The position numbers and the translations under genes were made by a program. The notes under the pieces are model-generated. The model worked only from the letters and a program-made list of their open reading frames with translations. It ran no database searches and was not told where the DNA came from. A DNA stretch of 64,000 nt from an uncultured Pseudomonadota bacterium (GTDB taxonomy: Bacteria > Oederibacteriota > Muellerivitia > Muellerivitales > Muellerivitaceae): positions 64,001-128,000 of the forward strand of contig CAWJKT010000008.1 of NCBI GenBank assembly GCA_963843375.1, given 5' to 3'. Position 1 is the stretch's first letter. Every line of letters begins with the position of its first letter. Positions 1 to 64,000 of the stretch are shown here, one piece after another.

Positions 1-505
1 CCACCACTGATTTATCGCAATCGGCGATTTTTTGTTGAATGTCCTTTTTGTCCTCGGCGGCCTTTTTCTCAGCCACAACCAGTTCTTGGCTTAGGTTTTG
101 AATATAAACCTTTTGTTCGTCTTCTTTAAAAAGGGACTCCAATACCTTTTCCTCAATCTTCGCCTTATCCTCTTTGCTTTTTTCGATTTCCTGTTTGAGA
201 GCCGTGAATTGTTCGTTGCTTTTGACTTCATTCTGCTGTCCCAGGTATTTGGAGATTTTTGTCTCGAGTGTCCCGGCTTCAATCTCCTGGGTCTTGCGTT
301 GTTTCAAAAGGTCTTCCATCTTCTTTTTTTCGTTTTGGAGATGGTTTTTCAAGGCAAGGACATTGGTTTCCAAAGTGGAGATTTCTTGGAGAAACCCTTT
401 TTTAATCCGTTCCAATTCATCGAATCCAGAGTCTGTCTTTTGTAGTTCAACCAGTTTTTGCAAAGTTTCGGCGAAATCCAAGGAATACCCTTTCTTTACC
501 GGCAT
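1..505 (-). CDS. Coiled-coil, C4 zinc-ribbon family (DUF164/CT398-like) protein, N-terminal part; runs off window; one apparent frameshift
   Basis: Manual translation from ATG at 505: MPVKKGYSLDFAETLQKLVELQKTDSGFDELE..., then after a shift in the A-run near 325, ...QNEVKSNEQFTALKQEIEK...; both motifs are typical of this family. Confidence 0.6.
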   Translation of the reverse strand, partial: MPVKKGYSLDFAETLQKLVELQKTDSGFDELERIKKGFLQEISTLETNVLALKNHLQNEKKKMEDLLKQRKTQEIEAGTLETKISKYLGQQNEVKSNEQFTALKQEIEKSKEDKAKIEEKVLESLFKEDEQKVYIQNLSQELVVAEKKAAEDKKDIQQKIADCDKSVV

Positions 506-641
506 TGATCATTCCGGTGGATTTGAAGTTTAACATGAGGAAGGGCCTTTTCCCCAACAAATGTAAGTGCAAGCGATGGCTTTCAGGGGAAAACCATTGT
601 TAAAATACGACTGGTTTTCAACTTCAATCTTCCGAGGTCCC

Positions 642-1121
642 ATGAACGAAGAAGCAAAAAAGAAACTATTGCGGATGATTCCCCACGCGCTTTATTTGCT
701 GACTAGTCGCGCCAACGGTCAAACGGCCGCCGCCACGGTCAGTTGGGTTACCCAGGCTTCCTTCCAACCGCCCCTCGTGGCCGTGGGGCTCAAAAAAGAA
801 TCCCGCACCTTTGAAGTCGTGAAATTAGCCCAAGGCTTTGCTTTGAATTTTCTGGGAAAAGACCAAAAGGATATTGCCCAAAAATTTTTCAAGCACGTGG
901 AACCGGAAGCAAACCGCTTGGCAGGCGAGCTTTTTCAGGGAAGCCCTGTTTTAAACCACCCCGTCTTCCCTCACTTGGCGGGTTTCATTGAATGCAGGTC
1001 CATCGGATGCGTGGAAAAAGGAGATCACATTGTGGTCGTCGCCGAGGTTTTGGAGGCGGAGGCTGGGGCGGCCGAGGGGCCCCTTTTACTCTCCACGACG
1101 GGTTGGAATTATGGCGGTTAA
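642..1121 (+). CDS. Flavin reductase-like (DIM6/NTAB family) protein
   Basis: SWVTQASFQPPLVAV and GDH motifs, ends GWNYGG; ATG 642 follows GAGG. Confidence 0.85.
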   Translation: MNEEAKKKLLRMIPHALYLLTSRANGQTAAATVSWVTQASFQPPLVAVGLKKESRTFEVVKLAQGFALNFLGKDQKDIAQKFFKHVEPEANRLAGELFQGSPVLNHPVFPHLAGFIECRSIGCVEKGDHIVVVAEVLEAEAGAAEGPLLLSTTGWNYGG

Positions 1122-1699
1122 TTGGAACTTAATTTTTGCAGCAAGGTTTCAAGGTTGGCGGACTTTTCAACCTTAATCTCAAAGCCCGTGCGTTTTTGCG
1201 GGTCTTTTTCATGAAGCATTAAATACCCACCCCCATCATAGAGACGGTTCAAAAAGGGGTTCAGAGTTTCTTCCAATATTCCAAGACTCTCGGGGTTATA
1301 GGGCGCTTCCAGTCGGTCGTTCACAAAAACCTGAAGATGATTGGGAGTGAATTTTATTTTTCCTTTAAATTCCGGCTCCTTTTCCAATATCGAACAAGCC
1401 GCGAGCGCCCGCCGGAAAGCTGTTTTCAGATGGTCTTCAGCGCTTTTTCCAGTCGTCCTCTTCTGGTTATAAAGGAAGCCACGTTTGCCATTTTCCTCGT
1501 CCAAGCTGTAATTGGCCTCATGGGCTATCAAGAGTACCCCCGGTCCCTGGTACACGTGGGTATATTCAGCCACATCCACCAATAATCCCTCCAACTTATC
1601 TTCTTGAATCCAACGGTGGAAAACAGGAATAAAGGCTGCCAGGGGAATATCCATCCCTTTTTCGATAAAAAACTTCACATTTATTTTTTGAAGATTCAT
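1118..1699 (-). CDS. Conserved hypothetical protein downstream of sulfite/nitrite reductase
   Basis: ORF from MNLQKINVKFF; DVAEYTHVYQGPGVLLIAHE looks like a conserved core; co-oriented 40 bp after the reductase. Confidence 0.65.
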   Translation of the reverse strand: MNLQKINVKFFIEKGMDIPLAAFIPVFHRWIQEDKLEGLLVDVAEYTHVYQGPGVLLIAHEANYSLDEENGKRGFLYNQKRTTGKSAEDHLKTAFRRALAACSILEKEPEFKGKIKFTPNHLQVFVNDRLEAPYNPESLGILEETLNPFLNRLYDGGGYLMLHEKDPQKRTGFEIKVEKSANLETLLQKLSSN

Positions 1700-1739
1700 T
1701 CGTTTTCCTTGTTTATCATTTTCCGAGTAACGGCGCGGG

Positions 1740-3986
1740 TTACGGAGCGGCATTAACCGCGTAACTGTGAGCCGCCTCCAGGAACAGCTGGGCTTCTTCG
1801 ACCCTCCGGTGAGCCTCGTCGAAATTGGGGTTTTCGAGTTTATGGTCGTGCGCCTTAAACAAGTAAGCGGCAAATTGGGTGTTATTCACGTGCTTGACGA
1901 ACTCCCCGGTGTCAAAGAACCATTTCTTAAACTCAGCAATCGTTGCGTCTGGTTTTCCCACCCATTCCCGGTCACGTGTCCGGACCACTCCTTCAGTGGA
2001 AAAGATCATGGATTCATAAGCCAAGGCCACCGCTTCTTTTAATTCTTTTGCATCAAGCTTAATTTGGGCTTCAAAAACCTTGCCTTCGGCGGCAGTGAGG
2101 GAAAATTCGGAGGGGGCAACCACCTCGCCTGCGCACTCGCCTTTTCCGATATCGGCGATGGTGTATTCTCGGATATCGCCCCAGTCGGTAAATAAATCGG
2201 GTTCGGCCTCATGGGAAGGAATGACCATAAGATCAGCCAGGAGATTTTTGATCTCCACCTTGCCGACCCGTTGAACAAAACTTTGAAAGGTTTCGTCCTT
2301 TTGGCGTCCCTGGACGTATTTATCGATCAAACGCTTGACTGTCTCTGGAATGCGTTTCGAAGGAATCGCGGCCACCGCCAGCCCGTAAGAACCACCGTTG
2401 TTTTTCCATTGTCCACCCAGGACCAATTGAAAATGAGGCACGGTGTAGGAACCCGCCTTGCGGGAGACCCCGTAAAATCCCAGGTCCGAAATATGGTGCT
2501 GGCCGCAAGAATTGGGACAACCGCTCACTTTGAGCTTGAGATTTTTCACGTCCTCCGGAAATTCGGACATCATTGCGTCCAGCCGGTTGGAAAGCTCTCG
2601 GGCAAGCCCGCGAGAAGCTGAAATCCCTAACTTACAGGTATCGGTGCCGGGACAGGAGGTAATATCCGAAATGCTATTGGCGCCCCCTTGAGCCAAGCCG
2701 ATGACTTGAAGTTCCTGGAAAAAGGCGGGCAAGTCAGCTTCACTCACCCATCGGAATAGGAGATTTTGTTCGACAGAAGTTCGGACAGTGTCCTTCACGT
2801 ACTTGCGGGCAATTCCTGCCAACACCCTTAACTGGGTTGCGGTCAGGTCCCCCAGGGGTACCCTTACGTGAACCGAAACATAACCATACTGGGGCTGTTG
2901 GTAAGCGTTTGTTTTCTTCCAGTCCAAAAAACCCTTCGGAAATGAGGAGGCCCGAAGATTGGCTGCCTTGTGAGCGGGCTTTTCCTCTTCCTTAAGATAA
3001 TAATCGATGAGGCTGGTCCAACGGGGATCGTGGTTTAAAACGGCTCTTTCTTCGACGATTAATTTTTTGAACTCTTCGATACCAAGTTTTGCCACCAGGA
3101 ACTTAATGCGAGCCATTCCCCGGATTTTCTTTTCACCCAATCGGCCATAAACCCGGGCCACCGCTTGGGTCATCGGGAGCATTTCCTCAACCGGGAGATT
3201 TTCGAAAAGCAATTTGGCGTTATAGGGGACGGGCCCCAGTCCGCCTCCAACGTAAACATCAAAGGCCTTTTTTTCCTTGCCGTCCACTATGGTTTTCTTG
3301 GCGATAAATCCCATATCGTGCATGTTGACTAAACCACAAGCTTCCCCAGCACAGCCGGAAAAAGCGATCTTGAACTTACGGCCAAAATCCTGGGCGTCCG
3401 GATGGCCCAGCATGAATTTGAAGATAGCCTTGGAATAAGGGGTCACGTCGAAGGATTCGGTGCGGCAGACCCCGGCAATCGGACAGGCCGTCACATTTCG
3501 GACCGAATTGCCGCAGGCCTCTCGGGTGGTAATCCCCACGGAGGCCAGACGGCGCATAATGTTGGGGGTATCTTCCACGTGGATGAAGTGGAGCTGAAAA
3601 TCCTGCCGGGTTGTGATATGGCCGATGCCGTCCGAATATTCCTCGGTTAGGTCCGCCATGACATCTAATTGGTCCGCGGTCACTCCGCCCCAAGGAAACT
3701 TGATGCGCTGCATGCCGGGAGCGTCCCAATAGGTATCCGGGCCCTTCCAGGTGCCTTGTGAGGGATATTTCAATTTGCGGATTTGTTTGCCATCGTTTCG
3801 CTGGCCGTTGTCATAACGCTGACCATAAGCGCCGCGGCGCAGTCGGGTTTCGGCGAAAATGCGCGGTTCAACCTTGCCTTGTTTGTTCAACTCGATTTGG
3901 GCCTCGAATTCTTCTATTTCCTTGGCCCAATCTGGAGGCATGGCGTCTTGAAGTTTATTTTTCCAGCTTTTGGACTTGTTACTCAT
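1740..3986 (-). CDS. Siroheme/[4Fe-4S] nitrite/sulfite reductase with C-terminal extension
   Basis: HITTRQDFQLH, RNVTACP, RKFKIAFSGC, SCPGTDTC, SGCPNSCGQH motifs. Confidence 0.9.
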   Translation of the reverse strand: MSNKSKSWKNKLQDAMPPDWAKEIEEFEAQIELNKQGKVEPRIFAETRLRRGAYGQRYDNGQRNDGKQIRKLKYPSQGTWKGPDTYWDAPGMQRIKFPWGGVTADQLDVMADLTEEYSDGIGHITTRQDFQLHFIHVEDTPNIMRRLASVGITTREACGNSVRNVTACPIAGVCRTESFDVTPYSKAIFKFMLGHPDAQDFGRKFKIAFSGCAGEACGLVNMHDMGFIAKKTIVDGKEKKAFDVYVGGGLGPVPYNAKLLFENLPVEEMLPMTQAVARVYGRLGEKKIRGMARIKFLVAKLGIEEFKKLIVEERAVLNHDPRWTSLIDYYLKEEEKPAHKAANLRASSFPKGFLDWKKTNAYQQPQYGYVSVHVRVPLGDLTATQLRVLAGIARKYVKDTVRTSVEQNLLFRWVSEADLPAFFQELQVIGLAQGGANSISDITSCPGTDTCKLGISASRGLARELSNRLDAMMSEFPEDVKNLKLKVSGCPNSCGQHHISDLGFYGVSRKAGSYTVPHFQLVLGGQWKNNGGSYGLAVAAIPSKRIPETVKRLIDKYVQGRQKDETFQSFVQRVGKVEIKNLLADLMVIPSHEAEPDLFTDWGDIREYTIADIGKGECAGEVVAPSEFSLTAAEGKVFEAQIKLDAKELKEAVALAYESMIFSTEGVVRTRDREWVGKPDATIAEFKKWFFDTGEFVKHVNNTQFAAYLFKAHDHKLENPNFDEAHRRVEEAQLFLEAAHSYAVNAAP

Positions 3987-4070
3987 GGTTTTCTTTCTTT
4001 ATTCAGTTTAAGGAAAAAGGGTTAAGTGAGCGTCATTTGTACACTATCGGCCCCTTCAAAATCAATCAAC

Positions 4071-4631
4071 TTATTCCCTCGCCTTCCATTCGCTGAATCG
4101 GCGACCCATTTGAAGAATATGGTGTTCCAAATGCCAAATATTTAAGCCCACCAAGTATTCCAATGAAAGCAGGCCCCACTCCGGATGCCTCACCTTTCCC
4201 CGCCATGCCTTGGGAGGAATCCTCTTTAAAAGATCGGAATTGGACTTGCGCAAAAGCAATATCAAATCCCTCGCCTGTTCGGGATTAGCCTTGGAATAAA
4301 AAAGCTTGTCCGCCCACTTATTCTGGTCATAGGGGGAAACGACCCCCCCCGGTTCGGCAACAGCCCGGCGCAAGCGAACATAAAGGTTGGCTTCCTGGTC
4401 CGCCAGATGCCAAAGGACTTGGGTTATGGTCCAATTCCCTTTTTGGGCAGTGAAATGCCACATGGCTTGGGGGTACTTTCGAAGGATCTCGCGTACTTTT
4501 TCCGAACCTCGCGCGAATGCGGTCCTTTTTCGGGAACGGCTCCAACCTTGAACCGTTTTTTTCAAAGCCGCGACTTCTTGTTCCCGCAAGCCCGAAGCCT
4601 TAATAAATCCAGAATGAATGGGAATAGGCAT
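4071..4631 (-). CDS. DinB/YfiT-family putative metal-binding protein
   Basis: WTITQVLWHLADQE...PYDQNKWA...HPEWG...WHLEHH. Confidence 0.8.
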   Translation of the reverse strand: MPIPIHSGFIKASGLREQEVAALKKTVQGWSRSRKRTAFARGSEKVREILRKYPQAMWHFTAQKGNWTITQVLWHLADQEANLYVRLRRAVAEPGGVVSPYDQNKWADKLFYSKANPEQARDLILLLRKSNSDLLKRIPPKAWRGKVRHPEWGLLSLEYLVGLNIWHLEHHILQMGRRFSEWKARE

Positions 4632-4716
4632 TTGATTTCTCCCGGGGACTAAGTTTGAATGATTATCATGGAAAAGGTCGTATTCGAATTCAAGACGTGA
4701 GGAGTAATTTGGTTTT

Positions 4717-5458
4717 TTATCCCGCCACGACCACCACTCGATTTTCCTTTTCAGGATTCTCCAAGGGTGATTGAAGATCATCCATTCGGTGAAAGTAAAC
4801 CTCGTGGAAACCTTCCCGGGCCAGCCATAAAGACAAATCCGTCAGGGGATAGGACCGGTTCACGATCTTTTCCGCGAAAGGTCGTCCTTCCACCTCGCCC
4901 TTCAGTTGCATGACTGCCAATCCCCTCACGCAATCGAATTCGCCCTGGGCCTCGACCTCTTCCCCTTCCCACTGGGCTGATTCCGGGTAAACCCACTCCC
5001 TTAAGCCCGTAAGGGTGTGAAAGTCGAAAACAAATCGGGCTCCCTTGGTCAGGCAACCACGCACGGAACGAAAGCAACTCCTTAATTTCTCCTCGGAATC
5101 CAGATGGTTCAGAGCGTTATAGGTGGAAAAGACCATGCTAAAGTCTCCGCCGATTTGAAAATGGGCGATGTCTTCCAATAAAAATCGTCCTTTGTGCCCG
5201 GCGACATAACGCCAGCAGCGGTTTTCGGCCAACATCAACATATAGGGGGAAAGGTCCAATCCCACATAGGTATAACCCGCCTCAAGAAAATGAAAAGCCA
5301 AACGGCCGGTCCCACACCCTAAATCCAGGATAGGTAGACGGCTGAAAGCGGTCGGTTGGGAGGAGAAAATAACTCAATAGAAGGGGCGCCGCTTTTTCGG
5401 TATAAATTCCGAAATGACGGTCGTAAAACTTGGCGAACGATTCACCATAAAGGTTCAT
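4717..5458 (-). CDS. Class I SAM-dependent methyltransferase (apparent frameshift near 5365)
   Basis: MNLYGESFAKFYD N-terminus in one frame, ILDLGCGTGRLA and GLDLSPYML in the next. Confidence 0.75.
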
Positions 5459-5487
5459 GGTGGCCTGCCTTGGGGCTTACTGCGGGT

Positions 5488-5851
5488 TTAAAAATCCACT
5501 TCATTCTTAATGAGAAAGAAAAGACGGGAGAATCGGAATGAATCGTGTTTTAAGTGTCGACAAAATGATTCAGCGTTTACCGGAACGCATATCATAATAA
5601 ACGCCCTTACCCTTGGCCTTGGCTGCAAATCGAGGACCCCTTTTTCTTGGCAGAATTCCCGCTCGCTGAAAGGAAGGTTTTGTTCTTCCCTCACCGCGCT
5701 GCCGCGGGTTCCGCAATCCACGCAAAGATAATCGATCTCAACCTGGGTGGGAGCTTTAGGCCTTGGAAATGAGGACTCTCCCGTTTACCATTTTCACGTT
5801 GCCCTCGCAGGAATGGCAATGGATGCTCTGGGCGTATTTAACGGCTTTCAT
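5488..5851 (-). CDS. Small putative zinc-binding protein (CHSC ... CVDC), frameshifted; 3' end uncertain
   Basis: MKAVKYAQSIHCHSCEG after AAGGAG RBS; second CxxC in an adjacent frame. Confidence 0.35.
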
Positions 5852-6065
5852 CGGCTGCTCCTTCGTTTCAAAAAAACTAAAAGTGGGAAAATTTTCCCGA
5901 AAAATTAAGATGTGGTGAATGATTTGTGGTTTAAGTGAAGAGGGAAAAGTATAGGCTCCTTCACCCTTAAACTCAAGGATGTTAGAAAATGGGTAAGTTG
6001 GAATGAATTTTGTCTTAGGAACCTTATCGTTCAACCCAGAAAAGCCCTTATTCGAAGGGCAAATA

Positions 6066-6098
6066 AAAAAAGCCCCTGGACTTGTGATCCAGGGGCTT
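6066..6098 (-). terminator. Rho-independent terminator
   Basis: AAGCCCCTGGA/TCCAGGGGCTT stem with T-run on minus strand. Confidence 0.7.
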
Positions 6099-6108
6099 AT
6101 GACCCGCA

Positions 6109-6348
6109 TCAGGTGGGAGAGACATCCCACCCACCCGCGAGTCGAAGAGTTACTTGGCTGGCTGGGGCGGTTGGCGCGGCGGCGCGGAGCGGCATCGTCT
6201 TTTTGCCCTTCTTACCCTTTTTAGACTTTTTGCTCTTGTGGCTGGTCTTCGTCGGCGAGCTTGTCGTAGTGGTTCCCTGAGCGAGAACCAAACCAGTTGT
6301 GCTACCCAAGAACAACACCGTCATCAAGGCTGCGATTAACTTTTTCAT
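6109..6348 (-). CDS. Small exported Lys/Thr-rich protein
   Basis: Signal peptide MKKLIAALMTVLFLGSTTGLVLAQ, GGAGG RBS, low-complexity KKSKKGKKGKK. Confidence 0.6.
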   Translation of the reverse strand: MKKLIAALMTVLFLGSTTGLVLAQGTTTTSSPTKTSHKSKKSKKGKKGKKTMPLRAAAPTAPASQVTLRLAGGWDVSPT

Positions 6349-6476
6349 CTGAATCCTCCAGACCCTTTCGGGTTCTTTCATTTTTGGGATCAACTGCTTC
6401 CCTGAGTATAAGACGGGGCGGGTGGGCAAAAAGTTGCAAAGCGGGAATAGGCCTATTATCGGCAATAAAAGGGCTT

Positions 6477-7547
6477 TTACCTTTTGGCTGCAGCCACCGC
6501 AGGAGCGGATAGAATCATTTTCCGGATTTCCTTCCCGATTCCGATCATCGTCAATTGGTTGAGGGGGAATTCCAAAAAGACGTGGGTAAAACTCAGAAAA
6601 AATAACCATTGAAGCCCGACCGAATAGTTATAACCATAAAGTCCCAGTGACACTGCCCAAAGCGCCAAAATCCCTAAGGCGCGTCCGCGGGGGATCGCAT
6701 GCCATCCGATGATGGAAGTCTTGGAGAACCAATTGAGGTAGTGGTAGGTATAGGAAAAAGAGATGAACGACATGAGCGCAAGGGCCATTGGATTTTGGTA
6801 TAGGAACCCGTTGACGTTTTTGACAAACTCCGAAAGCGGAAGCTGGCCCTGACCGAAATCCTGCGGCCTCAAAAGTTTCGCGATATAAAAATTGACCGAG
6901 ATAAAAGGGCTGGAGCCGATTCCATTGTCTTTCAAGTATCCGTAGTTATCCCGGACATAATCACTCACGTGGTAACCCAAATGGGCCGGATGGAAGAAGA
7001 AAAACCCGAAGGCTAAACCGGCAAAAACAACAAGGGAGGCCAAACCGGATGCGCTTTTGCCCCGCAAAGCCCCGATGAGAATGAACATCCCCGTAAAGAG
7101 GAAGACATGGATCAAAGTGGGCAAAAACAATCCAACGATCACTTGAAAAGCCGGTGATTGGTTGAAAAAAAACAAGGCCAAAACCACCGGCAAAAACGCC
7201 AAGAGCCGGGTTCCGTTATTTTTTAAAAGGACAAATAGGAGCGCCCCCAGAAAAGCCAAACCGGTGAAAAACTCGATAGTCCCCTTCGGGGCGAAAGGAA
7301 TCCAGCCGAAATAAAGCGCGGTGATGATGACCGCGGTTCCCAACAAAAAAAGGTAATCATACCGGCCACGAGTAAAATAACTTTTGTCGTGAAGCCAGGA
7401 GATTTCAGTGAGGTAATGAAGAGGTCCCAGAACCGCATAAGCCAAAAGGAACAGTTCGAATGGAAAAAGAAAGGCCAGAAAGGCAGAAAGAATCATGAGG
7501 CCGATATTGATATAGTTAACTTGGTTCGCGTTGAGTGAAATAGCCAT
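6477..7547 (-). CDS. Multi-pass membrane protein, hypothetical
   Basis: Many hydrophobic segments; His-containing motifs LGPLHYLTEISWLH and YTYHYLNWFSKT. Confidence 0.7.
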   Translation of the reverse strand: MAISLNANQVNYINIGLMILSAFLAFLFPFELFLLAYAVLGPLHYLTEISWLHDKSYFTRGRYDYLFLLGTAVIITALYFGWIPFAPKGTIEFFTGLAFLGALLFVLLKNNGTRLLAFLPVVLALFFFNQSPAFQVIVGLFLPTLIHVFLFTGMFILIGALRGKSASGLASLVVFAGLAFGFFFFHPAHLGYHVSDYVRDNYGYLKDNGIGSSPFISVNFYIAKLLRPQDFGQGQLPLSEFVKNVNGFLYQNPMALALMSFISFSYTYHYLNWFSKTSIIGWHAIPRGRALGILALWAVSLGLYGYNYSVGLQWLFFLSFTHVFLEFPLNQLTMIGIGKEIRKMILSAPAVAAAKR

Positions 7548-7715
7548 AGGATAACAGTCGCTTTCTCTAGAACCCTTCATGGAATGGCCTGAAACCCTTT
7601 CAGGGCGCTCAAAGGTTCCTCCGGATTATTTTAAGACAGCTTTCTCACTTCCATATAAAAAAGAGAAAAGGTATTCTTGGGTGCCTTAAGTTTACCCCAA
7701 CCTAAAGGAATCGGA

Positions 7716-9707
7716 ATGTCACGCGTGGGAATCGAACAACAAAGGGGATTGGTTTATCCCAATCACCAGGTGGAGCCCTGGATCAGCGGAACCTTCCACT
7801 ATTGGCGTGTCAATCCAGCGCTTTGGGCGGACATCCTGGATAACATCAAGGCCATGGGTTTCGGCATGGTAGAAACCTATATCCCCTGGGGCTTGCATGA
7901 AATCGAGCGGGGAAAATTCGAATTTGGTGAAAAAGAGCCCTCTAAAAATCTTGAAAAATTTATCCAACAAGTCCACCAGGCAGGCCTCAAATTGGTCGTG
8001 CGGCCAGGGCCCCACATCAACGCCGAACTGACCTGTTTCGGCTATCCACCCCGAATCGTTTACGACCCCGCCATCGTGGCCAAGGAAGCCTCCGGTGCCT
8101 TTTCGGTTCATGACGCCTATCCCAAAGCTTTCGGCAATCCCAGCTACGCCTCCAAAAAATTATATGAGGAAACCGCCCTTTGGTTTGACGCCCTGGCGCC
8201 CATCCTCGAGCGCAACCTTTATCCGAACGGGCCCATCGTGGCCCTCCAAGTGGATAACGAGACCGGCTATTACTTCCGCACCGGCGCTTACTTGATGGAT
8301 TACGGCGATGATTCCATCCGCTGGTACCGGACCTTTCTGGAAAAACGCTATGGAACCATTAAAGTCCTTAATGAGGTCTATGGAAGCCACCACGAATCCT
8401 TCGCAACCATTGAAGCTCCCCGGTGCTTTGAGGGCGAAAAGCTCAAAGACCTTCCTTATTACCTGGACTGGAGCCGCTACAAGGAGTGGCAGATCAACGA
8501 ATGTTTGCGAATCATCGGCAACATGTGGCGGGAAAGGGGCGTGGATGGAATCCCGTTTTTTCATAATTTCTTCGGGCCGACGAACAGCCCCTACAATACC
8601 AACGATGCCGAGAACGGGGATTATGGCCTGGACGTTGTCGGCGTGGACGATTACCCCCGCAAGGAACAGTACCTGACCACCTCCCGAAAGGCCAGTTATC
8701 TGGCCGGCACCTCCAAACTTCCATTCATCCCCGAGTTCGGGTCGGGCTGTTGGTGCCTGCCTCTTTGGGAGAACACTTTCACGGTTGAGGACGAACGTTT
8801 CACAACCCCACTCCTTTTCATGTTCGGACTAAAGGCCATCAATTATTACATGATCGTGGAAAGGGATCGTTGGATGGGAAGTCCCATCACGGTGGACAAC
8901 AAAATCCGGGCTCCTTATTTTGACCTCTACCGGCAGTGGAACACTTTTTTAAGAAATTATCAGTTCCACCAATGGGATCTGCAAAGCGACCTCCTTATCC
9001 TGGCCAACTACGACACGGAGCGGACCTTAAAGGCCTTGAAACTGGTCGAAAACCATTTCCTCCACTTTCTGCCTGAAGAAGCGGGATATCAGGAAAACCA
9101 GTCCATCTTTCCCTATCGCCTGGAGGAGGAACATCCCCGCTGGGCGGAAAACCAATGGTCCTACGCTTTGAAACATCACCTGCCCCTTCATTGTTCCGAT
9201 ACCCTTCTGCCTTACGAAAAAATGAAAGGTCATAAAGCCGTTTGGGTGGTGACTTTTGAAATCTTGGATAAAAAAGCCCAAGAAAACCTCCGCCGATTCG
9301 CCGAGGAGGGCGGAACCGTGATCCTGGGGCCCCTTGTCCCCTCACTGGATGAAAACCTCCACCCCTTTTCAGCTTTTAGTGAACTAAAAAGCGGCACCGA
9401 AGCCAATATCGGCAAAGGCAAGTTCGTGCTTCTCCAGAAATGGGACGAAAAGGAAGTTGAAAAAGCTATGATTGGATCGAACATTCAACCCATCATGGAA
9501 GGCCTCCCATCCGAAATCCTGGTCACCCACTTTAATAAAAACGGGAAAGTAATTTATTTCCTGGCCAATCCCGGGGATAAAGAAGTGCCTTTCACCCCCC
9601 ATTGCAAACTAATCCCACTCTATGGCGTGACCGATGGGAAGGTTTTTACCCAGAGGGGCATTACCCTTCAACCCTGGTCCGTAACGGTCTGGGAGGCAGT
9701 CTCATGA
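7716..9707 (+). CDS. Beta-galactosidase-like glycoside hydrolase (GH35/GH42 clan A)
   Basis: HYWRV, VETYIPWGLHE, RPGPHINAE, LQVDNE (acid/base), PEFGSG (nucleophile). Confidence 0.85.
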   Translation: MSRVGIEQQRGLVYPNHQVEPWISGTFHYWRVNPALWADILDNIKAMGFGMVETYIPWGLHEIERGKFEFGEKEPSKNLEKFIQQVHQAGLKLVVRPGPHINAELTCFGYPPRIVYDPAIVAKEASGAFSVHDAYPKAFGNPSYASKKLYEETALWFDALAPILERNLYPNGPIVALQVDNETGYYFRTGAYLMDYGDDSIRWYRTFLEKRYGTIKVLNEVYGSHHESFATIEAPRCFEGEKLKDLPYYLDWSRYKEWQINECLRIIGNMWRERGVDGIPFFHNFFGPTNSPYNTNDAENGDYGLDVVGVDDYPRKEQYLTTSRKASYLAGTSKLPFIPEFGSGCWCLPLWENTFTVEDERFTTPLLFMFGLKAINYYMIVERDRWMGSPITVDNKIRAPYFDLYRQWNTFLRNYQFHQWDLQSDLLILANYDTERTLKALKLVENHFLHFLPEEAGYQENQSIFPYRLEEEHPRWAENQWSYALKHHLPLHCSDTLLPYEKMKGHKAVWVVTFEILDKKAQENLRRFAEEGGTVILGPLVPSLDENLHPFSAFSELKSGTEANIGKGKFVLLQKWDEKEVEKAMIGSNIQPIMEGLPSEILVTHFNKNGKVIYFLANPGDKEVPFTPHCKLIPLYGVTDGKVFTQRGITLQPWSVTVWEAVS

Positions 9708-10444
9708 TCCATCCCGACGTTCTCTTCGAGCATATCGACATCACCCATGCGAGGCACTTCGTGGATATTTCCAAAATCGCCCAGCCCAATCCCCGTGTTC
9801 TTTACGTTCTGCATGAAAAGGGGAAGGTTTTAAAAGCCTGGGATAGCCAAAAGGGCCGGACCACGATAGGCGAAACCATCAAGCCTTCCCTCACACTGGC
9901 GGAAGAGTTGAGGAAAAGCCACGGCGTTGACGAGGTTCAATTGATTGATCAACAGGGTTTCCGGGACTATTACAAGCAGGCCTTGGATTTGACGAAAGCC
10001 CAGGAACTCACTGGCTACGACTTCAAGGAACGCACCCGGCAGTTGAAGAACACCCAGGGCGAGGGCCTGATCATTCATCCCCCTCGGGAAAGTTACGATT
10101 ATTACCACTACATTGAACGGTCCCGGCAATTCGTGGCCCAAAAGCTCAAACCCGACTGTATCTTCCTATTAGGAGTTTACAATTCGAAGGATTGGTGGAC
10201 TTCCCTGGTGGCGGTGTTTACCGCCGGGCAAATCACCTATTTTTCGACCTTCGAGTATTTCCCAATGGAAAAGCTCGGCATGTCGGACTCGCCCAAGACC
10301 CACGAGGCCCTGATCCAAACCGCCGCCCAAACCTTTAAAAAACCATCTTTTGGGATGTTCCTGCCCAAGTCTGATTTTGAGAAGTACGCCCAAAACCAAT
10401 GGCGTGGGTTGGGACAAACACCTCTTTTAAAATTCCCGAAATAA
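9704..10444 (+). CDS. Hypothetical protein coupled to the glycoside hydrolase
   Basis: ATGA overlap with upstream stop; 246 codons. Confidence 0.65.
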   Translation: MIHPDVLFEHIDITHARHFVDISKIAQPNPRVLYVLHEKGKVLKAWDSQKGRTTIGETIKPSLTLAEELRKSHGVDEVQLIDQQGFRDYYKQALDLTKAQELTGYDFKERTRQLKNTQGEGLIIHPPRESYDYYHYIERSRQFVAQKLKPDCIFLLGVYNSKDWWTSLVAVFTAGQITYFSTFEYFPMEKLGMSDSPKTHEALIQTAAQTFKKPSFGMFLPKSDFEKYAQNQWRGLGQTPLLKFPK

Positions 10445-10445
10445 A

Positions 10446-10775
10446 TTATTTCTTCGTTTTAGAGGTTAAAAAATCTCGGTTCGCCCGGACCGTCTTTGCC
10501 TTGCCGGCCTTAAAATCCTCTAAATCCTTCAGCATTTCCTTTTCTTCCCGGGGGGAAGCGGGCCGGAACCGCAGGGAAGCGGTGTGTTTCATGACCACTT
10601 CATGGATTTCACGGGCGATCTTATTGGCTTGGGTATTTTGGCCCAACTCGTCGTAAAGCGTTTTTTCGACCGCATGGTCGATAAAGGCGTTGACGCTACG
10701 GTATTTCAGCTTATGAACAGCAAATTTCTCAAGCAATTTCCGGTCCATTTTGGTGCGGTAGGAAATAACGCTCAT
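10446..10775 (-). CDS. Putative antitoxin (RHH-like N-terminus)
   Basis: YRSVNAFIDHAVEKTL helix; C-terminal EEKEMLKDLEDFKAGK resembles antitoxin tails. Confidence 0.45.
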   Translation of the reverse strand: MSVISYRTKMDRKLLEKFAVHKLKYRSVNAFIDHAVEKTLYDELGQNTQANKIAREIHEVVMKHTASLRFRPASPREEKEMLKDLEDFKAGKAKTVRANRDFLTSKTKK

Positions 10776-10831
10776 CGAGACCCCCTTGGTTCCAAACCAA
10801 TTGTAGTCTCTTTGTATTACATTTTCAACAT

Positions 10832-11098
10832 TTAGCGCAAACGGTATTCGGTCACATAAAGATGGACTAATTCGGGCTTTTCTTCCACGACCACCACTTT
10901 GATAATAAAAGGAATATGTCGGTCGGAAACAAAGGTGTCTTTCCCGAATTCCCTGCGAAGTCTTCCCCATTCTTCCGGGGGAAAATCAAAAAGCTCCCGG
11001 TAAAACTTTTGGGCAAGTCCTCCGACCCTTTTATCCCTGGAAAGCGCCTCGAAATTGTCAAAAGCGCTTTGTTTAAAATCGACGATTATTTTTTTCAT
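10832..11098 (-). CDS. Putative RelE/ParE-like toxin
   Basis: 88 aa; IIVDFKQSAFDNFEALS opening resembles RelE beta1-alpha1; adjacent to antitoxin-like gene. Confidence 0.4.
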   Translation of the reverse strand: MKKIIVDFKQSAFDNFEALSRDKRVGGLAQKFYRELFDFPPEEWGRLRREFGKDTFVSDRHIPFIIKVVVVEEKPELVHLYVTEYRLR

Positions 11099-11134
11099 TT
11101 ACTACTTCCGTTTTTACAAGCCGTACGTTGACAA

Positions 11135-11169
11135 TTATTTAGTGTATACGCTTGTATACCACTAAATAA
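11135..11169. promoter_or_regulatory. Palindromic operator upstream of putative TA pair
   Basis: TTATTTAGTG...CACTAAATAA inverted repeat enclosing two GTATAC boxes. Confidence 0.55.
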
Positions 11170-11480
11170 AAAGAGGGTCAATACTTTGATGACGCATCAG
11201 ATTAAATGTATGTTTTTTTGGTCGTCATTGTGAGGTTCAGTCCCAAGCGTGGTGGTTCGGACCGCGACATTTTCGAGTTGGCTTTCGTCCAACAGCTTGA
11301 CCATCGGGCCAATACAACCTAAAATAGTCAACAAGCTCGCATTCTTAAGGCGATCGGCTTTTCCACGTCAGCCAAAAACTGGCGATTCAGCGTTATAACA
11401 TCAAACGGGAGATTTTTAATTCTTTGATATTCATCGTTTAAAGACTAAAAAGGTTATAGGATAGTTTTTCTTGAATCGAC

Positions 11481-12988
11481 TTAAAGGAATCCTTTCAATT
11501 CCGGATAAAGCTTTCGGAACTCGGAATACCAGCCGTTATAAATCTTAACTTGTTTCGTCCTAGGGTGAGTGCGACTGGCTACCCGGATCAGTTTCGAGCA
11601 GGCCGCCGGAACCGAGGGATAAAGATTCGCTCCCACCATGGCGAGGATGGCCGCGCCATAGGCCGGGCCTTCCTGGCTATTCACCGTCACCACTTCTTCC
11701 CCATAAATATCGGCCTGCAGTTGCCTTTGAAATGGGTTTGCTGCCCCGCCGCCGGTGGCCACAACCCGCCGGATGGGAACTTCCAGTTCCCGGAAAATTT
11801 CCAGGGAGTCCCTCATGCCGAAAATCATTCCCTCAAAAACCGATCGGGCGAAATGGGCCCTGCCATGGCGGGCCGAAACTCCAATGAAGGCGCCTCTCGC
11901 GTAGGGCGTCTTTATGGGGGGTTCTTTCGCCCATGAAATAGGGAAGGAACATAAGCCCTTCGCTTCCCTCCGGCGCCTTTTGCGCCTCGCCGCTGAGGAT
12001 TTGATAAGGGTTCTTCCCCGTCCTTTTTACCCAACTCCTTCTCATAAAGACCCAGGTTGTCCCGATACCATTGCAGGGAATAGCCCGCCGAAAGCATGAC
12101 GCCCATGAGGTACCATTTCTTGGGCACACTGTGGCAAAAGCTGTGGACGCGAAGCTTCGGGTCCACCTTCACCTGGTCGGTATGGGCGAAGAAGACGCCC
12201 GAAGTGCCCAGGCTAGCCATGACATCGCCGGTTTGAATGATACCGTTGCCCACCGCTCCGCAGGTATTGTCTGCCCCGCCCCCCACAACGGGCGTCCCCA
12301 CTTTGAGCCCCAGGTCCTTGGCCGAGGCTGCCGTCAAATGCCCGCAGACATCCTGGGATTCCACCACCTGGGGAAACCACAAGGGCGAAATGCCTAATTT
12401 ACCTAGGAGTTCCTTCGACCAACGGCGATTCTTCACGTCGAAATAAAGGGTCCCGGCGGCGTCCGAAACCTCGGTGGCCATGGACCCAGTCAGCTTGTAG
12501 CGAACATAATCCTTGGGCATGAGCACTTGGGCGATTTGGGCATAAACCTTGGGTTCATGCTTTTTGACCCAAAGGATTTTAGGTAGAGTAAAACCTTCGA
12601 GAGCGGGATTAGAAACCCATTTTCTCAGGTTGGTCTCCCCCACCCTGCGGGTAATCTCCAGGCATTCCTCATGGGTACGGGTATCACACCAAAGCAACGC
12701 CGGACGAAGGACTTTGCCTTTTTTATCCAGGAAAACGGAAGAATGCATTTGCCCCGAAAAGCCCAGGCTTTTCACATCCTGGGACTTCACCCCGGCCTTA
12801 CGCACCGCACCAGTAATGGCTTCAAAAGCCGCTTTGACCCAGACATCCGGATCTTGTTCTGCCCACCCCGGATGGGGCGTCAGAAGCGGATACTCGACCG
12901 TCACTTTGGAAAGAATCTTCCCGGCTTCTGAAACCACAATGGCCTTGGTGCCGGATGTTCCGATATCACAACCGATGACATAGGACAT
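11481..12988 (-). CDS. xylB: Xylulokinase (split over three frames by probable sequencing indels)
   Basis: [47 protein letters not shown]. Confidence 0.9.
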
Positions 12989-13034
12989 AAAATCTCCTTT
13001 CATACCGATTTCCACTTCTTTTAGAACTCCAACA

Positions 13035-14123
13035 TCATCTTTTGATGATCAAAATATCCGGCCTTAAGTATTCCTTCCCTCCACAGTTCACCTTCATCAT
13101 GGGCCAGCGGGGTGTCGGGGTTAAAAGCTCCAAACCTTTACCCGTTAACAATACCGTGTCCTCGCTTTTGGTGCCGGTGATGGAAGGGTTCCAAGCCAGG
13201 GACTGATTTTCCACCAGCCGAAAGGGGCAATCGGGAGTCGCCAGATAATCCCTTGTTTCATAGCCTGTGGGCCCGCCTTGGTGGTGCTTTTTCCACTCCC
13301 CGGGGAAACCTTGTTCCGAATATTTCAAAACCCCCGCGTTAAACACGTCCTTGGCTACAACCCCAATCTTGCTTTTATCCCACATAGCGCATTCCACCTC
13401 TAGACAGGCACGGTGTCGAAGTTGAAGGTCCACCGGCATGGGCCCGAAATGGACGATGCGGGTAAGGTTGGCGATAAGGCCGTAACCCTTGGCGCAGATG
13501 ACCATCATGACAGTATTTTGAATTTTGCGGTCCGTCGGAAGGGGATGCCGGTAACGTTTGAGTCTTTCATCTGAACCGACCAAAATGACTGTTGCTTCCA
13601 AACCCCGGCCCACCAATTCATGGGAAAGTTCGGCGGCCACTTGGTTTTCCCGCCAGCCTTTTCGAACCCGTTTCCCCACCGACTCCATAGCCTCCCCCGA
13701 AAGTTTCCCCACTTTCCTGTAACATTTGATTTCCTCCGGAAACAAGGACCACCGGAGTTTGGCGATGTCTTCTTTGAGGGACGGCAACCCAACGGACCCA
13801 TCATCCGAAACGGCCTTTTTATTAAAGGAAAAATGGAATGTTTCATACCATGGATAGACTCGGTAGGTAAAAGGCAGACCCTTGGCCTCCTCTTCCTGAA
13901 ACCTCTTTTCCTCTATGGAATTACACCATAATTCAGCGACTTTGGAGGTCACCCAAAGGGAAGCCACCCCTTTTTCCACGTCGGTGCGGATATGGTTGGT
14001 GCGCCCCCCGGTCAGCCAGGAGAAATTGGCCCGGCTAGAAAGAAGGACGCCTTCCAGGAAACGAGTTTTGAGAAAGCCTCGAATGCGTCGTAGTTTTTCA
14101 TTAAGTTCAAGGTTGGAATTCAT
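13035..14123 (-). CDS. M24 (Xaa-Pro peptidase-like) family protein
   Basis: RHPLPT, ANLTR, HHQGGPTGY, WNPSITGTKSEDT pita-bread fold motifs. Confidence 0.75.
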   Translation of the reverse strand: MNSNLELNEKLRRIRGFLKTRFLEGVLLSSRANFSWLTGGRTNHIRTDVEKGVASLWVTSKVAELWCNSIEEKRFQEEEAKGLPFTYRVYPWYETFHFSFNKKAVSDDGSVGLPSLKEDIAKLRWSLFPEEIKCYRKVGKLSGEAMESVGKRVRKGWRENQVAAELSHELVGRGLEATVILVGSDERLKRYRHPLPTDRKIQNTVMMVICAKGYGLIANLTRIVHFGPMPVDLQLRHRACLEVECAMWDKSKIGVVAKDVFNAGVLKYSEQGFPGEWKKHHQGGPTGYETRDYLATPDCPFRLVENQSLAWNPSITGTKSEDTVLLTGKGLELLTPTPRWPMMKVNCGGKEYLRPDILIIKR

Positions 14124-14249
14124 AAACCCTTTTGAACCGCCAAATTCACCAAGAGGGTGAATATTCAAATTTCTTTACCCAATCATGGTTTTTTTAAATG
14201 TTCCTGGTTCTTGGTGAACATGGTGTCCTTGGCGGTGAAAATTTCCGGT

Positions 14250-15542
14250 TTATTTTTTACTAAAGAACTTTTCATTGATGGTTTTAGTGATGCCAGGCAC
14301 GACTTCATCCGGTGTCTTTTCACCCAGCCATACCTTGTCCATGGCAGGACCCAGGATACCGTAGAAAATTTCACTCCAATTTGACATGAAGGGCTGGTAA
14401 TGGGAATGGGCGGGCATGTCTAGGAGAATGGCCTTATGCTCCGCGCCGGGCGCCTTGAGAAAGACATCCGATTGAGCCAGTTTCATCAGGGCGGGCTGTA
14501 TCATGCCGGTGGCCGCCAATTGGGAGACGGAATCCTCGCTTGCCAGTTCTTTGACGACAATCCAGGCTAGGTCCTTGTGTTTGGAGCTCTTGGAAAGGGC
14601 GTAACCCGATCCGCCGCTTCCCCATCCCTGGAGGCCCTGGGGCCCTTTGGGAAATTCCACCACATCGAAATCCAGGTTTTTCGCCAGCAGGAAACTGGGA
14701 GTCTGCCAGATACCCGAGCAAAGCATGGCCACTTGGCCGTTGATGAACATCTGCATCTGGCCCGAACTGAAGTTGAAGGCCTGGATTTCTGGGGGAGCGG
14801 GGGAGACGTGGTATTTCTGAATGAGGTCACACCGAAACTGAATGGCTTCCAGGGCCTTGGGGTCGTCTAGGGTGAAGCGGGTGGGATGGTCCGTGTCATC
14901 CACCCAGTTGGCCCCGTTGGAAAAGACGAAGTTCTCGAACTGGATGTCATAGGCGTCGATGAAACCCCATTGGGTTACCTTGCCCGTCGCATCCTTTTTG
15001 GTCAGCTTTTGGCAGGTGGAAAGAAAAGATCCTGGCCAGGACCAACTGGCGTCGGGGTAGGGCAAGCCCGCGTCCCGGAACATTTTTCGGTTGTAAAATA
15101 CCAAGCCCGTCGGCGCCGTATCCTGGGGTAGGGCGTAAACCTTGCCATTGGGGCTGAAGCGGTTCAGAACGCCCGGATAGTAACCCTTTAAATCCACCCC
15201 GTCCTTCTGGACGTAAGGAGTCAGGTCCTCGAAAACATCCCTCAGGTAGAGGTCGACGAAGTTATTCACTTCAACATAGATTACGTCCGGGGCGTCCCCC
15301 CCGGCCAGTTGGGTGGTGACCTTTTGTTGGTATTCGTTGTAAGGAATGTTGTCGATTTCAACCTGGAGCCCCGGATGGCGCTTTTCGATGTCGGTTACGA
15401 CCTGGTGGAGTTTTTCGATTAGGACCGGATCGGTGAGAAATTGGGCCAAGTGGATTGTGTTGCTTTCTTTTTTAAAAACACAACCTGTGTTAAGAACCAG
15501 GGCCAACAGGGCCGGAACCCAGATGAATTGTTTCGTTTTCAT
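14250..15542 (-). CDS. Sugar ABC transporter substrate-binding lipoprotein
   Basis: Lipobox-like NTGC, AGGDAPDVI, GKVYALP, FINGQVAM. Confidence 0.85.
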   Translation of the reverse strand: MKTKQFIWVPALLALVLNTGCVFKKESNTIHLAQFLTDPVLIEKLHQVVTDIEKRHPGLQVEIDNIPYNEYQQKVTTQLAGGDAPDVIYVEVNNFVDLYLRDVFEDLTPYVQKDGVDLKGYYPGVLNRFSPNGKVYALPQDTAPTGLVFYNRKMFRDAGLPYPDASWSWPGSFLSTCQKLTKKDATGKVTQWGFIDAYDIQFENFVFSNGANWVDDTDHPTRFTLDDPKALEAIQFRCDLIQKYHVSPAPPEIQAFNFSSGQMQMFINGQVAMLCSGIWQTPSFLLAKNLDFDVVEFPKGPQGLQGWGSGGSGYALSKSSKHKDLAWIVVKELASEDSVSQLAATGMIQPALMKLAQSDVFLKAPGAEHKAILLDMPAHSHYQPFMSNWSEIFYGILGPAMDKVWLGEKTPDEVVPGITKTINEKFFSKK

Positions 15543-15715
15543 TCCCGTTTCCTCCTGTTTAGAAATAACCAGCAGAACTTAAAACAATTCGAACCACCAA
15601 GGGAACCAAGAAAGTCAAAAACAAAACCGATTCACAAAAATTTTTAAGGATTTCGCCCTTTTCCATTTTTGGTGAACATGACGTCCTTGATAGATCGAAG
15701 TTTCGGCTAAAGCCT

Positions 15716-16705
15716 CTACGCCGAATCCCGCACGACCAAATGCGTTTTTAACTGCAGCGTACTGTGGACTTTTTCCTCGCCCAATATCTGGCGCATCAGT
15801 TTGTGCACCGCTTGTTTTCCCAATTCATGCAGGTCGTAACCGATGGTGGTCAGGGACGGTGTCACGAAGCCGGCCATTTCAATGTCGTCGAACCCAACAA
15901 TCGCAAAGGCGCCTTCTTTTTTCTTTTGTTCCAGGGCTTTCAGGACGCCGATGGCCATGCCGTCGTTGGCAGCAAAAATGGCGGTGGGGGGATTGGGCAT
16001 CTCCAGGAACCTTTCGGCCGCCACCTTTCCGGACTGGATATCATAACTTCCCGGTTGGATGAGGCTTTCGTCAAATGGTATCCCGGCCTCCTGGAGCGCC
16101 AAACGATAGCCTTCTTGGCGGTCCGCTGAATCGGTCATGTCGGTGCGCCCCGTGATGAAGCCAATGCGTTTATGGCCTTTTTGGATCAGGTACTCGACAG
16201 CCTGCCTTCCCCCATTGACGTTGTCAATGATGACCGCTGGAAGCATGTTCTCGAACCGCCTCTCGCTTGCCACCACCATGGGAAACTTGCGCTGCATCAG
16301 GGTTCGAATGAGTCCTTCCATTTGGATCGATGGCAGGAAAAACAGCAGGCCATCCACCACCGGCGGCTCGGTCATGGTGCGGATGATCTCCCGCTCCTCA
16401 ATGGTTCCGATGGGGAAGGTCGCCAATGTCAAAAGCTTGCCGTTACGCCTGGCTTCCTCTTCCATGCCCATGATGACAGAAGCCACGTAGGGATTAAGCG
16501 AAGGAGTGACCACGCCCAAGAAACCCGTCTTGTGGGAAGCCGCCAAGCCCCGGGCGAACCGGTGGGGCCGATACTGCATCTTCTCCATGATGCCCTTCAC
16601 CCGCTGTTCGGTCTCAAACTTGACCGCCAAGCCGTTGAGGACTCGAGAGACGGTGGCCTTGGAAACCCCTGCCTTTAAAGCGATTTGTTGAATCGTCACA
16701 CTCAT
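15716..16705 (-). CDS. LacI-family transcriptional regulator
   Basis: TIQQIALKAGVSKATVSRVLN HTH; IVGFDD, PSLTTI. Confidence 0.92.
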   Translation of the reverse strand: MSVTIQQIALKAGVSKATVSRVLNGLAVKFETEQRVKGIMEKMQYRPHRFARGLAASHKTGFLGVVTPSLNPYVASVIMGMEEEARRNGKLLTLATFPIGTIEEREIIRTMTEPPVVDGLLFFLPSIQMEGLIRTLMQRKFPMVVASERRFENMLPAVIIDNVNGGRQAVEYLIQKGHKRIGFITGRTDMTDSADRQEGYRLALQEAGIPFDESLIQPGSYDIQSGKVAAERFLEMPNPPTAIFAANDGMAIGVLKALEQKKKEGAFAIVGFDDIEMAGFVTPSLTTIGYDLHELGKQAVHKLMRQILGEEKVHSTLQLKTHLVVRDSA

Positions 16706-16738
16706 AATGCCTCTTTCAGAAAGCTCAAGATCCTAGTC

Positions 16739-17905
16739 TTAAATAACTCCCATAAGGAGTTCTTGTAAACGCTGGTCCAGTTCCTCGTAAGGCAGGCGTT
16801 TTTTCGAGATGGCCATCGGATCAAAAAGGTGCCGGCGCAATTCGTAGGACCCTTCCGGCGTGAACCGGCTCATGATAGCTTCCAAAGCGGGCTCGCTGTT
16901 GTGGAGGCTTTTGAGGATCTGCTGGATCTTCTTGTCCGAGTTGAACTGTTTCACTTTGTCCCAAAGGATAAGGTATGTCCGCATGCTGCCTTCCACAAAA
17001 TCCCAAACTCCCTTCTCGTCCTCGCTGCGGTAGGTATGCTCGTCAAAATTGCGGGTTCCCGCCCAATTGTGATCCTCCAAGAGTTTTACCACGAAAAATG
17101 TTTCCTTGATGTCCTCCGAGCCAAAGCGCAAGTCTTGGTCGAAACGATTGGGTTTTTGGGCTCCCAGATCCACGTGATAAAGCTTGCCCGCTTCCATGGC
17201 TTGGGCGAAATCATGGTAAGTGTTTAACCCCGCCATGCGGGAATGTTCGATTTCCGGGTTGACGCCCACCATATCCGGGTAATCCAGGGTCTCAATGAAG
17301 GCCATCACATGCCCGGCAGTGGCTAGGAAGATATCCCCCCTCGGCTCGTTGGGTTTGGGTTCAATGGCGAACTTGAACTTATACCCGTTGTGTCGGGCAT
17401 AGGAGCAGAGATAATTCATGCATTCGCGGTACCGCTTGAGGGATTCTTCAGGGGTCTTGGAAGCGTCCACTTCCGTCCCTTCCCGGCCTCCCCAAAACAC
17501 ATAGACCGTGGCACCCAAGTCGGCCCCCAGGTCCATGTTCTTCATGACCTTCTGCAAGGCAAAAGCCCTGACCTTCGGATCATGGCTGGTGAATGCCCCG
17601 TCCTTGAAGATACGGTGATAAAAAAGATTGGTAGTGGCCATGGCGCAAACAATCTTGTAATCCTTCATGGCTTTTTTGGTTTCTTTGATAATCTTGTTTC
17701 GCAGTTGAAGGGAGGCGCCGAAAGGGATAAGGTCGTCGTCATGGAAATTGAACCCATAAACGTTGCGCTTGCCCAACTCCTTGATGTTAGTGAGGGGGTC
17801 TAGACGAGCCCGAGTTTCCTCGCCGAAGGGGTCTCGGCCCCGATTAGCTGTAGTCCATAGCCCGAAAGAGAACCGGTGCTCTTTTTTGGGTGTGAAAGAA
17901 CTCAT
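16739..17905 (-). CDS. xylA: Xylose isomerase (short class I type)
   Basis: FSFGLWT, FHDDDL, WGGREG, IEPKPNEP, NPEIEH, FDQD. Confidence 0.93.
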   Translation of the reverse strand: MSSFTPKKEHRFSFGLWTTANRGRDPFGEETRARLDPLTNIKELGKRNVYGFNFHDDDLIPFGASLQLRNKIIKETKKAMKDYKIVCAMATTNLFYHRIFKDGAFTSHDPKVRAFALQKVMKNMDLGADLGATVYVFWGGREGTEVDASKTPEESLKRYRECMNYLCSYARHNGYKFKFAIEPKPNEPRGDIFLATAGHVMAFIETLDYPDMVGVNPEIEHSRMAGLNTYHDFAQAMEAGKLYHVDLGAQKPNRFDQDLRFGSEDIKETFFVVKLLEDHNWAGTRNFDEHTYRSEDEKGVWDFVEGSMRTYLILWDKVKQFNSDKKIQQILKSLHNSEPALEAIMSRFTPEGSYELRRHLFDPMAISKKRLPYEELDQRLQELLMGVI

Positions 17906-17937
17906 AAAACCTCCGTTTTGTAACTTTATTGAAATTT

Positions 17938-17954
17938 GTTGCAACCGGTTTAAC
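17938..17954. promoter_or_regulatory. Candidate LacI-type operator upstream of xylA
   Basis: TTGCAACCGGTTTAA imperfect CG-centred palindrome. Confidence 0.4.
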
Positions 17955-18058
17955 TTATCACGCAATTTTTTTAATTCAAGAAAGATAAAAGGGCTTTTTT
18001 AGAGTTTTTTAAAAAAATGGGAGCCGACTTATGCTTTTTGAGGGTTTTGGGTTGAAAT

Positions 18059-18090
18059 AAAAAAACCTGCCGGTTGGGGTAACCGGCAGG
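18059..18090 (-). terminator. Rho-independent terminator
   Basis: CCTGCCGGTT/AACCGGCAGG stem plus T-run on minus strand. Confidence 0.75.
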
Positions 18091-18122
18091 CTACTGCCTA
18101 AGGAAGAGAAGTAGTTTTAAAG

Positions 18123-18701
18123 TTAGTTTTGATCGGTATTGGAAGATGCCTGGTTATTGGCCTTTTTCGATTTATCCCAATGGCCATCACGACCCTGGCC
18201 ATTTCTCCAACCCCATTTTCCACCCCATCCCCATCGTCCAAATCCTCTCCGACGGTGCCCACCCCTTAAAACCATCATTTGGGCCTGCTGTTTTGGAGTC
18301 AATATTCCTTTTATTTTTTGCTGGAACTTCTCTTGGGCGGCTTGGAGGGCCTTTTGGTCGGCCGATACCTTGTCCATGGAATCGGTCAATTCGGATTCCG
18401 AAGCGTTTTTATCAACTAGAAGCTTCAATTTATCTTTATCTAATTCCATTTGGTCCCGCAAGGGTTTGAATTCGTCGTTCTTGGATTTGAACAAATCCTT
18501 CAGTTGAGTCTCTTGTTCATCATTCAGGCCCAATTTTTTCTTGAACCCGTCGAAATGGCCCCATTTACCGTGGCCATCTTCTTTCGCTGAATCCGACTTC
18601 TCCGAGAGGCTTTGATCCTGTGCAAGAGCCAGATGAACGACCGCGAAAACCATCGCAATCGCCAGAATTCCAACGAAGGCCAAATGGATTAATTTTTTCA
18701 T
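18123..18701 (-). CDS. Spy/CpxP-family periplasmic protein
   Basis: Signal peptide; LGLNDEQ and ILTPKQQ (LTxxQ) motifs. Confidence 0.8.
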   Translation of the reverse strand: MKKLIHLAFVGILAIAMVFAVVHLALAQDQSLSEKSDSAKEDGHGKWGHFDGFKKKLGLNDEQETQLKDLFKSKNDEFKPLRDQMELDKDKLKLLVDKNASESELTDSMDKVSADQKALQAAQEKFQQKIKGILTPKQQAQMMVLRGGHRRRGFGRWGWGGKWGWRNGQGRDGHWDKSKKANNQASSNTDQN

Positions 18702-18875
18702 GAAAGACCCTCCAAAATTAAAATCGGCTAAAGATTATTGAACTTCGAGTTTGGACGCAGGGGGTTTCTTAAAAGTGTCGCAGCACTGCCTTCTTCGATA
18801 ATTATTTCGCTAAAAACCAATCGAGGACCAAACCCTTATTTCCTAGCATAGCCGAATTCTTGGATGAGCCTTGAT

Positions 18876-19523
18876 TCACTCGGATATCGGTTGAAAATCC
18901 TTCAGGGCCGGATTGATCATTTGAAAAGATTCGAAAAAACGCTTCATGCCTTTGACGTCGAACGTTTTATCTGAAGTGGTGTAATTAAGGAAATAGAACC
19001 ACTGGTGTACTAGGAAATAACGCCCCGCCGCCACCTGATGGTTTGCCACATCCACCAGCTTGAATTCACAGGCTGGGGCATACTGGTATTTAAAGAAATA
19101 ACTGTAAGCCACCTGGGCCTTCAGGTTGGCAGCCAGACTATTGATCATCATACGCATGAAAGGTTCGGGACTCGTAATCTTTCGGGGTTCCGTGTAATAT
19201 CCCATTCCCACGCCATAAAGCCTGCCGTCTTCGTCCGTGGCGCGCCATTCGTCCCGCCCTTCCAGCTTTTGGAGGACTGCCGGGGTGGAAAGGGAAAAGC
19301 TCACCACAGCCGGGAGCTGGTAAGTCACCCAAGCTTCATCTCCGCGGACCGGTCCCGACCCCAGGATGAAAACCCCCAGGAGAAAAAGAGTCGCAAAAAC
19401 CGGCCTAGAAATCCAAGAAACCTGGAGGGTTGCGGTTATGATCTTTTCCCGGAAAGAAGCGATCTGCTTGAGGAGTTTCAAGAGGATATGGGGAGTGATG
19501 GTGAATCGGGTTTCGTAGGCCAT
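18876..19523 (-). CDS. Chimeric ORF: Fic N-terminal fragment fused to a putative exported protein
   Basis: First ~38 aa nearly match the neighbouring Fic protein, then a hydrophobic signal-like segment and unrelated domain. Confidence 0.55.
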   Translation of the reverse strand: MAYETRFTITPHILLKLLKQIASFREKIITATLQVSWISRPVFATLFLLGVFILGSGPVRGDEAWVTYQLPAVVSFSLSTPAVLQKLEGRDEWRATDEDGRLYGVGMGYYTEPRKITSPEPFMRMMINSLAANLKAQVAYSYFFKYQYAPACEFKLVDVANHQVAAGRYFLVHQWFYFLNYTTSDKTFDVKGMKRFFESFQMINPALKDFQPISE

Positions 19524-19670
19524 GAAAGAAGCGTAACAATAAGACAACCATATGTCAACTCGTCAGAAAACCGTCCCAAACCCGCAAGTCTTTCTCTTAT
19601 TCTGTCTATAAGATTATATGAGTTTGCATAAGATTAATTTTTATGATGGGAAAATGGTGGGGCATCCTGG
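19410..19670. repeat. Diverged direct repeat copy 1 (fic 5' end + upstream region + last 16 bp of tRNA-Ile2)
   Basis: Aligns with 20591-20848; TGGTGGGGCATCCTGG at 19655-19670. Confidence 0.85.
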
Positions 19671-19693
19671 GTGCTTGGAACTTGGTCCAGGTT

Positions 19694-20701
19694 CTATCCC
19701 TTGAGGATGTATCTACCTGTCTTCCTCGTCCCGATTCTCTCAATCAAACCCGCTTTCATCAGGGGGCTCAACAGTTTGACCGACCCTTGTCGGGTTACCC
19801 CCAAGGCTTCCCATATTTCCTTCGGCAAAAGGCTTTTGTGGTCTCTCAAGAGGCCTAGGACCTTTTCCTGCCGGGGGGATAGGACGACCTTCTCTGCGCT
19901 TTTCTCACCCTTCAAACGCTGGACCCGTTCCCACACTCGTTCCAGCGTTAAATGCACGGCCTCTGCGGTATATTCCAGGAAGCCGGTGAGGTCATCCCCG
20001 TTCTGCCGGACAAGTTCAAGGTTCCGGTAGTAAAGCGGCCTTTTTTCCCAGAACACCTCATCCACCGAGAAAACGTGGTGGGTATCAAATCCCCTCCGGT
20101 ACAGTTCCCAAAGGCCGAGCATCCTTCCGGTGCGTCCGTTACCATCCCCGAAAGGGTGGATGGCTTCGAACCGATAATGGAGGATACCCGAGGTGAGAAC
20201 CGGCGGCCAATCCTTAGCTTTTTTATTCCACCATTCGAGAAGTTCGCGCATCAGTCCGCTGACCTGGAAGGCGGGCGGAGGCACATGGTTCCCGACCCGC
20301 ACCTGGATGGTCCTGTACCTGCCGGCCTCGCCCTGATCCATCACCCCACTAGAGATGAGAGAATGAAGCTCGAACAGGTCTTCATGGGTGATGACCTTTT
20401 TCCTCGCGTGCTTTTCGACATACCGTAGTCCAGCGAAATAATTCAGGATTTCCTTTTTAGAACGTTCGGTAGGGGAAGAAAGCTCCTTTCCCTCCTCCAA
20501 AAGCCGGACCTCAGCCAAAGTGAGAGGATTGCCTTCAATAGCGGTGGAACTGTGACTGTTCCGAACCCTTGCGTCCCTCTGGAGCGTGGGAATCCAGGAA
20601 ACCTGGAGGGTGGCGGTCATGATCTTTTCCCGGAAAGAAGCGATCTCCTCTAGGAGCTTCAGGATATGGGGGGTGACGGTGAAACGGGGTTCATAAGCCA
20701 T
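19694..20701 (-). CDS. Fic-domain AMP transferase (class II) with C-terminal HTH
   Basis: HPFGDGNGRTGR catalytic motif; N-terminal STAIEGN inhibitory motif. Confidence 0.92.
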   Translation of the reverse strand: MAYEPRFTVTPHILKLLEEIASFREKIMTATLQVSWIPTLQRDARVRNSHSSTAIEGNPLTLAEVRLLEEGKELSSPTERSKKEILNYFAGLRYVEKHARKKVITHEDLFELHSLISSGVMDQGEAGRYRTIQVRVGNHVPPPAFQVSGLMRELLEWWNKKAKDWPPVLTSGILHYRFEAIHPFGDGNGRTGRMLGLWELYRRGFDTHHVFSVDEVFWEKRPLYYRNLELVRQNGDDLTGFLEYTAEAVHLTLERVWERVQRLKGEKSAEKVVLSPRQEKVLGLLRDHKSLLPKEIWEALGVTRQGSVKLLSPLMKAGLIERIGTRKTGRYILKG

Positions 20702-20848
20702 GAAAGAAGTGTAATAATAAGACAACCGTATGTCAACCCGTTAGACAACCACAGCAAACCTGTTGGGCTTTCCCCTATTCCGTCTATATAAGATTATATG
20801 AGTTTGTATAAGATTAATTTGGGAAGAAAAAATGGTGGGGCATCCTGG
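20591..20848. repeat. Diverged direct repeat copy 2
   Basis: Aligns with 19410-19670. Confidence 0.85.
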
Positions 20849-20878
20849 ATTCGAACCAGGGACCAAGGCATTATGAGT
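20833..20878 (-). pseudogene. 3' half of host tRNA-Ile2(CAT), intronless; island attachment junction
   Basis: Minus strand ACTCATAATGCCTTGGTCCCTGGTTCGAATCCAGGATGCCCCACCA. Confidence 0.92.
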
Positions 20879-20964
20879 ATTCTGGTAAGGGGCCTTTGGT
20901 TTGTCCGTGTCATTCATAAAACCCTTTTCGCAAAAGGGTTTCATCTACTTTAGTAACTTGCTCA

Positions 20965-22056
20965 TCACTTGCTTTTTGCGGCTCGTGTCATATTCGTGTC
21001 ATTCAAGGCCTTCGCCTTCTCAAGGGCCGCTAGGCGGTCCTCCCGATCCACACGGTCATACTTACGAAATACCGCATGGGTCTTGTGACCCGAAATCGAC
21101 ATGATGACCGAATCGCTTACTCCCGCCTTCCTCAGGTTCGTCACCGCGCAATGTCTGAGGTCATGGAAACGAAAATCCAGAATCCCGGCATGTCGGCAAG
21201 CCTTCTTGAAGGCGGTCTTAATGCTCCCCATGGTCTGGCCTTTCCAGGTAAAAACATAGGGACTTCCAAGGGTCCGGGGAATCTGCTTCAAGAGATCTAA
21301 AAGCTCCCCTGTCAGCGGTACTTCCCTTTTCTCTTGGGTCTTCGTGTCCTCGGCTTCCAGGTAAATGACCCTGTTCTTGAAATCCACCTGCTCCCAGCGC
21401 AACTTCAAGATTTCACCGCAACGCATCGCGGTCAAATAAGCCAACTGAACGATGGGCTTGAGGTGATTGGAGCATTTCTCCAAAAGCCTCCGGTATTCCT
21501 CCGGCTCCAAAGTGCGGCTTCGGAAGTTCGCTTTGAACTTCTTCACCCCCGCTATCGGATCCCGGTCAATCAGCCGGTTCAAAACCGCCCGGTGAACCAG
21601 GGCCTTCAGGATGGCGATATCCAGGTTCAAAGTCCCCTCGGCGACCGGCCTGCCGGGGTGGGACAACTGACCCTTACTCTTCCGGTGGACCAAAAAGGCT
21701 TCCACCAAATCCGGGCTCAAACTTTCCAAAGGACGGTCTCCAAAAAAGTCCTTAAACAAGTTGATCCGGTAGATATCCCTGGTGTGGCTTTTCTTCCTGG
21801 CTTTTGAGTAAGCCAAAAAAGCATCCGCCGCCTCGAAAAATCCCACCATTGGTTTATCGGAAGCTAAATACTTCTCTTCCGCCATATCCCCCATATTCTG
21901 GGCCAAAATCTTCTTGGCCTGGGCTAGGGTGATATTTCCCAACCGTACCCTTTTCCTCTTCCTCAATCCATTCTCCCGGACGAAATAGTCCAGGAAGTAA
22001 CCCGCCCCATCCTTGCGAAGATGCTGCGGCAATCCATGAACATTAGGTTTAGCCAT
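20965..22056 (-). CDS. Tyrosine recombinase/integrase
   Basis: TAMRCGEI, KTQEKR, RFHDLRH, ISGHKT, RKY catalytic pattern; AGGAGG RBS before ATG 22056. Confidence 0.95.
   Translation of the reverse strand: MAKPNVHGLPQHLRKDGAGYFLDYFVRENGLRKRKRVRLGNITLAQAKKILAQNMGDMAEEKYLASDKPMVGFFEAADAFLAYSKARKKSHTRDIYRINLFKDFFGDRPLESLSPDLVEAFLVHRKSKGQLSHPGRPVAEGTLNLDIAILKALVHRAVLNRLIDRDPIAGVKKFKANFRSRTLEPEEYRRLLEKCSNHLKPIVQLAYLTAMRCGEILKLRWEQVDFKNRVIYLEAEDTKTQEKREVPLTGELLDLLKQIPRTLGSPYVFTWKGQTMGSIKTAFKKACRHAGILDFRFHDLRHCAVTNLRKAGVSDSVIMSISGHKTHAVFRKYDRVDREDRLAALEKAKALNDTNMTRAAKSK
20983..21004. repeat. Putative integrase arm-type sites, left end
   Basis: TCGTGTCATATTCGTGTCATTC, 21/22 identical to 38266-38287; extra CGTGTCATTC at 20906-20915. 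Confidence 0.7.
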
Positions 22057-22607
22057 ACTTCCTCCTAATGTCCCCAGCGAAATCATGATAGCAGGGGGCA
22101 TCAAGTTTTCAAAATACCCAAACACTTAATAAATAAAACGGCAGAAAATGTCGTATTACCTTTCCACAGCACTAATAACGCTGGGAAAGAAAAACACCAA
22201 GTCCTTAGCGTGTTTTGGAATCTATCAAAAAATAGGTTTTTAAAACACGTAGAGTTTTCTAGGTGTTATTTAAAAAGCTTACTAAAGGCTAAATTTAATA
22301 AAAGGGCCTTATAAGGTCCCTTTTTCAAAAGACCGCCAAAAGAGATAATTCAAAAATACGGTAATCGGAGACCGTGTTTTTGTGAACCATCTGTAGATGT
22401 TCTCTACACAAGTTAAAAACGTTTTTTTTGCAGTATTTTGAACAAAGGAGAGAAGAAAAAGACGGGGGAAAGAACCCGTGTTTCGAAACTGACTTTTTAG
22501 GGAGAATAGGTAGTTAAAGCTGTTATATCGCGAATCGCAGTCAAACTTGCGAATACTTAATCAGCAATTTTTTATTACTTTGACCCGATAAGACAAGTTT
22601 CATTTTT

Positions 22608-23462
22608 TTAGGACTTCCGAAATTGGTTTAATGTTTTCATCAAATCTGAAATTTTCCAAAGAATTACATTAGCTTGTTCAAGCTCAACTTGCTTAAAATT
22701 ATGAGCGAATTCGTTTCGATAATATTTAAATATCATTCGCAATTCACTTCGCAATGTTTTCAAGTGAGAGCCTATATATTTATCTTCTTTTAAATTATTT
22801 TTTATAAATAATTCGATTAGTTTTTGCCCATAGCTGTTAATTTTTGAAATTTTTTTAATCTCATTTTCAAAAATAATAAAGCCTTCACGAATGGCTGTGT
22901 CATACCTTTTAATCTCGAGATAAGGTTTAACCCATTTCGATACTTTTGGGTTTATGTATTTTCCCGATTCCTTCAATAAATCCTTTAGAGCCAAAAATCC
23001 AGCCCTTGTCACTTTTAAACCATCTTTTCCAATATCAGCAAACTCATCTGTATCGTCAGGATCATAAATAGGTTTCGGAACTTTCCCATAACTTCCATTG
23101 CTCAACTTGAAATACAACTCCTCATGATTTCCCCATTTCTTCAATTCCCAATTGAAACTATTTATTTCTCTAACCCCTGAAACATATCGTCGTTTTTGAA
23201 GGTCAATTAAATCTTCATGCCAAACCGCAACGTGATAATTATTTTCGTCATAAGGGTTTTTGCCTGGTTTCCCAACGCAAAATAGCATGCACTTATCAAT
23301 ATCATCAATCGCGTTGAAAACGGTTCCACGAGGATATAAACCAAAGGTTAAAAGTCCTATAGCCCAACCATGTTCAATAGGATAAACCGGCCAATCCGCA
23401 TGGATGGCAATAACACCTTTTGAAGTCCAGCCTAAATAACCGGGATGCTTAGAAAGTTTCAA
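22608..23462 (-). CDS. Hypothetical protein with C-terminal TIGR02391/HEPN-like domain
   Basis: YDTAIREGFIIFENEIKKIS...G..LI...RNEFAH (RxxxxH); low GC. Confidence 0.6.
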   Translation of the reverse strand: MKLSKHPGYLGWTSKGVIAIHADWPVYPIEHGWAIGLLTFGLYPRGTVFNAIDDIDKCMLFCVGKPGKNPYDENNYHVAVWHEDLIDLQKRRYVSGVREINSFNWELKKWGNHEELYFKLSNGSYGKVPKPIYDPDDTDEFADIGKDGLKVTRAGFLALKDLLKESGKYINPKVSKWVKPYLEIKRYDTAIREGFIIFENEIKKISKINSYGQKLIELFIKNNLKEDKYIGSHLKTLRSELRMIFKYYRNEFAHNFKQVELEQANVILWKISDLMKTLNQFRKS

Positions 23463-23688
23463 ATGTCTCCGCTTTCTAAATCATTTTCTCGGCTTTCTAC
23501 TTCACCTTCAAACTTATACTGATTTACAAGTTCTTCCTCTACCCACCACCCAAGCATAATTTCTGGAACAGAACCAAAAGTAACAGCCTCTACTTCATAA
23601 ACTTGAACCTCCTTTTTGACCCTCTCTAACATCTCACTTAACCAATTTTCATCAACCTCAAGATCAATTGCTGTCCCTTTCCACATTT
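23459..23688 (-). pseudogene. 3' remnant of an unidentified gene cut by IS21
   Basis: Acidic open frame WKGTAIDLEV...ESGDI ending in overlap with the next start; begins at the IS boundary. Confidence 0.5.
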
Positions 23689-23788
23689 TGCTAACGCCGG
23701 TCGAAAAGTGTGACGGTGGGCGGTCCAAAAGTGTGACACCCCCCGCCTTCCATACGCCTTTAGGGTATATGGTCGTTGGTTGAACCTA

Positions 23789-24562
23789 TCAATCCTTCTT
23801 GTCTTTACGTCTCAGCCGTTTCTTCGCTTCCACCAGCCTGAAGCTTTGGCCGTTGGCCTCCAGAATATGCACCCGATGGGTCAAACGGTCAATAAGGGCC
23901 CCCGTCATCCTTTCGGAACCCATGATTTCCACCCAGTTTTCAAAGGGAAGATTCGTCGTTACCATCAGGCTGGTTCGCTCATAGGCCTTGCTGACCACCT
24001 CAAACAGCAACTCCGCTCCCGGCTTGGTGAACGGTACGTAACCCAATTCATCCAAAACGATTAGGTGGAGCCTGGCCAACTGCCGATGGAACTTGGCCAA
24101 TTGTTTTTCCTCGCGGCGCTCCAGAAGTTCGGTGACCAGGCCGGTCACGGAGAAGAACTTCACCGCCCGGCCCTGACAGCAGGCCTGGTAGGCCAGCGCC
24201 GTGGCCAAATGGGTTTTACCTGTTCCCGAATTGCCGATCAGCAGGACGTTTTCTTTTTTGTCGATGTACTCGCCCCGCATGAGTTCCCGCGTCAATTCCT
24301 GGTTGATCGAAGGCTGGGCCTTGAAGTCGAACGTGTCCAAAGTTTTGAGCACGGGAAAGTTGGCGTCGCGGATGCGCCTCTCCTTGGCCCGGCGTTCCCG
24401 GTCTAGAAGCTCCATCTCGGCCAATTTGAGCAGATATTGTGGATAGTCACTGCGTTCTGTGCGGCAGAGTTGGGCCATCTTGTCGTACTCCCGCTGCATG
24501 GTAGGCAGCTTGAGTTTTTTGAGGTGGTGTTCCAGCAAGAGCGTCTTTTTGGATTCGCTCAC
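23789..24562 (-). CDS. istB: IS21 helper ATPase
   Basis: GNSGTGKTHLA, LDELGY, TTNLPF..W, DRLTHR. Confidence 0.95.
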   Translation of the reverse strand: MSESKKTLLLEHHLKKLKLPTMQREYDKMAQLCRTERSDYPQYLLKLAEMELLDRERRAKERRIRDANFPVLKTLDTFDFKAQPSINQELTRELMRGEYIDKKENVLLIGNSGTGKTHLATALAYQACCQGRAVKFFSVTGLVTELLERREEKQLAKFHRQLARLHLIVLDELGYVPFTKPGAELLFEVVSKAYERTSLMVTTNLPFENWVEIMGSERMTGALIDRLTHRVHILEANGQSFRLVEAKKRLRRKDKKD

Positions 24563-26070
24563 GCTTCACCTCCCACAACCATCAGCTCCCGGTAGGCCGA
24601 AAGATCCGTCCGGGCCACTTGAACCCGTCGTAAGTGCTCACGACCGGCAAGGCTGAAGGTGGTCAGCCTGTAATCCTCCCTGGGGTAGAGCAACTGGGCG
24701 ACGGCGTCCCGGGTATAGATTTCCATTCCCACAGCTTTCTTCACCGCACGGGTGAGCCGCGAGAGGGAATATTTCTCCAAGAGGCGCAGAGTCTTGATGA
24801 ATTCCCGTGTCCCTTCACCATGGTGCCTTTCCATGGCTTCCATGCGGCGGCGCAGGAGGGGAAAACTTTCCGGCAGGTTCCAGTCTTCCAGGGGCCGGGC
24901 ATGATCGAGGGCTCCCGGTTTCCCTTCCAAAACCGCTAAATAATGCACCGGATTGAAGACCACACCTTCCTTTCCCCAAAGGCGATCGTGAGTCGCGATG
25001 AGCCTGTCCTTGTGGAAGATATCCACTCGCTTGATGTACCCCTTCACCACCACCGGATGGTGTGCCCATTCGGAAGGAACGGAATAGTCGTTGGTGTCGA
25101 AACGCACGAGGGACAAAGACGTGGCTGTCGTGGACTGTTTCAGACAGGCGTCAAAGGGAGTGGCCGGCAAAGGCCTGAAATGGGCCTTATCCTCGTCTAG
25201 AAGCTGCACCTTGGGTAGACCCTTCCCCCGCAATTTGCGCTTCAAGTCCTCCCGGCATTTCACCTCCAACTGCTCGTTCAGTTCATCCAGGTTTCCCACC
25301 TGTGGAACCGGGACCATGAAGTTCAGGCGGACGTATTTCACCCCGCCTTCCACGACGCCCTTTTCATTGCCACGGCGTATCGTGCAGAAGTGGTGATCGA
25401 AGAGGTAATGGCTCTCCAATTGCTGGAAACTTTTGGTCAAAATCCGTTGGTGTACCCCGGCGATCTTCGTCACGAGGGTCTTGGCATTGTCGTAGCTGAT
25501 CCGCCAGGGCACGCCGCCAAAATATTCGAAGGCCCGGATATGGCCTTCCCACACGAACTCCGTGCTTTCCCGCTCAAACATCTGGACGAAAAAAGCATCC
25601 GAATACGGAAGTGCCATCACAAAGAAAGGCCGTTTCACCAACACACCGTTGAGTTTGACCAGGGCGTGTCCAAAGTCCACCTGGGCCTCCCCGGGCCGAT
25701 GGATCAAAGGCACGAAGACCTCGCTATTCTTTTGCTTGAACCCCTGGACGGCTTTTTTCACCTGGCTATAGCCGCCGGTGTAACCATCCTCATCCCGCAG
25801 GCGCTCAAAAATGCGCTTGGCCGTATGTCGTTGTTTTTTGTGGACGTGCTTGTCGTCCTGAAGGATTTGCTTGATGCGGCCCAGGAAGGGCCCAATCTTG
25901 GGCTGTGACCTCTCCCGGTACATTCGGTAGCCCGGGGGTTGGCTATGGGCGAGTATTTTCTTGAGGGTTTCCCAGTGGATGCCTTCTTCTTCCATCACCT
26001 GGCGTTTGGAGACCCCCTCCACCAGGATTTTCTTGCGGATTTCGGTCCATCGGTCCATGTCCTTGTACAC
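24559..26070 (-). CDS. istA: IS21 transposase
   Basis: HTAKRIFERL, PGEAQVDFG, YDNAKT, EKGVVE, FDTNDYSVP. Confidence 0.95.
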   Translation of the reverse strand: MYKDMDRWTEIRKKILVEGVSKRQVMEEEGIHWETLKKILAHSQPPGYRMYRERSQPKIGPFLGRIKQILQDDKHVHKKQRHTAKRIFERLRDEDGYTGGYSQVKKAVQGFKQKNSEVFVPLIHRPGEAQVDFGHALVKLNGVLVKRPFFVMALPYSDAFFVQMFERESTEFVWEGHIRAFEYFGGVPWRISYDNAKTLVTKIAGVHQRILTKSFQQLESHYLFDHHFCTIRRGNEKGVVEGGVKYVRLNFMVPVPQVGNLDELNEQLEVKCREDLKRKLRGKGLPKVQLLDEDKAHFRPLPATPFDACLKQSTTATSLSLVRFDTNDYSVPSEWAHHPVVVKGYIKRVDIFHKDRLIATHDRLWGKEGVVFNPVHYLAVLEGKPGALDHARPLEDWNLPESFPLLRRRMEAMERHHGEGTREFIKTLRLLEKYSLSRLTRAVKKAVGMEIYTRDAVAQLLYPREDYRLTTFSLAGREHLRRVQVARTDLSAYRELMVVGGEA

Positions 26071-26202
26071 TCCTTTTCCTCCTGGAGGCGTGGTTTTCAT
26101 CTTTGAAAACCCACATCTTCCAGGGAATTTCGGGGAGTGTCACACTTTTCGACCGCCTTTTTGCCCTCTCTAGACCGTCACACTATTGGACCGGCGTTTA
26201 CA

Positions 26203-28284
26203 AATTTTTTTACTTTCAACATAGTCACCATGGGCTTCTGTTAAATGACCATAGATTTGGCTATACCGATTTCGAAATCCAAAAAGTGAATGCGTTTCAC
26301 CCTTAAATGGCATTCGAGCAAATTTATCAACAGTGGCCACAATAATTGACGGACGAGTCCTATATATTTCTTCGTCAACAACCACCACGGGCAATCCCGC
26401 CTGATTTGACTTGGCAGAGCTGAATTCACATTCCTTATTGTTGCACCATATAAGTGTACGTTGGGTCGCTTTATCAGGAACATATGTGTTCGGTTCCGGG
26501 ACACCCTTGTCACTAACAAGTATTGAACCGCACCGAGGACAAGAGACAAGTTGAATCGGGCTACCTGTGCTAGGCCTTCTTCCTTCCCTGGCCTTCTCAA
26601 TTACCGCTGCTGAATCCGAAAAAGTGTTAGGGGTTGTTTTTTTACCAACCCAAATTCCAATTCGAAATGGTTCTTGGCCAAAAATTTTTGGATTTTTATA
26701 CCTTATAACTTCACATGCCGCGATTAATGCCGCGGCCCGTTGAAACTGTTGAACCGTGAGGAGTCGAAGCGTATACCTCATAATTACGCTGACTCCGGCA
26801 CCTGCCTCCATGCCATAACGATTACCTCTTAAACGCCTTAAAGCTATTACAAAAGCAGACAATCCAAGATAAGCCTCGGTTTTACCGCCCCCTGTTGGAA
26901 ACCAAAGTAAATCGACTATCTCTCTGTCGCTACTGTTTTCATCAGCTACTCCGCAGAGATTCAGCAGTATGAAACCCAGTTGAAAGGGACGCCATGTTCG
27001 ATTTTTTGGGAAGTCATATTCATACGGCGTACCTTTTACCACTCCCGCCTTACGGTTGGTGGCGGCCCAAAGAGAGTGAATTCGCTGATCCCACATTGCT
27101 CTGTTAGAAAATTTAAATGCTTCAAAAACATGTTCGTCTGATTGAATAAGCAATAATCCATCTTTAATGCGCGAAGCGCAAACCCTACAAAGTTTAATAT
27201 TTATTTTCGAAACTTCATAAAACAACTTGTTTTCTTTTATTTCTGGCTTCTCACTTTCATTTTCAATTTTATCAATCCAAGATTCATACTCATCTACCAT
27301 CGGCTTTAATAATTTTATTAGTTCAGAAGCGGAACTCATCTCCGCCAAGAATTTCATATCTAACGTTGCTCCTCCAGTTTTGTCTGCCGGAGCAATAAGC
27401 ATTGGGGTCTCAAAAGAGGGAATAAATTCGGTAAATACTGCTGTTGTTCTTTTTCCACCATCAACCGGCTCTGCCCATCCAGCAGACACTCCATGACCTG
27501 TCGCGAACTCCCTAGAATCTCGATAAAGCAATTCGTTAGTTGAGCTTTCATCATCTTCGGAAACATAGGTTGGTTCTGGCCGATAATCCTTTGCAACAAA
27601 CACAGGACTGTTATTAGAAGTAGTTACATACACGGAGGGTTGATAAATCCAACGTTCATCTTTTGACCTGTCCCCTAATTGACCTTTTGTGCGTCGATTG
27701 ATCAAAAACAGGCTTACAGCTCTATGCCCCCCAAGATCATGAACAACACCCTCAATAGATATTTCCATATCATCAATTTGTGAAATAGATACACCGGGAG
27801 GATTCGAAGCGGAGGGGGATAAAGTTATTTTTGATATTGCCCCGGCTTTAGCAACTTGCACTCCATCAACCACGCCACTAATTGGGTATCTTTTCCAAAC
27901 GTACTTTCCTAATCCATCTTTTTCTCGTTTGTAATTGCCCCAGGCAACCCTAACTTGTAATGTTTTATTCTGAGAATCGATAAGAAAAGACAACCCGAAC
28001 GAAGAGGGGTTAAATCCAATTATAAGGGGTGGTTGCGGTTCCTCTTCTCCATCCTCCTCCGAGCTAACACCCATTGCGAGTTTTTCATTTTCAGTTTGTT
28101 CGATCAAACCGTCCTTATCATTCTCATCAATTCTGGCCGGCGCTAATCTTCCAACAACGTATCTGGAAGTTGGATATTCATTTATCACCTCATCGGGTGC
28201 GCCTGGCCCCATGAGCTCTTTCTTCAGCGCAAGGAGCAATCTATCTCTTACCTGACGTTCATTATTTGATGGTGCCATAGTCAC
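26203..28284 (-). pseudogene. drmA: DISARM helicase DrmA-like, C-terminally truncated by IS21
   Basis: WRPFQLGF, DLLWFPTGGGKTEAY, MRYTLRLLTVQQFQR, ATVDKFA; Walker B and helicase C-terminal motifs absent. Confidence 0.8.
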
Positions 28285-29531
28285 CTTATAGCCGAAACAA
28301 ATTGTGGCGTTCTTTTACGAGCACCTGGACCAAGACCAGTACCTGGATGATCTTTGTAAATTCCTCTAAATTTGAGATAACTTTTGGGGACTGGTTTCGT
28401 CACTACCGCTCGGGGACAATTATTTCTTTTCGAGGGTATTAGTGTTAGATTTTTTCGGACATTTTCCCCAAATAATTGACGTCTAATTTCTAAACCAAAT
28501 AATTCGCCAATGGCACTCGGCACAGCATTACCAATTTGACATTGTGCTGAACGACGATCACCCTGAATCTCATACCCCACCGGAAATGTTTGAAGGCGGC
28601 AAAGTTCTTCTATTGATAAGAGTCTATTTTTCCAATGAAAAGGTCCTGTTGCTGGCCCAGGCATCGCGGGTATTGTCCATGAGGGTTGGTTTTTGGCAAG
28701 TTTGAGGAGGAAAGACCAATAGCGTGTTCTCCAACCAAAAAGTGGTTCGCCACCATTTTGACGGTTTCGAGAAGTGTGCCAAAGATAATTTCGACCTTCC
28801 GGAATACTCTTAAGCAAATTTGCCCATCTTCCAGTCAAATTAAGAGCTGAAGGCCAAGTAGAAGTATCTAAATCACCTATTGCGTCCCATGCAGTACGAT
28901 ATGGCTCAAGACCATTAGAATCATCGTGCGTTGACTTTGGAGGGTCTATAGTCTTCCCAGTAATACTTGCGAGTATAAAAACTCTTTCCCGAAACTGCGG
29001 CACGCCATAACTGGCAGCATTTAAATGAATAACTTGCAACCGATAATTACAACCTACACGTTTATTAATAGCCTTGATTCCACGAATTAAAAATTGAAGC
29101 CCTTCATCTTTGCCGTTAAAAGCCAATCCCTTAACATTCTCAAGTAGAAGAACTTTTGGCAAAATTAATTCCACGGTTTGAAGAAATGCTTTGAGCGTCT
29201 TTGAGCGAGGATCGCTTAGACGCGGCGAGTCTCCACTAGACCAAAAAGCCGCTTTAGAAAAGGGTTGGCATGGCGGGCCACCAGTAAGAAGAGATACTTT
29301 TTTCGGCCTCATCCTGGACTGTTTTAAAATATCATTTGGTTTCAACTCGTAAATATTTCCGGGCTCCGCAAGTATCCATCCTGGCCTGTTATGCATTAAA
29401 GTTTTTCTTGCATCTCCATCAATTTCTACACAAAGTCTATTCTTAAATCCTGCGGCTTCAAATCCGAGATCTAACCCTCCTGCCCCAGTAAATAAAGAAA
29501 TAACAGTTCGTTCAGTTGAATGAACATTCAT
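28281..29531 (-). CDS. DNA cytosine-5 methyltransferase (DrmMII-like by context)
   Basis: LFTGAGGLDLGF, GGPPCQPFS, ENV, PQFRERV, RLQTFP, QIGNAVP. Confidence 0.92.
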   Translation of the reverse strand: MNVHSTERTVISLFTGAGGLDLGFEAAGFKNRLCVEIDGDARKTLMHNRPGWILAEPGNIYELKPNDILKQSRMRPKKVSLLTGGPPCQPFSKAAFWSSGDSPRLSDPRSKTLKAFLQTVELILPKVLLLENVKGLAFNGKDEGLQFLIRGIKAINKRVGCNYRLQVIHLNAASYGVPQFRERVFILASITGKTIDPPKSTHDDSNGLEPYRTAWDAIGDLDTSTWPSALNLTGRWANLLKSIPEGRNYLWHTSRNRQNGGEPLFGWRTRYWSFLLKLAKNQPSWTIPAMPGPATGPFHWKNRLLSIEELCRLQTFPVGYEIQGDRRSAQCQIGNAVPSAIGELFGLEIRRQLFGENVRKNLTLIPSKRNNCPRAVVTKPVPKSYLKFRGIYKDHPGTGLGPGARKRTPQFVSAIR

Positions 29532-29622
29532 ATAATTATTGGTTCCTTCATTTTGGATACTTTGATTTTTGGAGTTAATTTGTCTAGCAAATTTTACTTT
29601 GATTTATCCTCTAATCCCATCT

Positions 29623-30099
29623 TTACTTTGAGTCTTCCAAAGATCCCTCATATTCCGAATATTCCTCAGTCATCCATTGGTTCCCGCAAACTGGGTCTTT
29701 GCATTCCCAAAAATGACGTATGGTTTCCTTGACCATTCGGACCTGTTCCAGTCGTTTGAGCTCATAAGCATGGTCCGCGTCGATAAAGCTGTTGGAGTAG
29801 ATAGTCCCTTCGTCGATCCTTTCCACCGTTTCCAAAGATTCCTTTTGTTCCACAACCTCGCTTTTAACAAACCGTTTCTTCCAGAAACCGCTGCACTTGG
29901 GACACCGGCTTTGATAGGCCTTTACCGCAAACCAAACAAACGGCTTTAAGGTAACGAAGTAGAGTGGATAAAGAACGAAACACAGGGCTTTCAATGCAAG
30001 CCCCACAACCCCCAAGGCCATTCCCAAAAGAAATAGGGCCGCCAATAAGGCGACACCACATAACAGCAAACAAGTGAAAATGTCGGAAAGTGTTTTCAT
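29623..30099 (-). CDS. Membrane-anchored protein with CxxC/CxxxxC zinc-ribbon
   Basis: Two N-terminal hydrophobic helices; CPKC and CKDPVC. Confidence 0.55.
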   Translation of the reverse strand: MKTLSDIFTCLLLCGVALLAALFLLGMALGVVGLALKALCFVLYPLYFVTLKPFVWFAVKAYQSRCPKCSGFWKKRFVKSEVVEQKESLETVERIDEGTIYSNSFIDADHAYELKRLEQVRMVKETIRHFWECKDPVCGNQWMTEEYSEYEGSLEDSK

Positions 30100-30117
30100 G
30101 GTTTCCCCCTTTCCGGG

Positions 30118-30603
30118 CTAGATCAGCCCGGCTTGCCGGAATGAAAAGTGCCCCTCATGGGTGACGATCAAATGGTCATGGACGGCAATCCCCAAGGCGC
30201 GGGCGGCGGTCACGATCTGCCGGGTTAATTGCTTATCGCCCTCACTTGGTTCCAAGCTCCCGGCTGGGTGGTTATGCGAAAATAAAATCCCGGTGGCGTC
30301 CAGTTCCAGGGCCTTCTTGAGAACCTCGCGGGGGTACACGGCGGTATGGTCAACGGTGCCTTCCTGGTTCAAAACCACGTCCAAAACATGGTTCCGGTGG
30401 TCCAGGTACATGGTCAAGAAAGCCTCATTGCGCTTCCCGCCGATATACTTACTGAAATATTCAACCGCGTTCTCCGGGCTTCCGATAACTGACCCCCGCT
30501 GGTAGGTTTCCCTGGCTTCCGCCCAACTCACCGGCGGAACCGTCGGCGGCGGCAAAGCCCCAACCTCAAATTTAAATTCAACTTGTTCCTTGGAATCCTT
30601 CAT
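30118..30603 (-). CDS. radC: RadC-like JAB domain protein (short mobile-element type)
   Basis: GTVDHTAVYPREV, SHNHPAG, PSEGD, DHLIV. Confidence 0.9.
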   Translation of the reverse strand: MKDSKEQVEFKFEVGALPPPTVPPVSWAEARETYQRGSVIGSPENAVEYFSKYIGGKRNEAFLTMYLDHRNHVLDVVLNQEGTVDHTAVYPREVLKKALELDATGILFSHNHPAGSLEPSEGDKQLTRQIVTAARALGIAVHDHLIVTHEGHFSFRQAGLI

Positions 30604-31095
30604 GTTCCCCGTCCTTTCCGAGGGAGAACGCCCTCCGGGGGCGGCCCTCAAAATTTGAGGGGCCGACCACGGGGGGTAAGGGTGGACGAAACATCGGGCG
30701 ATAGCCCAAAGTGGAGTCCACGAGTTGTTATGGCCGTGGGGAAAGTTTCTGCTCATGGCCGGTTTTGGCGATTCATGAGCAAAACCGAGGGCGAAGGGCG
30801 GGCCTTACTTGGCCCGAACGAGGTAGCGGCCTTTAGGCCGCCCCGAGGCTCGCTTTTCCCACAGCCATAACTTCATTGAATGTTTAAATGATTTTCAGGA
30901 AAGGGGTGGGCTGAAATTTATGTTGAGCTTCACATAAATCTTGTTATGTGAAGTGGTTAGTTATGTGAAGTCCGGCCAAATAAACTCCTGTTTTTCGTTG
31001 TATGTCTGGCCATCCGTCGTTTTTCACTTCACATAATTCGGGTTGGTAGACTGCTCTTCCTCTTGGAACTCAAAGAGGAGAAAAGGAGCACTACC

Positions 31096-32358
31096 ATGCT
31101 TGAAACCTATTACAAAGATAAAAGGACTTTAGCAAATTTCCGCCGGGGACCCTTGGGACCTCATTTTGATGGATTCGCGGATCACTTCACAAAGAAGGGA
31201 TATGCTCCAAGTTCGGTCCCAGCCATGCTCAAACGCTGTTACCACTTCAATGCTTTTCTAATGGATCAAGGAATTTCCGATGTTCGATCCATCAACAGGT
31301 CGTTGGCAGAACTATTTCTGGTTGTTTATTTACTGAGAATCAAAGGCGTCGGTGTTTACAAGAAAAAAGTCGAGACAACTACGAAATATTTTTTGAACCA
31401 TTTCTTTATCTACCTTATTGAAACAGGTGTACTTCATCCTGAAGTCTCCAAGCAAGTTGTCACACCGTATAGCCAACTTATGGAACCCTATTTGAAGTAC
31501 CTTCGTGAAGAACATCGAGTCACCGAAGCTTGGATTCAAAGAATCCGAAAAAGACTCGTGCCGTTTCTTGAAGGATTGGGGGATCAGGCCAGGCCTGAAG
31601 CGATAAAGTCTTTGCGAGCCGAGGATATTGAGAAATATATCAAGAAACTTACCGCTGATCGTCGGCGAGACTTACGGTGTTTTGTCGGTGTACTGCGTGG
31701 ATTTTTGAGATTTTGCGTCCGGCAAGGATACATGGTTATGGACTTATCCGGCATGGCCCCCTCCGTCCCCTCATACCGTTTATCCAGTCTTCCCAGAGGG
31801 ATGGATGATTCCATGCTCAAACGTGTCCTCCATTCGGTTCCTTTGGAAACTCCAAGCGGGTTGCGGGACTATGCCATCCTGTTGATCATGATGACCTATG
31901 GTATTCGTGGAAAACAGGCCGCTGAATTACTACTGGGGGATATTCATTGGGAGCGGTCTACCATCCGAATACGCGCCCTGAAAGGCGGCAAAGATGTAGA
32001 ACTTCCTCTTTTGGAGTCGGTGGGTGAAGCTATTTTAAGTTATCTACGCCACCGCCGAAAAAGTCCGCTTCGGGAAGTTTTTCTTTTGAATCGGGCTCCG
32101 TTCCGACCTCTTACATGGCGAACTGTTGAACACATGGTTCAAAGGTATCTGATCAAGGCCGGTGTCAAAATACCCAGAAGTGGTGCAAGCACTTTCCGCC
32201 ATTCCTGGGCCATTCGAGCGTTGGCCCATGGCAATTCGATGAAAGCCATCGCGGATGTGCTAGGCCACAGACGCCTGGATAACACCTTTATCTATGCCAA
32301 GGCCGATCTCAAAACCCTTCGACAGGTCGCTATGCCGTGGGTGGAGGTGGCCTCATGA
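31096..32358 (+). CDS. ritA: RIT tyrosine recombinase A
   Basis: RDYAIL, YGIRG, KGGK, TFRHS, VLGH, IYAK. Confidence 0.88.
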   Translation: MLETYYKDKRTLANFRRGPLGPHFDGFADHFTKKGYAPSSVPAMLKRCYHFNAFLMDQGISDVRSINRSLAELFLVVYLLRIKGVGVYKKKVETTTKYFLNHFFIYLIETGVLHPEVSKQVVTPYSQLMEPYLKYLREEHRVTEAWIQRIRKRLVPFLEGLGDQARPEAIKSLRAEDIEKYIKKLTADRRRDLRCFVGVLRGFLRFCVRQGYMVMDLSGMAPSVPSYRLSSLPRGMDDSMLKRVLHSVPLETPSGLRDYAILLIMMTYGIRGKQAAELLLGDIHWERSTIRIRALKGGKDVELPLLESVGEAILSYLRHRRKSPLREVFLLNRAPFRPLTWRTVEHMVQRYLIKAGVKIPRSGASTFRHSWAIRALAHGNSMKAIADVLGHRRLDNTFIYAKADLKTLRQVAMPWVEVAS

Positions 32359-33359
32359 CAACCCACCTTTTTCAAAGTCCAGTGGCCTCCAAAATGTATT
32401 CCTTTTTGGAAATACGCCGTGCTTTGGGACGCCAAGCGGACACGGACCAAAAAACACTTCGGTACATTGACCGTTTCCTGGCGAATGTCCTCCAACCAGG
32501 GCAACCCATCACGCGGGAGATCATCCATCAATGGCTAAAAACTATTGAGCCGTTGAGTGTGGTTACCCGAATTAACCGGATCAGCACCTTCCGAAAGTTC
32601 TGCCGTTATTTGAATCATTTTGATCAGCGGACACATTTGATTCCACGCGGTCTCACTCCTAAGCGGACCCGTCCGGTTCCTTACATCTTTACCGATGAAC
32701 AAATACGAGCCGTACTGGCTGCCGCCAAACGACTCCGCACAAGAAGTTCATTTCTTCCTTTCCTGATTTCGACCTTGATTGGCTTGCTTTACAGTACAGG
32801 GCTACGGATCAGTGAGGCGTTGAAATTGACTTTGGGGGATATTGATCTCAAGCGAAGGCTTCTTCTGATTCGTCAGACCAAGTTCCAGAAGTCTCGTTGG
32901 GTTCCCATATCCGTATCCACTGCCAAATCCTTGCGTGATTTTCTTGAGCGGCGGCGAAAAAGTGGATTCTCAACGGTTGAGACGGCACCGGTTTTCATCA
33001 ATCCTTACAAGAACGCAAATGGAAGACCATATAAGTACGATAGATTTTGTGGCGTTTTCCTAAAAATCCTTCGGGAAGAGAAGATTCGTGGGCCCAAGGG
33101 AGACCGGGGACCAAGGGTTCACCACCTACGACATAGTTTTGCCGTTCACCGATTGGCCAAGTGGTATCGGGAAGGGGCGGTTATTTCAACCAAGTTGCCA
33201 CTGCTTTCAACTTACTTGGGTCATTCCAGCCTTGTCGGCACGGAGGTTTACTTACAGGCCACCACCGACCTGTTGGAGGAAGCCAACAGGCGCTTCCACG
33301 ACAACTGCGCCTTTCCAAATTCACAGCAAAAGCCTAAAGGAGGCGTCCATGCCCAATAA
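32355..33359 (+). CDS. ritB: RIT tyrosine recombinase B
   Basis: TGLRISEAL, TKFQKSRWVP, HHLRHSFA, LSTYLGH. Confidence 0.88.
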   Translation: MTTHLFQSPVASKMYSFLEIRRALGRQADTDQKTLRYIDRFLANVLQPGQPITREIIHQWLKTIEPLSVVTRINRISTFRKFCRYLNHFDQRTHLIPRGLTPKRTRPVPYIFTDEQIRAVLAAAKRLRTRSSFLPFLISTLIGLLYSTGLRISEALKLTLGDIDLKRRLLLIRQTKFQKSRWVPISVSTAKSLRDFLERRRKSGFSTVETAPVFINPYKNANGRPYKYDRFCGVFLKILREEKIRGPKGDRGPRVHHLRHSFAVHRLAKWYREGAVISTKLPLLSTYLGHSSLVGTEVYLQATTDLLEEANRRFHDNCAFPNSQQKPKGGVHAQ

Positions 33360-34359
33360 CCTAGCTTCTCCAGTCCGAAACTTCTTTGAGCATTACCTGA
33401 CCGGCGAAAAAGGTTTGAGTTCTCATACGATCCTGGCTTACCGCGACACCTTGAAACTACTTCTGAGGTTTGCGGCGGATCACCATCGAAAGTCATGCGT
33501 GGATCTGACGGTGGAGGATATTTCCGCCGAAACTGTCCGGCTATTCTTGGTGCACCTGGAAAAAATAAGGGGTAATGGAGTCCGAACCCGCAATACCCGG
33601 CTAGCGGCCATCCATTCTTTTTTCCGCTACTTGGCTTATTGGGAACCCCGGTTTCTCGTAGCTTCCCAGGAGGTATTAGGGATTCCTTTCAAACGACACG
33701 CCAGTCCCGTGATGGGATATTTGAACCAGGAGGAGATGGTCCATTTATTTAGTCATATTGATACTGGAACATCTCAAGGCAAACGCGACGAAGCCGTTCT
33801 GCGGTTGATTTACAATACAGGTGCACGGGCCCAGGAACTGGTGAGTTTGGACGTAAACCATATACGATTCAGCCGTCCTTATTTGGTTCACATCCTTGGA
33901 AAAGGAAGAAAAGAGCGGACATGTCCTCTCTGGTCCGAAACTGTGGATTCACTAAAAAATCACCTGGAAGAGCGCCATGTAAAGACTTCAGACCGCGCTC
34001 CTCTTTTCGTGAATGCCAAGGGACAGAGGCTTTCCCGTTTCGGTTTACGGCACCTTATTACCCGGCGGGTTGCCATCGCGGCCAAGACCTCGCCAACCCT
34101 TCTCACTCGGAAGATTGGGCCTCATACCTTCCGACACACAACAGCCATGCATTTGCTTCAATCCGGTGTCGATCTCAACATGATTCGATCATGGCTTGGG
34201 CATTCATCGATTGAAACCACCCATGGTTACGTTGAACTCGATTTGGAGATGAAACAGAAGACGCTTCAGTCATGCAAGAATCTCCTCCCAAAAATGGAGA
34301 AGGGCGGCCCTTCATGGCAACAAGACCAGGGCATCCTGGACTGGTTGGCACGCCTCTAA
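33349..34359 (+). CDS. ritC: RIT tyrosine recombinase C
   Basis: TRNTRLAAIHSFF, TGARAQE, GKGRKER, HTFRHT, WLGH. Confidence 0.88.
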   Translation: MPNNLASPVRNFFEHYLTGEKGLSSHTILAYRDTLKLLLRFAADHHRKSCVDLTVEDISAETVRLFLVHLEKIRGNGVRTRNTRLAAIHSFFRYLAYWEPRFLVASQEVLGIPFKRHASPVMGYLNQEEMVHLFSHIDTGTSQGKRDEAVLRLIYNTGARAQELVSLDVNHIRFSRPYLVHILGKGRKERTCPLWSETVDSLKNHLEERHVKTSDRAPLFVNAKGQRLSRFGLRHLITRRVAIAAKTSPTLLTRKIGPHTFRHTTAMHLLQSGVDLNMIRSWLGHSSIETTHGYVELDLEMKQKTLQSCKNLLPKMEKGGPSWQQDQGILDWLARL

Positions 34360-34782
34360 TTATGTGAAGTGCGGGAGGGTCTTCACCACAGGATTTTCCC
34401 GCATTTTATCATTCCAATCCGATCAACTTCACATAACTAACCACTTCACATAACAAGATCACCCGAACGGTCTTTGTGAGGGAAGCTTGGCCCAGGGGGA
34501 AAGCCTAGAAAAAGGGATTCTGTACCATCCCTTTTTCGTTCCCCCCATAAACGGCACTTTAAATCCAAAATCCACGCTACCAGGAAGGACTAACCACCAA
34601 GTCTTAACCAGCTTTACCAACCACCTGCCTTACCGCCCATACCAACCCACCTACCACCATTACCCACTACCACCCCCAACATTCCAACCTACCACTCCTT
34701 GACTCCTGCTCCTGTTTTTCCTTGCTGTGTCTCTAATCAGTTCATCTCATCTACACCTCAAGTCAATTTCTCAGATTCATAA

Positions 34783-34879
34783 GGTTTTCCAATGAGGAGA
34801 GGGCGAACCCCCCTATCGTTTCTAGCATCCTCACTTGATGCGTAGATAGGGGGGTTCGCCATCGGATCATTGGAAAACC
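34783..34879. other. Long interrupted hairpin (~97 nt) in non-coding DNA
   Basis: 13-bp outer stem GGTTTTCCAATGA/TCATTGGAAAACC, 16-bp stem GGCGAACCCCCCTATC/GATAGGGGGGTTCGCC, inner GCATC/GATGC. Confidence 0.7.
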
Positions 34880-35163
34880 GACCCATTCAAAGGGAAATTT
34901 TCATTTTTGGAGTTCCATGGCGCGGAACTTTCATTTCCATGGGACATCGACTTTCTCCGCTTCCCTATTAGCTTTTAGGACTTCACGAGTGTTTCTGGTG
35001 CCTCAAATTCCCTTTAAATTCAATCGGACATTTCTCAAGACACCATGGCAAGGCCCCGGAAGTGGGCATTGGTCTTCAGGGGTATAGGGCAACTTTACAA
35101 GAAGGGAAAAAAGCGGTACCTTTTCCGGCTTTGCCAAAATAAGGGAAGTCGAGGTAAAGGAAG

Positions 35164-35402
35164 ATGAGCCGTTCCAGAAGGCATACCCCAAAACGTGGGA
35201 TCACAACCGCCAATTCCGAGAAGTGGGACAAGCGATTAGCCAACCGCACCCTTCGCCACCACAACAAGATCCTGGTCAATAAGGCGGGGGGGAAGACGCC
35301 CTTCCCCTCAAAATGAACCAGGTCATGACCACTTGGCACATGAGCAAGGACGGGAAGATCCATTTCGACCCGAGGAAAGAACCCAAAAACATGAGAAAGT
35401 AA
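35164..35402 (+). CDS. Small basic hypothetical protein (~79 aa) with frameshift in G7 run; missed by ORF track
   Basis: MSRSRRHTPKRGITTANSEKWDKRLANR...WHMSKDGKIHFDPRKEPKNMRK when G7 near 35286-35292 is read as G8. Confidence 0.55.
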
Positions 35403-35480
35403 CGTTTAGCGATGGGACAATGAATAAGCGACGGGGGACTTATTAACGCTTAAATTATTTAACAAAAAGAGAAAAGAGAA

Positions 35481-36701
35481 ATGATTACTCGTTACAAAAC
35501 CGCAATTATTGATTTATGCATTAAAATTCAAACTATCAATAACTCGCCCTGGAATTCCGGGAAACTTTGTTTTCTTGTCCAACAAACGATTTTAAAAAAA
35601 ATTGTTCATGTCGAGCTAAAGATTCAAAAACTAAAAAGCCGAATTAAAGAAGTAAATACACAGTTCAAAATCAATCGAGGAACTCCAAACGAAATAGAAA
35701 AAGCCTCAAAATTAAATATCGAATTAGAAAAATTAGATCGAAAGATCAAAGATTACAAACATTTGCTAATCGTATTTAGAAGTCTCGGCGATTCTCTGGC
35801 CTTTATTTACATAGATAAATACGACATAAAACAATTTATTTTCAAAGAAAGTGCAGGTTACATATCAGGGAAAGAGGGACTGAAGCTCGAATATGACATA
35901 TTAAAACTAGCCTTTAAAGCAGGCGGAATCGCGCTCCTAAACGATCTTACAAATTGTCTAAGGCATGGTGACATAACCCTAGTTCGGCCAGACTTACCAC
36001 CTGTAATCATCGAGGCTAAAACAGGCACAAGAGAATTTTCTAAAGGGGCAAAACAGATTGAAAAGACTAATAAGATTCTTGATTTTCTAAACAGCGGTGA
36101 AACGACCAGAGAAAATCATTTCGTGAGAAGAATGGAAATCAAAACCAAAGAAATAGATAACAGAGTTTTGCTAAACGCTTTAGTCCAAGAAGCTTTGACA
36201 ACAGGGGATGCATTTGCAACGGCTGAAGCCGGCTTGCATTATTATCTGGCGACAATCCCGAAAATCGAAAACGTCAAAAAAATTATGGCCAGTTTTAACA
36301 GCCAACCGATATCTGCTTTTTTGGATTCTAATCAAATGCCTTATATTGGCTATTACCCTTTATCGCTAATACTAAAAAATCCAAATGCATATTTTAGTTT
36401 TTGCCGAGAAGAACTACATATCGTGGTTTTCTTTGAGCCAGCAGTTATAAAACAAAAATTCGAATCTTTAGGATTTCGGATCGAATTTCATAACAGCGGA
36501 GATTACGAGTTCAGCTTGTTTGCGAAAGACGGAATGAATAAAGAATTTGGTCCATTAAATATCAGCAAATTCTTTTTCGGTCGAATGATTATTGAGTTCT
36601 TAAGTTTGGATTGGTTTTTGAACGAATTAGTTAACGTCTATCGCGGAACGCCTTTAGCGGATTGGCTAGCTCAAAAACCAGATCCCGGGCTCCAATCATA
36701 A
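35481..36701 (+). CDS. Hypothetical protein: N-terminal coiled coil + PD-(D/E)XK-like motif
   Basis: Heptad-rich residues ~35-100; GDITL...IIEAKTG; low GC. Confidence 0.6.
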   Translation: MITRYKTAIIDLCIKIQTINNSPWNSGKLCFLVQQTILKKIVHVELKIQKLKSRIKEVNTQFKINRGTPNEIEKASKLNIELEKLDRKIKDYKHLLIVFRSLGDSLAFIYIDKYDIKQFIFKESAGYISGKEGLKLEYDILKLAFKAGGIALLNDLTNCLRHGDITLVRPDLPPVIIEAKTGTREFSKGAKQIEKTNKILDFLNSGETTRENHFVRRMEIKTKEIDNRVLLNALVQEALTTGDAFATAEAGLHYYLATIPKIENVKKIMASFNSQPISAFLDSNQMPYIGYYPLSLILKNPNAYFSFCREELHIVVFFEPAVIKQKFESLGFRIEFHNSGDYEFSLFAKDGMNKEFGPLNISKFFFGRMIIEFLSLDWFLNELVNVYRGTPLADWLAQKPDPGLQS

Positions 36702-36711
36702 TCTGAAATAA

Positions 36712-37080
36712 TTACAAAAGGTTTTTGAAATCCTTTTTCAAGAACGGTGAGACTTTCCCGCCTTGTATTACCTTATCTAATAATGCATCCGACATATCGG
36801 CATCCGGTGTGGCGACGCGCATTGAAATGGCTACCTCGATTTTTTGGACATCTGAAAGGATTGCTTCGCGGTAATTAACTACGGATTCTTTCCTAATGTA
36901 GGGATGTTCGCGAGGTAGCAGAACACAAGATTGGTCCCTACCCTCTTCATTTTCCGTAATATTCACCAACAAAACCTTACCTTCCTCATCGGGCTCAGTT
37001 ATTACAAAATACAAATGAGGAGGATTTAGTGGTGAACCAGGATTTCTTAGTTGGACTGTACTTTTGATTTGGATTGGCAT
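36712..37080 (-). CDS. Putative toxin (PemK/MazF-like) of Panacea TA pair
   Basis: PHLYFVI...VLLVNIT...CVL...HPYIRKESVVNY; 11 bp after antitoxin. Confidence 0.55.
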   Translation of the reverse strand: MPIQIKSTVQLRNPGSPLNPPHLYFVITEPDEEGKVLLVNITENEEGRDQSCVLLPREHPYIRKESVVNYREAILSDVQKIEVAISMRVATPDADMSDALLDKVIQGGKVSPFLKKDFKNLL

Positions 37081-37091
37081 TCAAGAGGCAC

Positions 37092-37637
37092 TTACGAGCC
37101 AAAAACTGCATGGGCAAAGTGGAAATCAGAAATCTCTTGCTCGATCTTCTTTATCTCTTTCGGTTCTTTTCCAATAAAACTTAATAGTTTTTCATTGGCA
37201 ATTGGTAACGAAGAGCCGCTTGGGTCTTCCCATTCCTTTATGTGGGTATGGCAATAGTCGATCATTTCTCCAAAAGTATACTTTTTGAATTTTTTATCAA
37301 TTTCATTTAGAAGTTTCATTTCCGCTTCGGAGAGTTCACCATCACCCGGATCTTGAACAAGAACGGTATTAAATCCATCTTTCTTAATTGAGCAAAGCCA
37401 ATACTTGTTTTCAACCTTGCCTCTTATCCAATCATAAACTTCACTCAATACTGGCCCATTAACCATGGACACATAGCTTCCACCGGTGATAGGCCGGTTC
37501 CACTTCTTTAGAGCTTCCCTGTCGGCAAGATACATAAGCTTAATCATTTTTGTGTAATTGATATGCTTGCCGTTACTCTTGATAAAGTAGGCAGCCACTT
37601 GTGTTGCTTTTAATGGGTTTAAGTGAAAAATAATCAT
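37092..37637 (-). CDS. Panacea (DUF4065/SocA-like) antitoxin
   Basis: KMIKLMYLADR, PITG..Y, NGPV.SEVYD, YCH....EW. Confidence 0.85.
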   Translation of the reverse strand: MIIFHLNPLKATQVAAYFIKSNGKHINYTKMIKLMYLADREALKKWNRPITGGSYVSMVNGPVLSEVYDWIRGKVENKYWLCSIKKDGFNTVLVQDPGDGELSEAEMKLLNEIDKKFKKYTFGEMIDYCHTHIKEWEDPSGSSLPIANEKLLSFIGKEPKEIKKIEQEISDFHFAHAVFGS

Positions 37638-37737
37638 GAGTTACTCCTGAAACTTAGTATATATCTCTAACGACAGATACGGAAATTTTCAATAGCATGA
37701 CCGAATTAAGGTTATTTTTGCTAAGAAAACCAAATAG

Positions 37738-38035
37738 TGGTGGGGCATCCTGGATTCGAACCAGGGACCAAGGCATTCAGGTTTGTGCCGCTTACGCGAC
37801 TCCCCGGACTATCTCTTCACCCAAATATAAGGGTGTGGGACGCTTAAACGCGGTGATTAAGGGGCCTTAACCCCTCCGCTAGTCTCTGCACCTTCCCCCG
37901 GTGTACCGAAGGCTTGGCTCAGGATTGCCCGTCACCGGGTTTCCCTGAATTCATCCCATTTCATTCCCTGGCTTTCACCAGGGATGCACAGCTTCCGCTA
38001 TGAGTGCCCTGCTCTAACCGCTGAGCTAATGCCCC
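37738..38035 (-). tRNA. tRNA-Ile2(CAT) with group I intron; exon 1 38035-38000, exon 2 37777-37738
   Basis: Spliced 76-nt GGGGCATTAGCTCAGCGGTTAGAGCAGGGCACTCAT|AATGCCTTGGTCCCTGGTTCGAATCCAGGATGCCCCACCA folds as a cloverleaf; G1-C72 pair excludes fMet; resembles E. coli ileX; elongator Met not formally excluded. Confidence 0.9.
37778..37999 (-). ncRNA. Self-splicing group I intron, 222 nt, no ORF (IC3-like)
   Basis: P1 CAU|AGC-GGAA-GCU-GUG with U.G at splice site; P GAAUUCAGGGAA, Q AAUCCUGAGC, R GUGCAGAGACUA, S AAGAGAUAGUCC; P3 UGGGAU/GUCCCA; terminal G. Confidence 0.93.
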
Positions 38036-38051
38036 AATTTTTAAGAGTGCC

Positions 38052-38081
38052 ATTCTAAGACAGAATGACCCTTTCCAACAA
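38052..38081 (-). promoter_or_regulatory. Candidate sigma70 promoter for island tRNA
   Basis: TTGTTG-N18-TAGAAT ending 16 nt before the tRNA 5' end. Confidence 0.45.
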
Positions 38082-38265
38082 ACTATCAGCCAATGACATC
38101 CATAAGACATCGCCTTCTGAAAGTATTACCCCATAAAGATTTCTGGTGTCTTTCAGGGCAGCATTACTGCCATGGCTTTAAATTCAATCGCACTTTCGAG
38201 CCTTTTTAAACCATCAAGCACGGCACCACAACTGCCCTGCTTTAAGTGGAGTGCCCTGCTCTGCT

Positions 38266-38340
38266 TCGTGTCTTATTCGTGTCATTCGTAGTGCGCTTTT
38301 ACCGCCACTGACCGCCACTTACCATGCTTTACCATGCTTT
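38266..38340. repeat. Putative att arm: arm-type repeat plus four tandem 10-mers
   Basis: TCGTGTCTTATTCGTGTCATTC (38266-38287); ACCGCCACTG ACCGCCACTT ACCATGCTTT ACCATGCTTT (38301-38340). Confidence 0.65.
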
Positions 38341-38341
38341 C

Positions 38342-38391
38342 AAAAAAAGGCCCTTGCCCGTGACCTTCTTAAAAGCGTTACGGGCAAAGGC
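38342..38391 (-). terminator. Terminator-like hairpin inside island end, downstream of orphan tRNA 5' half
   Basis: Minus strand GCCTTTGCCCGT...ACGGGCAAGGGC followed by T7. Confidence 0.55.
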
Positions 38392-38460
38392 GTTTAAAAC
38401 GTGCTGGGGACAGTTAAATTTTTACTCACGGACTTCGGGACCCCGCCGAACCCTCCAAAA

Positions 38461-38500
38461 CATTATGAGTGCCCTGCTCTAACCGCTGAGCTAATGCCCC
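38461..38500 (-). pseudogene. 5' half of host tRNA-Ile2(CAT), intronless; island attachment junction
   Basis: GGGGCATTAGCTCAGCGGTTAGAGCAGGGCACTCATAATG then non-tRNA sequence; sits right after rpoD. Confidence 0.92.
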
Positions 38501-38520
38501 TCTTTACATAAACTAGGATT

Positions 38521-38551
38521 AAAAAAGAAGGGCGCGAACTTCGCGCCCTTC
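38521..38551 (-). terminator. rpoD terminator
   Basis: GAAGGGCGCGAA/TTCGCGCCCTTC stem with T6. Confidence 0.75.
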
Positions 38552-38579
38552 TCATAGTTTTACTATAGCAGAATACGGA

Positions 38580-40379
38580 TTAGTCTAAATAACCTTTCAA
38601 TTTTCGGCTTCGGGACGGGTGCCGAAGTTTCCGAAGTGCTTTCGCCTCGATTTGCCTTACTCGTTCACGGGTGACCTTGAAGGTATTGCCGACTTCTTCC
38701 AAGGTATGCGGGTATCCATCGTTCAACCCGAAGCGCATGCGCAAAACTTCCGCTTCCCTTTCCTTCAAGGTGTGGAGCACTTTCGAAATCTGCTCTTGTA
38801 GGAGCACGAAGGCGGCCGCATTGGCGGGGGAAATCACATCCTTGTCCTCGATGAAGTCGCCCAAATGGCTGTCCTTTTCCTCGCCGATTGGCGTTTCTAA
38901 TGAAATCGGTTCCTGGGCGATTTTGAGTATAGCCCGTACTTTCTCAACCGGCATTTCCAGTTTTTCGGCGATCTCGTCCGCCATGGGCTCTCTTCCTAAT
39001 TCTTGGACCAGGTCACGGGAAACCTTGATGGACTTGTTAATGGTTTCGATCATATGCACCGGTATACGGATGGTCCGGGCTTGATCCGCGATAGCGCGGG
39101 TGATGGCCTGGCGGATCCACCAAGTGGCGTAAGTGGAGAACTTATAGCCCCGGCGGTACTCGAATTTCTCGACCGCCCGCATCAGGCCAATATTACCTTC
39201 CTGGATCAGGTCCAGGAAAGGCAGTCCGCGGTTGGTGTATTTTTTGGCGATGGAAATAACCAAACGCAAGTTGGCTTCCACCAATTCCATGCGAGCATAA
39301 TAGGCTTCCCTTTCGCCGACACGAATACTTCTCATAAGGATTTTTAAATGCTCCCTGCCCGTCATGGCTTCTTTTTCTAACTTCTTGATGTGACGCCGGG
39401 CTTCGTCCCAAAATCGGGTCACACGGATAAAATTCTCGCCTTTCACCGCGCTCTTTTTCTCCAGCGGTTTGAGGTCGGAGTGGGCGCCATGTTTCAAGAG
39501 GCTGGGCAGTTTGATATAGGCTTCGGGGGTTAACTTCATTTGTTTTTCCTGCATATGCATGACATGTTCTTGCTCTTCAATTGACTCCCCATACTCGCGC
39601 AGACCGCCAATTAGTCGCTCCTTGACCTTCTTTTGGAATTGGCAGTCCTTCACCAGCCAGATCAGATCGATTAATTTGGCGTCCAACTGCTCCGCCAACT
39701 GTTTGCGCTTATCTTGATGAAGGGATTTTAAGACCACTTTATGCTGTAGGCCTTTGATTTGGCGCTCCAAGGATTTGAGTTTGGTTTGGTTTTTTCGGAG
39801 TTTGGTATAAATCTGTTTTTCCGGGATGCTGGGCATCTCGGTATAAGGGTCCAGGTCAACCGTTTCTTGAAGGGTTTTTCTTTTTTTCAGGATATCGTTA
39901 AAAAGGTCGTGTAGTTGTTGGAACCCAAGGGAACTACCCAAGACCGCTTTTTGTTCCTTGAACTCGCCAGCTTCAATACGCTTGGCGATGGAAATCTCCT
40001 CCTCGCGGGTGAGCAGGGGGATGCGACCCATCTCATGCAGGTACATCTTAACCGGGTCCCCCATGCGGGTTTCAACTCCGGCGGTTTCGAAAGATTTCTC
40101 AAACTCTTCCTCTTCTTCATCCTCGTCCTTGACGATCGCCCCTGGCACCTCAGCCCCGGCCTCCTTGTCGTCGTCGGGAATGGTGACGGCCTTTTCTTCC
40201 TGTTCAACGATTTTGATGTCGTTTTCACCTAGCATCAAAAGAATATCGTCTATCTCCTCAGAGGAAACAACTTCATCTGGAAGGATGTCATTCACCTGTT
40301 TATAGGTAATGTAGCCTTTCTCTTTACCAACCTCGAGGATCTTACTGACGTGTTCTTTCGCCTTGGACGCCGGTTTCAT
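38580..40379 (-). CDS. rpoD: RNA polymerase primary sigma factor
   Basis: [45 protein letters not shown]. Confidence 0.98.
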
Positions 40380-42175
40380 TTGGGTTCCGCCTCTTGCGAA
40401 GATTGCCGTTTTAAAACCATCATCTGCTGGGCCAACGACAGAGCCTCTTCCACCTCACCGGTTTTTTCGGCTTCCGTCTGCCGGCCCTTCAATTGAGCCA
40501 ATTGGCGCTTCAAGTGCCGCTTTTTCAAAGCCGTGACCAGGTCGATCAGCATGGCCTCCCGGTGCTTCTTTTCCGTCTCGTTCTCAATGCGGATGAAGGA
40601 TGATTCCAGGTCCGCAACTTGGTTTAATTCCTCCGGCTTCATCTCTCCTGAGCTGAGGCGTTCGAACAGTTGACGGAAGTCTTCCCTCTGGAAAACCTCC
40701 GGCGACAGTTCATTGACCGCCCAGGGAATGAAATCGCCCCTTTCCTCAGTTAGAAGCGCCAAAAAATCCGCCTCCATTTGTGAATCATTCTTGCCAGTTT
40801 CTTTTTGGGAAACCGCTGCTTTTTCATCCCCTGCGGGTTTCGGCTCGAATCCTGTCCCGGCGGGACGGCGGACGCCCTTTTTGCGTTCCGTATTCACGAT
40901 GGTCAAGAGGTCCCGGTTGTCCAACCCCAACTCAGACTCGATGGCCGAACAAGCGGCTTGGACCGAAACTTCGTCCGGGATCTGCAGGATCATGGGGACA
41001 AAACCGTGCAAAGCCCTCGTGCGTTCCTCCACCGGAACACCCTGGAATTTCTTTTTCAGGGAAACCGCCCACCAACGAAAAAAATCGGGCGATTTTTGGA
41101 TCAAGACCTCGAGTTCATCCTTCGTATGTTTGGTTAAATACTCGTCGGGATCCTTGGCGTCCGGCATCACCAGCACCCGGATATTAAGTCCCGCTTGGAC
41201 CAGGGGCTCGAAGCCTCTTAAAACCGCCGCCTGGCCCGCCGCATCCGTATCGTAAGAGAACACTACTTCTTTTGTATAGCGTTGTAGCAAACGTCCATGT
41301 TGAGACGTCAGGGCGGTTCCTAAAGTAGCAACAGCGTTCTCAAAACCGAAATGATGAAGAGCCAAGGCGTCGAAATAGCCTTCCACCACCAGCACGTAAC
41401 CTTTTTGCCGAATGGCCTCTCGGGCCATATCCAACAGGTACAAACATTCGCTTTTCTTGAAAAGAAGAGTTTCGGGAGAGTTGAGGTATTTGGGCCCCGA
41501 TTCGTCGTTTAATGTCCTGCCGCCGAAGGCAACGATTTTATCATAGTTGTTTTTTACGGGAAAGATCAGGCGATTCCTAAATTTATCGTAAAAACTCTTC
41601 TTTTCCTCATTGTGAACCACCAATCCGGCGGCAAGCATTTCCTCCTGGGAAAATCCCGCTTTTTGGCCTGCATTTTTAAGCGCATCCCAGCCTTCGGGGG
41701 CATAACCCATTTGATATTTCAAAGCGTCTTCTTTTGTAAAACCGCGGGCCTTGAAATATTCCCGGGCAATCTGGCCTTCGGCGGAAAGCAACCGTTCATG
41801 AAAAAATTGTCCGGCGAATTCGTTGAGTTCCTGCATCCGCTCCCGGACCCGGTCCGTTTCTTGGTCCCTTTTGTTTTCCTGGGGCTTGGGAAGAGTGATA
41901 TTCGCCTTGTCCGCCAACAGACGCAAAGTTTCGGGAAAGGGCATCTTTTCCATTTCCATGATGAAGGTAATGACGTTTCCACCTTTTCCGCAGCCAAAAC
42001 AATGGAAGCCATTGCGGGTGGGCGAAACCGTGAAACTGGGTGATTTTTCACTGTGGAATGGACAGAGCCCTTTGTAGCTGGTGCCGGATTTTTTCAAGGA
42101 TACGTATTCGCCAATGACCGAAACGATGTCGGTGGCTTCCTTGACCCGTTGGATGATTTCGTCGGAATACTTCAT
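40376..42175 (-). CDS. dnaG: DNA primase
   Basis: [33 protein letters not shown]. Confidence 0.97.
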
Positions 42176-42243
42176 AAAACCTCAAAAACCTGTTTAACCA
42201 CCAAGCCTTTTGCCGTGCGCAAAAATCACCTGGTTAAAATTTT

Positions 42244-44661
42244 CTACTTCTTAAATTTTATCACTGTCGCCCCAGCCCCACCTTGGGCCGGTTCGGCCAA
42301 AGCAAACTCTATTCCGGGATGAGCTGTTGGCAGGTGCTTGTGGATAGCTTCTTTCAGCGCGCCGGTTCCTTTTCCATGGATAATACGAACAAAGGGCAAG
42401 TTCACCAAGACTGCGTCATCCAGGAATTTGTCCAATTGGGTCAGAGCTTGGTCGACTAGTTTTCCGCGTAAATCCAATTCCAATTTTCCTTTTTCTTCCA
42501 GGGATCTCGAGCTCATGACACCGCTGGCTTGTGGCCGGATTCCGGAAACCGGCGGGGAAACATGGGTAACCCTCCCCAAGTCGGCCCATTTGCAGGAAAG
42601 CTTCATGCCATTATCCATCAAAATAACGGCCTCATATTTTTCTTCGTCGGCGCTCACGACTTTCACGTCACAATTGCCGGGTTTAAAGAAAACCGAATCC
42701 CCTTCCTTAACTTCGACCACTTCCACAATTTTCTTAACGGGTACTGGTTTGATATTCCTGAGCTTTTGGTTGACTTCCTGCCGAGCGGTTTTAATTTTCT
42801 CTTTGTTCACCTCGCCGCTCACGGGGGATTGGACACCCTGGATGAGGTGTTCCATTTTCCGCCGGGTATTCTTCAGCAGGCCTTCGGCCTCGACTTGGGC
42901 TTCTTTTTTAATTCGACGGGCCTCATCCTTCATTTGGCGTCGCGCCGTTAAAAGCTCCTGCTCAATTTTTTTAGCATTCTCCCTGAGCCTTTCGGACTCC
43001 TGCCGAGCCTTCTCCGCCGCTTGTTTTTCCTGACCCAGTTTGGCCAGCATTTCCGACAAATCCGCTTCACCCTGGGGCAAATGGGCCTTAGCCTTTTCCA
43101 AAATCTCTTCGTTAAAACCCAATTGGCGGGCCAAGGTCAAAGCATAGGACTGTCCCGGTATACCAGAAACGAGGCGAAAGGATGGTTGCCCAGTAGTTTC
43201 GTCGAATAGCATGGCCGCATTGGCCATTCCCTTTTCCTCCTGGGTCAGGAGTTTCAAAAGCGGCTGGTGGGTATTGGCCAAAACAAGGGTTCCTTTTTCT
43301 CGAAAGGTTTCCAAACAGGCCAGTCCCAAGGCACCCCCTTCGCGGGGATCCGTGCCGGCTCCCAGTTCATCCAGAAGAAAGAGGGTCTCAGGACCGCAAT
43401 GGTCGATCATTCTCTTCAACGCCTTCAACTTGGCGGCGTAAGTGCTCAGATGGTCGCTAAGGTTTTGCTCATCATCCAAATCGCTATCGAAATGTTTGAG
43501 AACCGGGATGGTGCTTTGCCCCCCAGCTAAAACGGGAAGGCCCGCCTGGACCATGGCGCAAACCAAGCCCAATGTTTTCAAAGCGACGGTTTTACCCCCG
43601 GCGTTCGGACCAGAAATCAGGATGACCAGGGTGCCTTCTTTAAATTCCACATCCAAGGGAATGACTTTTTCCCGGAATTTTTCGATGGCCTCCAAAGCCA
43701 AAAGAGGATGCCGAGCGTCCTTTAAATTCAAAGAAGATCCAGATTCGGGCCGTAAAAATTGGCCGTCGTAACGGGAGGCGAAAGTGGCCAAGACCCCATG
43801 GGCATCCACTTCGGCGCTGGCGATCAATGTTTCCTCCACCTCGTTGGCCTTGGCCAAGACGGCCCCCGTGGCTTCCCTTAATACTTTGCGAACTTCCTCA
43901 TCTTCCCTCAACAAGGCTTCCTTGATCCGGTTGTTGTTTTCAACAACATCACGGGGCTCCACGAAAAGCGTTGCGCCCGAAGCCGACATGCCATGAACGA
44001 AACCAGGTACCATGCTCTGATGGTCGCGTTTGATCGGCACAACTAAGCGCCCTTCCCTTTCGGTGACGATCTTTTCTTGAAGCGCCTCAGCCGTTTCGCT
44101 CTTTTGCAGGAAAGATTGGTAGAAATTTTGAACTTCGGTCTTCAAGTCCCGGAGCTGGTCACGGACGCTTTTCAATCCCGGAGAGGCCCCGTCCAGCACA
44201 TTCCCCTTCTCCGATATCATCGATTTCAATGTTTCTTTTAGTTCAGGTAAGGCATGTAGGCGGCCGAGCCATTCCTGGAAAACGGCGGTAACTTCGCCCT
44301 CTGACCCGAGGAATTGGCGAAGGCGAACGACTTCGGTGAGAAATTGCCCCAAAGAGGCTAGTTCCTCCCCTGATAGGACATCCCCTTTGTCTCGGGCTTT
44401 TTCAAAGGACTCGATAAAGAATTGAGAATCGGGTATGGCCGGAGCCTTTTGTTTGACCATGTGTTTCTCAAGTTCCTGGGTTTTCGAAATTCGGCTTTCG
44501 ATCAGGTCCATTTCAGTGGAGGGGGCAAAAACCCGCAGGAAATCCCGGCCCGCTGGCGTTTGGCAATGACTGGCGAGTTTTTCCAGCAGCTTGGGATATT
44601 CGACCGCTTTCAAGAAGTTTTTAACCATTTCGCTTTTCAAAACTTGATTCCTTTTCACCAC
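42244..44661 (-). CDS. mutS2: MutS2 (Smr-domain ATPase)
   Basis: SASGATLFVEP, SGPNAGGKT, DELGAGTDP, IIHGKGTG. Confidence 0.95.
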   Translation of the reverse strand: MVKRNQVLKSEMVKNFLKAVEYPKLLEKLASHCQTPAGRDFLRVFAPSTEMDLIESRISKTQELEKHMVKQKAPAIPDSQFFIESFEKARDKGDVLSGEELASLGQFLTEVVRLRQFLGSEGEVTAVFQEWLGRLHALPELKETLKSMISEKGNVLDGASPGLKSVRDQLRDLKTEVQNFYQSFLQKSETAEALQEKIVTEREGRLVVPIKRDHQSMVPGFVHGMSASGATLFVEPRDVVENNNRIKEALLREDEEVRKVLREATGAVLAKANEVEETLIASAEVDAHGVLATFASRYDGQFLRPESGSSLNLKDARHPLLALEAIEKFREKVIPLDVEFKEGTLVILISGPNAGGKTVALKTLGLVCAMVQAGLPVLAGGQSTIPVLKHFDSDLDDEQNLSDHLSTYAAKLKALKRMIDHCGPETLFLLDELGAGTDPREGGALGLACLETFREKGTLVLANTHQPLLKLLTQEEKGMANAAMLFDETTGQPSFRLVSGIPGQSYALTLARQLGFNEEILEKAKAHLPQGEADLSEMLAKLGQEKQAAEKARQESERLRENAKKIEQELLTARRQMKDEARRIKKEAQVEAEGLLKNTRRKMEHLIQGVQSPVSGEVNKEKIKTARQEVNQKLRNIKPVPVKKIVEVVEVKEGDSVFFKPGNCDVKVVSADEEKYEAVILMDNGMKLSCKWADLGRVTHVSPPVSGIRPQASGVMSSRSLEEKGKLELDLRGKLVDQALTQLDKFLDDAVLVNLPFVRIIHGKGTGALKEAIHKHLPTAHPGIEFALAEPAQGGAGATVIKFKK

Positions 44662-44695
44662 GAAGACAATGAGTTTTGTTTTTAAGCCGAAAGTC

Positions 44696-45356
44696 CTACA
44701 AGCTTTCTGCGCAACTCAGTTCTTTTGTAGTTTGTGTTTTTAATTTCTTTTTCATTCCCGAAGAGGGCCGGTCCATTCCCGGTTTCACCGAAATATAAGG
44801 ATTTCCTTTAAGGTAAAACCGAAGCGGAAGCGCCGAACCATTCGTAATTCCAATACGGGTAGTCACTCCTACCGCTTCTTCTCTTTTTGCTTTTTTAAGG
44901 TAAAGGGGCTTTTTCCACAAGGGTATTTTATTGTGACGTTCGATTAATTCCCAAGGCTTGGACCAATTTTCCAGGACCATTGGTAAGAGATATGTCTTTT
45001 GGACCGAACTTCCCGCGACGCCGGGACATGCGGTCCATCCCTCTCACTGGTTCCAGTGACCGGATCAAAACCGCCCCCGGGGTCCCTTCTTTTTCAGTTA
45101 CCACATTGAACATAAAGTGGTTCCCATAACAAAAATAGACATAGGAATAACCAGCGGGACCAAACATGACGGCATTACGAGGGGTTATTCCCCTAGCGGC
45201 GTGGCATCCTGGATCATTTTTAGGAAGGTAGGCCTCGACTTCTACGATACGGCCCGCAACAGGCCCGTCCGAAGTCTCATGAATGAGGATTTGGCCCAAA
45301 AGATCTTTGGCCACCTGGACAGTTGAACGGGAATAGAAGGATTTAGAAAGAATCAT
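44696..45356 (-). CDS. mpg: 3-methyladenine DNA glycosylase (MPG/AAG family), frameshift near 44945
   Basis: GRIVEVEAY, YVYFCYG, AVLIR, NGPGKL; RIGIT...LRFY in next frame. Confidence 0.85.
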
Positions 45357-45475
45357 TTGATTCCAGTGGGGACGGTCTTATTCAGAACCAACCCGGTGTT
45401 GTTCCACCGACTTTGAGCCGATGGTTTTGGCCGTTAACTTAAGCTAACCGCCGACAAAAATTTACCCTGCTAAAA

Positions 45476-45928
45476 TTAACCGAGTTTCGACTTAACGAGT
45501 CCGGAAACCTTTCCCATGTCGGCTCGGCCCTTGATCTTGGGAGTAAGTATCCCCATCACCTTTCCCATATCCTTGGGACCGGCCGCTCCAGAGGACTTGA
45601 TGGCCTCCTCGATCAACCTCGACAACTCGTCCTCCGACAAGGAGGCGGGTAGGTATTTTTCGATCAATATTAATTCAGCTTTCTCCTTGGCGGCCATTTC
45701 GGTCCTGCCACCTTTTTCAAAACCTTCAATGGATTCTTTACGTTGTTTAGCCTGTTTGGAAAGAACCTCGATGACTTCTTCGTCTTTTACTTCGCGCTTT
45801 AAGTCCACTTCTTTGTATTTTATGGCGGATTTCAACATTCGAAGGGCGGAGGTCGACGCTTCATCCTTAGCCTTCATGGAGGTTATAAGATCGGCATTGA
45901 TTTTGTCGAAAATAGGTGACGCGCTCAA
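45476..45928 (-). CDS. yqeY: GatB/YqeY domain protein
   Basis: MKAKD, KQRKESI, YLP, DMGKVMG. Confidence 0.92.
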   Translation of the reverse strand: MSASPIFDKINADLITSMKAKDEASTSALRMLKSAIKYKEVDLKREVKDEEVIEVLSKQAKQRKESIEGFEKGGRTEMAAKEKAELILIEKYLPASLSEDELSRLIEEAIKSSGAAGPKDMGKVMGILTPKIKGRADMGKVSGLVKSKLG

Positions 45929-45958
45929 ATCAATCCTCCAAAGGGAGTTGGGTTAAGA

Positions 45959-45990
45959 AAAAAGCCCGTCTCTTGTCGAGGCGGGCTTTT
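45959..45990 (-). terminator. Terminator after rpsU
   Basis: AAAAGCCCG..TC/GA..CGGGCTTTT hairpin. Confidence 0.6.
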
Positions 45991-46004
45991 GGGGTCCATG
46001 CTGC

Positions 46005-46214
46005 TTAATCGCGGCTAAACTTCATTTGGCGGCGGCGCGCTTTTTTGCGGGCGGCTGCCTCGCGCTTTTTGCGGCGTTCGCTGGGCTTCTCGTAAAATTC
46101 ACGCTTTTTCATTTCCGAGATAAGCCCTGAATTTTGAACAACCTTTTTGAAACGCTTTAAGGCGTTTTCGATAGGCTCGTTTTCTTCCAATCGGACTTCG
46201 ACCAATGTGGTCAC
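46005..46214 (-). CDS. rpsU: 30S ribosomal protein S21
   Basis: ENALKRFKK, KREFYEKPSERRK. Confidence 0.95.
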   Translation of the reverse strand: MTTLVEVRLEENEPIENALKRFKKVVQNSGLISEMKKREFYEKPSERRKKREAAARKKARRRQMKFSRD

Positions 46215-46342
46215 GCTCCCCTCTATGGGTGGAATGAGAAATACCCTTTCGGCCATGGGGCCTTCAGGGAGGAGGAGTTTAATGCTTAGGAGAGTCCCTC
46301 GTCAAGCAAGAGGAAAAGAGTGTTTTGGGGGTTATTTAGGGG

Positions 46343-46684
46343 TTAACCGGGAGGCCAAGCCATAAAACGCCCCCCTAAAAGATGAAGATGAAGGTGATAG
46401 ACAGTCTGACCGCCATTATCCCCTTGATTAATAACTAAACGGTAACCCTCTTGAAGGTTCAACTGGCGGGCCACTTGAATGGCCCGTCCCGTCAGGAGGG
46501 AAACCAGAGGATTCTCTGGGGGAATGTCCTCGACCGTTTCAATATGCGACTTGGGGATAACCAATATATGGATCGGTGCCGCGGGATGAATATCATGAAA
46601 CGCTAGTACGTGGTCATCCTCATAAACCACATTCGAAGGTATTTCCTTCCGAATAATTTTGCAAAAAACACAATGATCGCCCAT
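46343..46684 (-). CDS. HIT family nucleotide-binding protein
   Basis: CVFCKI, GQTVYHLHLH, WPPG. Confidence 0.93.
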   Translation of the reverse strand: MGDHCVFCKIIRKEIPSNVVYEDDHVLAFHDIHPAAPIHILVIPKSHIETVEDIPPENPLVSLLTGRAIQVARQLNLQEGYRLVINQGDNGGQTVYHLHLHLLGGRFMAWPPG

Positions 46685-46792
46685 GGTCCGACCCCCATTT
46701 GGCTTGTTTGCGCTTTAAACAACTTTTAATATACACCCGGTTCTTTAGATTTTCCTTCTTTTCCTTCCTATCAAAAAAGTTAAGGACTTCTC

Positions 46793-47458
46793 ATGGTGAA
46801 AGTTAAAAGGCTATGGCCAACTCTCGGGATGTTCTTCACGGCTCTTATGGTAACGGCTTCATCAGGCGCTCAGATTTTTTCTTTGGAACTATTGCCCGGA
46901 TCCGCTTACAACTTCCCCACACCCTTAACCGTTCGTCAAACAGGTTATCCCGATATCCACCTCATGGCCGACTATGCGACCGAACCTTTCGGGCCCTTCA
47001 CTCCCTACTACGCCTGGCGGGCGGCGCTTTGGGATAAAAACGAAGCCTGGGAATTCGAGCAAGTTCACCACCGCCTTTTCCTTACCAATCCTCCCCCCGA
47101 AATTCAGGTTTTCGCCATCCATTTTGGTTACAACTATTTTCTTTTGGGCCACGCCTGGAAACGCGGGGATTTCATTTTGCATGCAGACGCGGGAATCCTG
47201 ATTACCAATCCTCAAAACACCGTTCGGGGACAGGTTCTTCGAACTGTCGGGACCGGAATTTTCGATGATGGTTACAATTTTTCGGGAGTTGGCGCCCAGG
47301 TGGCTCTCAGCCGGGATTTTTATTTCGCAAAAAACTTTTTCTTGATTCTGGACGTCGGGTTGATGGCCGGTTGGGCTACCGTTCCCGTCTCCAATGGTTC
47401 GGCGGATGTCCCCAACATTTCCATTCATGGACATTTGGGACCCGGTTTCAGTTTTTAA
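46793..47458 (+). CDS. Putative outer-membrane beta-barrel protein
   Basis: Signal peptide, alternating aromatic strands, C-terminal F. Confidence 0.6.
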   Translation: MVKVKRLWPTLGMFFTALMVTASSGAQIFSLELLPGSAYNFPTPLTVRQTGYPDIHLMADYATEPFGPFTPYYAWRAALWDKNEAWEFEQVHHRLFLTNPPPEIQVFAIHFGYNYFLLGHAWKRGDFILHADAGILITNPQNTVRGQVLRTVGTGIFDDGYNFSGVGAQVALSRDFYFAKNFFLILDVGLMAGWATVPVSNGSADVPNISIHGHLGPGFSF

Positions 47459-47508
47459 TATCAAACAAACCACCAAAAAGCTCTGGGGCGGCGGGGGACT
47501 GATTCCAC

Positions 47509-48153
47509 TTAATTTTTATAGAGATAAACCGTCATATCCTCCGGTAAATAACCTTTTAATATTTTATATTTTTCGCCGGACCATCGGCGGGCTCTTTCTT
47601 CCAATTCCCCTGGATGGGCATAGAAAAGATCGGAGTCCGGCCACCCCGCCTCAAGGTTTAATAAACTGAAGGCCATGCCTTCTCGGGTGAATTCCAGGCT
47701 TTGTTTCACCATCTGTTCGATCCAAGCCCAGTTATCCTTCACCTTGTGGTTGAAAACACCATTGACGAAGACATAGTCCCATTTTTCAGTGGGGGGATGA
47801 TGGAGAATATCCTTTTTCTCGAAATGGGCTTCCGGGAATCGTTTGCGAGCCCCCCTTACCATGAGATCTAGGATATCGATTCCGGTGTATTCGCCCTTCC
47901 AGCCTCGGTCCTTCAAGAACCCGTAAAAACACCCCAGCCCACAGCCCAGATCCAAAATTTTTTTATTTTGAAGGTCGCCGATATCGGCCAAGGCGCGGAA
48001 CCGGAGTTCTTGGTTCTGGCGGGTCCGCCAGCCCACTTTATTTTCGGGAAGGTCATAATTCCATGAACGAAAGAGATAAAAAAAATGGATGTAAAGACGG
48101 TCGTAAAGGGTTAAGGGCTGGTCCAAAGGCTCAGACCCATTCCGCAAGGGCAA
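47509..48153 (-). CDS. Class I SAM-dependent methyltransferase
   Basis: ILDLGCGLG, YTGIDI. Confidence 0.85.
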   Translation of the reverse strand: MPLRNGSEPLDQPLTLYDRLYIHFFYLFRSWNYDLPENKVGWRTRQNQELRFRALADIGDLQNKKILDLGCGLGCFYGFLKDRGWKGEYTGIDILDLMVRGARKRFPEAHFEKKDILHHPPTEKWDYVFVNGVFNHKVKDNWAWIEQMVKQSLEFTREGMAFSLLNLEAGWPDSDLFYAHPGELEERARRWSGEKYKILKGYLPEDMTVYLYKN

Positions 48154-49453
48154 TCCCAGCCTGGACGCCCGTCATTCGAATCCTGGTTTCTTTTCCCAAC
48201 CACCCCTCTTTGCGGGGAAAATAAGCCCTTAATCCTTCATCCGTGAGGCCGGCTTGTTGATCCTGGTTATGCCGCTCCACGATCACGCGGTATTCCCGAC
48301 CTTGGGCTTTTTGAGCCGAACGGTCCAGACATTCTTTTTTTAAATCTCTCAAACGATTCATTCGTTCGCGAATAACCGCCGGTTTTACTTTCGGGTTCAT
48401 CTTTTCACCCGGCGTATCCGGCCGGTTCGAATAGGGAAAGGGGTGAAAATCAACATAATCAAACTCGCGGATCCGGCGGAGGGTGTTTTCGAAGGCCTCA
48501 TTCGTCTCTCCAGGAAAACCCGCGATAATATCGGAGGTCAATCCGACCCTAGACGTTGCCCTTCTTACCTTTTCAACCGTTTTTCGGTAATGATCTAAAG
48601 TGTAAGGTCGTCTCATGGCTTTCAAAATTCCCTCATCGCCGCTTTGAAGGGGTAAATGAAGATGGGCGCAAAACCCCTGGCTGGATCGCCACAAGGGTAA
48701 CAGGGCGTCTTCAAAATCCACAACCGCATAAGAGGATAATCGCACCCGTTGAATTCCAGGAATCGCCAGTAAATCCTCAACGATTGGAGCTAATCGGGCG
48801 TCCTCAGGTCGCAAACCCCAATCCCTTCCATAAGACGACAATTGAATACCTGCCAGGACCAATTCCTTGATGCCGTTTTGAGCGAGTTTCTTTCCTTCTT
48901 CCACGATCTCAAGTCTGGGCCGCGAAATCATCGAACCCCGAACCCGGGGAATCAAGCAGAAGGAACAACCAAAGTGACAGCCATCTTGTACTTTGATCGT
49001 AGCCCTCTGGTGCCCGTCAAACCGGGATATGCCGCCACCCCAGGGTGAAGGTTCTTCCAAGACTTCATCTGGCAGTGGATTTAAGGACAAATAGGAGGAA
49101 ACGATTTTTTTAAGCAGAGTCGACTTGCCAGTGTTGCCCACAACCAGATTGACGCCCGAAAGACTCGCAATCTCTTCCGGCCGATCTTGGGCTAGACAAC
49201 CGGTCACCACAACAAAAGAATCCGGATTCCTGGCCTTGGCTCGACGCACTAATTGTTTGCCCTCAGCATCCGCCGCGGCCGTTACCGTGCAGGTGTTGAT
49301 GACATAGATATCCGCCGGTTCCTCAAAAGGTACAGTTTGGAAATGAGCTTTTTCCACTTGTTCTTTCATTGCCTGGGTATCGTATTGGTTGACCCGACAA
49401 CCTAGCGTGGTAAAGGCGATTTTAGTTTTGATTTCCAAAAAAGAATCGCTCAT
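48131..49453 (-). CDS. mtaB: tRNA t6A37 methylthiotransferase
   Basis: TLGCRVNQYD, INTCTVT, QDGCHFGCSFC, HLPLQSG. Confidence 0.9.
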   Translation of the reverse strand: MSDSFLEIKTKIAFTTLGCRVNQYDTQAMKEQVEKAHFQTVPFEEPADIYVINTCTVTAAADAEGKQLVRRAKARNPDSFVVVTGCLAQDRPEEIASLSGVNLVVGNTGKSTLLKKIVSSYLSLNPLPDEVLEEPSPWGGGISRFDGHQRATIKVQDGCHFGCSFCLIPRVRGSMISRPRLEIVEEGKKLAQNGIKELVLAGIQLSSYGRDWGLRPEDARLAPIVEDLLAIPGIQRVRLSSYAVVDFEDALLPLWRSSQGFCAHLHLPLQSGDEGILKAMRRPYTLDHYRKTVEKVRRATSRVGLTSDIIAGFPGETNEAFENTLRRIREFDYVDFHPFPYSNRPDTPGEKMNPKVKPAVIRERMNRLRDLKKECLDRSAQKAQGREYRVIVERHNQDQQAGLTDEGLRAYFPRKEGWLGKETRIRMTGVQAGIALAEWV

Positions 49454-50565
49454 GTTCCTCCGTTGCTTCCGTTTTCTTTTTTATTGACGCTAATTCCCAC
49501 ATCAAAAGGAACAAAAGCCTCCAACCGGAAGGAATTGGCCCAGTAAGCGTCAATCCAATGGGAACGCAGTTCAAAATCGAAGGTTACGCCGTTTTCAATC
49601 TGGACAAACCGGCGCAATCCCAACTCCTCGTAGGTCCGGTTGGACTCGTAATAAACTCCATCCGCGCCCAGGGAATTATAATTGGAGTCCCCTTCTTCCG
49701 ACATATAGTTCTTGCCGAACCATGAAATTCCGAAAAACTGCCATCGGTCGTCGGGAGAAACGATAATTTTAGTATAAAGTCCCTCGCCATAAGTGGGGCC
49801 CGGATACCCAGGTATATTGCTTTCCTTACTCCCTAACCCGAAAATTTCTAGGGAACTGGAACCCAGAACCGGCAGATGAGGTTTGAAAGCCAGTCCCAAA
49901 CCGGTCGCCAAGTTGTTGAGAACAAGGCCATCCGTGTTGGCTCCGCCGATGTGGTAACCATGGCACTGACCTTCCAAAAGGATCCCCGGAATCAGAGGAA
50001 GTTCGCTGGAACCCCCATAATCAAAAATTTCTCGGTCCACATCCGTCAGTACCTGCTGCCAGTTGAGGAAAGAATCCAGGTTGATGAAATGATCCTTTTG
50101 GACCCATTCCATCCCATATTCGATAGGCCGGGTCAGTTCCAGGGTAGTGACTTCCATGGGTTCTATCAAACCATGTCGGTAAACAGGCTGAAGGGTTCCA
50201 AAAATGAATTGGGAAACATCCGTATGATAGACAAAAGAAAGAATTGGTTGGACATCGGTTTCTACCTCTTGGGCGCTAGGATGGTTGACGAATAAACCAC
50301 CCCAAAGGTCGACGTGGTCGGAAACGAAGCCATCCAAATAACTTTCAAACTGTTGGCCCAGGATCGTTTCCCTCACCCGGAAGGGCTCGTAAAATTCGGT
50401 ATTATCCCCATAAAAGGTAAATTGGTTTTTCCAATTTAATTCCCCGGGCCCTGTAATCGGGGCCAAAGCGGTGTGCTCCATCCACTCAGGGTCTTGGGCC
50501 CAAACCGACCCAACTGTTGCCAATAGGCAAAAAAACGTCAACCGTGCGATAAAACTAATACCCAT
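49450..50565 (-). CDS. Putative outer-membrane beta-barrel protein (paralog of next gene)
   Basis: Signal peptide; shares TFYGD, GQQ, EPxEVTTLExTRPxEYG, EGDxNYNS with 50555-51625. Confidence 0.65.
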   Translation of the reverse strand: MGISFIARLTFFCLLATVGSVWAQDPEWMEHTALAPITGPGELNWKNQFTFYGDNTEFYEPFRVRETILGQQFESYLDGFVSDHVDLWGGLFVNHPSAQEVETDVQPILSFVYHTDVSQFIFGTLQPVYRHGLIEPMEVTTLELTRPIEYGMEWVQKDHFINLDSFLNWQQVLTDVDREIFDYGGSSELPLIPGILLEGQCHGYHIGGANTDGLVLNNLATGLGLAFKPHLPVLGSSSLEIFGLGSKESNIPGYPGPTYGEGLYTKIIVSPDDRWQFFGISWFGKNYMSEEGDSNYNSLGADGVYYESNRTYEELGLRRFVQIENGVTFDFELRSHWIDAYWANSFRLEAFVPFDVGISVNKKENGSNGGT

Positions 50566-51625
50566 TGGGATTTCCTTTTTCTTTTACTGGAACGTCTAAT
50601 CCAAAGGAGATTCGAGCCAACAGCCTACCCGAAAAATCCAAATAATTGTCGATCCAGCTACACCAAACTTGAGCATCCAGAGAATCCTCCCCTTGCCCAA
50701 CAATAAACTTGCGCAAACCCATTTCCTCATAGGTCCGGTCGGATTGATAAAATCCCGGATCCAAACCCTGGGAATTATAATTGGCGTCCCCTTCCCAGGA
50801 GAAAAAGTTCCAACCCTTCCAAAGAATTCCATAGAGTTCCGCGATATTCCCGGGGGAAACCGAGCCCCTAAGGTATATTCCCCAACCCCATTGAGCATCG
50901 GTAACCTGGAGAAAAGGCCCCTGCAAATTTCCGCTAAGCAGGCCGTAAGTTGAAATTGAAGCCGGCCCAAGGAAACCCATATCTTCATGAAACCGGCCTC
51001 CCAGAGCAAAGGCATAATTATTGACGACCCCAACATAAAAAAGCTTGCCACCCTGGTGATAGCCGTGAAATTGAAAATCAGTAGTAAAATTTCCGCTTAA
51101 TGGAAATTGGCCCGTGCCTCCATAATCGAATATTTCCGGATACCCCGGCGTGTTCAGTTGTTGCCAATTGAGAAACGAATCCGTTTGAAACCAACCGTCC
51201 ATTTCCTTCCATTGAACACCGTATTCGACCGGGCGGGTGATTTCGAGGGTTGTCACCTCCAAGGGCTCTAAGAACCCGTGCCGATCCTGGGTTTCCAGGG
51301 TTCCAAAGATCAATCGGGTCGTTGGGGTGAAATAAGCAAAAGATAAGATGGGCTTTAAATCCAAGTAATCGTCCCAGCCGCTGGTATGGTCCATGAAAAA
51401 CCCAGCATCAATCCTGGTACGTTCGCCTGTCAAAGCCACTAAGGAACTTTTTATTTGCTGCCCAAATAGGGTTTCTTCCGAGCGAAAGGGACCGTTGAAA
51501 CCCTCTTCGTCCCCGTAAAATGTTAAATTATTTTGAAAGGTTACGTTGTCGGCCAAGGCAAGATTCATGAACCCCCAACACCCAGCGGCTATTAAAATGA
51601 AAAATAAAGAAATCTTTTTTTTCAT
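50555..51625 (-). CDS. Putative outer-membrane beta-barrel protein
   Basis: Signal peptide; paralogous motifs as above. Confidence 0.65.
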   Translation of the reverse strand: MKKKISLFFILIAAGCWGFMNLALADNVTFQNNLTFYGDEEGFNGPFRSEETLFGQQIKSSLVALTGERTRIDAGFFMDHTSGWDDYLDLKPILSFAYFTPTTRLIFGTLETQDRHGFLEPLEVTTLEITRPVEYGVQWKEMDGWFQTDSFLNWQQLNTPGYPEIFDYGGTGQFPLSGNFTTDFQFHGYHQGGKLFYVGVVNNYAFALGGRFHEDMGFLGPASISTYGLLSGNLQGPFLQVTDAQWGWGIYLRGSVSPGNIAELYGILWKGWNFFSWEGDANYNSQGLDPGFYQSDRTYEEMGLRKFIVGQGEDSLDAQVWCSWIDNYLDFSGRLLARISFGLDVPVKEKGNPNGY

Positions 51626-51645
51626 GGGTAATTTCGAGCATAAAT

Positions 51646-51673
51646 AAAAACGGACCCCAAAGGGTCCGTTTTT
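51646..51673. terminator. Bidirectional-type terminator
   Basis: AAAAACGGACCC/GGGTCCGTTTTT. Confidence 0.7.
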
Positions 51674-51695
51674 AAAGTTTGGTCGGAAGAAAGGA

Positions 51696-53195
51696 TTAGA
51701 ACGAGAAGGTTAAATTCACTCCACCTTCAAGTCCGCTGAAATCCAGGGTTAATGGAGTCGTGGGGTCTGGAATCCCGGTGGACTGATTTATCATATTAGA
51801 GAAACCATTGGCGTTTCCGCTTGCTGTTCCTACAGCTCCACTTTTCGTGTCAACCAGAAGGGTATTACCACCATTTTGGAAATTGGACGCGCTCAAGTAA
51901 CGGTAGCCAATATAGGGCCCAAGGGCAATGCCTTTGCCTAAAACGAAATCCACACCAAGGATCGCTTGGCCATTGAAAGCCATCGTACTATAAGTTGCTG
52001 AACTGGTATCGGTTGCCAGTTGAGCGGTTCCAGTGGAATTATAGGACACCTTGGTGAAGGTAGTACTCACTGGTGAAATACCTCCGCCCAATCCCAGATA
52101 ACCCTTCACCTTGTCGTCGCCGAAGATAACCTTAAATCCCAAATCAGCAGTAATAATCGAAGTATTGTAAGTATATTGCCAAACATCCGCATTTGTTGGA
52201 TATGAAGGGGGCGTTCCATCAGGGTCCATTCGAGAGTAATCATATGTTGTATAAGACAAATTGCCGACCGGGAAATAGCCGATCGCCAAATTAATTTCAA
52301 AATTTTTCCCCAATTGAACATAAGGCTCAAATTCAGGCAAGGCGATTACATTTGGAGTATCCCCGTTTAGAGACACGCTGTTGGAGGCCGTCACATATTG
52401 CTTAATCTGGGTCGGGTCGGAAAAGATATATTCCATACCGCCCAACAGGTGAAATCCGACAGTCACGTCATTACCCTTTTCACCGGCTGCGCCTCCACCC
52501 CCGGCCATGGCCGTTCCCGTAAATTTGGCAACCTGATCATCCACCCACTGCTGGTCATCGGAAGAAAGAGAGGCTTTTATCCTGTCGGCATAAGCTTTAA
52601 TGGAATCATTGGGCTGTTTGACGTTGGCAATGGCGAAATAAAGGGCCGCATTTCGGGCGTTTCCGGTGTTGTAGTAAGCGTATCCGGCGTAGTAATAGGG
52701 CCGGTAATCATTGGGATTCTGTTGGATAGCCGCGTTGAAATATTGGATGGCCTGAGCATATTGCCGCTGCTGAAACAGAGAATAACCAGTGCTCATGTAA
52801 TTGGGGGAAGCTTGCGCTTGGGGCATTCCCGCTCCGGCCATGGCGCCACCCGCGCCAACCTGGGCTTGAAGGTTTTGGACAAATTGGGCCAGTTGAGCGT
52901 TACCTGGCTGCAACGCCGCGGCTCTTTGATAATAAGTCAAGGCGTCTGCCTTGCGGCCCAAGGCATAGTAACAATTTCCCAACCCTTGATAGGCTTGACC
53001 ATTATTGGGATTCATTTTTACGGCCGCATAGTAATATTGGGCGGCCTGGGCGTAATTTTGAGCGCTATAGTATTGATTACCGGCGGCATAATATTGGTCG
53101 GCCGAAGCTCCTTGGGCATCCGACGAGGCCGGCATCCAAAAGTTCAAGAACGCCGCCAAAATAAAAATGAAACCCCAGGTCTTCATGCCTCGCAT
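51696..53195 (-). CDS. Exported TPR-repeat protein with C-terminal beta-barrel-like domain
   Basis: Signal peptide, two TPR clusters (AYQGLGNCYY, YYYAGYAYY), ends GVNLTFSF. Confidence 0.75.
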   Translation of the reverse strand: MRGMKTWGFIFILAAFLNFWMPASSDAQGASADQYYAAGNQYYSAQNYAQAAQYYYAAVKMNPNNGQAYQGLGNCYYALGRKADALTYYQRAAALQPGNAQLAQFVQNLQAQVGAGGAMAGAGMPQAQASPNYMSTGYSLFQQRQYAQAIQYFNAAIQQNPNDYRPYYYAGYAYYNTGNARNAALYFAIANVKQPNDSIKAYADRIKASLSSDDQQWVDDQVAKFTGTAMAGGGGAAGEKGNDVTVGFHLLGGMEYIFSDPTQIKQYVTASNSVSLNGDTPNVIALPEFEPYVQLGKNFEINLAIGYFPVGNLSYTTYDYSRMDPDGTPPSYPTNADVWQYTYNTSIITADLGFKVIFGDDKVKGYLGLGGGISPVSTTFTKVSYNSTGTAQLATDTSSATYSTMAFNGQAILGVDFVLGKGIALGPYIGYRYLSASNFQNGGNTLLVDTKSGAVGTASGNANGFSNMINQSTGIPDPTTPLTLDFSGLEGGVNLTFSF

Positions 53196-53384
53196 TGCCG
53201 CCTCCGATAAATGGGTTCTGAGTTTTTTGAAAAATTTTCTACTTTTCTAGCCTTGAAGCATCAGACATTATAAAGTTTTAAAAAAAGCCGTCTAGGAAAA
53301 TGATTCCCTTTCGACGGTTTGAGTTTTAACGGTTTTTACCCGATTTCCAGGGATTTAAACCCTTCAAAAGCGGATTTCAAATTT

Positions 53385-54590
53385 TCATGAAGTGGCCGGG
53401 GTTGCAACTGGAGCTTCAACTTCTCGCGTTCCTTCCTGGGGTTCATTCACATAAACTTGAGGGGCAATGTTGACTTGCTTTTTATAATCGCCCCGTACCC
53501 GATCCACAAATGTCGGGGTAGCATCAGCTTTCACCAGGCAAACAAGCGACCCTCCCCAACCAATACCCATCATGCGGGAGCCGAGACATCCCGGTTGATT
53601 ACGGACCACACGGGTCAGGATGTCCACTTCCTGGCAAGTCGCTTTCAACTTGTCCGCAAGAGAATCGTGGGATTCGTTTAAGAGCTGCCCAAAACTTTCA
53701 TAATCGCCTTTGATCAGCAAGTCTTTTGCCTTTTTGACGCGCTGATTTTCGTAAACAACATGGTCCAACCGCTTTCGCAGGATAATATCAATATTCTTTC
53801 GAGCCATCTCATAAGCTTCCCCGCCTACATCTCTTAAGGAAATAACCTTCGGCACGAATTTTCGGATTTCCGCCAACAATTGATTGAAAAGTTCAAGCCG
53901 TCTTTTTAAACTCATCCTCTCTCTCTTTTTTACGAACTCCGCTGTCCACCACCACCAGCTTGTAATTTTTAGAGTCAAAAGGCATGTATTCCGGCTTGAA
54001 GGTGCGGGCATCAAACAAAACAAGTTGATCTTTCTTTGCGAACTTGATGGCATAAGGTGAAAAATAATCGCCCCTCGAGGTCATGAATTGGCTTTCCACA
54101 CGATGGCAAAGTTTCGTCAGGGTGGCGTCATCCAGGGGATTGTTACCCAGTTCGTTGCAAGCAACAGCGGTGGCCACTGTGATAGCCGCCGAGGTTCCCA
54201 AACCGATTCCTTCCGGCACGTCCCCAGCCAACACCATCTGGATGCCTTCCAGTTTGCGCCCAGTCCGTTCATAAAAGTAAAGAACACCTTTTGGAAAATT
54301 CGCCCACCCATCGCCCCGGTCAAACTTCAGCGTGGTAAGGGAGACCTTTATTTTTTCGTCATAATTTAGGGAGTGAATAAAAGCCATTTTGTCGCCCTTC
54401 GTTGGGCGGCCACCACCACCGAGTGGTTCCCCGCCGCTAAAAGACTGAACCCATCCACGGCTTCTGTGTATTCCCCGCCCAACAAAGTTAAGCGGCTGGG
54501 GGCCACCACCATAGTGATTTTTCGGCCGGAATCGCCATATTGATGGATAAAAGTGGCCTGAGCTTTTTTGACAAGTTCTTCAAGTGGCAT
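53385..54590 (-). CDS. Galactokinase-like GHMP kinase, divergent; two apparent frameshifts
   Basis: APSRLTLLGGEYTE, WANFPKGV, PEGIGLGTSAA, HVVYENQRV, SRMMGIGWGG. Confidence 0.7.
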
Positions 54591-54604
54591 AAACCCTCCG
54601 AAAA

Positions 54605-55432
54605 CTATTTATGGAACAAAATCAGGTAATAAAAAAGGACGGGGGCGTTGAAGAGTAAACTATCAATCCGATCAAAAACCCCACCGTGACCAGGAAGCAA
54701 AGAACCCGAATCCTTGGCGGAGAGACTTCGTTTGATGAGGGATTCTACCAGATCACCCAGTTGCCCAAACAAAGAAAGTAAAACGGAAAGCGCCAAAACA
54801 TCCGCAGGAGTGTAAGGATTGATTACGCCAAAATAGTTCATACCATTCCAAAGTAAAAACAAGCTCACGACCACCAAAACAAATCCCCCGACACACCCCT
54901 CCACGGACTTTTTAGGCGAAGCCAGAGGGGCAAAATGATGTTTTCCCCACCAACAGCCAGCGAAGTATCCACCCGTATCGTAAGCCCAGGTAGCGATATA
55001 AAGCCAAAGAAGATGCCAAGACCCCTGCGGAAGTTCTCTTAATCTGAAAAAGTAATGACCCAGTACGCCGAAATAAGCCACCCCGAAGAAAGTCACGCTG
55101 ACGGATACCACCATTTCCTTTAAAGGCCTATGCGACCAAAGGAAGGATAGGGTGAGTATGAAAATCCCCAGCGTTAAAACGTCCGTTCCGCCCCAAGGCC
55201 GCAGCGGCGGAACAACCCAAGGTAAAAGGAGAAGACCCAAAGCAACTAGGCCTTCGGTTCTCAAGGTTTTTAATTTATGAGCGTCTGCCAGCCGGAAATA
55301 TTCCACAAAAGCCAGACCCAGGCCCAATACCACCATGATTTTAAATAAAATATTTGATCCCCAAAAAGTTGCGAATAAAAGGACCACGATGGCGGGGATA
55401 GCGACAAGTATTCGCTTAGTCAAGGAGCCCAT
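54605..55432 (-). CDS. cdsA: Phosphatidate cytidylyltransferase
   Basis: SPKKSVEG, GDLVESLIKR, KDSG..LPGHGGVFDRIDS. Confidence 0.95.
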   Translation of the reverse strand: MGSLTKRILVAIPAIVVLLFATFWGSNILFKIMVVLGLGLAFVEYFRLADAHKLKTLRTEGLVALGLLLLPWVVPPLRPWGGTDVLTLGIFILTLSFLWSHRPLKEMVVSVSVTFFGVAYFGVLGHYFFRLRELPQGSWHLLWLYIATWAYDTGGYFAGCWWGKHHFAPLASPKKSVEGCVGGFVLVVVSLFLLWNGMNYFGVINPYTPADVLALSVLLSLFGQLGDLVESLIKRSLSAKDSGSLLPGHGGVFDRIDSLLFNAPVLFYYLILFHK

Positions 55433-56202
55433 GAAGTCACGCTCCCCATGATGCTTTCAACGCCCCCAAATCGCCTTTGGCGTGTCTGAAAATCGCGCAA
55501 GGCTGCGATGAAATGAGGTGTCCTGAAATCCGGCCAAAGGGTTTTGGTAATGTGGAATTCGGAATAGGCCAATTCCCAAAGAAGGAAATTGGAAACCCGC
55601 ATTTCCCCGCTGGTACGGATCAAAAGATCCACTTCCGGCAGATGGCTCGTGGAAAGAAAACGAGTTATCGTTTTTTCTGAAATGTTCGTCGGTTTCAACC
55701 GCCCCTTTTTAACTTCTTGAGCGATCCCTTTAACCGCCCAGGTCAAATCGTTTCGACCGCTATAGGACAAGGCCAGCACCAGTTTCAAGCCCGTGCAACG
55801 GGAAGTGGTCTCAATGGATTTTTTAAGTTCCTCACGGATTTCTTTTGGCAGGTCTTCAGTATTGCCGATAGTTTGAAGCTGGACGTTGTTTTGTAAAAGT
55901 TCCTCCACTTCATTACGCAGATATTGTTTTAAAAGTTGCATTAAAAGGCCGACTTCCTGGCGAGGTCTTTTCCAGTTCTCGGTGGAAAAAGCGTAAAGGG
56001 TCAGGGCCTCCAACCCCAATTCACCGGATAATCTCACGAGTTCGCGAATAGAATGGGCTCCCGCTCGGTGACCGGCAATACGGGGTAAATGTCGCTTTTT
56101 CGCCCAACGGCCATTGCCATCCATAATGATGGCCACGTGGCGGGGCAAATGGGGTTTAAGTCGGTAGCGCTTTAGAAGTTCGGCCTTTTTGGGGGTTTCC
56201 AC
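55420..56202 (-). CDS. uppS: Undecaprenyl diphosphate synthase
   Basis: HVAIIMDGNGRWA, FSTENWKRP, RTSGEMRVSNFLLW. Confidence 0.96.
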   Translation of the reverse strand: METPKKAELLKRYRLKPHLPRHVAIIMDGNGRWAKKRHLPRIAGHRAGAHSIRELVRLSGELGLEALTLYAFSTENWKRPRQEVGLLMQLLKQYLRNEVEELLQNNVQLQTIGNTEDLPKEIREELKKSIETTSRCTGLKLVLALSYSGRNDLTWAVKGIAQEVKKGRLKPTNISEKTITRFLSTSHLPEVDLLIRTSGEMRVSNFLLWELAYSEFHITKTLWPDFRTPHFIAALRDFQTRQRRFGGVESIMGSVTSWAP

Positions 56203-56210
56203 AGCCTTGG

Positions 56211-56768
56211 TTAAAACTCCATGATTTCTTTTTCTTTGTGTTCGCTGAGTTTCCCAATTTCCTGCGTATAAAGATCCGTCATTTTCTGGTTTCGCTCGTG
56301 GAATTTCTTGAAATCATCCTCGGCAATTTCTTTTTTCATGTGATCTAAAGCTTTATTGGCGTCCTGGCGGATACTGCGAATCGCCACCCTTCCGCCTTCT
56401 GCGTGCTTGTGGACCAATTTCACGAATTCTTTTCGTCGTTCTTCCGTCAACGGCGGCATCGAAAGCCGGATGACTTTCCCGTCATTGTTGGGTGCGATCC
56501 CCAAATCGCTTTTTTGTAGGGCCTTTTCAATTTCCATCAAAGCTTGGGGGTCCCAGGGTTTCATTTCCAGGGTTCGTGAATCGGGTACTGAAATATTGGC
56601 CACCTGATTTAAAGGCACCAACGAACCGTAATATTCGACTTTTATATTTTCAACAAGGGCCGCGGAAGCCCGACCAGTTCGAACGGAGGAAAATTCCCGT
56701 TTGGTAGCCTCAACGGCTTTTTTCATTTTAGATTCGGTTTCATTTAGGACTTGGTTCGCGTCGGCCAC
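56211..56768 (-). CDS. frr: Ribosome recycling factor
   Basis: RTGRAS, PPLTEERRKE. Confidence 0.96.
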   Translation of the reverse strand: MADANQVLNETESKMKKAVEATKREFSSVRTGRASAALVENIKVEYYGSLVPLNQVANISVPDSRTLEMKPWDPQALMEIEKALQKSDLGIAPNNDGKVIRLSMPPLTEERRKEFVKLVHKHAEGGRVAIRSIRQDANKALDHMKKEIAEDDFKKFHERNQKMTDLYTQEIGKLSEHKEKEIMEF

Positions 56769-56825
56769 TTGGATAAACCTCGATTTTGAATTCAGAAAAA
56801 CTAAACAATCATTTAAAACCCGAAA

Positions 56826-57569
56826 TTAATTCCTTACAACCGTTCCAATCGGTTCACCGCAAACCGCGCGTTGGATATTTCCGGGTTGATGAAGGTCAAA
56901 AACAACAATTGGAAGCTTGTTTTCCATACAAAGGGTCAGAGCGGTGGTATCCATGACCCGCAGTTGCCGGTTGATGGCGTCGATATAGGTAAGGTTTTTG
57001 AACTTTTTGGCTTGAGGATCTTTCTTGGGGTCAGCGCTATAAATGCCGTCCACATTGGTGGCTTTGAGAATGGCGTCCGCGCCGATCTCAATGGCCCTGA
57101 GCGCTGCAGCCGTATCCGTTGTAAAGTAGGGATTTCCCGTGCCCCCGGCGAAGATAACGATGCGACCCTTTTCCATATGCCGCAAGGCCCGGCGGCGGAT
57201 ATAGGGTTCGGCGACTTTGGACATTTCAATGGCGCTTTGGACCCGGGTATGGGCTCCTTGTTGTTCGAGGGCGTTTTGAAGTGCCAGTGCGTTGATCAAA
57301 GTGGCCAGCATGCCCATGTAATCGGAGGAAACTCGGTCCATGCCCATACGTTCGCCATCGGCACCACGGTAGATATTGCCGCCTCCGATGACGAGGGCAA
57401 TTTCCACCCCGGATTTCTGGACATCATAAACCGCCCGGGCAATGGCCCGGACGACTTTTTCATCAATACGGTGTTCATTGTCCCCCGCCAAAGCTTCACC
57501 CGAAAGCTTAAGCAATACCCGGCGGTAAACCGGTTTGGACTTTGAACTTTTAGAAGACTTTGGAGCCAT
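56826..57569 (-). CDS. pyrH: UMP kinase
   Basis: [24 protein letters not shown]. Confidence 0.96.
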
Positions 57570-57637
57570 TTTCTTTCCCGCGAAAGACATTTCGAAAGGC
57601 AACCAAGTGGCCGCTAGCTTCACTGGCGGTTTTTAGA

Positions 57638-58227
57638 TTACTCGCCTAATTGCAACCGCGCGAACCGGCGAACCACCACATTTTCACCCAATTTGGCGGC
57701 TACCTCAGTGACATATTGTTTAACGCTTTTCTTCGGCTCCCGGATATAAGGCTGGTCCATCAGGCATACCTGCTTATAGTAGCTTTCAATCTTGCCCTCG
57801 GCGATTTTCGCCTGAACCGCTTCCGGTTTCCCCGATTGCTTGGCTTCGTTCATGTAAATTTCGCGCTCTTTTTCTAATTCGGCGGCCGGAACTTCCTCAC
57901 GGTTGACGTATTTAGGAACGAAGCGGCCACTTGCATGGCCAATTCCTTGGCTAAATTGAGAAAATCGTCCGTCTTAGCCACAAAATCGGTCTCGCAATTG
58001 ACTTCGACCAACACTCCCACTTTGCCGCTGTGAACGTAGCTTCCAATGACGCCCTGATCAGCGTTGCGGCCGGAGCGTTTGGCCACTTGGGCCACGCCCT
58101 TTTCCCTCAGCCAAACAACCGCCTTCTCAAAATCGCCCATGTTTTCCGTCAGGGCTTTTTTACAGTCCATCATGCCCGCGCCGGTTTTTTCGCGAAGTTC
58201 CTTTACCGATGTTGCGGATATTTCCAT
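57638..58227 (-). CDS. tsf: Elongation factor Ts (short form), apparent frameshift near 57915
   Basis: [32 protein letters not shown]. Confidence 0.93.
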
Positions 58228-58278
58228 TTTAAAAAAACCTCCGAAATTAAGAATTCAAAATCTTAAAGACTTGTTGGA

Positions 58279-59258
58279 TTAGGGTTTGTCATCCCGCACA
58301 CGCTTGGTGCGAATACGTTCGACCTTTTCAGTGGCCAATTCGTCAGCGATGACCGCCACGGTTTCGGCGTCACCCGCCAAGTGTTTCCACGCCTCCCACC
58401 AGAAGTTCGGCCACTTCCTTCTGTTCGGGGATTTCCTCGACCGGGATTTCGCTTCGGCTAAGGCGGCTTCACCTTCGGCCGGAAGGGATTTTTCTTGTTC
58501 GGCCGCAGCCAGCATTTCCGCTCCCACTTCGCTAGGTCCGACCACCCCTTCGGCGGAAACTTCCTTGCCTTCCAATTCTTTGGAACGGCCTTCCAAAATA
58601 GCGCTGGCCATGACGGAAGTCATGAGTTTCACAGCGCGGATGGCATCATCGTTACCAGGGAATGACTACATCGATTTCGCCGGGATCGCAATTGGTATCC
58701 ACCACCGCGATCACCGGAATCCCCAACTTACGGGCTTCCTGAACCGCGATATGTTCTTTCTTGGTATCAATCACGAAAATGGCGCCGGGAAGTTTTCCGA
58801 CATTTTTGATGCCGCCCAAGGAGCGCTGAAGCTTTTGTTTGTCTTTGTTCAATCCGGCTTGCTCTTTTTTGGAGCGAGTCGTTCATTTCCTGTTCAGAAA
58901 TGCTTTCCAGTTCCTTCAGGTAGCCGATGGACTTTTTGATGGTGGTGAAATTGGTGAGCATCCCCCCCAACCATCGGTAATTGACATAAGGCATTCCACA
59001 ACGGTCCGCCTCTTCCTTGATGGCGTCTTGGGCCTGCTTTTTAGTCCCGACAAACACAATGGTCTCGCCAGATGCCGCCAGATCTTTCACGAACTGGTAG
59101 GCTTCCTTGAGTTTCTTAACGGTTTTTTGGAGGTCGATAATGTGGATCCCGTTACGCTCCCCGAATATATAGAGGGCCATTTTGGGATTCCAACGGCGGG
59201 TCTGGTGTCCGAAATGCACACCAGCTTCCAACAACTGCTTCATCGAAACAGACATCAT
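58279..59258 (-). CDS. rpsB: 30S ribosomal protein S2 with acidic C-terminal tail; apparent frameshifts
   Basis: [34 protein letters not shown] across three frames. Confidence 0.93.
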
Positions 59259-59264
59259 GGTACG

Positions 59265-59430
59265 ACTCCTTTAAGTTATTCCACCGCCTTTTCTTTCCAC
59301 TCAAGAGTGGATTCCTTTCCAACCCCCTGAATTGGAGGCCACTGAAAGAGAACATGGAAAAAGCGTGAGAGATTGGCCCGCGTTTGCCGCTGGGCCCGCT
59401 TCAACTGGGCCAAAGCCTGTTAAAGCGGTA
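59265..59430 (-). promoter_or_regulatory. Structured rpsB leader (possible S2 autoregulatory RNA)
   Basis: CACGCTTTT...AAAAGGCGGTG pairing plus internal hairpins between a TATAAC box and rpsB. Confidence 0.35.
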
Positions 59431-59560
59431 TGGTTATAACACGCTCCCCCGATGGCAACAAGGGGTAATCAAAAGGAAAAACCATCTTTTAAAAGGCTTT
59501 CTACTACTCAGGATTAAGTTTAAATGAATTGCAATAAGGGGGGTGGAGTCTGTCGGGCAG

Positions 59561-61787
59561 TTAGGGATGGGCTTCCTTGCCCATTCGAAAGACAATGGTT
59601 TTGCCATAAACGAGGGTATCGTGGTCAAAATACTTTTTTTTATAGTCCAGCCCATCGACTAAAAGGGATTGAACGTAAAGGTTATCTAGCCGAGTTATCA
59701 ATGCATTTCAGTGTTAACAAACCGCCGGGATAAACCATCTTGTCCAGTAATATGTCCACTTGTTGAAAATAGCGGGCTTCCCATTTGGTACGTGTTGCTT
59801 CCAGGACAAACCGGATAAAAACCCAGAGCCGAGAAAAGATACCAAACCGACATGACTCCGCCATCATCGTTCCCCGGAATTCCGTCCGGAGTGGATTTGT
59901 AATATTTGCCCATCAGTTCCCTGATTTCTTTTTGGGTGCGCCAGGCTTCATTCGGGACATAGTCAAAAAGATAAGGCCAGGAGATGTCCGGCTCGTTAGT
60001 CGCGTCGTAATGGCCTCCGTCAAAACACTGTTGCAGGCGCTTCACAAAGGCGTCATCACCGCCCAAGAGCATCTTGAGGCCGTCCATATCCTGGGGGGCA
60101 AAGAAAAGATACTGCCAGGCGGTGCCTTCCACATAACCGGGCCCTCCGTTATCCGGCCAGCTTTGGTCACAGCAGTTGGTGACGGGATCAAAAGGCGTCA
60201 TCCAAGTTCCATCGCGATTTTTGGCCCGCAGGAACCCCGTACTCGCATCATAAAAATTTCGGTAGACCCCGGACATATGAATGTACTTTTCATAATCCTT
60301 TGGTTTATCAAGATCTTTTGCCAATTGGGCCAAGCACCAGAAATCGTAAGAATATTCCAGGCTGGTCGAAACCGAACCCCAAAGCAAGATCCCCGCTGTC
60401 GTCATCCTTAGGTATGAAGCCGTACTGCAAGAAGGGACTTCAAGCCGCCAAAGATTTTATTGTCCTTGGGACTAGGCTTTTCACGATGGAGTTATAAGCC
60501 GAATCCACGTCAAAATCCTTGAGCCCCTGCCGGTACGCATCTAAAAGTACCGGAACCGCCGGGCAACCCACCATAACCCGGGTTTCATTTCCCGCCAATT
60601 CCCACTTGGGAAGCCAGCCGCTTTCCTTGGCCATTTCGACAATGCTTTTCACCATGTCCAAATCCCTTTCGGGATAAAAGAGGCCCAAAAAGGGGTGGAG
60701 ATTCCGGTAAGTGTCCCAAAGTGAAAAGACATGGTAACGGATATAGGTATCAGCCTTATCCACTTCATGATGGCCCATGCCTTCGTACTCTCCGTTTACA
60801 TCGGAAAAAACGCTGGGATGGATCAAGGCGTGATAAAGGGCGGTATAAAAAATTTTCAACTGGTCGTTGGAGCCTCCCGTAATCTTTATCCGGGAAAGTT
60901 GCTTCCTCCCAGGCCGCACGGGCCTTCGCCCGGATATCCTGAAAATCCCAATCGGGAACTTCCGTTTTCAAATTTAGCCTAGCATTCGCGACACTCACAT
61001 AGGAAACTCCAACCTTCACCATAATGGGTTCCTGCCCCGTCGTGGAAAACCTGAAAAAAGCTCCGACATCCTTTCCTTTTTGTTCCTTTTTTCCCGAAAT
61101 CAACCCGTCCTTCCAAGTTCCTGTCTGGACGGCCTTTTTGCTGAACTGGGCCACAAAATAAACGGTTTGTTTGTTGCCCGCGAAGGGAGTGCAAAAATCC
61201 CCGCTTTGAGAAGAACCTTCCATTTCCGTCTGGGAGACAATCTTGACGCTGGACTCAAAAGAGGGGGATTTCAAAGTCACCGGATCGGTCGTTAACCGGT
61301 GACTAGCGCTCAAAATAATATTGGCGTCTCCCTTACACGCTGGAAAGTAATATTGGCTCAAACCCACGCGAGTGGTGGCCGTCATTTCCGCTTGGATGTC
61401 GTAGGTTTTAAGGTGGACGGTATAATAACCGGGTGTGGCGGCCTCGGAATCATAAGCGGATTTCCATTGTTCGAGTGAGGTTTTGACATTTCCGGTCGTG
61501 GGCATTAAAAGAACATTTCCCAGATCGGGGCATCCTGTACCGCTTAGATGTACGTGCCCGAAACCATAGATGGCGGGTTCACCATTGATATATCCTGAAG
61601 GCGCTTGGGGTGCGTTATGGGGGCTTACCGAAACCATTCCCCAAGGCAACAAGGCCCCCGGAAAAGTGTTCCCCCCGTTGGCCGTTCCCACGAAGGGGTT
61701 CACCCAATCGGTCAACCCCTCTCCCATCGCAGGGGAGAAAACGAAAATATAAAAGGTTAACGCTAATCCAAACCAAAACCGGTACAT
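59561..61787 (-). CDS. GH92 alpha-mannosidase family, multiple apparent frameshifts
   Basis: GNTFPGA, HLSGTGC, FYTALYH, SLWDTYR, EGTAWQY, NEPD, GNDDGG. Confidence 0.88.
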
Positions 61788-61868
61788 GTTTTTTCGCTTT
61801 TCCTTTTCCAAAAAACGTTGAAAGCTTTAAAATGTTTTGTCGCGCGGAATTCCAAATATAACGGAAGT

Positions 61869-62888
61869 ATGAACTTGCACTTGCGGCCCCAATTATCCTC
61901 CATACGTGCCCGTTTCGGATACCCTTATCACCAATGGATGACCCAGGAATTCAATGAATCCGGCTGGAACCTCGTCCAAAAAAGCTTGGCCCAAAAGCGC
62001 ACTCATGACGTGACCATGCTCATTGAGGGACCCGATGGCCGTTTTGCCCTCATGAGCAAGCACAGTTACCCTCCCGGCATTTTCCGTTCTCCCTCTGGCG
62101 GGGTCCATCCCGGCGAGGATATCGCGGCGGGAGCCCTTCGCGAAGCCAAAGAAGAGACCGGTTTGAACATCGAATTAAAACGCTTTCTCCTCCATATCAC
62201 TCTCGATATAAGTTATCAGGATGAAGTTGCCACCTGGGACTCTTACGTCTTTTACGCCACAACCCGCGACACCCAGTTAAAACCCACTGATTTAAAGGAA
62301 GTCAAAGATACGCAATGGGCGGGTCGGGAAAATCTGATATCCATGGTGACCATGTTAAAAGAAACCGGGAACGGAGGCCTCATTTACCGCGGCGATCTCA
62401 CCGCCGCTTCCCTCTGGGCCTTGGATAATCCCTTGGCGTTCCGAGAAGCCACCTCACGCGACATGCCCGGTATCGCTCATTCGTTGATCGCCAATAGGCT
62501 AGTGGTCTCCAATCCTGAGCAAACCTATTGGTGGATCGCTGAAATTCAGGGTTTAACTTCCGGCACGGTCGGAATAACTCCCCGTGAGGACTGCACTGAA
62601 CTGACTGGCCTTACCGTCGATCCCCTTTTCCGAGGACGAGGCCTTGGTCATGCAATGGTGGAATATGCCTGTGACCAATGGTACAGCCCGATGAAACGAA
62701 GGAAGTTGACCGAGGGAAAGGTGGTTTTGAACGACAAGCTCTGGCTGACAACCTCTACACCTGGTTATTTCCTGCCGGTCAATTTCATCCTTACCGATCC
62801 AATGCTTTTGCCCAAAAGCCTTAAGGATCAACTCACCGGCTTCCGTTCCAAGTGGCAAGGTATGCGGTATCAAATGTACAAGCTCTAA
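61869..62888 (+). CDS. NUDIX hydrolase - GNAT acetyltransferase fusion
   Basis: GGVHPGEDIAAGALREAKEETGL and VDPLFRGRGLG. Confidence 0.8.
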   Translation: MNLHLRPQLSSIRARFGYPYHQWMTQEFNESGWNLVQKSLAQKRTHDVTMLIEGPDGRFALMSKHSYPPGIFRSPSGGVHPGEDIAAGALREAKEETGLNIELKRFLLHITLDISYQDEVATWDSYVFYATTRDTQLKPTDLKEVKDTQWAGRENLISMVTMLKETGNGGLIYRGDLTAASLWALDNPLAFREATSRDMPGIAHSLIANRLVVSNPEQTYWWIAEIQGLTSGTVGITPREDCTELTGLTVDPLFRGRGLGHAMVEYACDQWYSPMKRRKLTEGKVVLNDKLWLTTSTPGYFLPVNFILTDPMLLPKSLKDQLTGFRSKWQGMRYQMYKL

Positions 62889-63370
62889 AATTAACAATCC
62901 TTCGATCAATTGTTAGGTGATGAGTAAACAATATAATTTTCACCGGACAAGGGGCCTGCAAAGGTTACCGGGGCTTGGTTCGAATCCTAATTGAAAAGTC
63001 CCCGGCTTGGACTCGAACGCACGCACCCCATAAACTTTGAATTGCCGTATTTTAGATCCTTTGGCCTAAAGAGCTAGGTCCCTTTCTCTCGAAGATTGAA
63101 CCAATAGCCCTCCATCGTCGGATTGCGACAAAATTATTCCAAAATAGATAATGTTGCCGCAATAAACCCATTCCGTGCCAGCCAACGCGCTGTCTCTAAT
63201 ACCTTTTTTTAATCACGAATAGATTTAAGAAAAATCCAAGATGCCCAAGGGCGAACCCAGATTTTCAGACAACGGTAATTTGGGCAAAGTTGGGATCATA
63301 GAATGTTTTAATGTGAATCGATGGAGAAATAGAGATACGAAACGAGCTAAAAACTTAACCGAAAAGCAGA

Positions 63371-64000
63371 TTAATGGAGCACTAAAACCTTGGTCGTTTG
63401 GGTTCCACTGGCGTCGCTAAACACCAAAATATAAATCCCACTCGCAACTTTACGACCCGAGGAGTTGGTCCCATTCCAAATGTACTTGTGGTTGAATCCC
63501 GCCGCCTGTTGCCCAAGACTGGAGGCCGGAGCCGAGAAAACGGGGCTTAAAGCGCTCACCAATTCACCCGTAAGGTTGTAAACATTCAAAGACGAACCGC
63601 CCGGTTGGGCATCTGTGATGGTAATAGTTGAACTAGTTTGACTGGGATCGAGGACATTAGGGGCTGCTACAAGGGCAGTTGTATGGACTGAATCAGTTGA
63701 GGATAAAAGGGAACCCGCTACACCGGGGGTCGCTCCACCTGGAGTAACCGTCCCTGATGGAGTGATAGTCTGCGTAATTGTGTTTGACGGTGTCACGGTC
63801 AGTGTGCTTGTAGGCGTGGTCGTTTCCGTCATCGTCGGAGTATAGGTGGGGGTTCTGCTGTCCGTCACCGTAGGCGTGTTTGTAGTCGTGTTGGTAGTCG
63901 TGTGGGTGGCGGTCACGGTCGTTGTATTAGTCGAAGTTCGGGTATCCGTCACTGTCGGAGTATTCGTTATTGTGTAAGTGGCTGTAACCGTCGCCGTTTT
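63371..64000 (-). CDS. C-terminus of large Thr-rich surface protein with FlgD-Ig-like terminal domain
   Basis: TxTxT repeats, APN, VYNLTGELV, WNGTNSSGRKVASGIY; frame open to window edge. Confidence 0.75.
   Translation of the reverse strand, partial: KTATVTATYTITNTPTVTDTRTSTNTTTVTATHTTTNTTTNTPTVTDSRTPTYTPTMTETTTPTSTLTVTPSNTITQTITPSGTVTPGGATPGVAGSLLSSTDSVHTTALVAAPNVLDPSQTSSTITITDAQPGGSSLNVYNLTGELVSALSPVFSAPASSLGQQAAGFNHKYIWNGTNSSGRKVASGIYILVFSDASGTQTTKVLVLH

Follow-up and report, generated by a model that had tools for sequence, protein, structure and literature searches.

Organization of the tRNA-Ile2 locus downstream of rpoD

The window analysed is a stretch of 64,000 nucleotides from the draft assembly G000 (80% complete, 4% contaminated). 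Downstream of rpoD, where the tRNA-Ile2 locus also lies in relatives, a tRNA gene was found as two orphan halves with a genomic island between them:

38580..40379, minus strand: rpoD, the host flank
38500 to 38461, minus strand: orphan 5' half (40 nt) of the host tRNA-Ile2 gene, attL, ending in CTCATAATG, with a copy of the core at 38461-38470
20878 to 20833, minus strand: orphan 3' half of the same gene, attR, with a copy of the core at 20869-20878

Re-inspection of the sequence upheld the coordinates given for the split gene in the original prediction, all of them on the minus strand. The 5' half starts right after the rpoD terminator (38553-38525). The 3' half, composed of the 3' exon (20833-20872) and the anticodon-loop letters ACTCAT, lies 87 bp from the stop codon of an integrase gene, and the sequence before it is island DNA that is not tRNA. 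Common to both halves is a 10-nt core, ACTCATAATG (CATTATGAGT on the plus strand), located in the anticodon loop; attL and attR were identical over 8–10 nt, CTCATAAT(G), in the four islands of this type that were compared. The core-to-core distance is 17,592 bp, as had been predicted, with an island body at 20879-38460, and a joint found independently by contig alignment also skips 17592 letters, with 10 ambiguous letters. ARAGORN run without introns called no tRNA in the 64-kb window, so neither junction is a tRNA, and the earlier claim that attP does not repair the gene was borne out at both. The tRNA(CAU) gene after rpoD is confirmed as broken in its anticodon loop by an island and unmended at the junctions.

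The split gene is, as predicted from its sequence, tRNA-Ile2(CAU), the sole candidate among the three CAU tRNAs of the 80%-complete assembly under what we take to be the rules separating initiator, elongator Met and Ile2 among such tRNAs. The other two CAU tRNAs called by ARAGORN in the whole assembly resemble initiator and elongator Met; one has a C1-A72 mismatch and a GGG/CCC stem, as in initiators, and G2-C71/C3-G70 occurs in another CAU tRNA of the assembly. The closest E. coli match was a gene annotated as tRNA-Ile with anticodon CAT (84% identity). The genome encodes TilS (TIGR02432, 192.6 bits vs a cut-off of 93.6; G000:C1:252335-252922), and AUA codons are in use, for example three in rpoD. 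A scan for other tRNA-Ile2 copies, proposed earlier as a check, gave no second candidate in this assembly, and searches with these exons found no further copies in the 99%-complete genomes G001 and G003.

The island end next to the 3' half carries the integrase gene and one arm of the att site; the other arm adjoins the 5' half:

20965..22125, minus strand: tyrosine integrase, 386 aa (Pfam Phage_integrase PF00589, 1.3e-29, and a SAM-like N-terminal domain)
20879..21003, minus strand: P arm of the att site, with a hairpin past the integrase stop and three ATGACAC (20907, 20985, 20996)
38036..38460, minus strand: P' arm and spacer, from the core to the island tRNA, with a conserved element, a hairpin with a T run and direct repeats

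An integrase had been predicted at this end and is indeed present, but its start is likelier to be at 22125 than at 22056 as first given, since related proteins align from residue 4-5. The ATGACAC repeats are candidate arm-type integrase sites; four of the six minus-strand occurrences in the window fall at the two island ends, and the P' arm has ATGACAC/AAGACAC at 38279/38268. The P-arm hairpin and ATGACACGG are kept beside 12 related integrases. The conserved P' element (about 38425-38265) is common to sister islands, and its distance from the core is fixed at 36-45 nt in the islands of Ile2, Ser, Gln and Thr. The stretch of about 37 nt between core and P' element was considered as a decayed tRNA 3' half and rejected, because the Ser(CGA) island has a comparable stretch that is not tRNA and shares the conserved end motif. 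An origin of the 5' orphan from tandem islands was likewise rejected, as no second P' element occurs past the intron-containing tRNA described below. Among viral contigs, none of three pattern-matching stretches was confirmed as encoding a relative of the integrase.

The cargo region extends over 22608..37637:

22608-23462: Ymh-like protein
23688-26202 (approximate): IS21 element inside DISARM drmA, with istB (23789-24562) and istA (24559-26100)
26170-28284: DISARM drmA stump, 704 aa, left by the IS21 insertion
28281-29531: C5 DNA methylase
30118-30756: RadC
31063-34359: three adjacent tyrosine recombinases
37092-37637: SocA/Panacea antitoxin-like protein
within 22608..37637: unknown proteins of 406 aa and 122 aa

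In the contig alignments, the depth of the IS21 element was 5-8x that of its flanks. No circle (attP) junction was seen among the contigs of four runs. One contig of run X4 showed the joined intronless tRNA with the island skipped exactly; this joint was not counted as excision, because it extends just 30 letters on its shorter side and other genera have an identical tRNA, so that the contig may derive from a relative.

Tolerance of islands in tRNA genes is commonly ascribed to their rebuilding of the gene that they enter. Sublocations of tRNA genes used for integration (anticodon loop, T loop, 3' end) are reportedly ordered in a scheme set out by Williams in 2002. The genome encodes five paralogous integrases (57-66% identity). 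An intact tRNA adjoins the integrase at four of these (Arg-UCG, Ser-CGA, Ser-UGA and Asp-GUC; the fifth is Thr), and each of the four has, at a distance of 6.5-19 kb, an orphan tRNA half with one end at the anticodon loop. The four sister islands do cross over in anticodon loops and rebuild their tRNAs, which makes the tRNA-Ile2 island the exception.

The island-borne tRNA gene and its group I intron

A complete tRNA gene lies inside the island, beyond the P' arm:

37738..38035, minus strand: complete island tRNA-Ile2(CAU) gene (exons and intron), with CCA encoded in the 3' exon
38035-38000, minus strand: 5' exon (ARAGORN, introns allowed)
37999-37778, minus strand: group I intron, 222 nt, ORF-less (Rfam RF00028)
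37777-37738, minus strand: 3' exon (ARAGORN, introns allowed)

With introns allowed, ARAGORN reported this gene as tRNA(cat) i(37,222), and its exons match the orphan halves at 100% identity; ARAGORN, Rfam and the exon comparison thus agree with the full internal copy and 222-nt intron described earlier. Its position within the island was also as described, although the distance from the core measures 425 bp and not about 430 bp. The intron is inserted in the anticodon loop, between U36 and A37, and gave the only RF00028 match in the genome (73 bits vs a gathering score of 50). P1 is formed by the exon CAU and the start of the intron, with a U.G pair at the 5' splice site (columns 36-47) in 12 of 12 sequences, and the final intron base is a G, before AAUGCC. 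In the alignment of these 12 intron sequences compensatory changes were found at 32 of 90 consensus pairs; the predicted structure is conserved among relatives. A consensus scan called no promoter upstream of the island tRNA. A conserved stretch resembling TTG..N17..TA(G/A)AAT, which the scan did not call, was noticed upstream of the island tRNA in several genomes.

As the exons are identical, the spliced product would match the host tRNA, and the island copy would be the working tRNA-Ile2 of the cell after the predicted self-splicing of the intron. All 12 copies compared have the intron within the crossover core of 8-10 nt, for which reason the island copy is presumably no substrate for the island's own integrase. 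Masking of the att site by the intron would follow logically from these positions.

Recurrence of the layout in related genomes

A search for homologues of the integrase, with split tRNA halves and an internal intron-containing copy, had been suggested as a check, and both features do recur in relatives. The intron-containing tRNA is present in 10 of 31 genomes of the family and in the one genome of the sister family. In nine genomes (G000, G001, G003, G004, G006, G008, G018, G020 and G046) the conserved island end seen here comes after a 5' half; an unrebuilt 3' half beside an integrase of 71-91% identity occurs in G000, G003, G004, G020 and G046 and in seven of seven metagenome contigs, and the 3' half is unrepaired past all 12 related integrases. 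The layout thus recurs in at least eight related genomes and seven metagenome contigs; one of five metagenome island records that were followed proved to be G001 again.

The 3' exon recurs as a perfect 40-bp direct repeat on both sides of most of the island, and the source genome is, as noted, an 80%-complete draft with 4% contamination. The locus might be a composite, in which the 5' half and the adjoining 425 bp are the relic of an older island, the intron-containing tRNA is the host gene and a 17-kb element entered via the 40-bp exon, or else a misassembly. However, an intron-bearing target lacks the complete core with its ACTCAT, whereas the 3' orphan has it, and it is the 5' orphan, not the 3' end of the intron-containing tRNA, that is followed by the conserved P' element. 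The P' element and this tRNA also occur together, 362-441 nt apart, in five genomes of five genera, and the layout is repeated in independent assemblies, both island ends being on a single contig in G000 and in G003 (island of about 22.6 kb on a 1.29-Mb contig). We regard a composite or an artefact as very improbable.

An intact intronless tRNA was found in 15 of the 31 family genomes. An empty site, for which the original prediction had proposed to check relatives, is present in G009, where rpoD is followed by the tRNA and a xylose-isomerase-like gene and the flanking genes are as in G000. The tblastx comparison of downstream flanks (1.5 kb at each of 29 tRNA ends) gave useful pairs only for G001/G009, G000/G003 and G018/G045 and was otherwise mostly uninformative, because host flanks differ between genera.

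Two observations had been named in advance as speaking against the arrangement, namely an island-free intron allele after rpoD in relatives and excision through the 40-bp exon repeat. Both have a partial counterpart in the data, and the core finding stands. With regard to the first, G025, of the sister family, has an island-free intron-containing tRNA between rpoD and guaB, and G014 has one at the native flank without a 5' orphan, its intron being 96.4% identical to that of the island-bearing G004. With regard to the second, the intron-containing tRNA of G001 and G018 directly adjoins the host flank, and both integrase and 3' orphan are missing, so that only a remnant is left; these two look like products of deletion through the 40-bp repeat, and the core finding in G000 is unaffected.

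The alleles of G014, G001 and G018 could also be taken to mean that the intron mainly protects the host, by eliminating the att site, the island-bearing state being a transient by-product and fixation selected, and a hypothesis of this kind has been published for Archaea (Randau and Soll, 2008, as cited in PMC4090602). Such a role is compatible with the explanation that we prefer, in which the intron masks a replacement gene, but it leaves the missing tRNA half in attP unexplained, given four sister islands that repair their targets, and G014 is just a 63%-complete draft. As the main function of the intron, host immunity seems to us improbable.

History of the intron

In the intron tree G000 grouped with G020 (support 99/94) and a group of G000 and G001 was rejected (p-AU 1.4e-4). 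In the rpoD tree the congeners G000 and G001 were joined (99) and it was the group of G000 and G020 that was rejected (p-AU 4.6e-6). The groups tested were chosen after pairwise identities had been inspected. This conflict between intron and host trees indicates horizontal spread, and supports the suggestion, made earlier, that the ORF-less intron travels with the island.

The intron may, on the other hand, be a passenger without a role, the splitting and the complementation being real, the allele captured from a host to which the intron was native, and an intronless copy equally good. Besides the allele of G025, an island-free tRNA-Ile2 with an intron at the same insertion point occurs in G073, of another class, each with its own exon variant, and weaker intron-like matches were obtained in five further genomes of the phylum. 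Since the same intron is native in G025 and G073 without an island, the island did not create the arrangement of intron and tRNA and may simply have acquired an existing allele; its carriage of the intron may reflect descent and not selection. Against a passenger, the island-associated copy bears the intron in G000 and in all nine family relatives with the intron-containing tRNA, none having an intronless internal copy; a copy lacking the intron, at 425 bp from attP, would offer the integrase a perfect attB in cis; and the sister integrases all act on anticodon loops. We consider a role-free intron rather unlikely, though it deserves more weight than the readings set aside above.

Discussion

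The explanation that we favour, and think probable on the whole, is that an island which splits tRNA-Ile2 in the anticodon loop supplies a full, intron-masked copy of the gene. An island of a family of tyrosine integrases that recombine in anticodon loops would have entered tRNA-Ile2 at the core ACTCATAATG, leaving halves now 17.6 kb apart, and could harbour its complete target gene beside attP without self-recombination. The ORF-less intron would spread as a rider on the island. Ordinary recombination between the duplicated exons could afterwards remove the island, and the chromosome would then keep a fixed intron allele no longer usable as an integration target. The stronger proposal of a partnership between integrase and ribozyme, in which the ribozyme hides the replacement tRNA, the island ferries an endonuclease-less intron between genera and the fixed intron closes the site, is put forward tentatively, as a possibility somewhat short of even.

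The island is like classical tRNA-integrating islands and prophages in its terminal tyrosine integrase, the short identical core at both junctions, the anticodon-loop target, candidate arm-type repeats in each arm, cargo of the defence type and relatives with an empty site. It differs in that their attP contains a tRNA fragment that rebuilds the gene, whereas here the halves are unrepaired and a separate full gene would complement them. The intron, compared by description, is similar to known group I introns of tRNA-Ile(CAU), including that of Azoarcus, which are small, ORF-less and located in the anticodon loop, with splicing after CAU, a U.G in P1 and a terminal G. Those introns are described as chromosomal, whereas the present one is in an island, in a gene that adjoins an island att site and a broken intronless host gene.

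To our knowledge, the discussion of an att-hiding role of tRNA introns has concerned Archaea, where no system was open to test. In the literature searched, which took in few of the subscription journals, no bacterial precedent was found, the nearest being archaeal hypotheses. As reported in PMC4090602, Randau and Soll (2008) proposed that introns and splits of archaeal tRNA genes block integration of viruses and plasmids; there, too, an intron in the anticodon region would remove attB from the DNA and leave the RNA product unchanged, but that hypothesis concerns Archaea, protein-spliced introns and host defence, in place of a bacterium, a ribozyme and an element whose own copy would be protected. 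At the tRNA-Thr locus of Caldiarchaeum subterraneum, for which a mobile-element origin of intron gain and fragment scattering was proposed, the abstract describes a 5' tRNA fragment, a mobile stretch encoding a recombinase and a full intron-containing copy (Sugahara et al., 2012; PMC3293823). According to the same abstract, which describes no 3' orphan or att anatomy, that locus differs in being archaeal, with a 1.8-kb element and non-ribozyme introns, in a single population.

A family of islands that breaks tRNA-Ile2, so that the cell then relies on the island copy, would represent a form of host dependence on the element and, in contrast to islands that rebuild their targets, a different way for a mobile element to handle an essential target. 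The spread of ORF-less group I introns in bacteria is poorly understood. The locus links two selfish elements that are usually studied apart, an integrase island and an ORF-less group I intron that appears to move between genera. It gives a single integrase matched natural substrates, in that alleles with and without the intron have the same exons, and it gives natural intermediates, namely empty and occupied sites, a remnant and an allele with the intron fixed. If the partnership is true, it would be a natural bacterial test case for tRNA introns that hide att sites, and destruction of the target would be affordable only because the intron hides the replacement gene from the island's own integrase.

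Structure of the split tRNA-Ile2 locus

The host tRNA-Ile2(CAU) gene following rpoD is encoded on the minus strand and is split by an island carrying a tyrosine integrase. The main features, in window coordinates, are:

38553-38525: rpoD terminator
38500-38461, minus strand: tRNA 5' half (5' orphan, 40 nt), immediately after the rpoD terminator
38035-37738, minus strand: full copy of tRNA(cat), with a 222-nt intron after position 36
20878-20833, minus strand: tRNA 3' half (3' orphan), 87 bp beyond the integrase stop and matching the 5' half

The 5' half ends with the anticodon loop plus two further bases (CTCATAATG), and the sequence common to both halves is ACTCATAATG, the two copies of this core being spaced 17 592 bp apart. 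ARAGORN with introns disallowed identified no tRNA in the window, so neither island junction is a tRNA. With introns allowed, the full copy was recovered, and its insert was identified as a group I intron (73 bits against a gathering score of 50), the sole Rfam group I intron match in the 4.05-Mb assembly. The orphan halves are 100% identical to the exons of this copy. The coordinates and numbers of the original prediction for this locus were correct, except for the integrase reading frame, whose start probably lies at 22125 instead of the position proposed.

ARAGORN with introns allowed also called six further tRNAs in this genome, G000, with 'introns' of 189-2909 nt (C3:63385-64905; C4:486197-488619; C4:490170-493158; C10:49078-50510; C9:139596-139986; C11:193141-193416). 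Since the genome contains no other Rfam group I intron, they are either spurious predictions or additional tRNA genes interrupted by small insertions.

The assembly encodes three CAU tRNAs including the split, intron-bearing one; of the other two, one has what we take to be initiator features and the other presumably those of elongator Met. Based on the exclusion of these two Met-type tRNAs, the 84% identity between a relative's intact gene and CAT-anticodon genes annotated as tRNA-Ile in E. coli, the presence of TilS and the use of AUA codons in the genome, the split tRNA was accepted as tRNA-Ile2. That it is the only copy in G000 is provisional because the assembly is 80% complete; further copies of its exons were not found in the relatives G001 and G003 (99% complete).

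Island cargo and candidate att arms

The island encodes a Ymh-like protein, an IS21 element truncating a DISARM drmA gene, a C5 methylase, RadC, three adjacent tyrosine recombinases and a SocA/Panacea protein. In the region 23688-28284, the IS21 (istA/istB) interrupts drmA, of which a 704-aa N-terminal stump remains, corresponding to positions 1-702 of a 1165-position model, next to the DrmMII-like C5 methylase; the depth of IS21 was 5-8 times that of its flanks in four metagenome runs, and it was seen in several other insertion contexts. The recombinases (431, 340 and 423 aa, partly overlapping, 31063-34359) had a contig depth about 1.7 times that of their flanks and may thus be a separate multi-copy element. 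Just outside the island, beside the 3' orphan, is a gene for a Fic-family protein (19694-20725; PADLOC SoFic match, 4e-56) that is missing at the same place in the relatives G001 and G009 and may therefore be a relic of an earlier insertion.

ATGACAC repeats in a single orientation are clustered at both ends of the island, which hold four of the six minus-strand copies in the 64 kb (20907, 20985, 20996 and 38279). An element within the first ~200 nt inside the 5' orphan recurs at other loci of the same and related genomes, always 36-45 nt away from either an anticodon-loop junction or the 3' end of a tRNA. We read this element and the repeats as the candidate P' and P arms of attP.

Sister islands in the same genome

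Five paralogous integrases (57-66% identity) were identified in G000. Four are accompanied by an intact tRNA beside the integrase and an orphan half, broken at the anticodon loop, at the far end of the island.

Table. Sister islands of G000: tRNA, orphan half, distance, location
Arg(UCG): orphan positions 1-43, 8.7 kb away; C8:171778-180575
Ser(CGA): orphan positions 1-41, 6.5 kb away; C11:49798-56450
Ser(UGA): orphan positions 1-40, 19 kb away; C11:206549-225553
Asp(GUC): orphan positions 34-78, 7 kb away

Crossover in this integrase family thus takes place in anticodon loops, and the gene is normally restored from an attP-borne half. The Ile2 island is the exception, its integrase being neighboured by the host 3' half only, preceded by non-tRNA sequence. 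In the Arg(UCG), Ser(CGA) and Ser(UGA) islands the far-end orphan is a 5' half and the tRNA is restored beside the integrase; the working tRNA gene therefore takes its 5' half, and presumably also its promoter, from the island, the opposite of the usual 3'-end replacement.

With the fifth paralog, 3' fragments of tRNA-Thr(UGU) were observed at C9:32353-32493 and C9:89490-89625. Near-identical copies of the island-end element follow both fragments, and one of the fragments stands directly after the integrase without a rebuilt tRNA. In intact form, tRNA-Thr(UGU) occurs on a different contig (C20:29560-29635). The fragments could represent tandem islands or a second unrepaired split.

Recurrence and empty sites in relatives

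G000 belongs to an uncultured class that comprises 32 species, within a phylum of 99. Among 31 family genomes, 10 carry the intron-bearing tRNA and 15 an intact intronless one; in G006 the 5' half is joined to an island end and an intact junction is also present at a contig end, and no tRNA match was found in the remaining five. The layout recurs across related genomes. In nine genomes (G000, G001, G003, G004, G006, G008, G018, G020 and G046) the 5' half is joined to the same conserved island end, and an unrepaired 3' half beside an integrase (71-91% identity) was identified in G000, G003, G004, G020 and G046 as well as in all 7 metagenome contigs; none of the 12 metagenome loci examined gave a tRNA call with ARAGORN. 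G003 contains an entire island (~22.6 kb) on a 1.29-Mb contig with its parts in the same order as in G000, and the two share SocA and a 122-aa protein next to the tRNA. Five genomes have 362-441 nt between the 5' orphan and the full copy, and four have 1.7-7 kb. The arrangement is real and recurrent.

An empty site was among the checks proposed, and G009 provides it: rpoD, an intact tRNA and a xylose-isomerase-like gene that is found beyond the island in G000. A metagenome contig with a G006-type flank is occupied and the G006 assembly also has the intact junction, which suggests that island presence varies within a species.

Two further loci differ. In G043 (C123) an intact intronless tRNA-Ile2 at 3368-3443 is followed 2.85 kb on by a 3'-half repeat (6294-6333), but no related integrase is present and the island end is of another type; the same tRNA has here been used by an unrelated element of the classical kind, which repairs its target. 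In G005 (C95) the 5' orphan is closely preceded by two extra tandem copies of the first 20 nt of the 5' exon (11285-11304 and 11393-11412, spaced ~108 nt), and the island junction is unlike the others.

Structure and history of the intron

In an alignment of 12 copies (mean column identity 88%), the consensus fold has a tetraloop-closed P1 formed by exon CAU and the first intron bases, a U.G pair at the splice site in all 12 sequences, compensatory change in 32 of 90 pairs and G as the last intron base. The intron is inserted between CTCAT and AA, within the 8-10 nt common to attL and attR in the four islands with both junctions seen.

The intron of G000 groups with that of G020 (99/94), and a clade of the congeners G000 and G001 is rejected (p-AU 1.4e-4). 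The rpoD tree instead unites G000 and G001 (99) and rejects G000 with G020 (p 4.6e-6). The groups compared in both trees were chosen once pairwise identities were known, so the formal test is weakened. The integrase (91% identity) and the spacer (88-94%) follow the intron, so the island moves between genera together with its intron-bearing tRNA.

Intron alleles after rpoD in island-free relatives had been named as evidence against the original prediction, and G025 and G014 carry such alleles. In G025, from the sister family, the gene located between rpoD and guaB is an intron-bearing tRNA-Ile2 whose exons are a variant of their own, with neither orphan nor island end at the locus, and G073, from another class, also has an intron-bearing tRNA-Ile2; together they indicate that the intron predates these islands and can be native. 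In G014 the intron-bearing tRNA is at the native flank without a 5' orphan, its intron 96.4% identical to that of island-bearing G004. G001 and G018 have, in order, the 5' orphan, the island end, 1.7-2.7 kb of small cargo and the intron-bearing tRNA directly followed by host flank, with neither integrase nor 3' orphan at the locus. Such states would be expected if the duplicated exons (36 nt or 40 nt) had recombined; other routes are possible.

Precedent and proposed mechanism

tRNA-targeting islands and tRNA group I introns, one of them in tRNA-Ile, are each well known (PMC3984707). In Archaea, concealment of att sites has been proposed as a role of tRNA introns (PMC4090602, citing Randau and Soll 2008). 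A Caldiarchaeum locus has been described in which a 5' fragment and a recombinase element accompany an intron-bearing copy (PMC3293823). In a full-text literature search, with subscription journals mostly outside its range, no bacterial island with an intron-masked copy of its own target was found.

We are highly confident that this is an anticodon-loop island that leaves an essential target unrepaired and brings a whole replacement whose att core is interrupted by a structurally conserved group I intron, and that this package is horizontally mobile. The intron would be spliced and the island copy would serve as the cell's working tRNA-Ile2 gene. An intronless full copy 425 bp from attP would act as an attB in cis, which the intron would block; whether such masking is the selected function of the intron we consider evenly balanced. 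The intron would in turn acquire mobility from the island, and recombination between the exon repeats would fix the intron allele and thereby close the site.

Follow-up and report, generated by a model that had tools for sequence, protein, structure and literature searches.

What a self-splicing-type intron is doing in a tRNA gene carried on a mobile island, and whether such an island could account for the way these introns are distributed, are the questions raised by this locus. Group I introns of bacterial tRNA genes have been known since about 1990, and their scattered distribution and the absence of a clear benefit are unexplained so far. The DNA analyzed here is a 64,000-nt stretch (the window) from the metagenome-assembled genome of an uncultured Pseudomonadota bacterium (the source genome, G000; 4.05 Mb in 32 contigs, 80% complete, 4% contamination). 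The original prediction had placed a compact group I ribozyme in the window at the Azoarcus-type site, directly after a CAT anticodon, and had suggested that the mobile island around it could be a vector for such introns.

The intron was identified utilizing Rfam and ARAGORN. Covariance model RF00028 gave one match in the window, at 73 bits (E 1.3e-16), which exceeds the curated gathering score of 50; the same intron was the single RF00028 match in the whole source assembly. The Rfam match was over-extended at its 5' end, running into the upstream spacer. With introns allowed, ARAGORN called a 76-nt tRNA(CAU) at c[37738,38035], whose positions 36 and 37 are separated by a 222-nt intron (ctcat-intron-aatgc). 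Run with default settings (introns off), it called zero tRNAs in the 64,000-nt window. Its other intron calls in the genome (Glu, Ser, Arg, Gln and Ile-UAU) were rejected as unsupported, since RF00028 finds a single intron there.

P1 is formed by exon CAU and intron AGC paired with GCUGUG (C34-G49, A35-U48, U36.G47, A37-U46, G38-C45, C39-G44) and is closed by a GGAA loop; the final intron base is G. P2 is capped by a GNRA loop and helices P3-P9 are present. The minimum free energy of the fold is -90 kcal/mol (z -3.4). Covariation was analyzed in an alignment of the intron gene and 11 relatives (12 sequences), onto which P1-P9 and the cloverleaf were drawn by hand. In this structure 98.4% of 1005 cells were paired, against at most 44% in a control with the pairing partner slid by 1-3 columns. 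Two-sided changes were found in 32 of 84 pairs, a number reached by 0 of 500 shuffles. Covariation was seen in P2 (7 of 8 pairs), P6a (4 pairs), P9 (4) and P1 (2). The 5 pairs of P7 are invariant, so that covariation is uninformative on this helix either way. The splice-site U36.G47 wobble was present in 12/12 aligned sequences and the terminal G was invariant. An extra hairpin between P7 and the 3' strand of P3, absent from the Rfam consensus, was conserved with covariation and was also found in an Azonexus intron. No homing endonuclease ORF was found in the intron; the overlapping frames are chance frames of at most 57 aa, and 222 nt is too short to encode such an enzyme. A mobile intron driven by a homing endonuclease was ruled out for this reason.

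The score above the gathering threshold, the 36/37 placement by ARAGORN and the covariation together establish that the group I intron is real and occupies the Azoarcus-type site behind CAU, and the P1, GGAA loop, terminal G, lack of an ORF and position (37778-37999) originally given all hold, on the minus strand. A 247-nt contig of 93% identity in RNA library X15 runs unspliced across the 3' exon into the intron, of which it covers a part; the contig may derive from precursor RNA or from DNA.

The intron-bearing gene has a G1-C72 pair and is therefore not an initiator tRNA. Utilizing an intron-less relative's gene with identical exons as the query, the best E. coli match was an annotated tRNA-Ile with the anticodon loop CTCATAA (84% over 70 nt). 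Of the two other CAU tRNAs of the genome, the initiator is recognized by C1xA72 and by the three G-C pairs of its anticodon stem; for the other (G000:C1:252180), elongator Met is what elimination leaves. In E. coli the latter is matched best by tRNA-Trp (78%), which neither names it nor makes it Ile2-like. It sits 80 nt upstream of a TilS-type gene (G000:C1:252180-252913); the TilS-type (PF01171) gene is present in a single copy in the genome. As judged from these sequence features, the intron-bearing tRNA(CAU) is tRNA-Ile2.

With tRNA-Ile2 as host gene and an insertion at 36/37, the intron belongs to the Ile2.5Ug (Azoarcus-type) class, one of four classical bacterial tRNA intron types, listed as IC3 (Williams 2020, bioRxiv 10.1101/2020.01.27.920355). 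Subgroup IC3 is inferred for the window intron only from this listing and from 72-82% identity to proteobacterial tRNA-Ile2 introns. Species-representative genomes scanned for the exon end and a core block gave at least 120 stretches, most of them proteobacterial and most with tRNA-Ile2-like exons; the proteobacterial loci were mostly miscalled as Gln or Arg by ARAGORN and were reread from the position of CAT. Introns of 202-205 nt were among the loci matched. The suggestion that this is a new small ribozyme is consequently weak, given a surveyed class and shorter members in the same scan.

Features of the locus were assigned across the island and its two junctions (Table 1).

Table 1. Predicted features of the split tRNA-Ile2 locus and its island, in the reading direction of the tRNA
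Feature	Position in window	Strand	Basis or remark
rpoD terminator	38553..38525		just before the attL 5' half
attL: resident intron-less tRNA-Ile2 5' half, positions 1-40	38461..38500	-	ends in core ACTCATAATG, then diverges
P' arm of att site	38036..38460	-	alignment of 5 genomes, motif count
Island-borne tRNA-Ile2(CAU) 5' exon	38000..38035	-	36/36 identical to resident 5' half
Group I intron, Ile2.5Ug type	37778..37999	-	Rfam, ARAGORN, alignment
Island-borne tRNA 3' exon, encoded CCA at end	37738..37777	-	ARAGORN
SocA/Panacea-domain protein and 122-aa partner	37092-37637, 36712-37080	-	Pfam/PADLOC on island ORFs
Three tandem, partly overlapping tyrosine recombinase genes (431, 340, 423 aa)	31063..34359	+	recombinase-in-trio arrangement
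RadC, 158-aa ORF, C5 cytosine methylase (DrmMII/DruM-like), 704-aa DrmA-like fragment	26170..30756	-	
IS21-type insertion sequence (istA, istB)	23789..26100 (region 23688-26181)	-	abuts the 704-aa DrmA-like fragment
Tyrosine integrase, 386 aa, reads towards attR	20965..22125	-	Pfam PF00589, 1.3e-29
P arm	20879..20964	-	one ATGACACG motif at 20906
attR: displaced resident tRNA-Ile2 3' part, positions 31-76	20833..20878	-	contiguous, intron-less

A second copy of the last 32 nt of the tRNA was found in the window, in 20878..20833. There ACTCAT is followed directly by the 40-nt 3' exon (AATGCC...CCA). The resident 5' half (38500..38461) and this 3' part have the core ACTCATAATG in common, an overlap of 10 bp in G000 as in G020, against 9 bp in G003. 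Between the halves lies an island of ∼17.6 kb (38460..20879), with the intron gene inside it, 425 nt from attL, and the integrase gene ending 87 nt from attR. The host tRNA is restored at neither junction, the sequence diverging right past the core, and no tRNA was called by ARAGORN at 38500 or 20878 with introns off or on. A classical tRNA-restoring island, in which attP carries the 3' part of the tRNA, was ruled out because identity stops 4 nt after the anticodon. An intact gene at the locus in relatives, described below, together with two overlapping halves here, indicates that the element cut the resident gene. The exons of the island-borne gene, 36/36 and 40/40 identical to the target, form a spare copy. 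No other tRNA-Ile2 copy was found among the 46 tRNAs of the genome or by BLAST, in an assembly that is 80% complete and may lack a second one. With the spare as the sole tRNA-Ile2 gene, the decoding of AUA would rely on the ribozyme. We conclude with high confidence that the resident tRNA-Ile2 gene was cut at the anticodon loop by the ∼17.6-kb island and not rebuilt, and that the island carries a spare. The split tRNA, the PF00589 integrase and the position of the intron inside the attL end also bear out the mobile island originally proposed.

The motif ATGACACG was found in 5 copies in the window, with 1.0 expected; 5 copies were reached in 0 of 100 shuffles. Four of the 5 copies are in the two att arms. 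The arm-type motif of the P' arm is at 38278-38285, and the copies at 20984 and 20995 fall within the 3' end of the integrase gene. The shared motif suggests a single att site made up of the two arms. Conservation of the P' arm extends over five genomes, and this arm includes a terminator-like hairpin, as well as a promoter-like TAGAAT box ∼18 nt before the spare tRNA.

Further short tRNA copies were observed around the att site. A 13-nt stretch of the P' arm (38261..38249, minus strand) repeats tRNA positions 22-34, and the P' arms of G008, G076 and L290 hold copies of 13-15 nt (positions 20/22-34), which correspond to the left core site plus half of the loop. These copies could represent either a decoy site or what some earlier event left behind as a scar. 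Beyond attR (19655-20725) a Fic/DOC-MarR gene is followed by a 16-nt copy of the tRNA 3' end (19655-19670), which an older element inserted at this tRNA probably left as a scar.

In the cargo, the block from RadC to DrmA looks like the remnants of a DISARM-type defence system, with the DrmA fragment interrupted by the IS21-type element. The contig of this element had a depth ∼5x that of its neighbours in three soil DNA runs, and the element is therefore multi-copy in the source samples. The SocA/Panacea-domain gene and its 122-aa partner, also present in the G003 island, are a probable toxin-antitoxin pair. No virion genes were found by Pfam and PADLOC on the island ORFs. Identity as a temperate phage was ruled out, the cargo consisting of defence, recombinase, IS and toxin-antitoxin genes.

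Recurrence of this architecture was examined across 99 genomes from the phylum. Of these, 18 have a single group I intron, which in 12 cases lies in tRNA(CAU) at 36/37: 10 of the 31 family genomes, plus G025 and G067 from other families. A separate intron-less 5' half was located upstream on the same contig in 9 of the 10 intron-bearing family genomes (G000, G001, G003, G005, G018, G020, G004, G008 and G076) and was not found in G014, an assembly that is 63% complete. An attR fragment beside an integrase ortholog was present in 5 of the 10 (G000, G003, G020, G004 and G076). Integrase orthologs of 76-91% identity occupied the same junction in G020, G022, G076, G003 and G004. G022, with an 80% integrase ortholog and an attR junction, was considered as an intron-less counter-example and dropped. 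Its assembly has neither a tRNA 5' half nor the primary rpoD ortholog (best RpoD match 72%, against 87% in the congener G012), and it is uninformative because the attL side was not assembled.

An intact intron-less tRNA-Ile2 gene was found at the same locus in at least 11 relatives. The order in G009 is dnaG, rpoD, the intact tRNA and then the TIM-barrel gene that in the window lies beyond 20833; in G012 the intact tRNA adjoins rpoD. ARAGORN called the intact intron-less gene in nine further loci, and the G013 gene is intact by sequence. Adjacent exon matches in G071, G072, G073 and G075 come from the search alone. No island-borne intron-less spare was seen among the family genomes and metagenome contigs examined.

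Two genomes retain less of the island. G001 and G018 kept the 5' half together with 1.7-2.7 kb of small island genes; the integrase and cargo were absent, and chromosomal genes directly follow the intron gene. The intron also exists outside the island setting, as indicated by G025 and G067, which carry the intron gene and in which tRNA fragments were not found. In G025 the intron gene is ∼450 nt downstream of rpoD, and no remnant of a tRNA half is visible in the 450-nt spacer after rpoD.

Other arrangements were noted in the same set. Upstream of the split 5' half in G005 (L026, 11190-11420) are two further 108-nt tandem units, each beginning with the first 20 nt of the tRNA. Genomes of other families carry a group I intron of 210-217 nt in a tRNA-Asn(GUU)-like gene (L048, L052, L053 and L056, in G090, G082, G031 and G093). 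A larger intron in such a gene in G083 (L050) may hold a small ORF.

Five metagenome contigs with attL and the P'-arm motif were recovered, some of which may be from the same organisms as the family genomes. All were attL forms, with the intron gene in 4 of the 4 that could be assessed and a circular or attP form in 0 of the 5. A single DNA contig, in X5, joins 20868 directly to 38461 and so skips 17,592 nt; 10 letters at the joint fit either side. This contig was not counted as excision because its shorter side has only 30 nt, and the contig may come from a relative whose tRNA gene is intact.

Outside the phylum, an extra copy resembling the 5' exon was found near the intron gene in 2 of 77 loci, only one of them relevant, and no extra tRNA half was found nearby in the other 75. 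The relevant case is an Azonexus MAG (G099), in which rpoD is followed by a 5' half ending in ACTCATAAT, 180 nt, and then the intron-bearing tRNA-Ile2; a displaced tRNA 3' fragment lies on a separate contig. In this MAG (L154, L226) fliP and fliR follow the intron-bearing tRNA-Ile2, and fliM and fliN precede the 3' fragment. With fli genes flanking both tRNA pieces, the flagellar operon appears to be broken at the att site, which could reflect an inversion, a very large element or a misassembly. Contigs of the viral collection gave 61 stretches, of which 10 were flagged by a pattern test as having tRNA-Ile2-like exons; an extra tRNA 5' half within 6 kb was found in none of the 61. The IMG/VR contigs with tRNA-Ile2-like exons followed by the intron (L234, L236, L243, L247, L250, L251, L253, L262, L263 and L285) may represent phage genes or the host flanks of prophages. 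Among deposited phage genomes the only match was of 121 nt in a crAss-like phage, to the intron core (nt 109-229 of the 298-nt query).

Descent of the intron was compared with that of its hosts. Intron identity to G000 was 96% for G020, which is of another genus, and 86% for G001, of the same genus; RpoD identity ran in the reverse order, at 93% for G001 and 90% for G020. The introns of G001 and of G076, from another genus, were 96% identical. In the intron tree G000 grouped with G020 (support 99/94) and G001 with G076 (support 91/84). As read from these sequences, the intron phylogeny does not follow genus labels, and nearest relatives cross genera. The idea of the island as a vector, for which a comparison of intron and host descent had been proposed, gains from these opposed identities, from the split-tRNA architecture around the intron gene in 9 of 10 family genomes, and from the intron genes kept by G001 and G018 after loss of integrase and cargo. 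Recombination between the 3' exon of the spare and its repeat at attR would delete cargo and integrase and would leave an intron-bearing chromosomal gene, as in those two genomes. Such deletions, leaving the intron gene behind, could seed the patchy distribution of the intron. The locus thereby offers a route of spread in which the intron rides the island and the island then decays.

The position of the intron suggests a reason for its presence in the spare. The integrase very probably acted on a short core, namely the 7-nt anticodon loop CTCATAA inside the 10 bp ACTCATAATG common to both halves. Its target was the resident intron-less tRNA-Ile2 gene downstream of rpoD, of which two halves are left that no longer make a tRNA. 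Because the spare exons are identical to the target, an intron-less version of the spare would match attB perfectly while lying only 425 bp from the attP of the same island. Inserted between T36 and A37, the intron would split the 7-nt crossover overlap and move the right-hand core site by 222 bp. A core broken in this manner would make the spare invisible to the integrase, guarding the island against self-deletion and tandem pile-ups and the spare against being lost upon excision. The four core-flanking octamers (attB and deduced attP), read by eye, appear to share a loose consensus around the 7-nt overlap. Whether the intron shields the spare from the island's own integrase seems to us evenly balanced. 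The whole statement, comprising split resident gene, spare and shielding intron, is the account towards which we lean.

Two accounts would remove the split itself. The intron gene could be the original chromosomal gene and the intron-less pieces unrelated scars of older integrations, as might be read from G001 and G018, where chromosomal genes directly follow the intron gene and no integrase is present. Yet it is the 5' half that holds the native position after the rpoD terminator, with the intron gene 425 nt further on, and the sequence before the intron gene carries the arm motif of the integrase-proximal arm. Relatives have intact intron-less genes at the locus, and even G001 and G018 retain the 5' half and a stump of island DNA. 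Ordinary tRNA islands, moreover, leave displaced 3' fragments, not 5' halves. We consider an original intron-bearing gene very improbable. An artefact of assembly or binning is more improbable still, to the point of being scarcely credible: the genome is incomplete and carries some contamination, and tRNA repeats do break assemblies (for example G002, G006 and G022), but the same order of parts was found on single contigs in 9 genomes and 4 metagenome contigs, and contigs of three DNA runs from two studies cover the island at ≥99% identity.

A different objection accepts the split and the spare as real and takes the intron for a neutral hitch-hiker from a captured allele, with no effect on recombination; island stability would then have another source, for instance directionality factors or the regulation of integrase expression. 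Chromosomal tRNA-Ile2 genes of the ordinary kind harbour the same intron class in many Proteobacteria and in other phyla (the ≥120 stretches of the scan), 75 of the 77 outside loci lack an extra tRNA half, and the G025 gene after rpoD has no fragments beside it. In the available text on actinophages, spares need no intron (PMC10865867), and as precise intron loss is hard, the intron may simply persist. Against this, the spare exons match the target at every one of the 36 and 40 positions. The intron lies within the 7-nt crossover segment, at that site and not at any other of the eight possible loop positions. Every island-borne copy seen keeps the intron, with compensatory changes. A neutral passenger is credible, and we judge it rather unlikely.

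If shielding is true, the intron lets an element carry an exact copy of the gene that it destroys without carrying a recombination target. Integrase, attP and intron-bearing tRNA cassette would then form a compact, self-complementing integration module. A more general form can be stated tentatively. An island that destroys its target may need an exact spare, and beside the att site of that island such a spare might persist only where its crossover sequence is interrupted by a self-splicing intron. Decay of the island would leave the host with an intron-bearing tRNA immune to that integrase family, and the same logic may apply across several phyla. We regard this generalization as possible, somewhat short of probable.

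Within the Ile2.5Ug class the window intron agrees with other members in tRNA isotype, insertion after CAU, U.G at the 5' splice site, terminal G and lack of an ORF. Its core is ∼72-82% identical to proteobacterial members over 100-175 nt. It differs in being carried inside an integrative island of an uncultured soil lineage and, relative to the Rfam consensus, by the extra P7-P3 hairpin. Taken by itself, the ribozyme adds a member to a widespread class that was already known and is not a new kind. A full-text literature search found no paper describing a group I intron in an island-borne spare tRNA, and in the available text of the review by Hausner et al. 2014 (PMC3984707) neither 'integrase' nor 'island' occurs.

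In the text available, the nearest published concepts are archaeal. Archaeal tRNA introns and split tRNA genes have been proposed as a guard against integrating elements (Randau and Soll, cited in PMC4390854), and the Caldiarchaeum tRNA-Thr locus contains a 5' tRNA fragment, a recombinase element and an intron-bearing tRNA (Sugahara 2012, PMC3293823), an order of parts like that of the island. As described in these sources, the protective idea is alike in that an intron at the integration site is proposed to block site-specific recombination. Archaeal introns are, however, removed by proteins, whereas the window intron is a self-splicing-type ribozyme in a bacterium; and the archaeal idea protects a host gene, whereas the gene that would be protected here belongs to the element and not, at first, to the host.

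The closest working parallel is tRNA-dependent lysogeny of actinophages, for which the available text of Guerrero-Bustamante and Hatfull 2024 (PMC10865867) reports experimental demonstration of a ∼10-bp core, a host tRNA that is not rebuilt and a requirement for the phage tRNA. Its examples include Fionnbharth, cluster L and Gaia, as well as the Gordonia phages OneUp and Mollymur at tRNA-Ile2-CAT. A tRNA gene on a plasmid was suspected by the authors of having served as a second attB, and in the text available 'intron' occurs in the reference list only. By that description, the island is alike in its tyrosine integrase, in its ∼10 bp core over the anticodon loop and in leaving the host tRNA unrestored. 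It differs in that no phage genes were found, its cargo being defence remnants, the recombinase trio, an IS and a toxin-antitoxin pair, and in its spare, whose exons match the target in full and whose core is interrupted by a group I intron. The phage system is bench-proven, whereas the island is known from sequence alone. The island-plus-intron-spare design at tRNA-Ile2 thus works like tRNA-dependent lysogeny and is not a member of the phage system; the finding extends that mode of integration to a non-phage defence island in an uncultured soil lineage. The new part is the setting, an intron-bearing spare in an island that destroys its target, with the intron within the att core.
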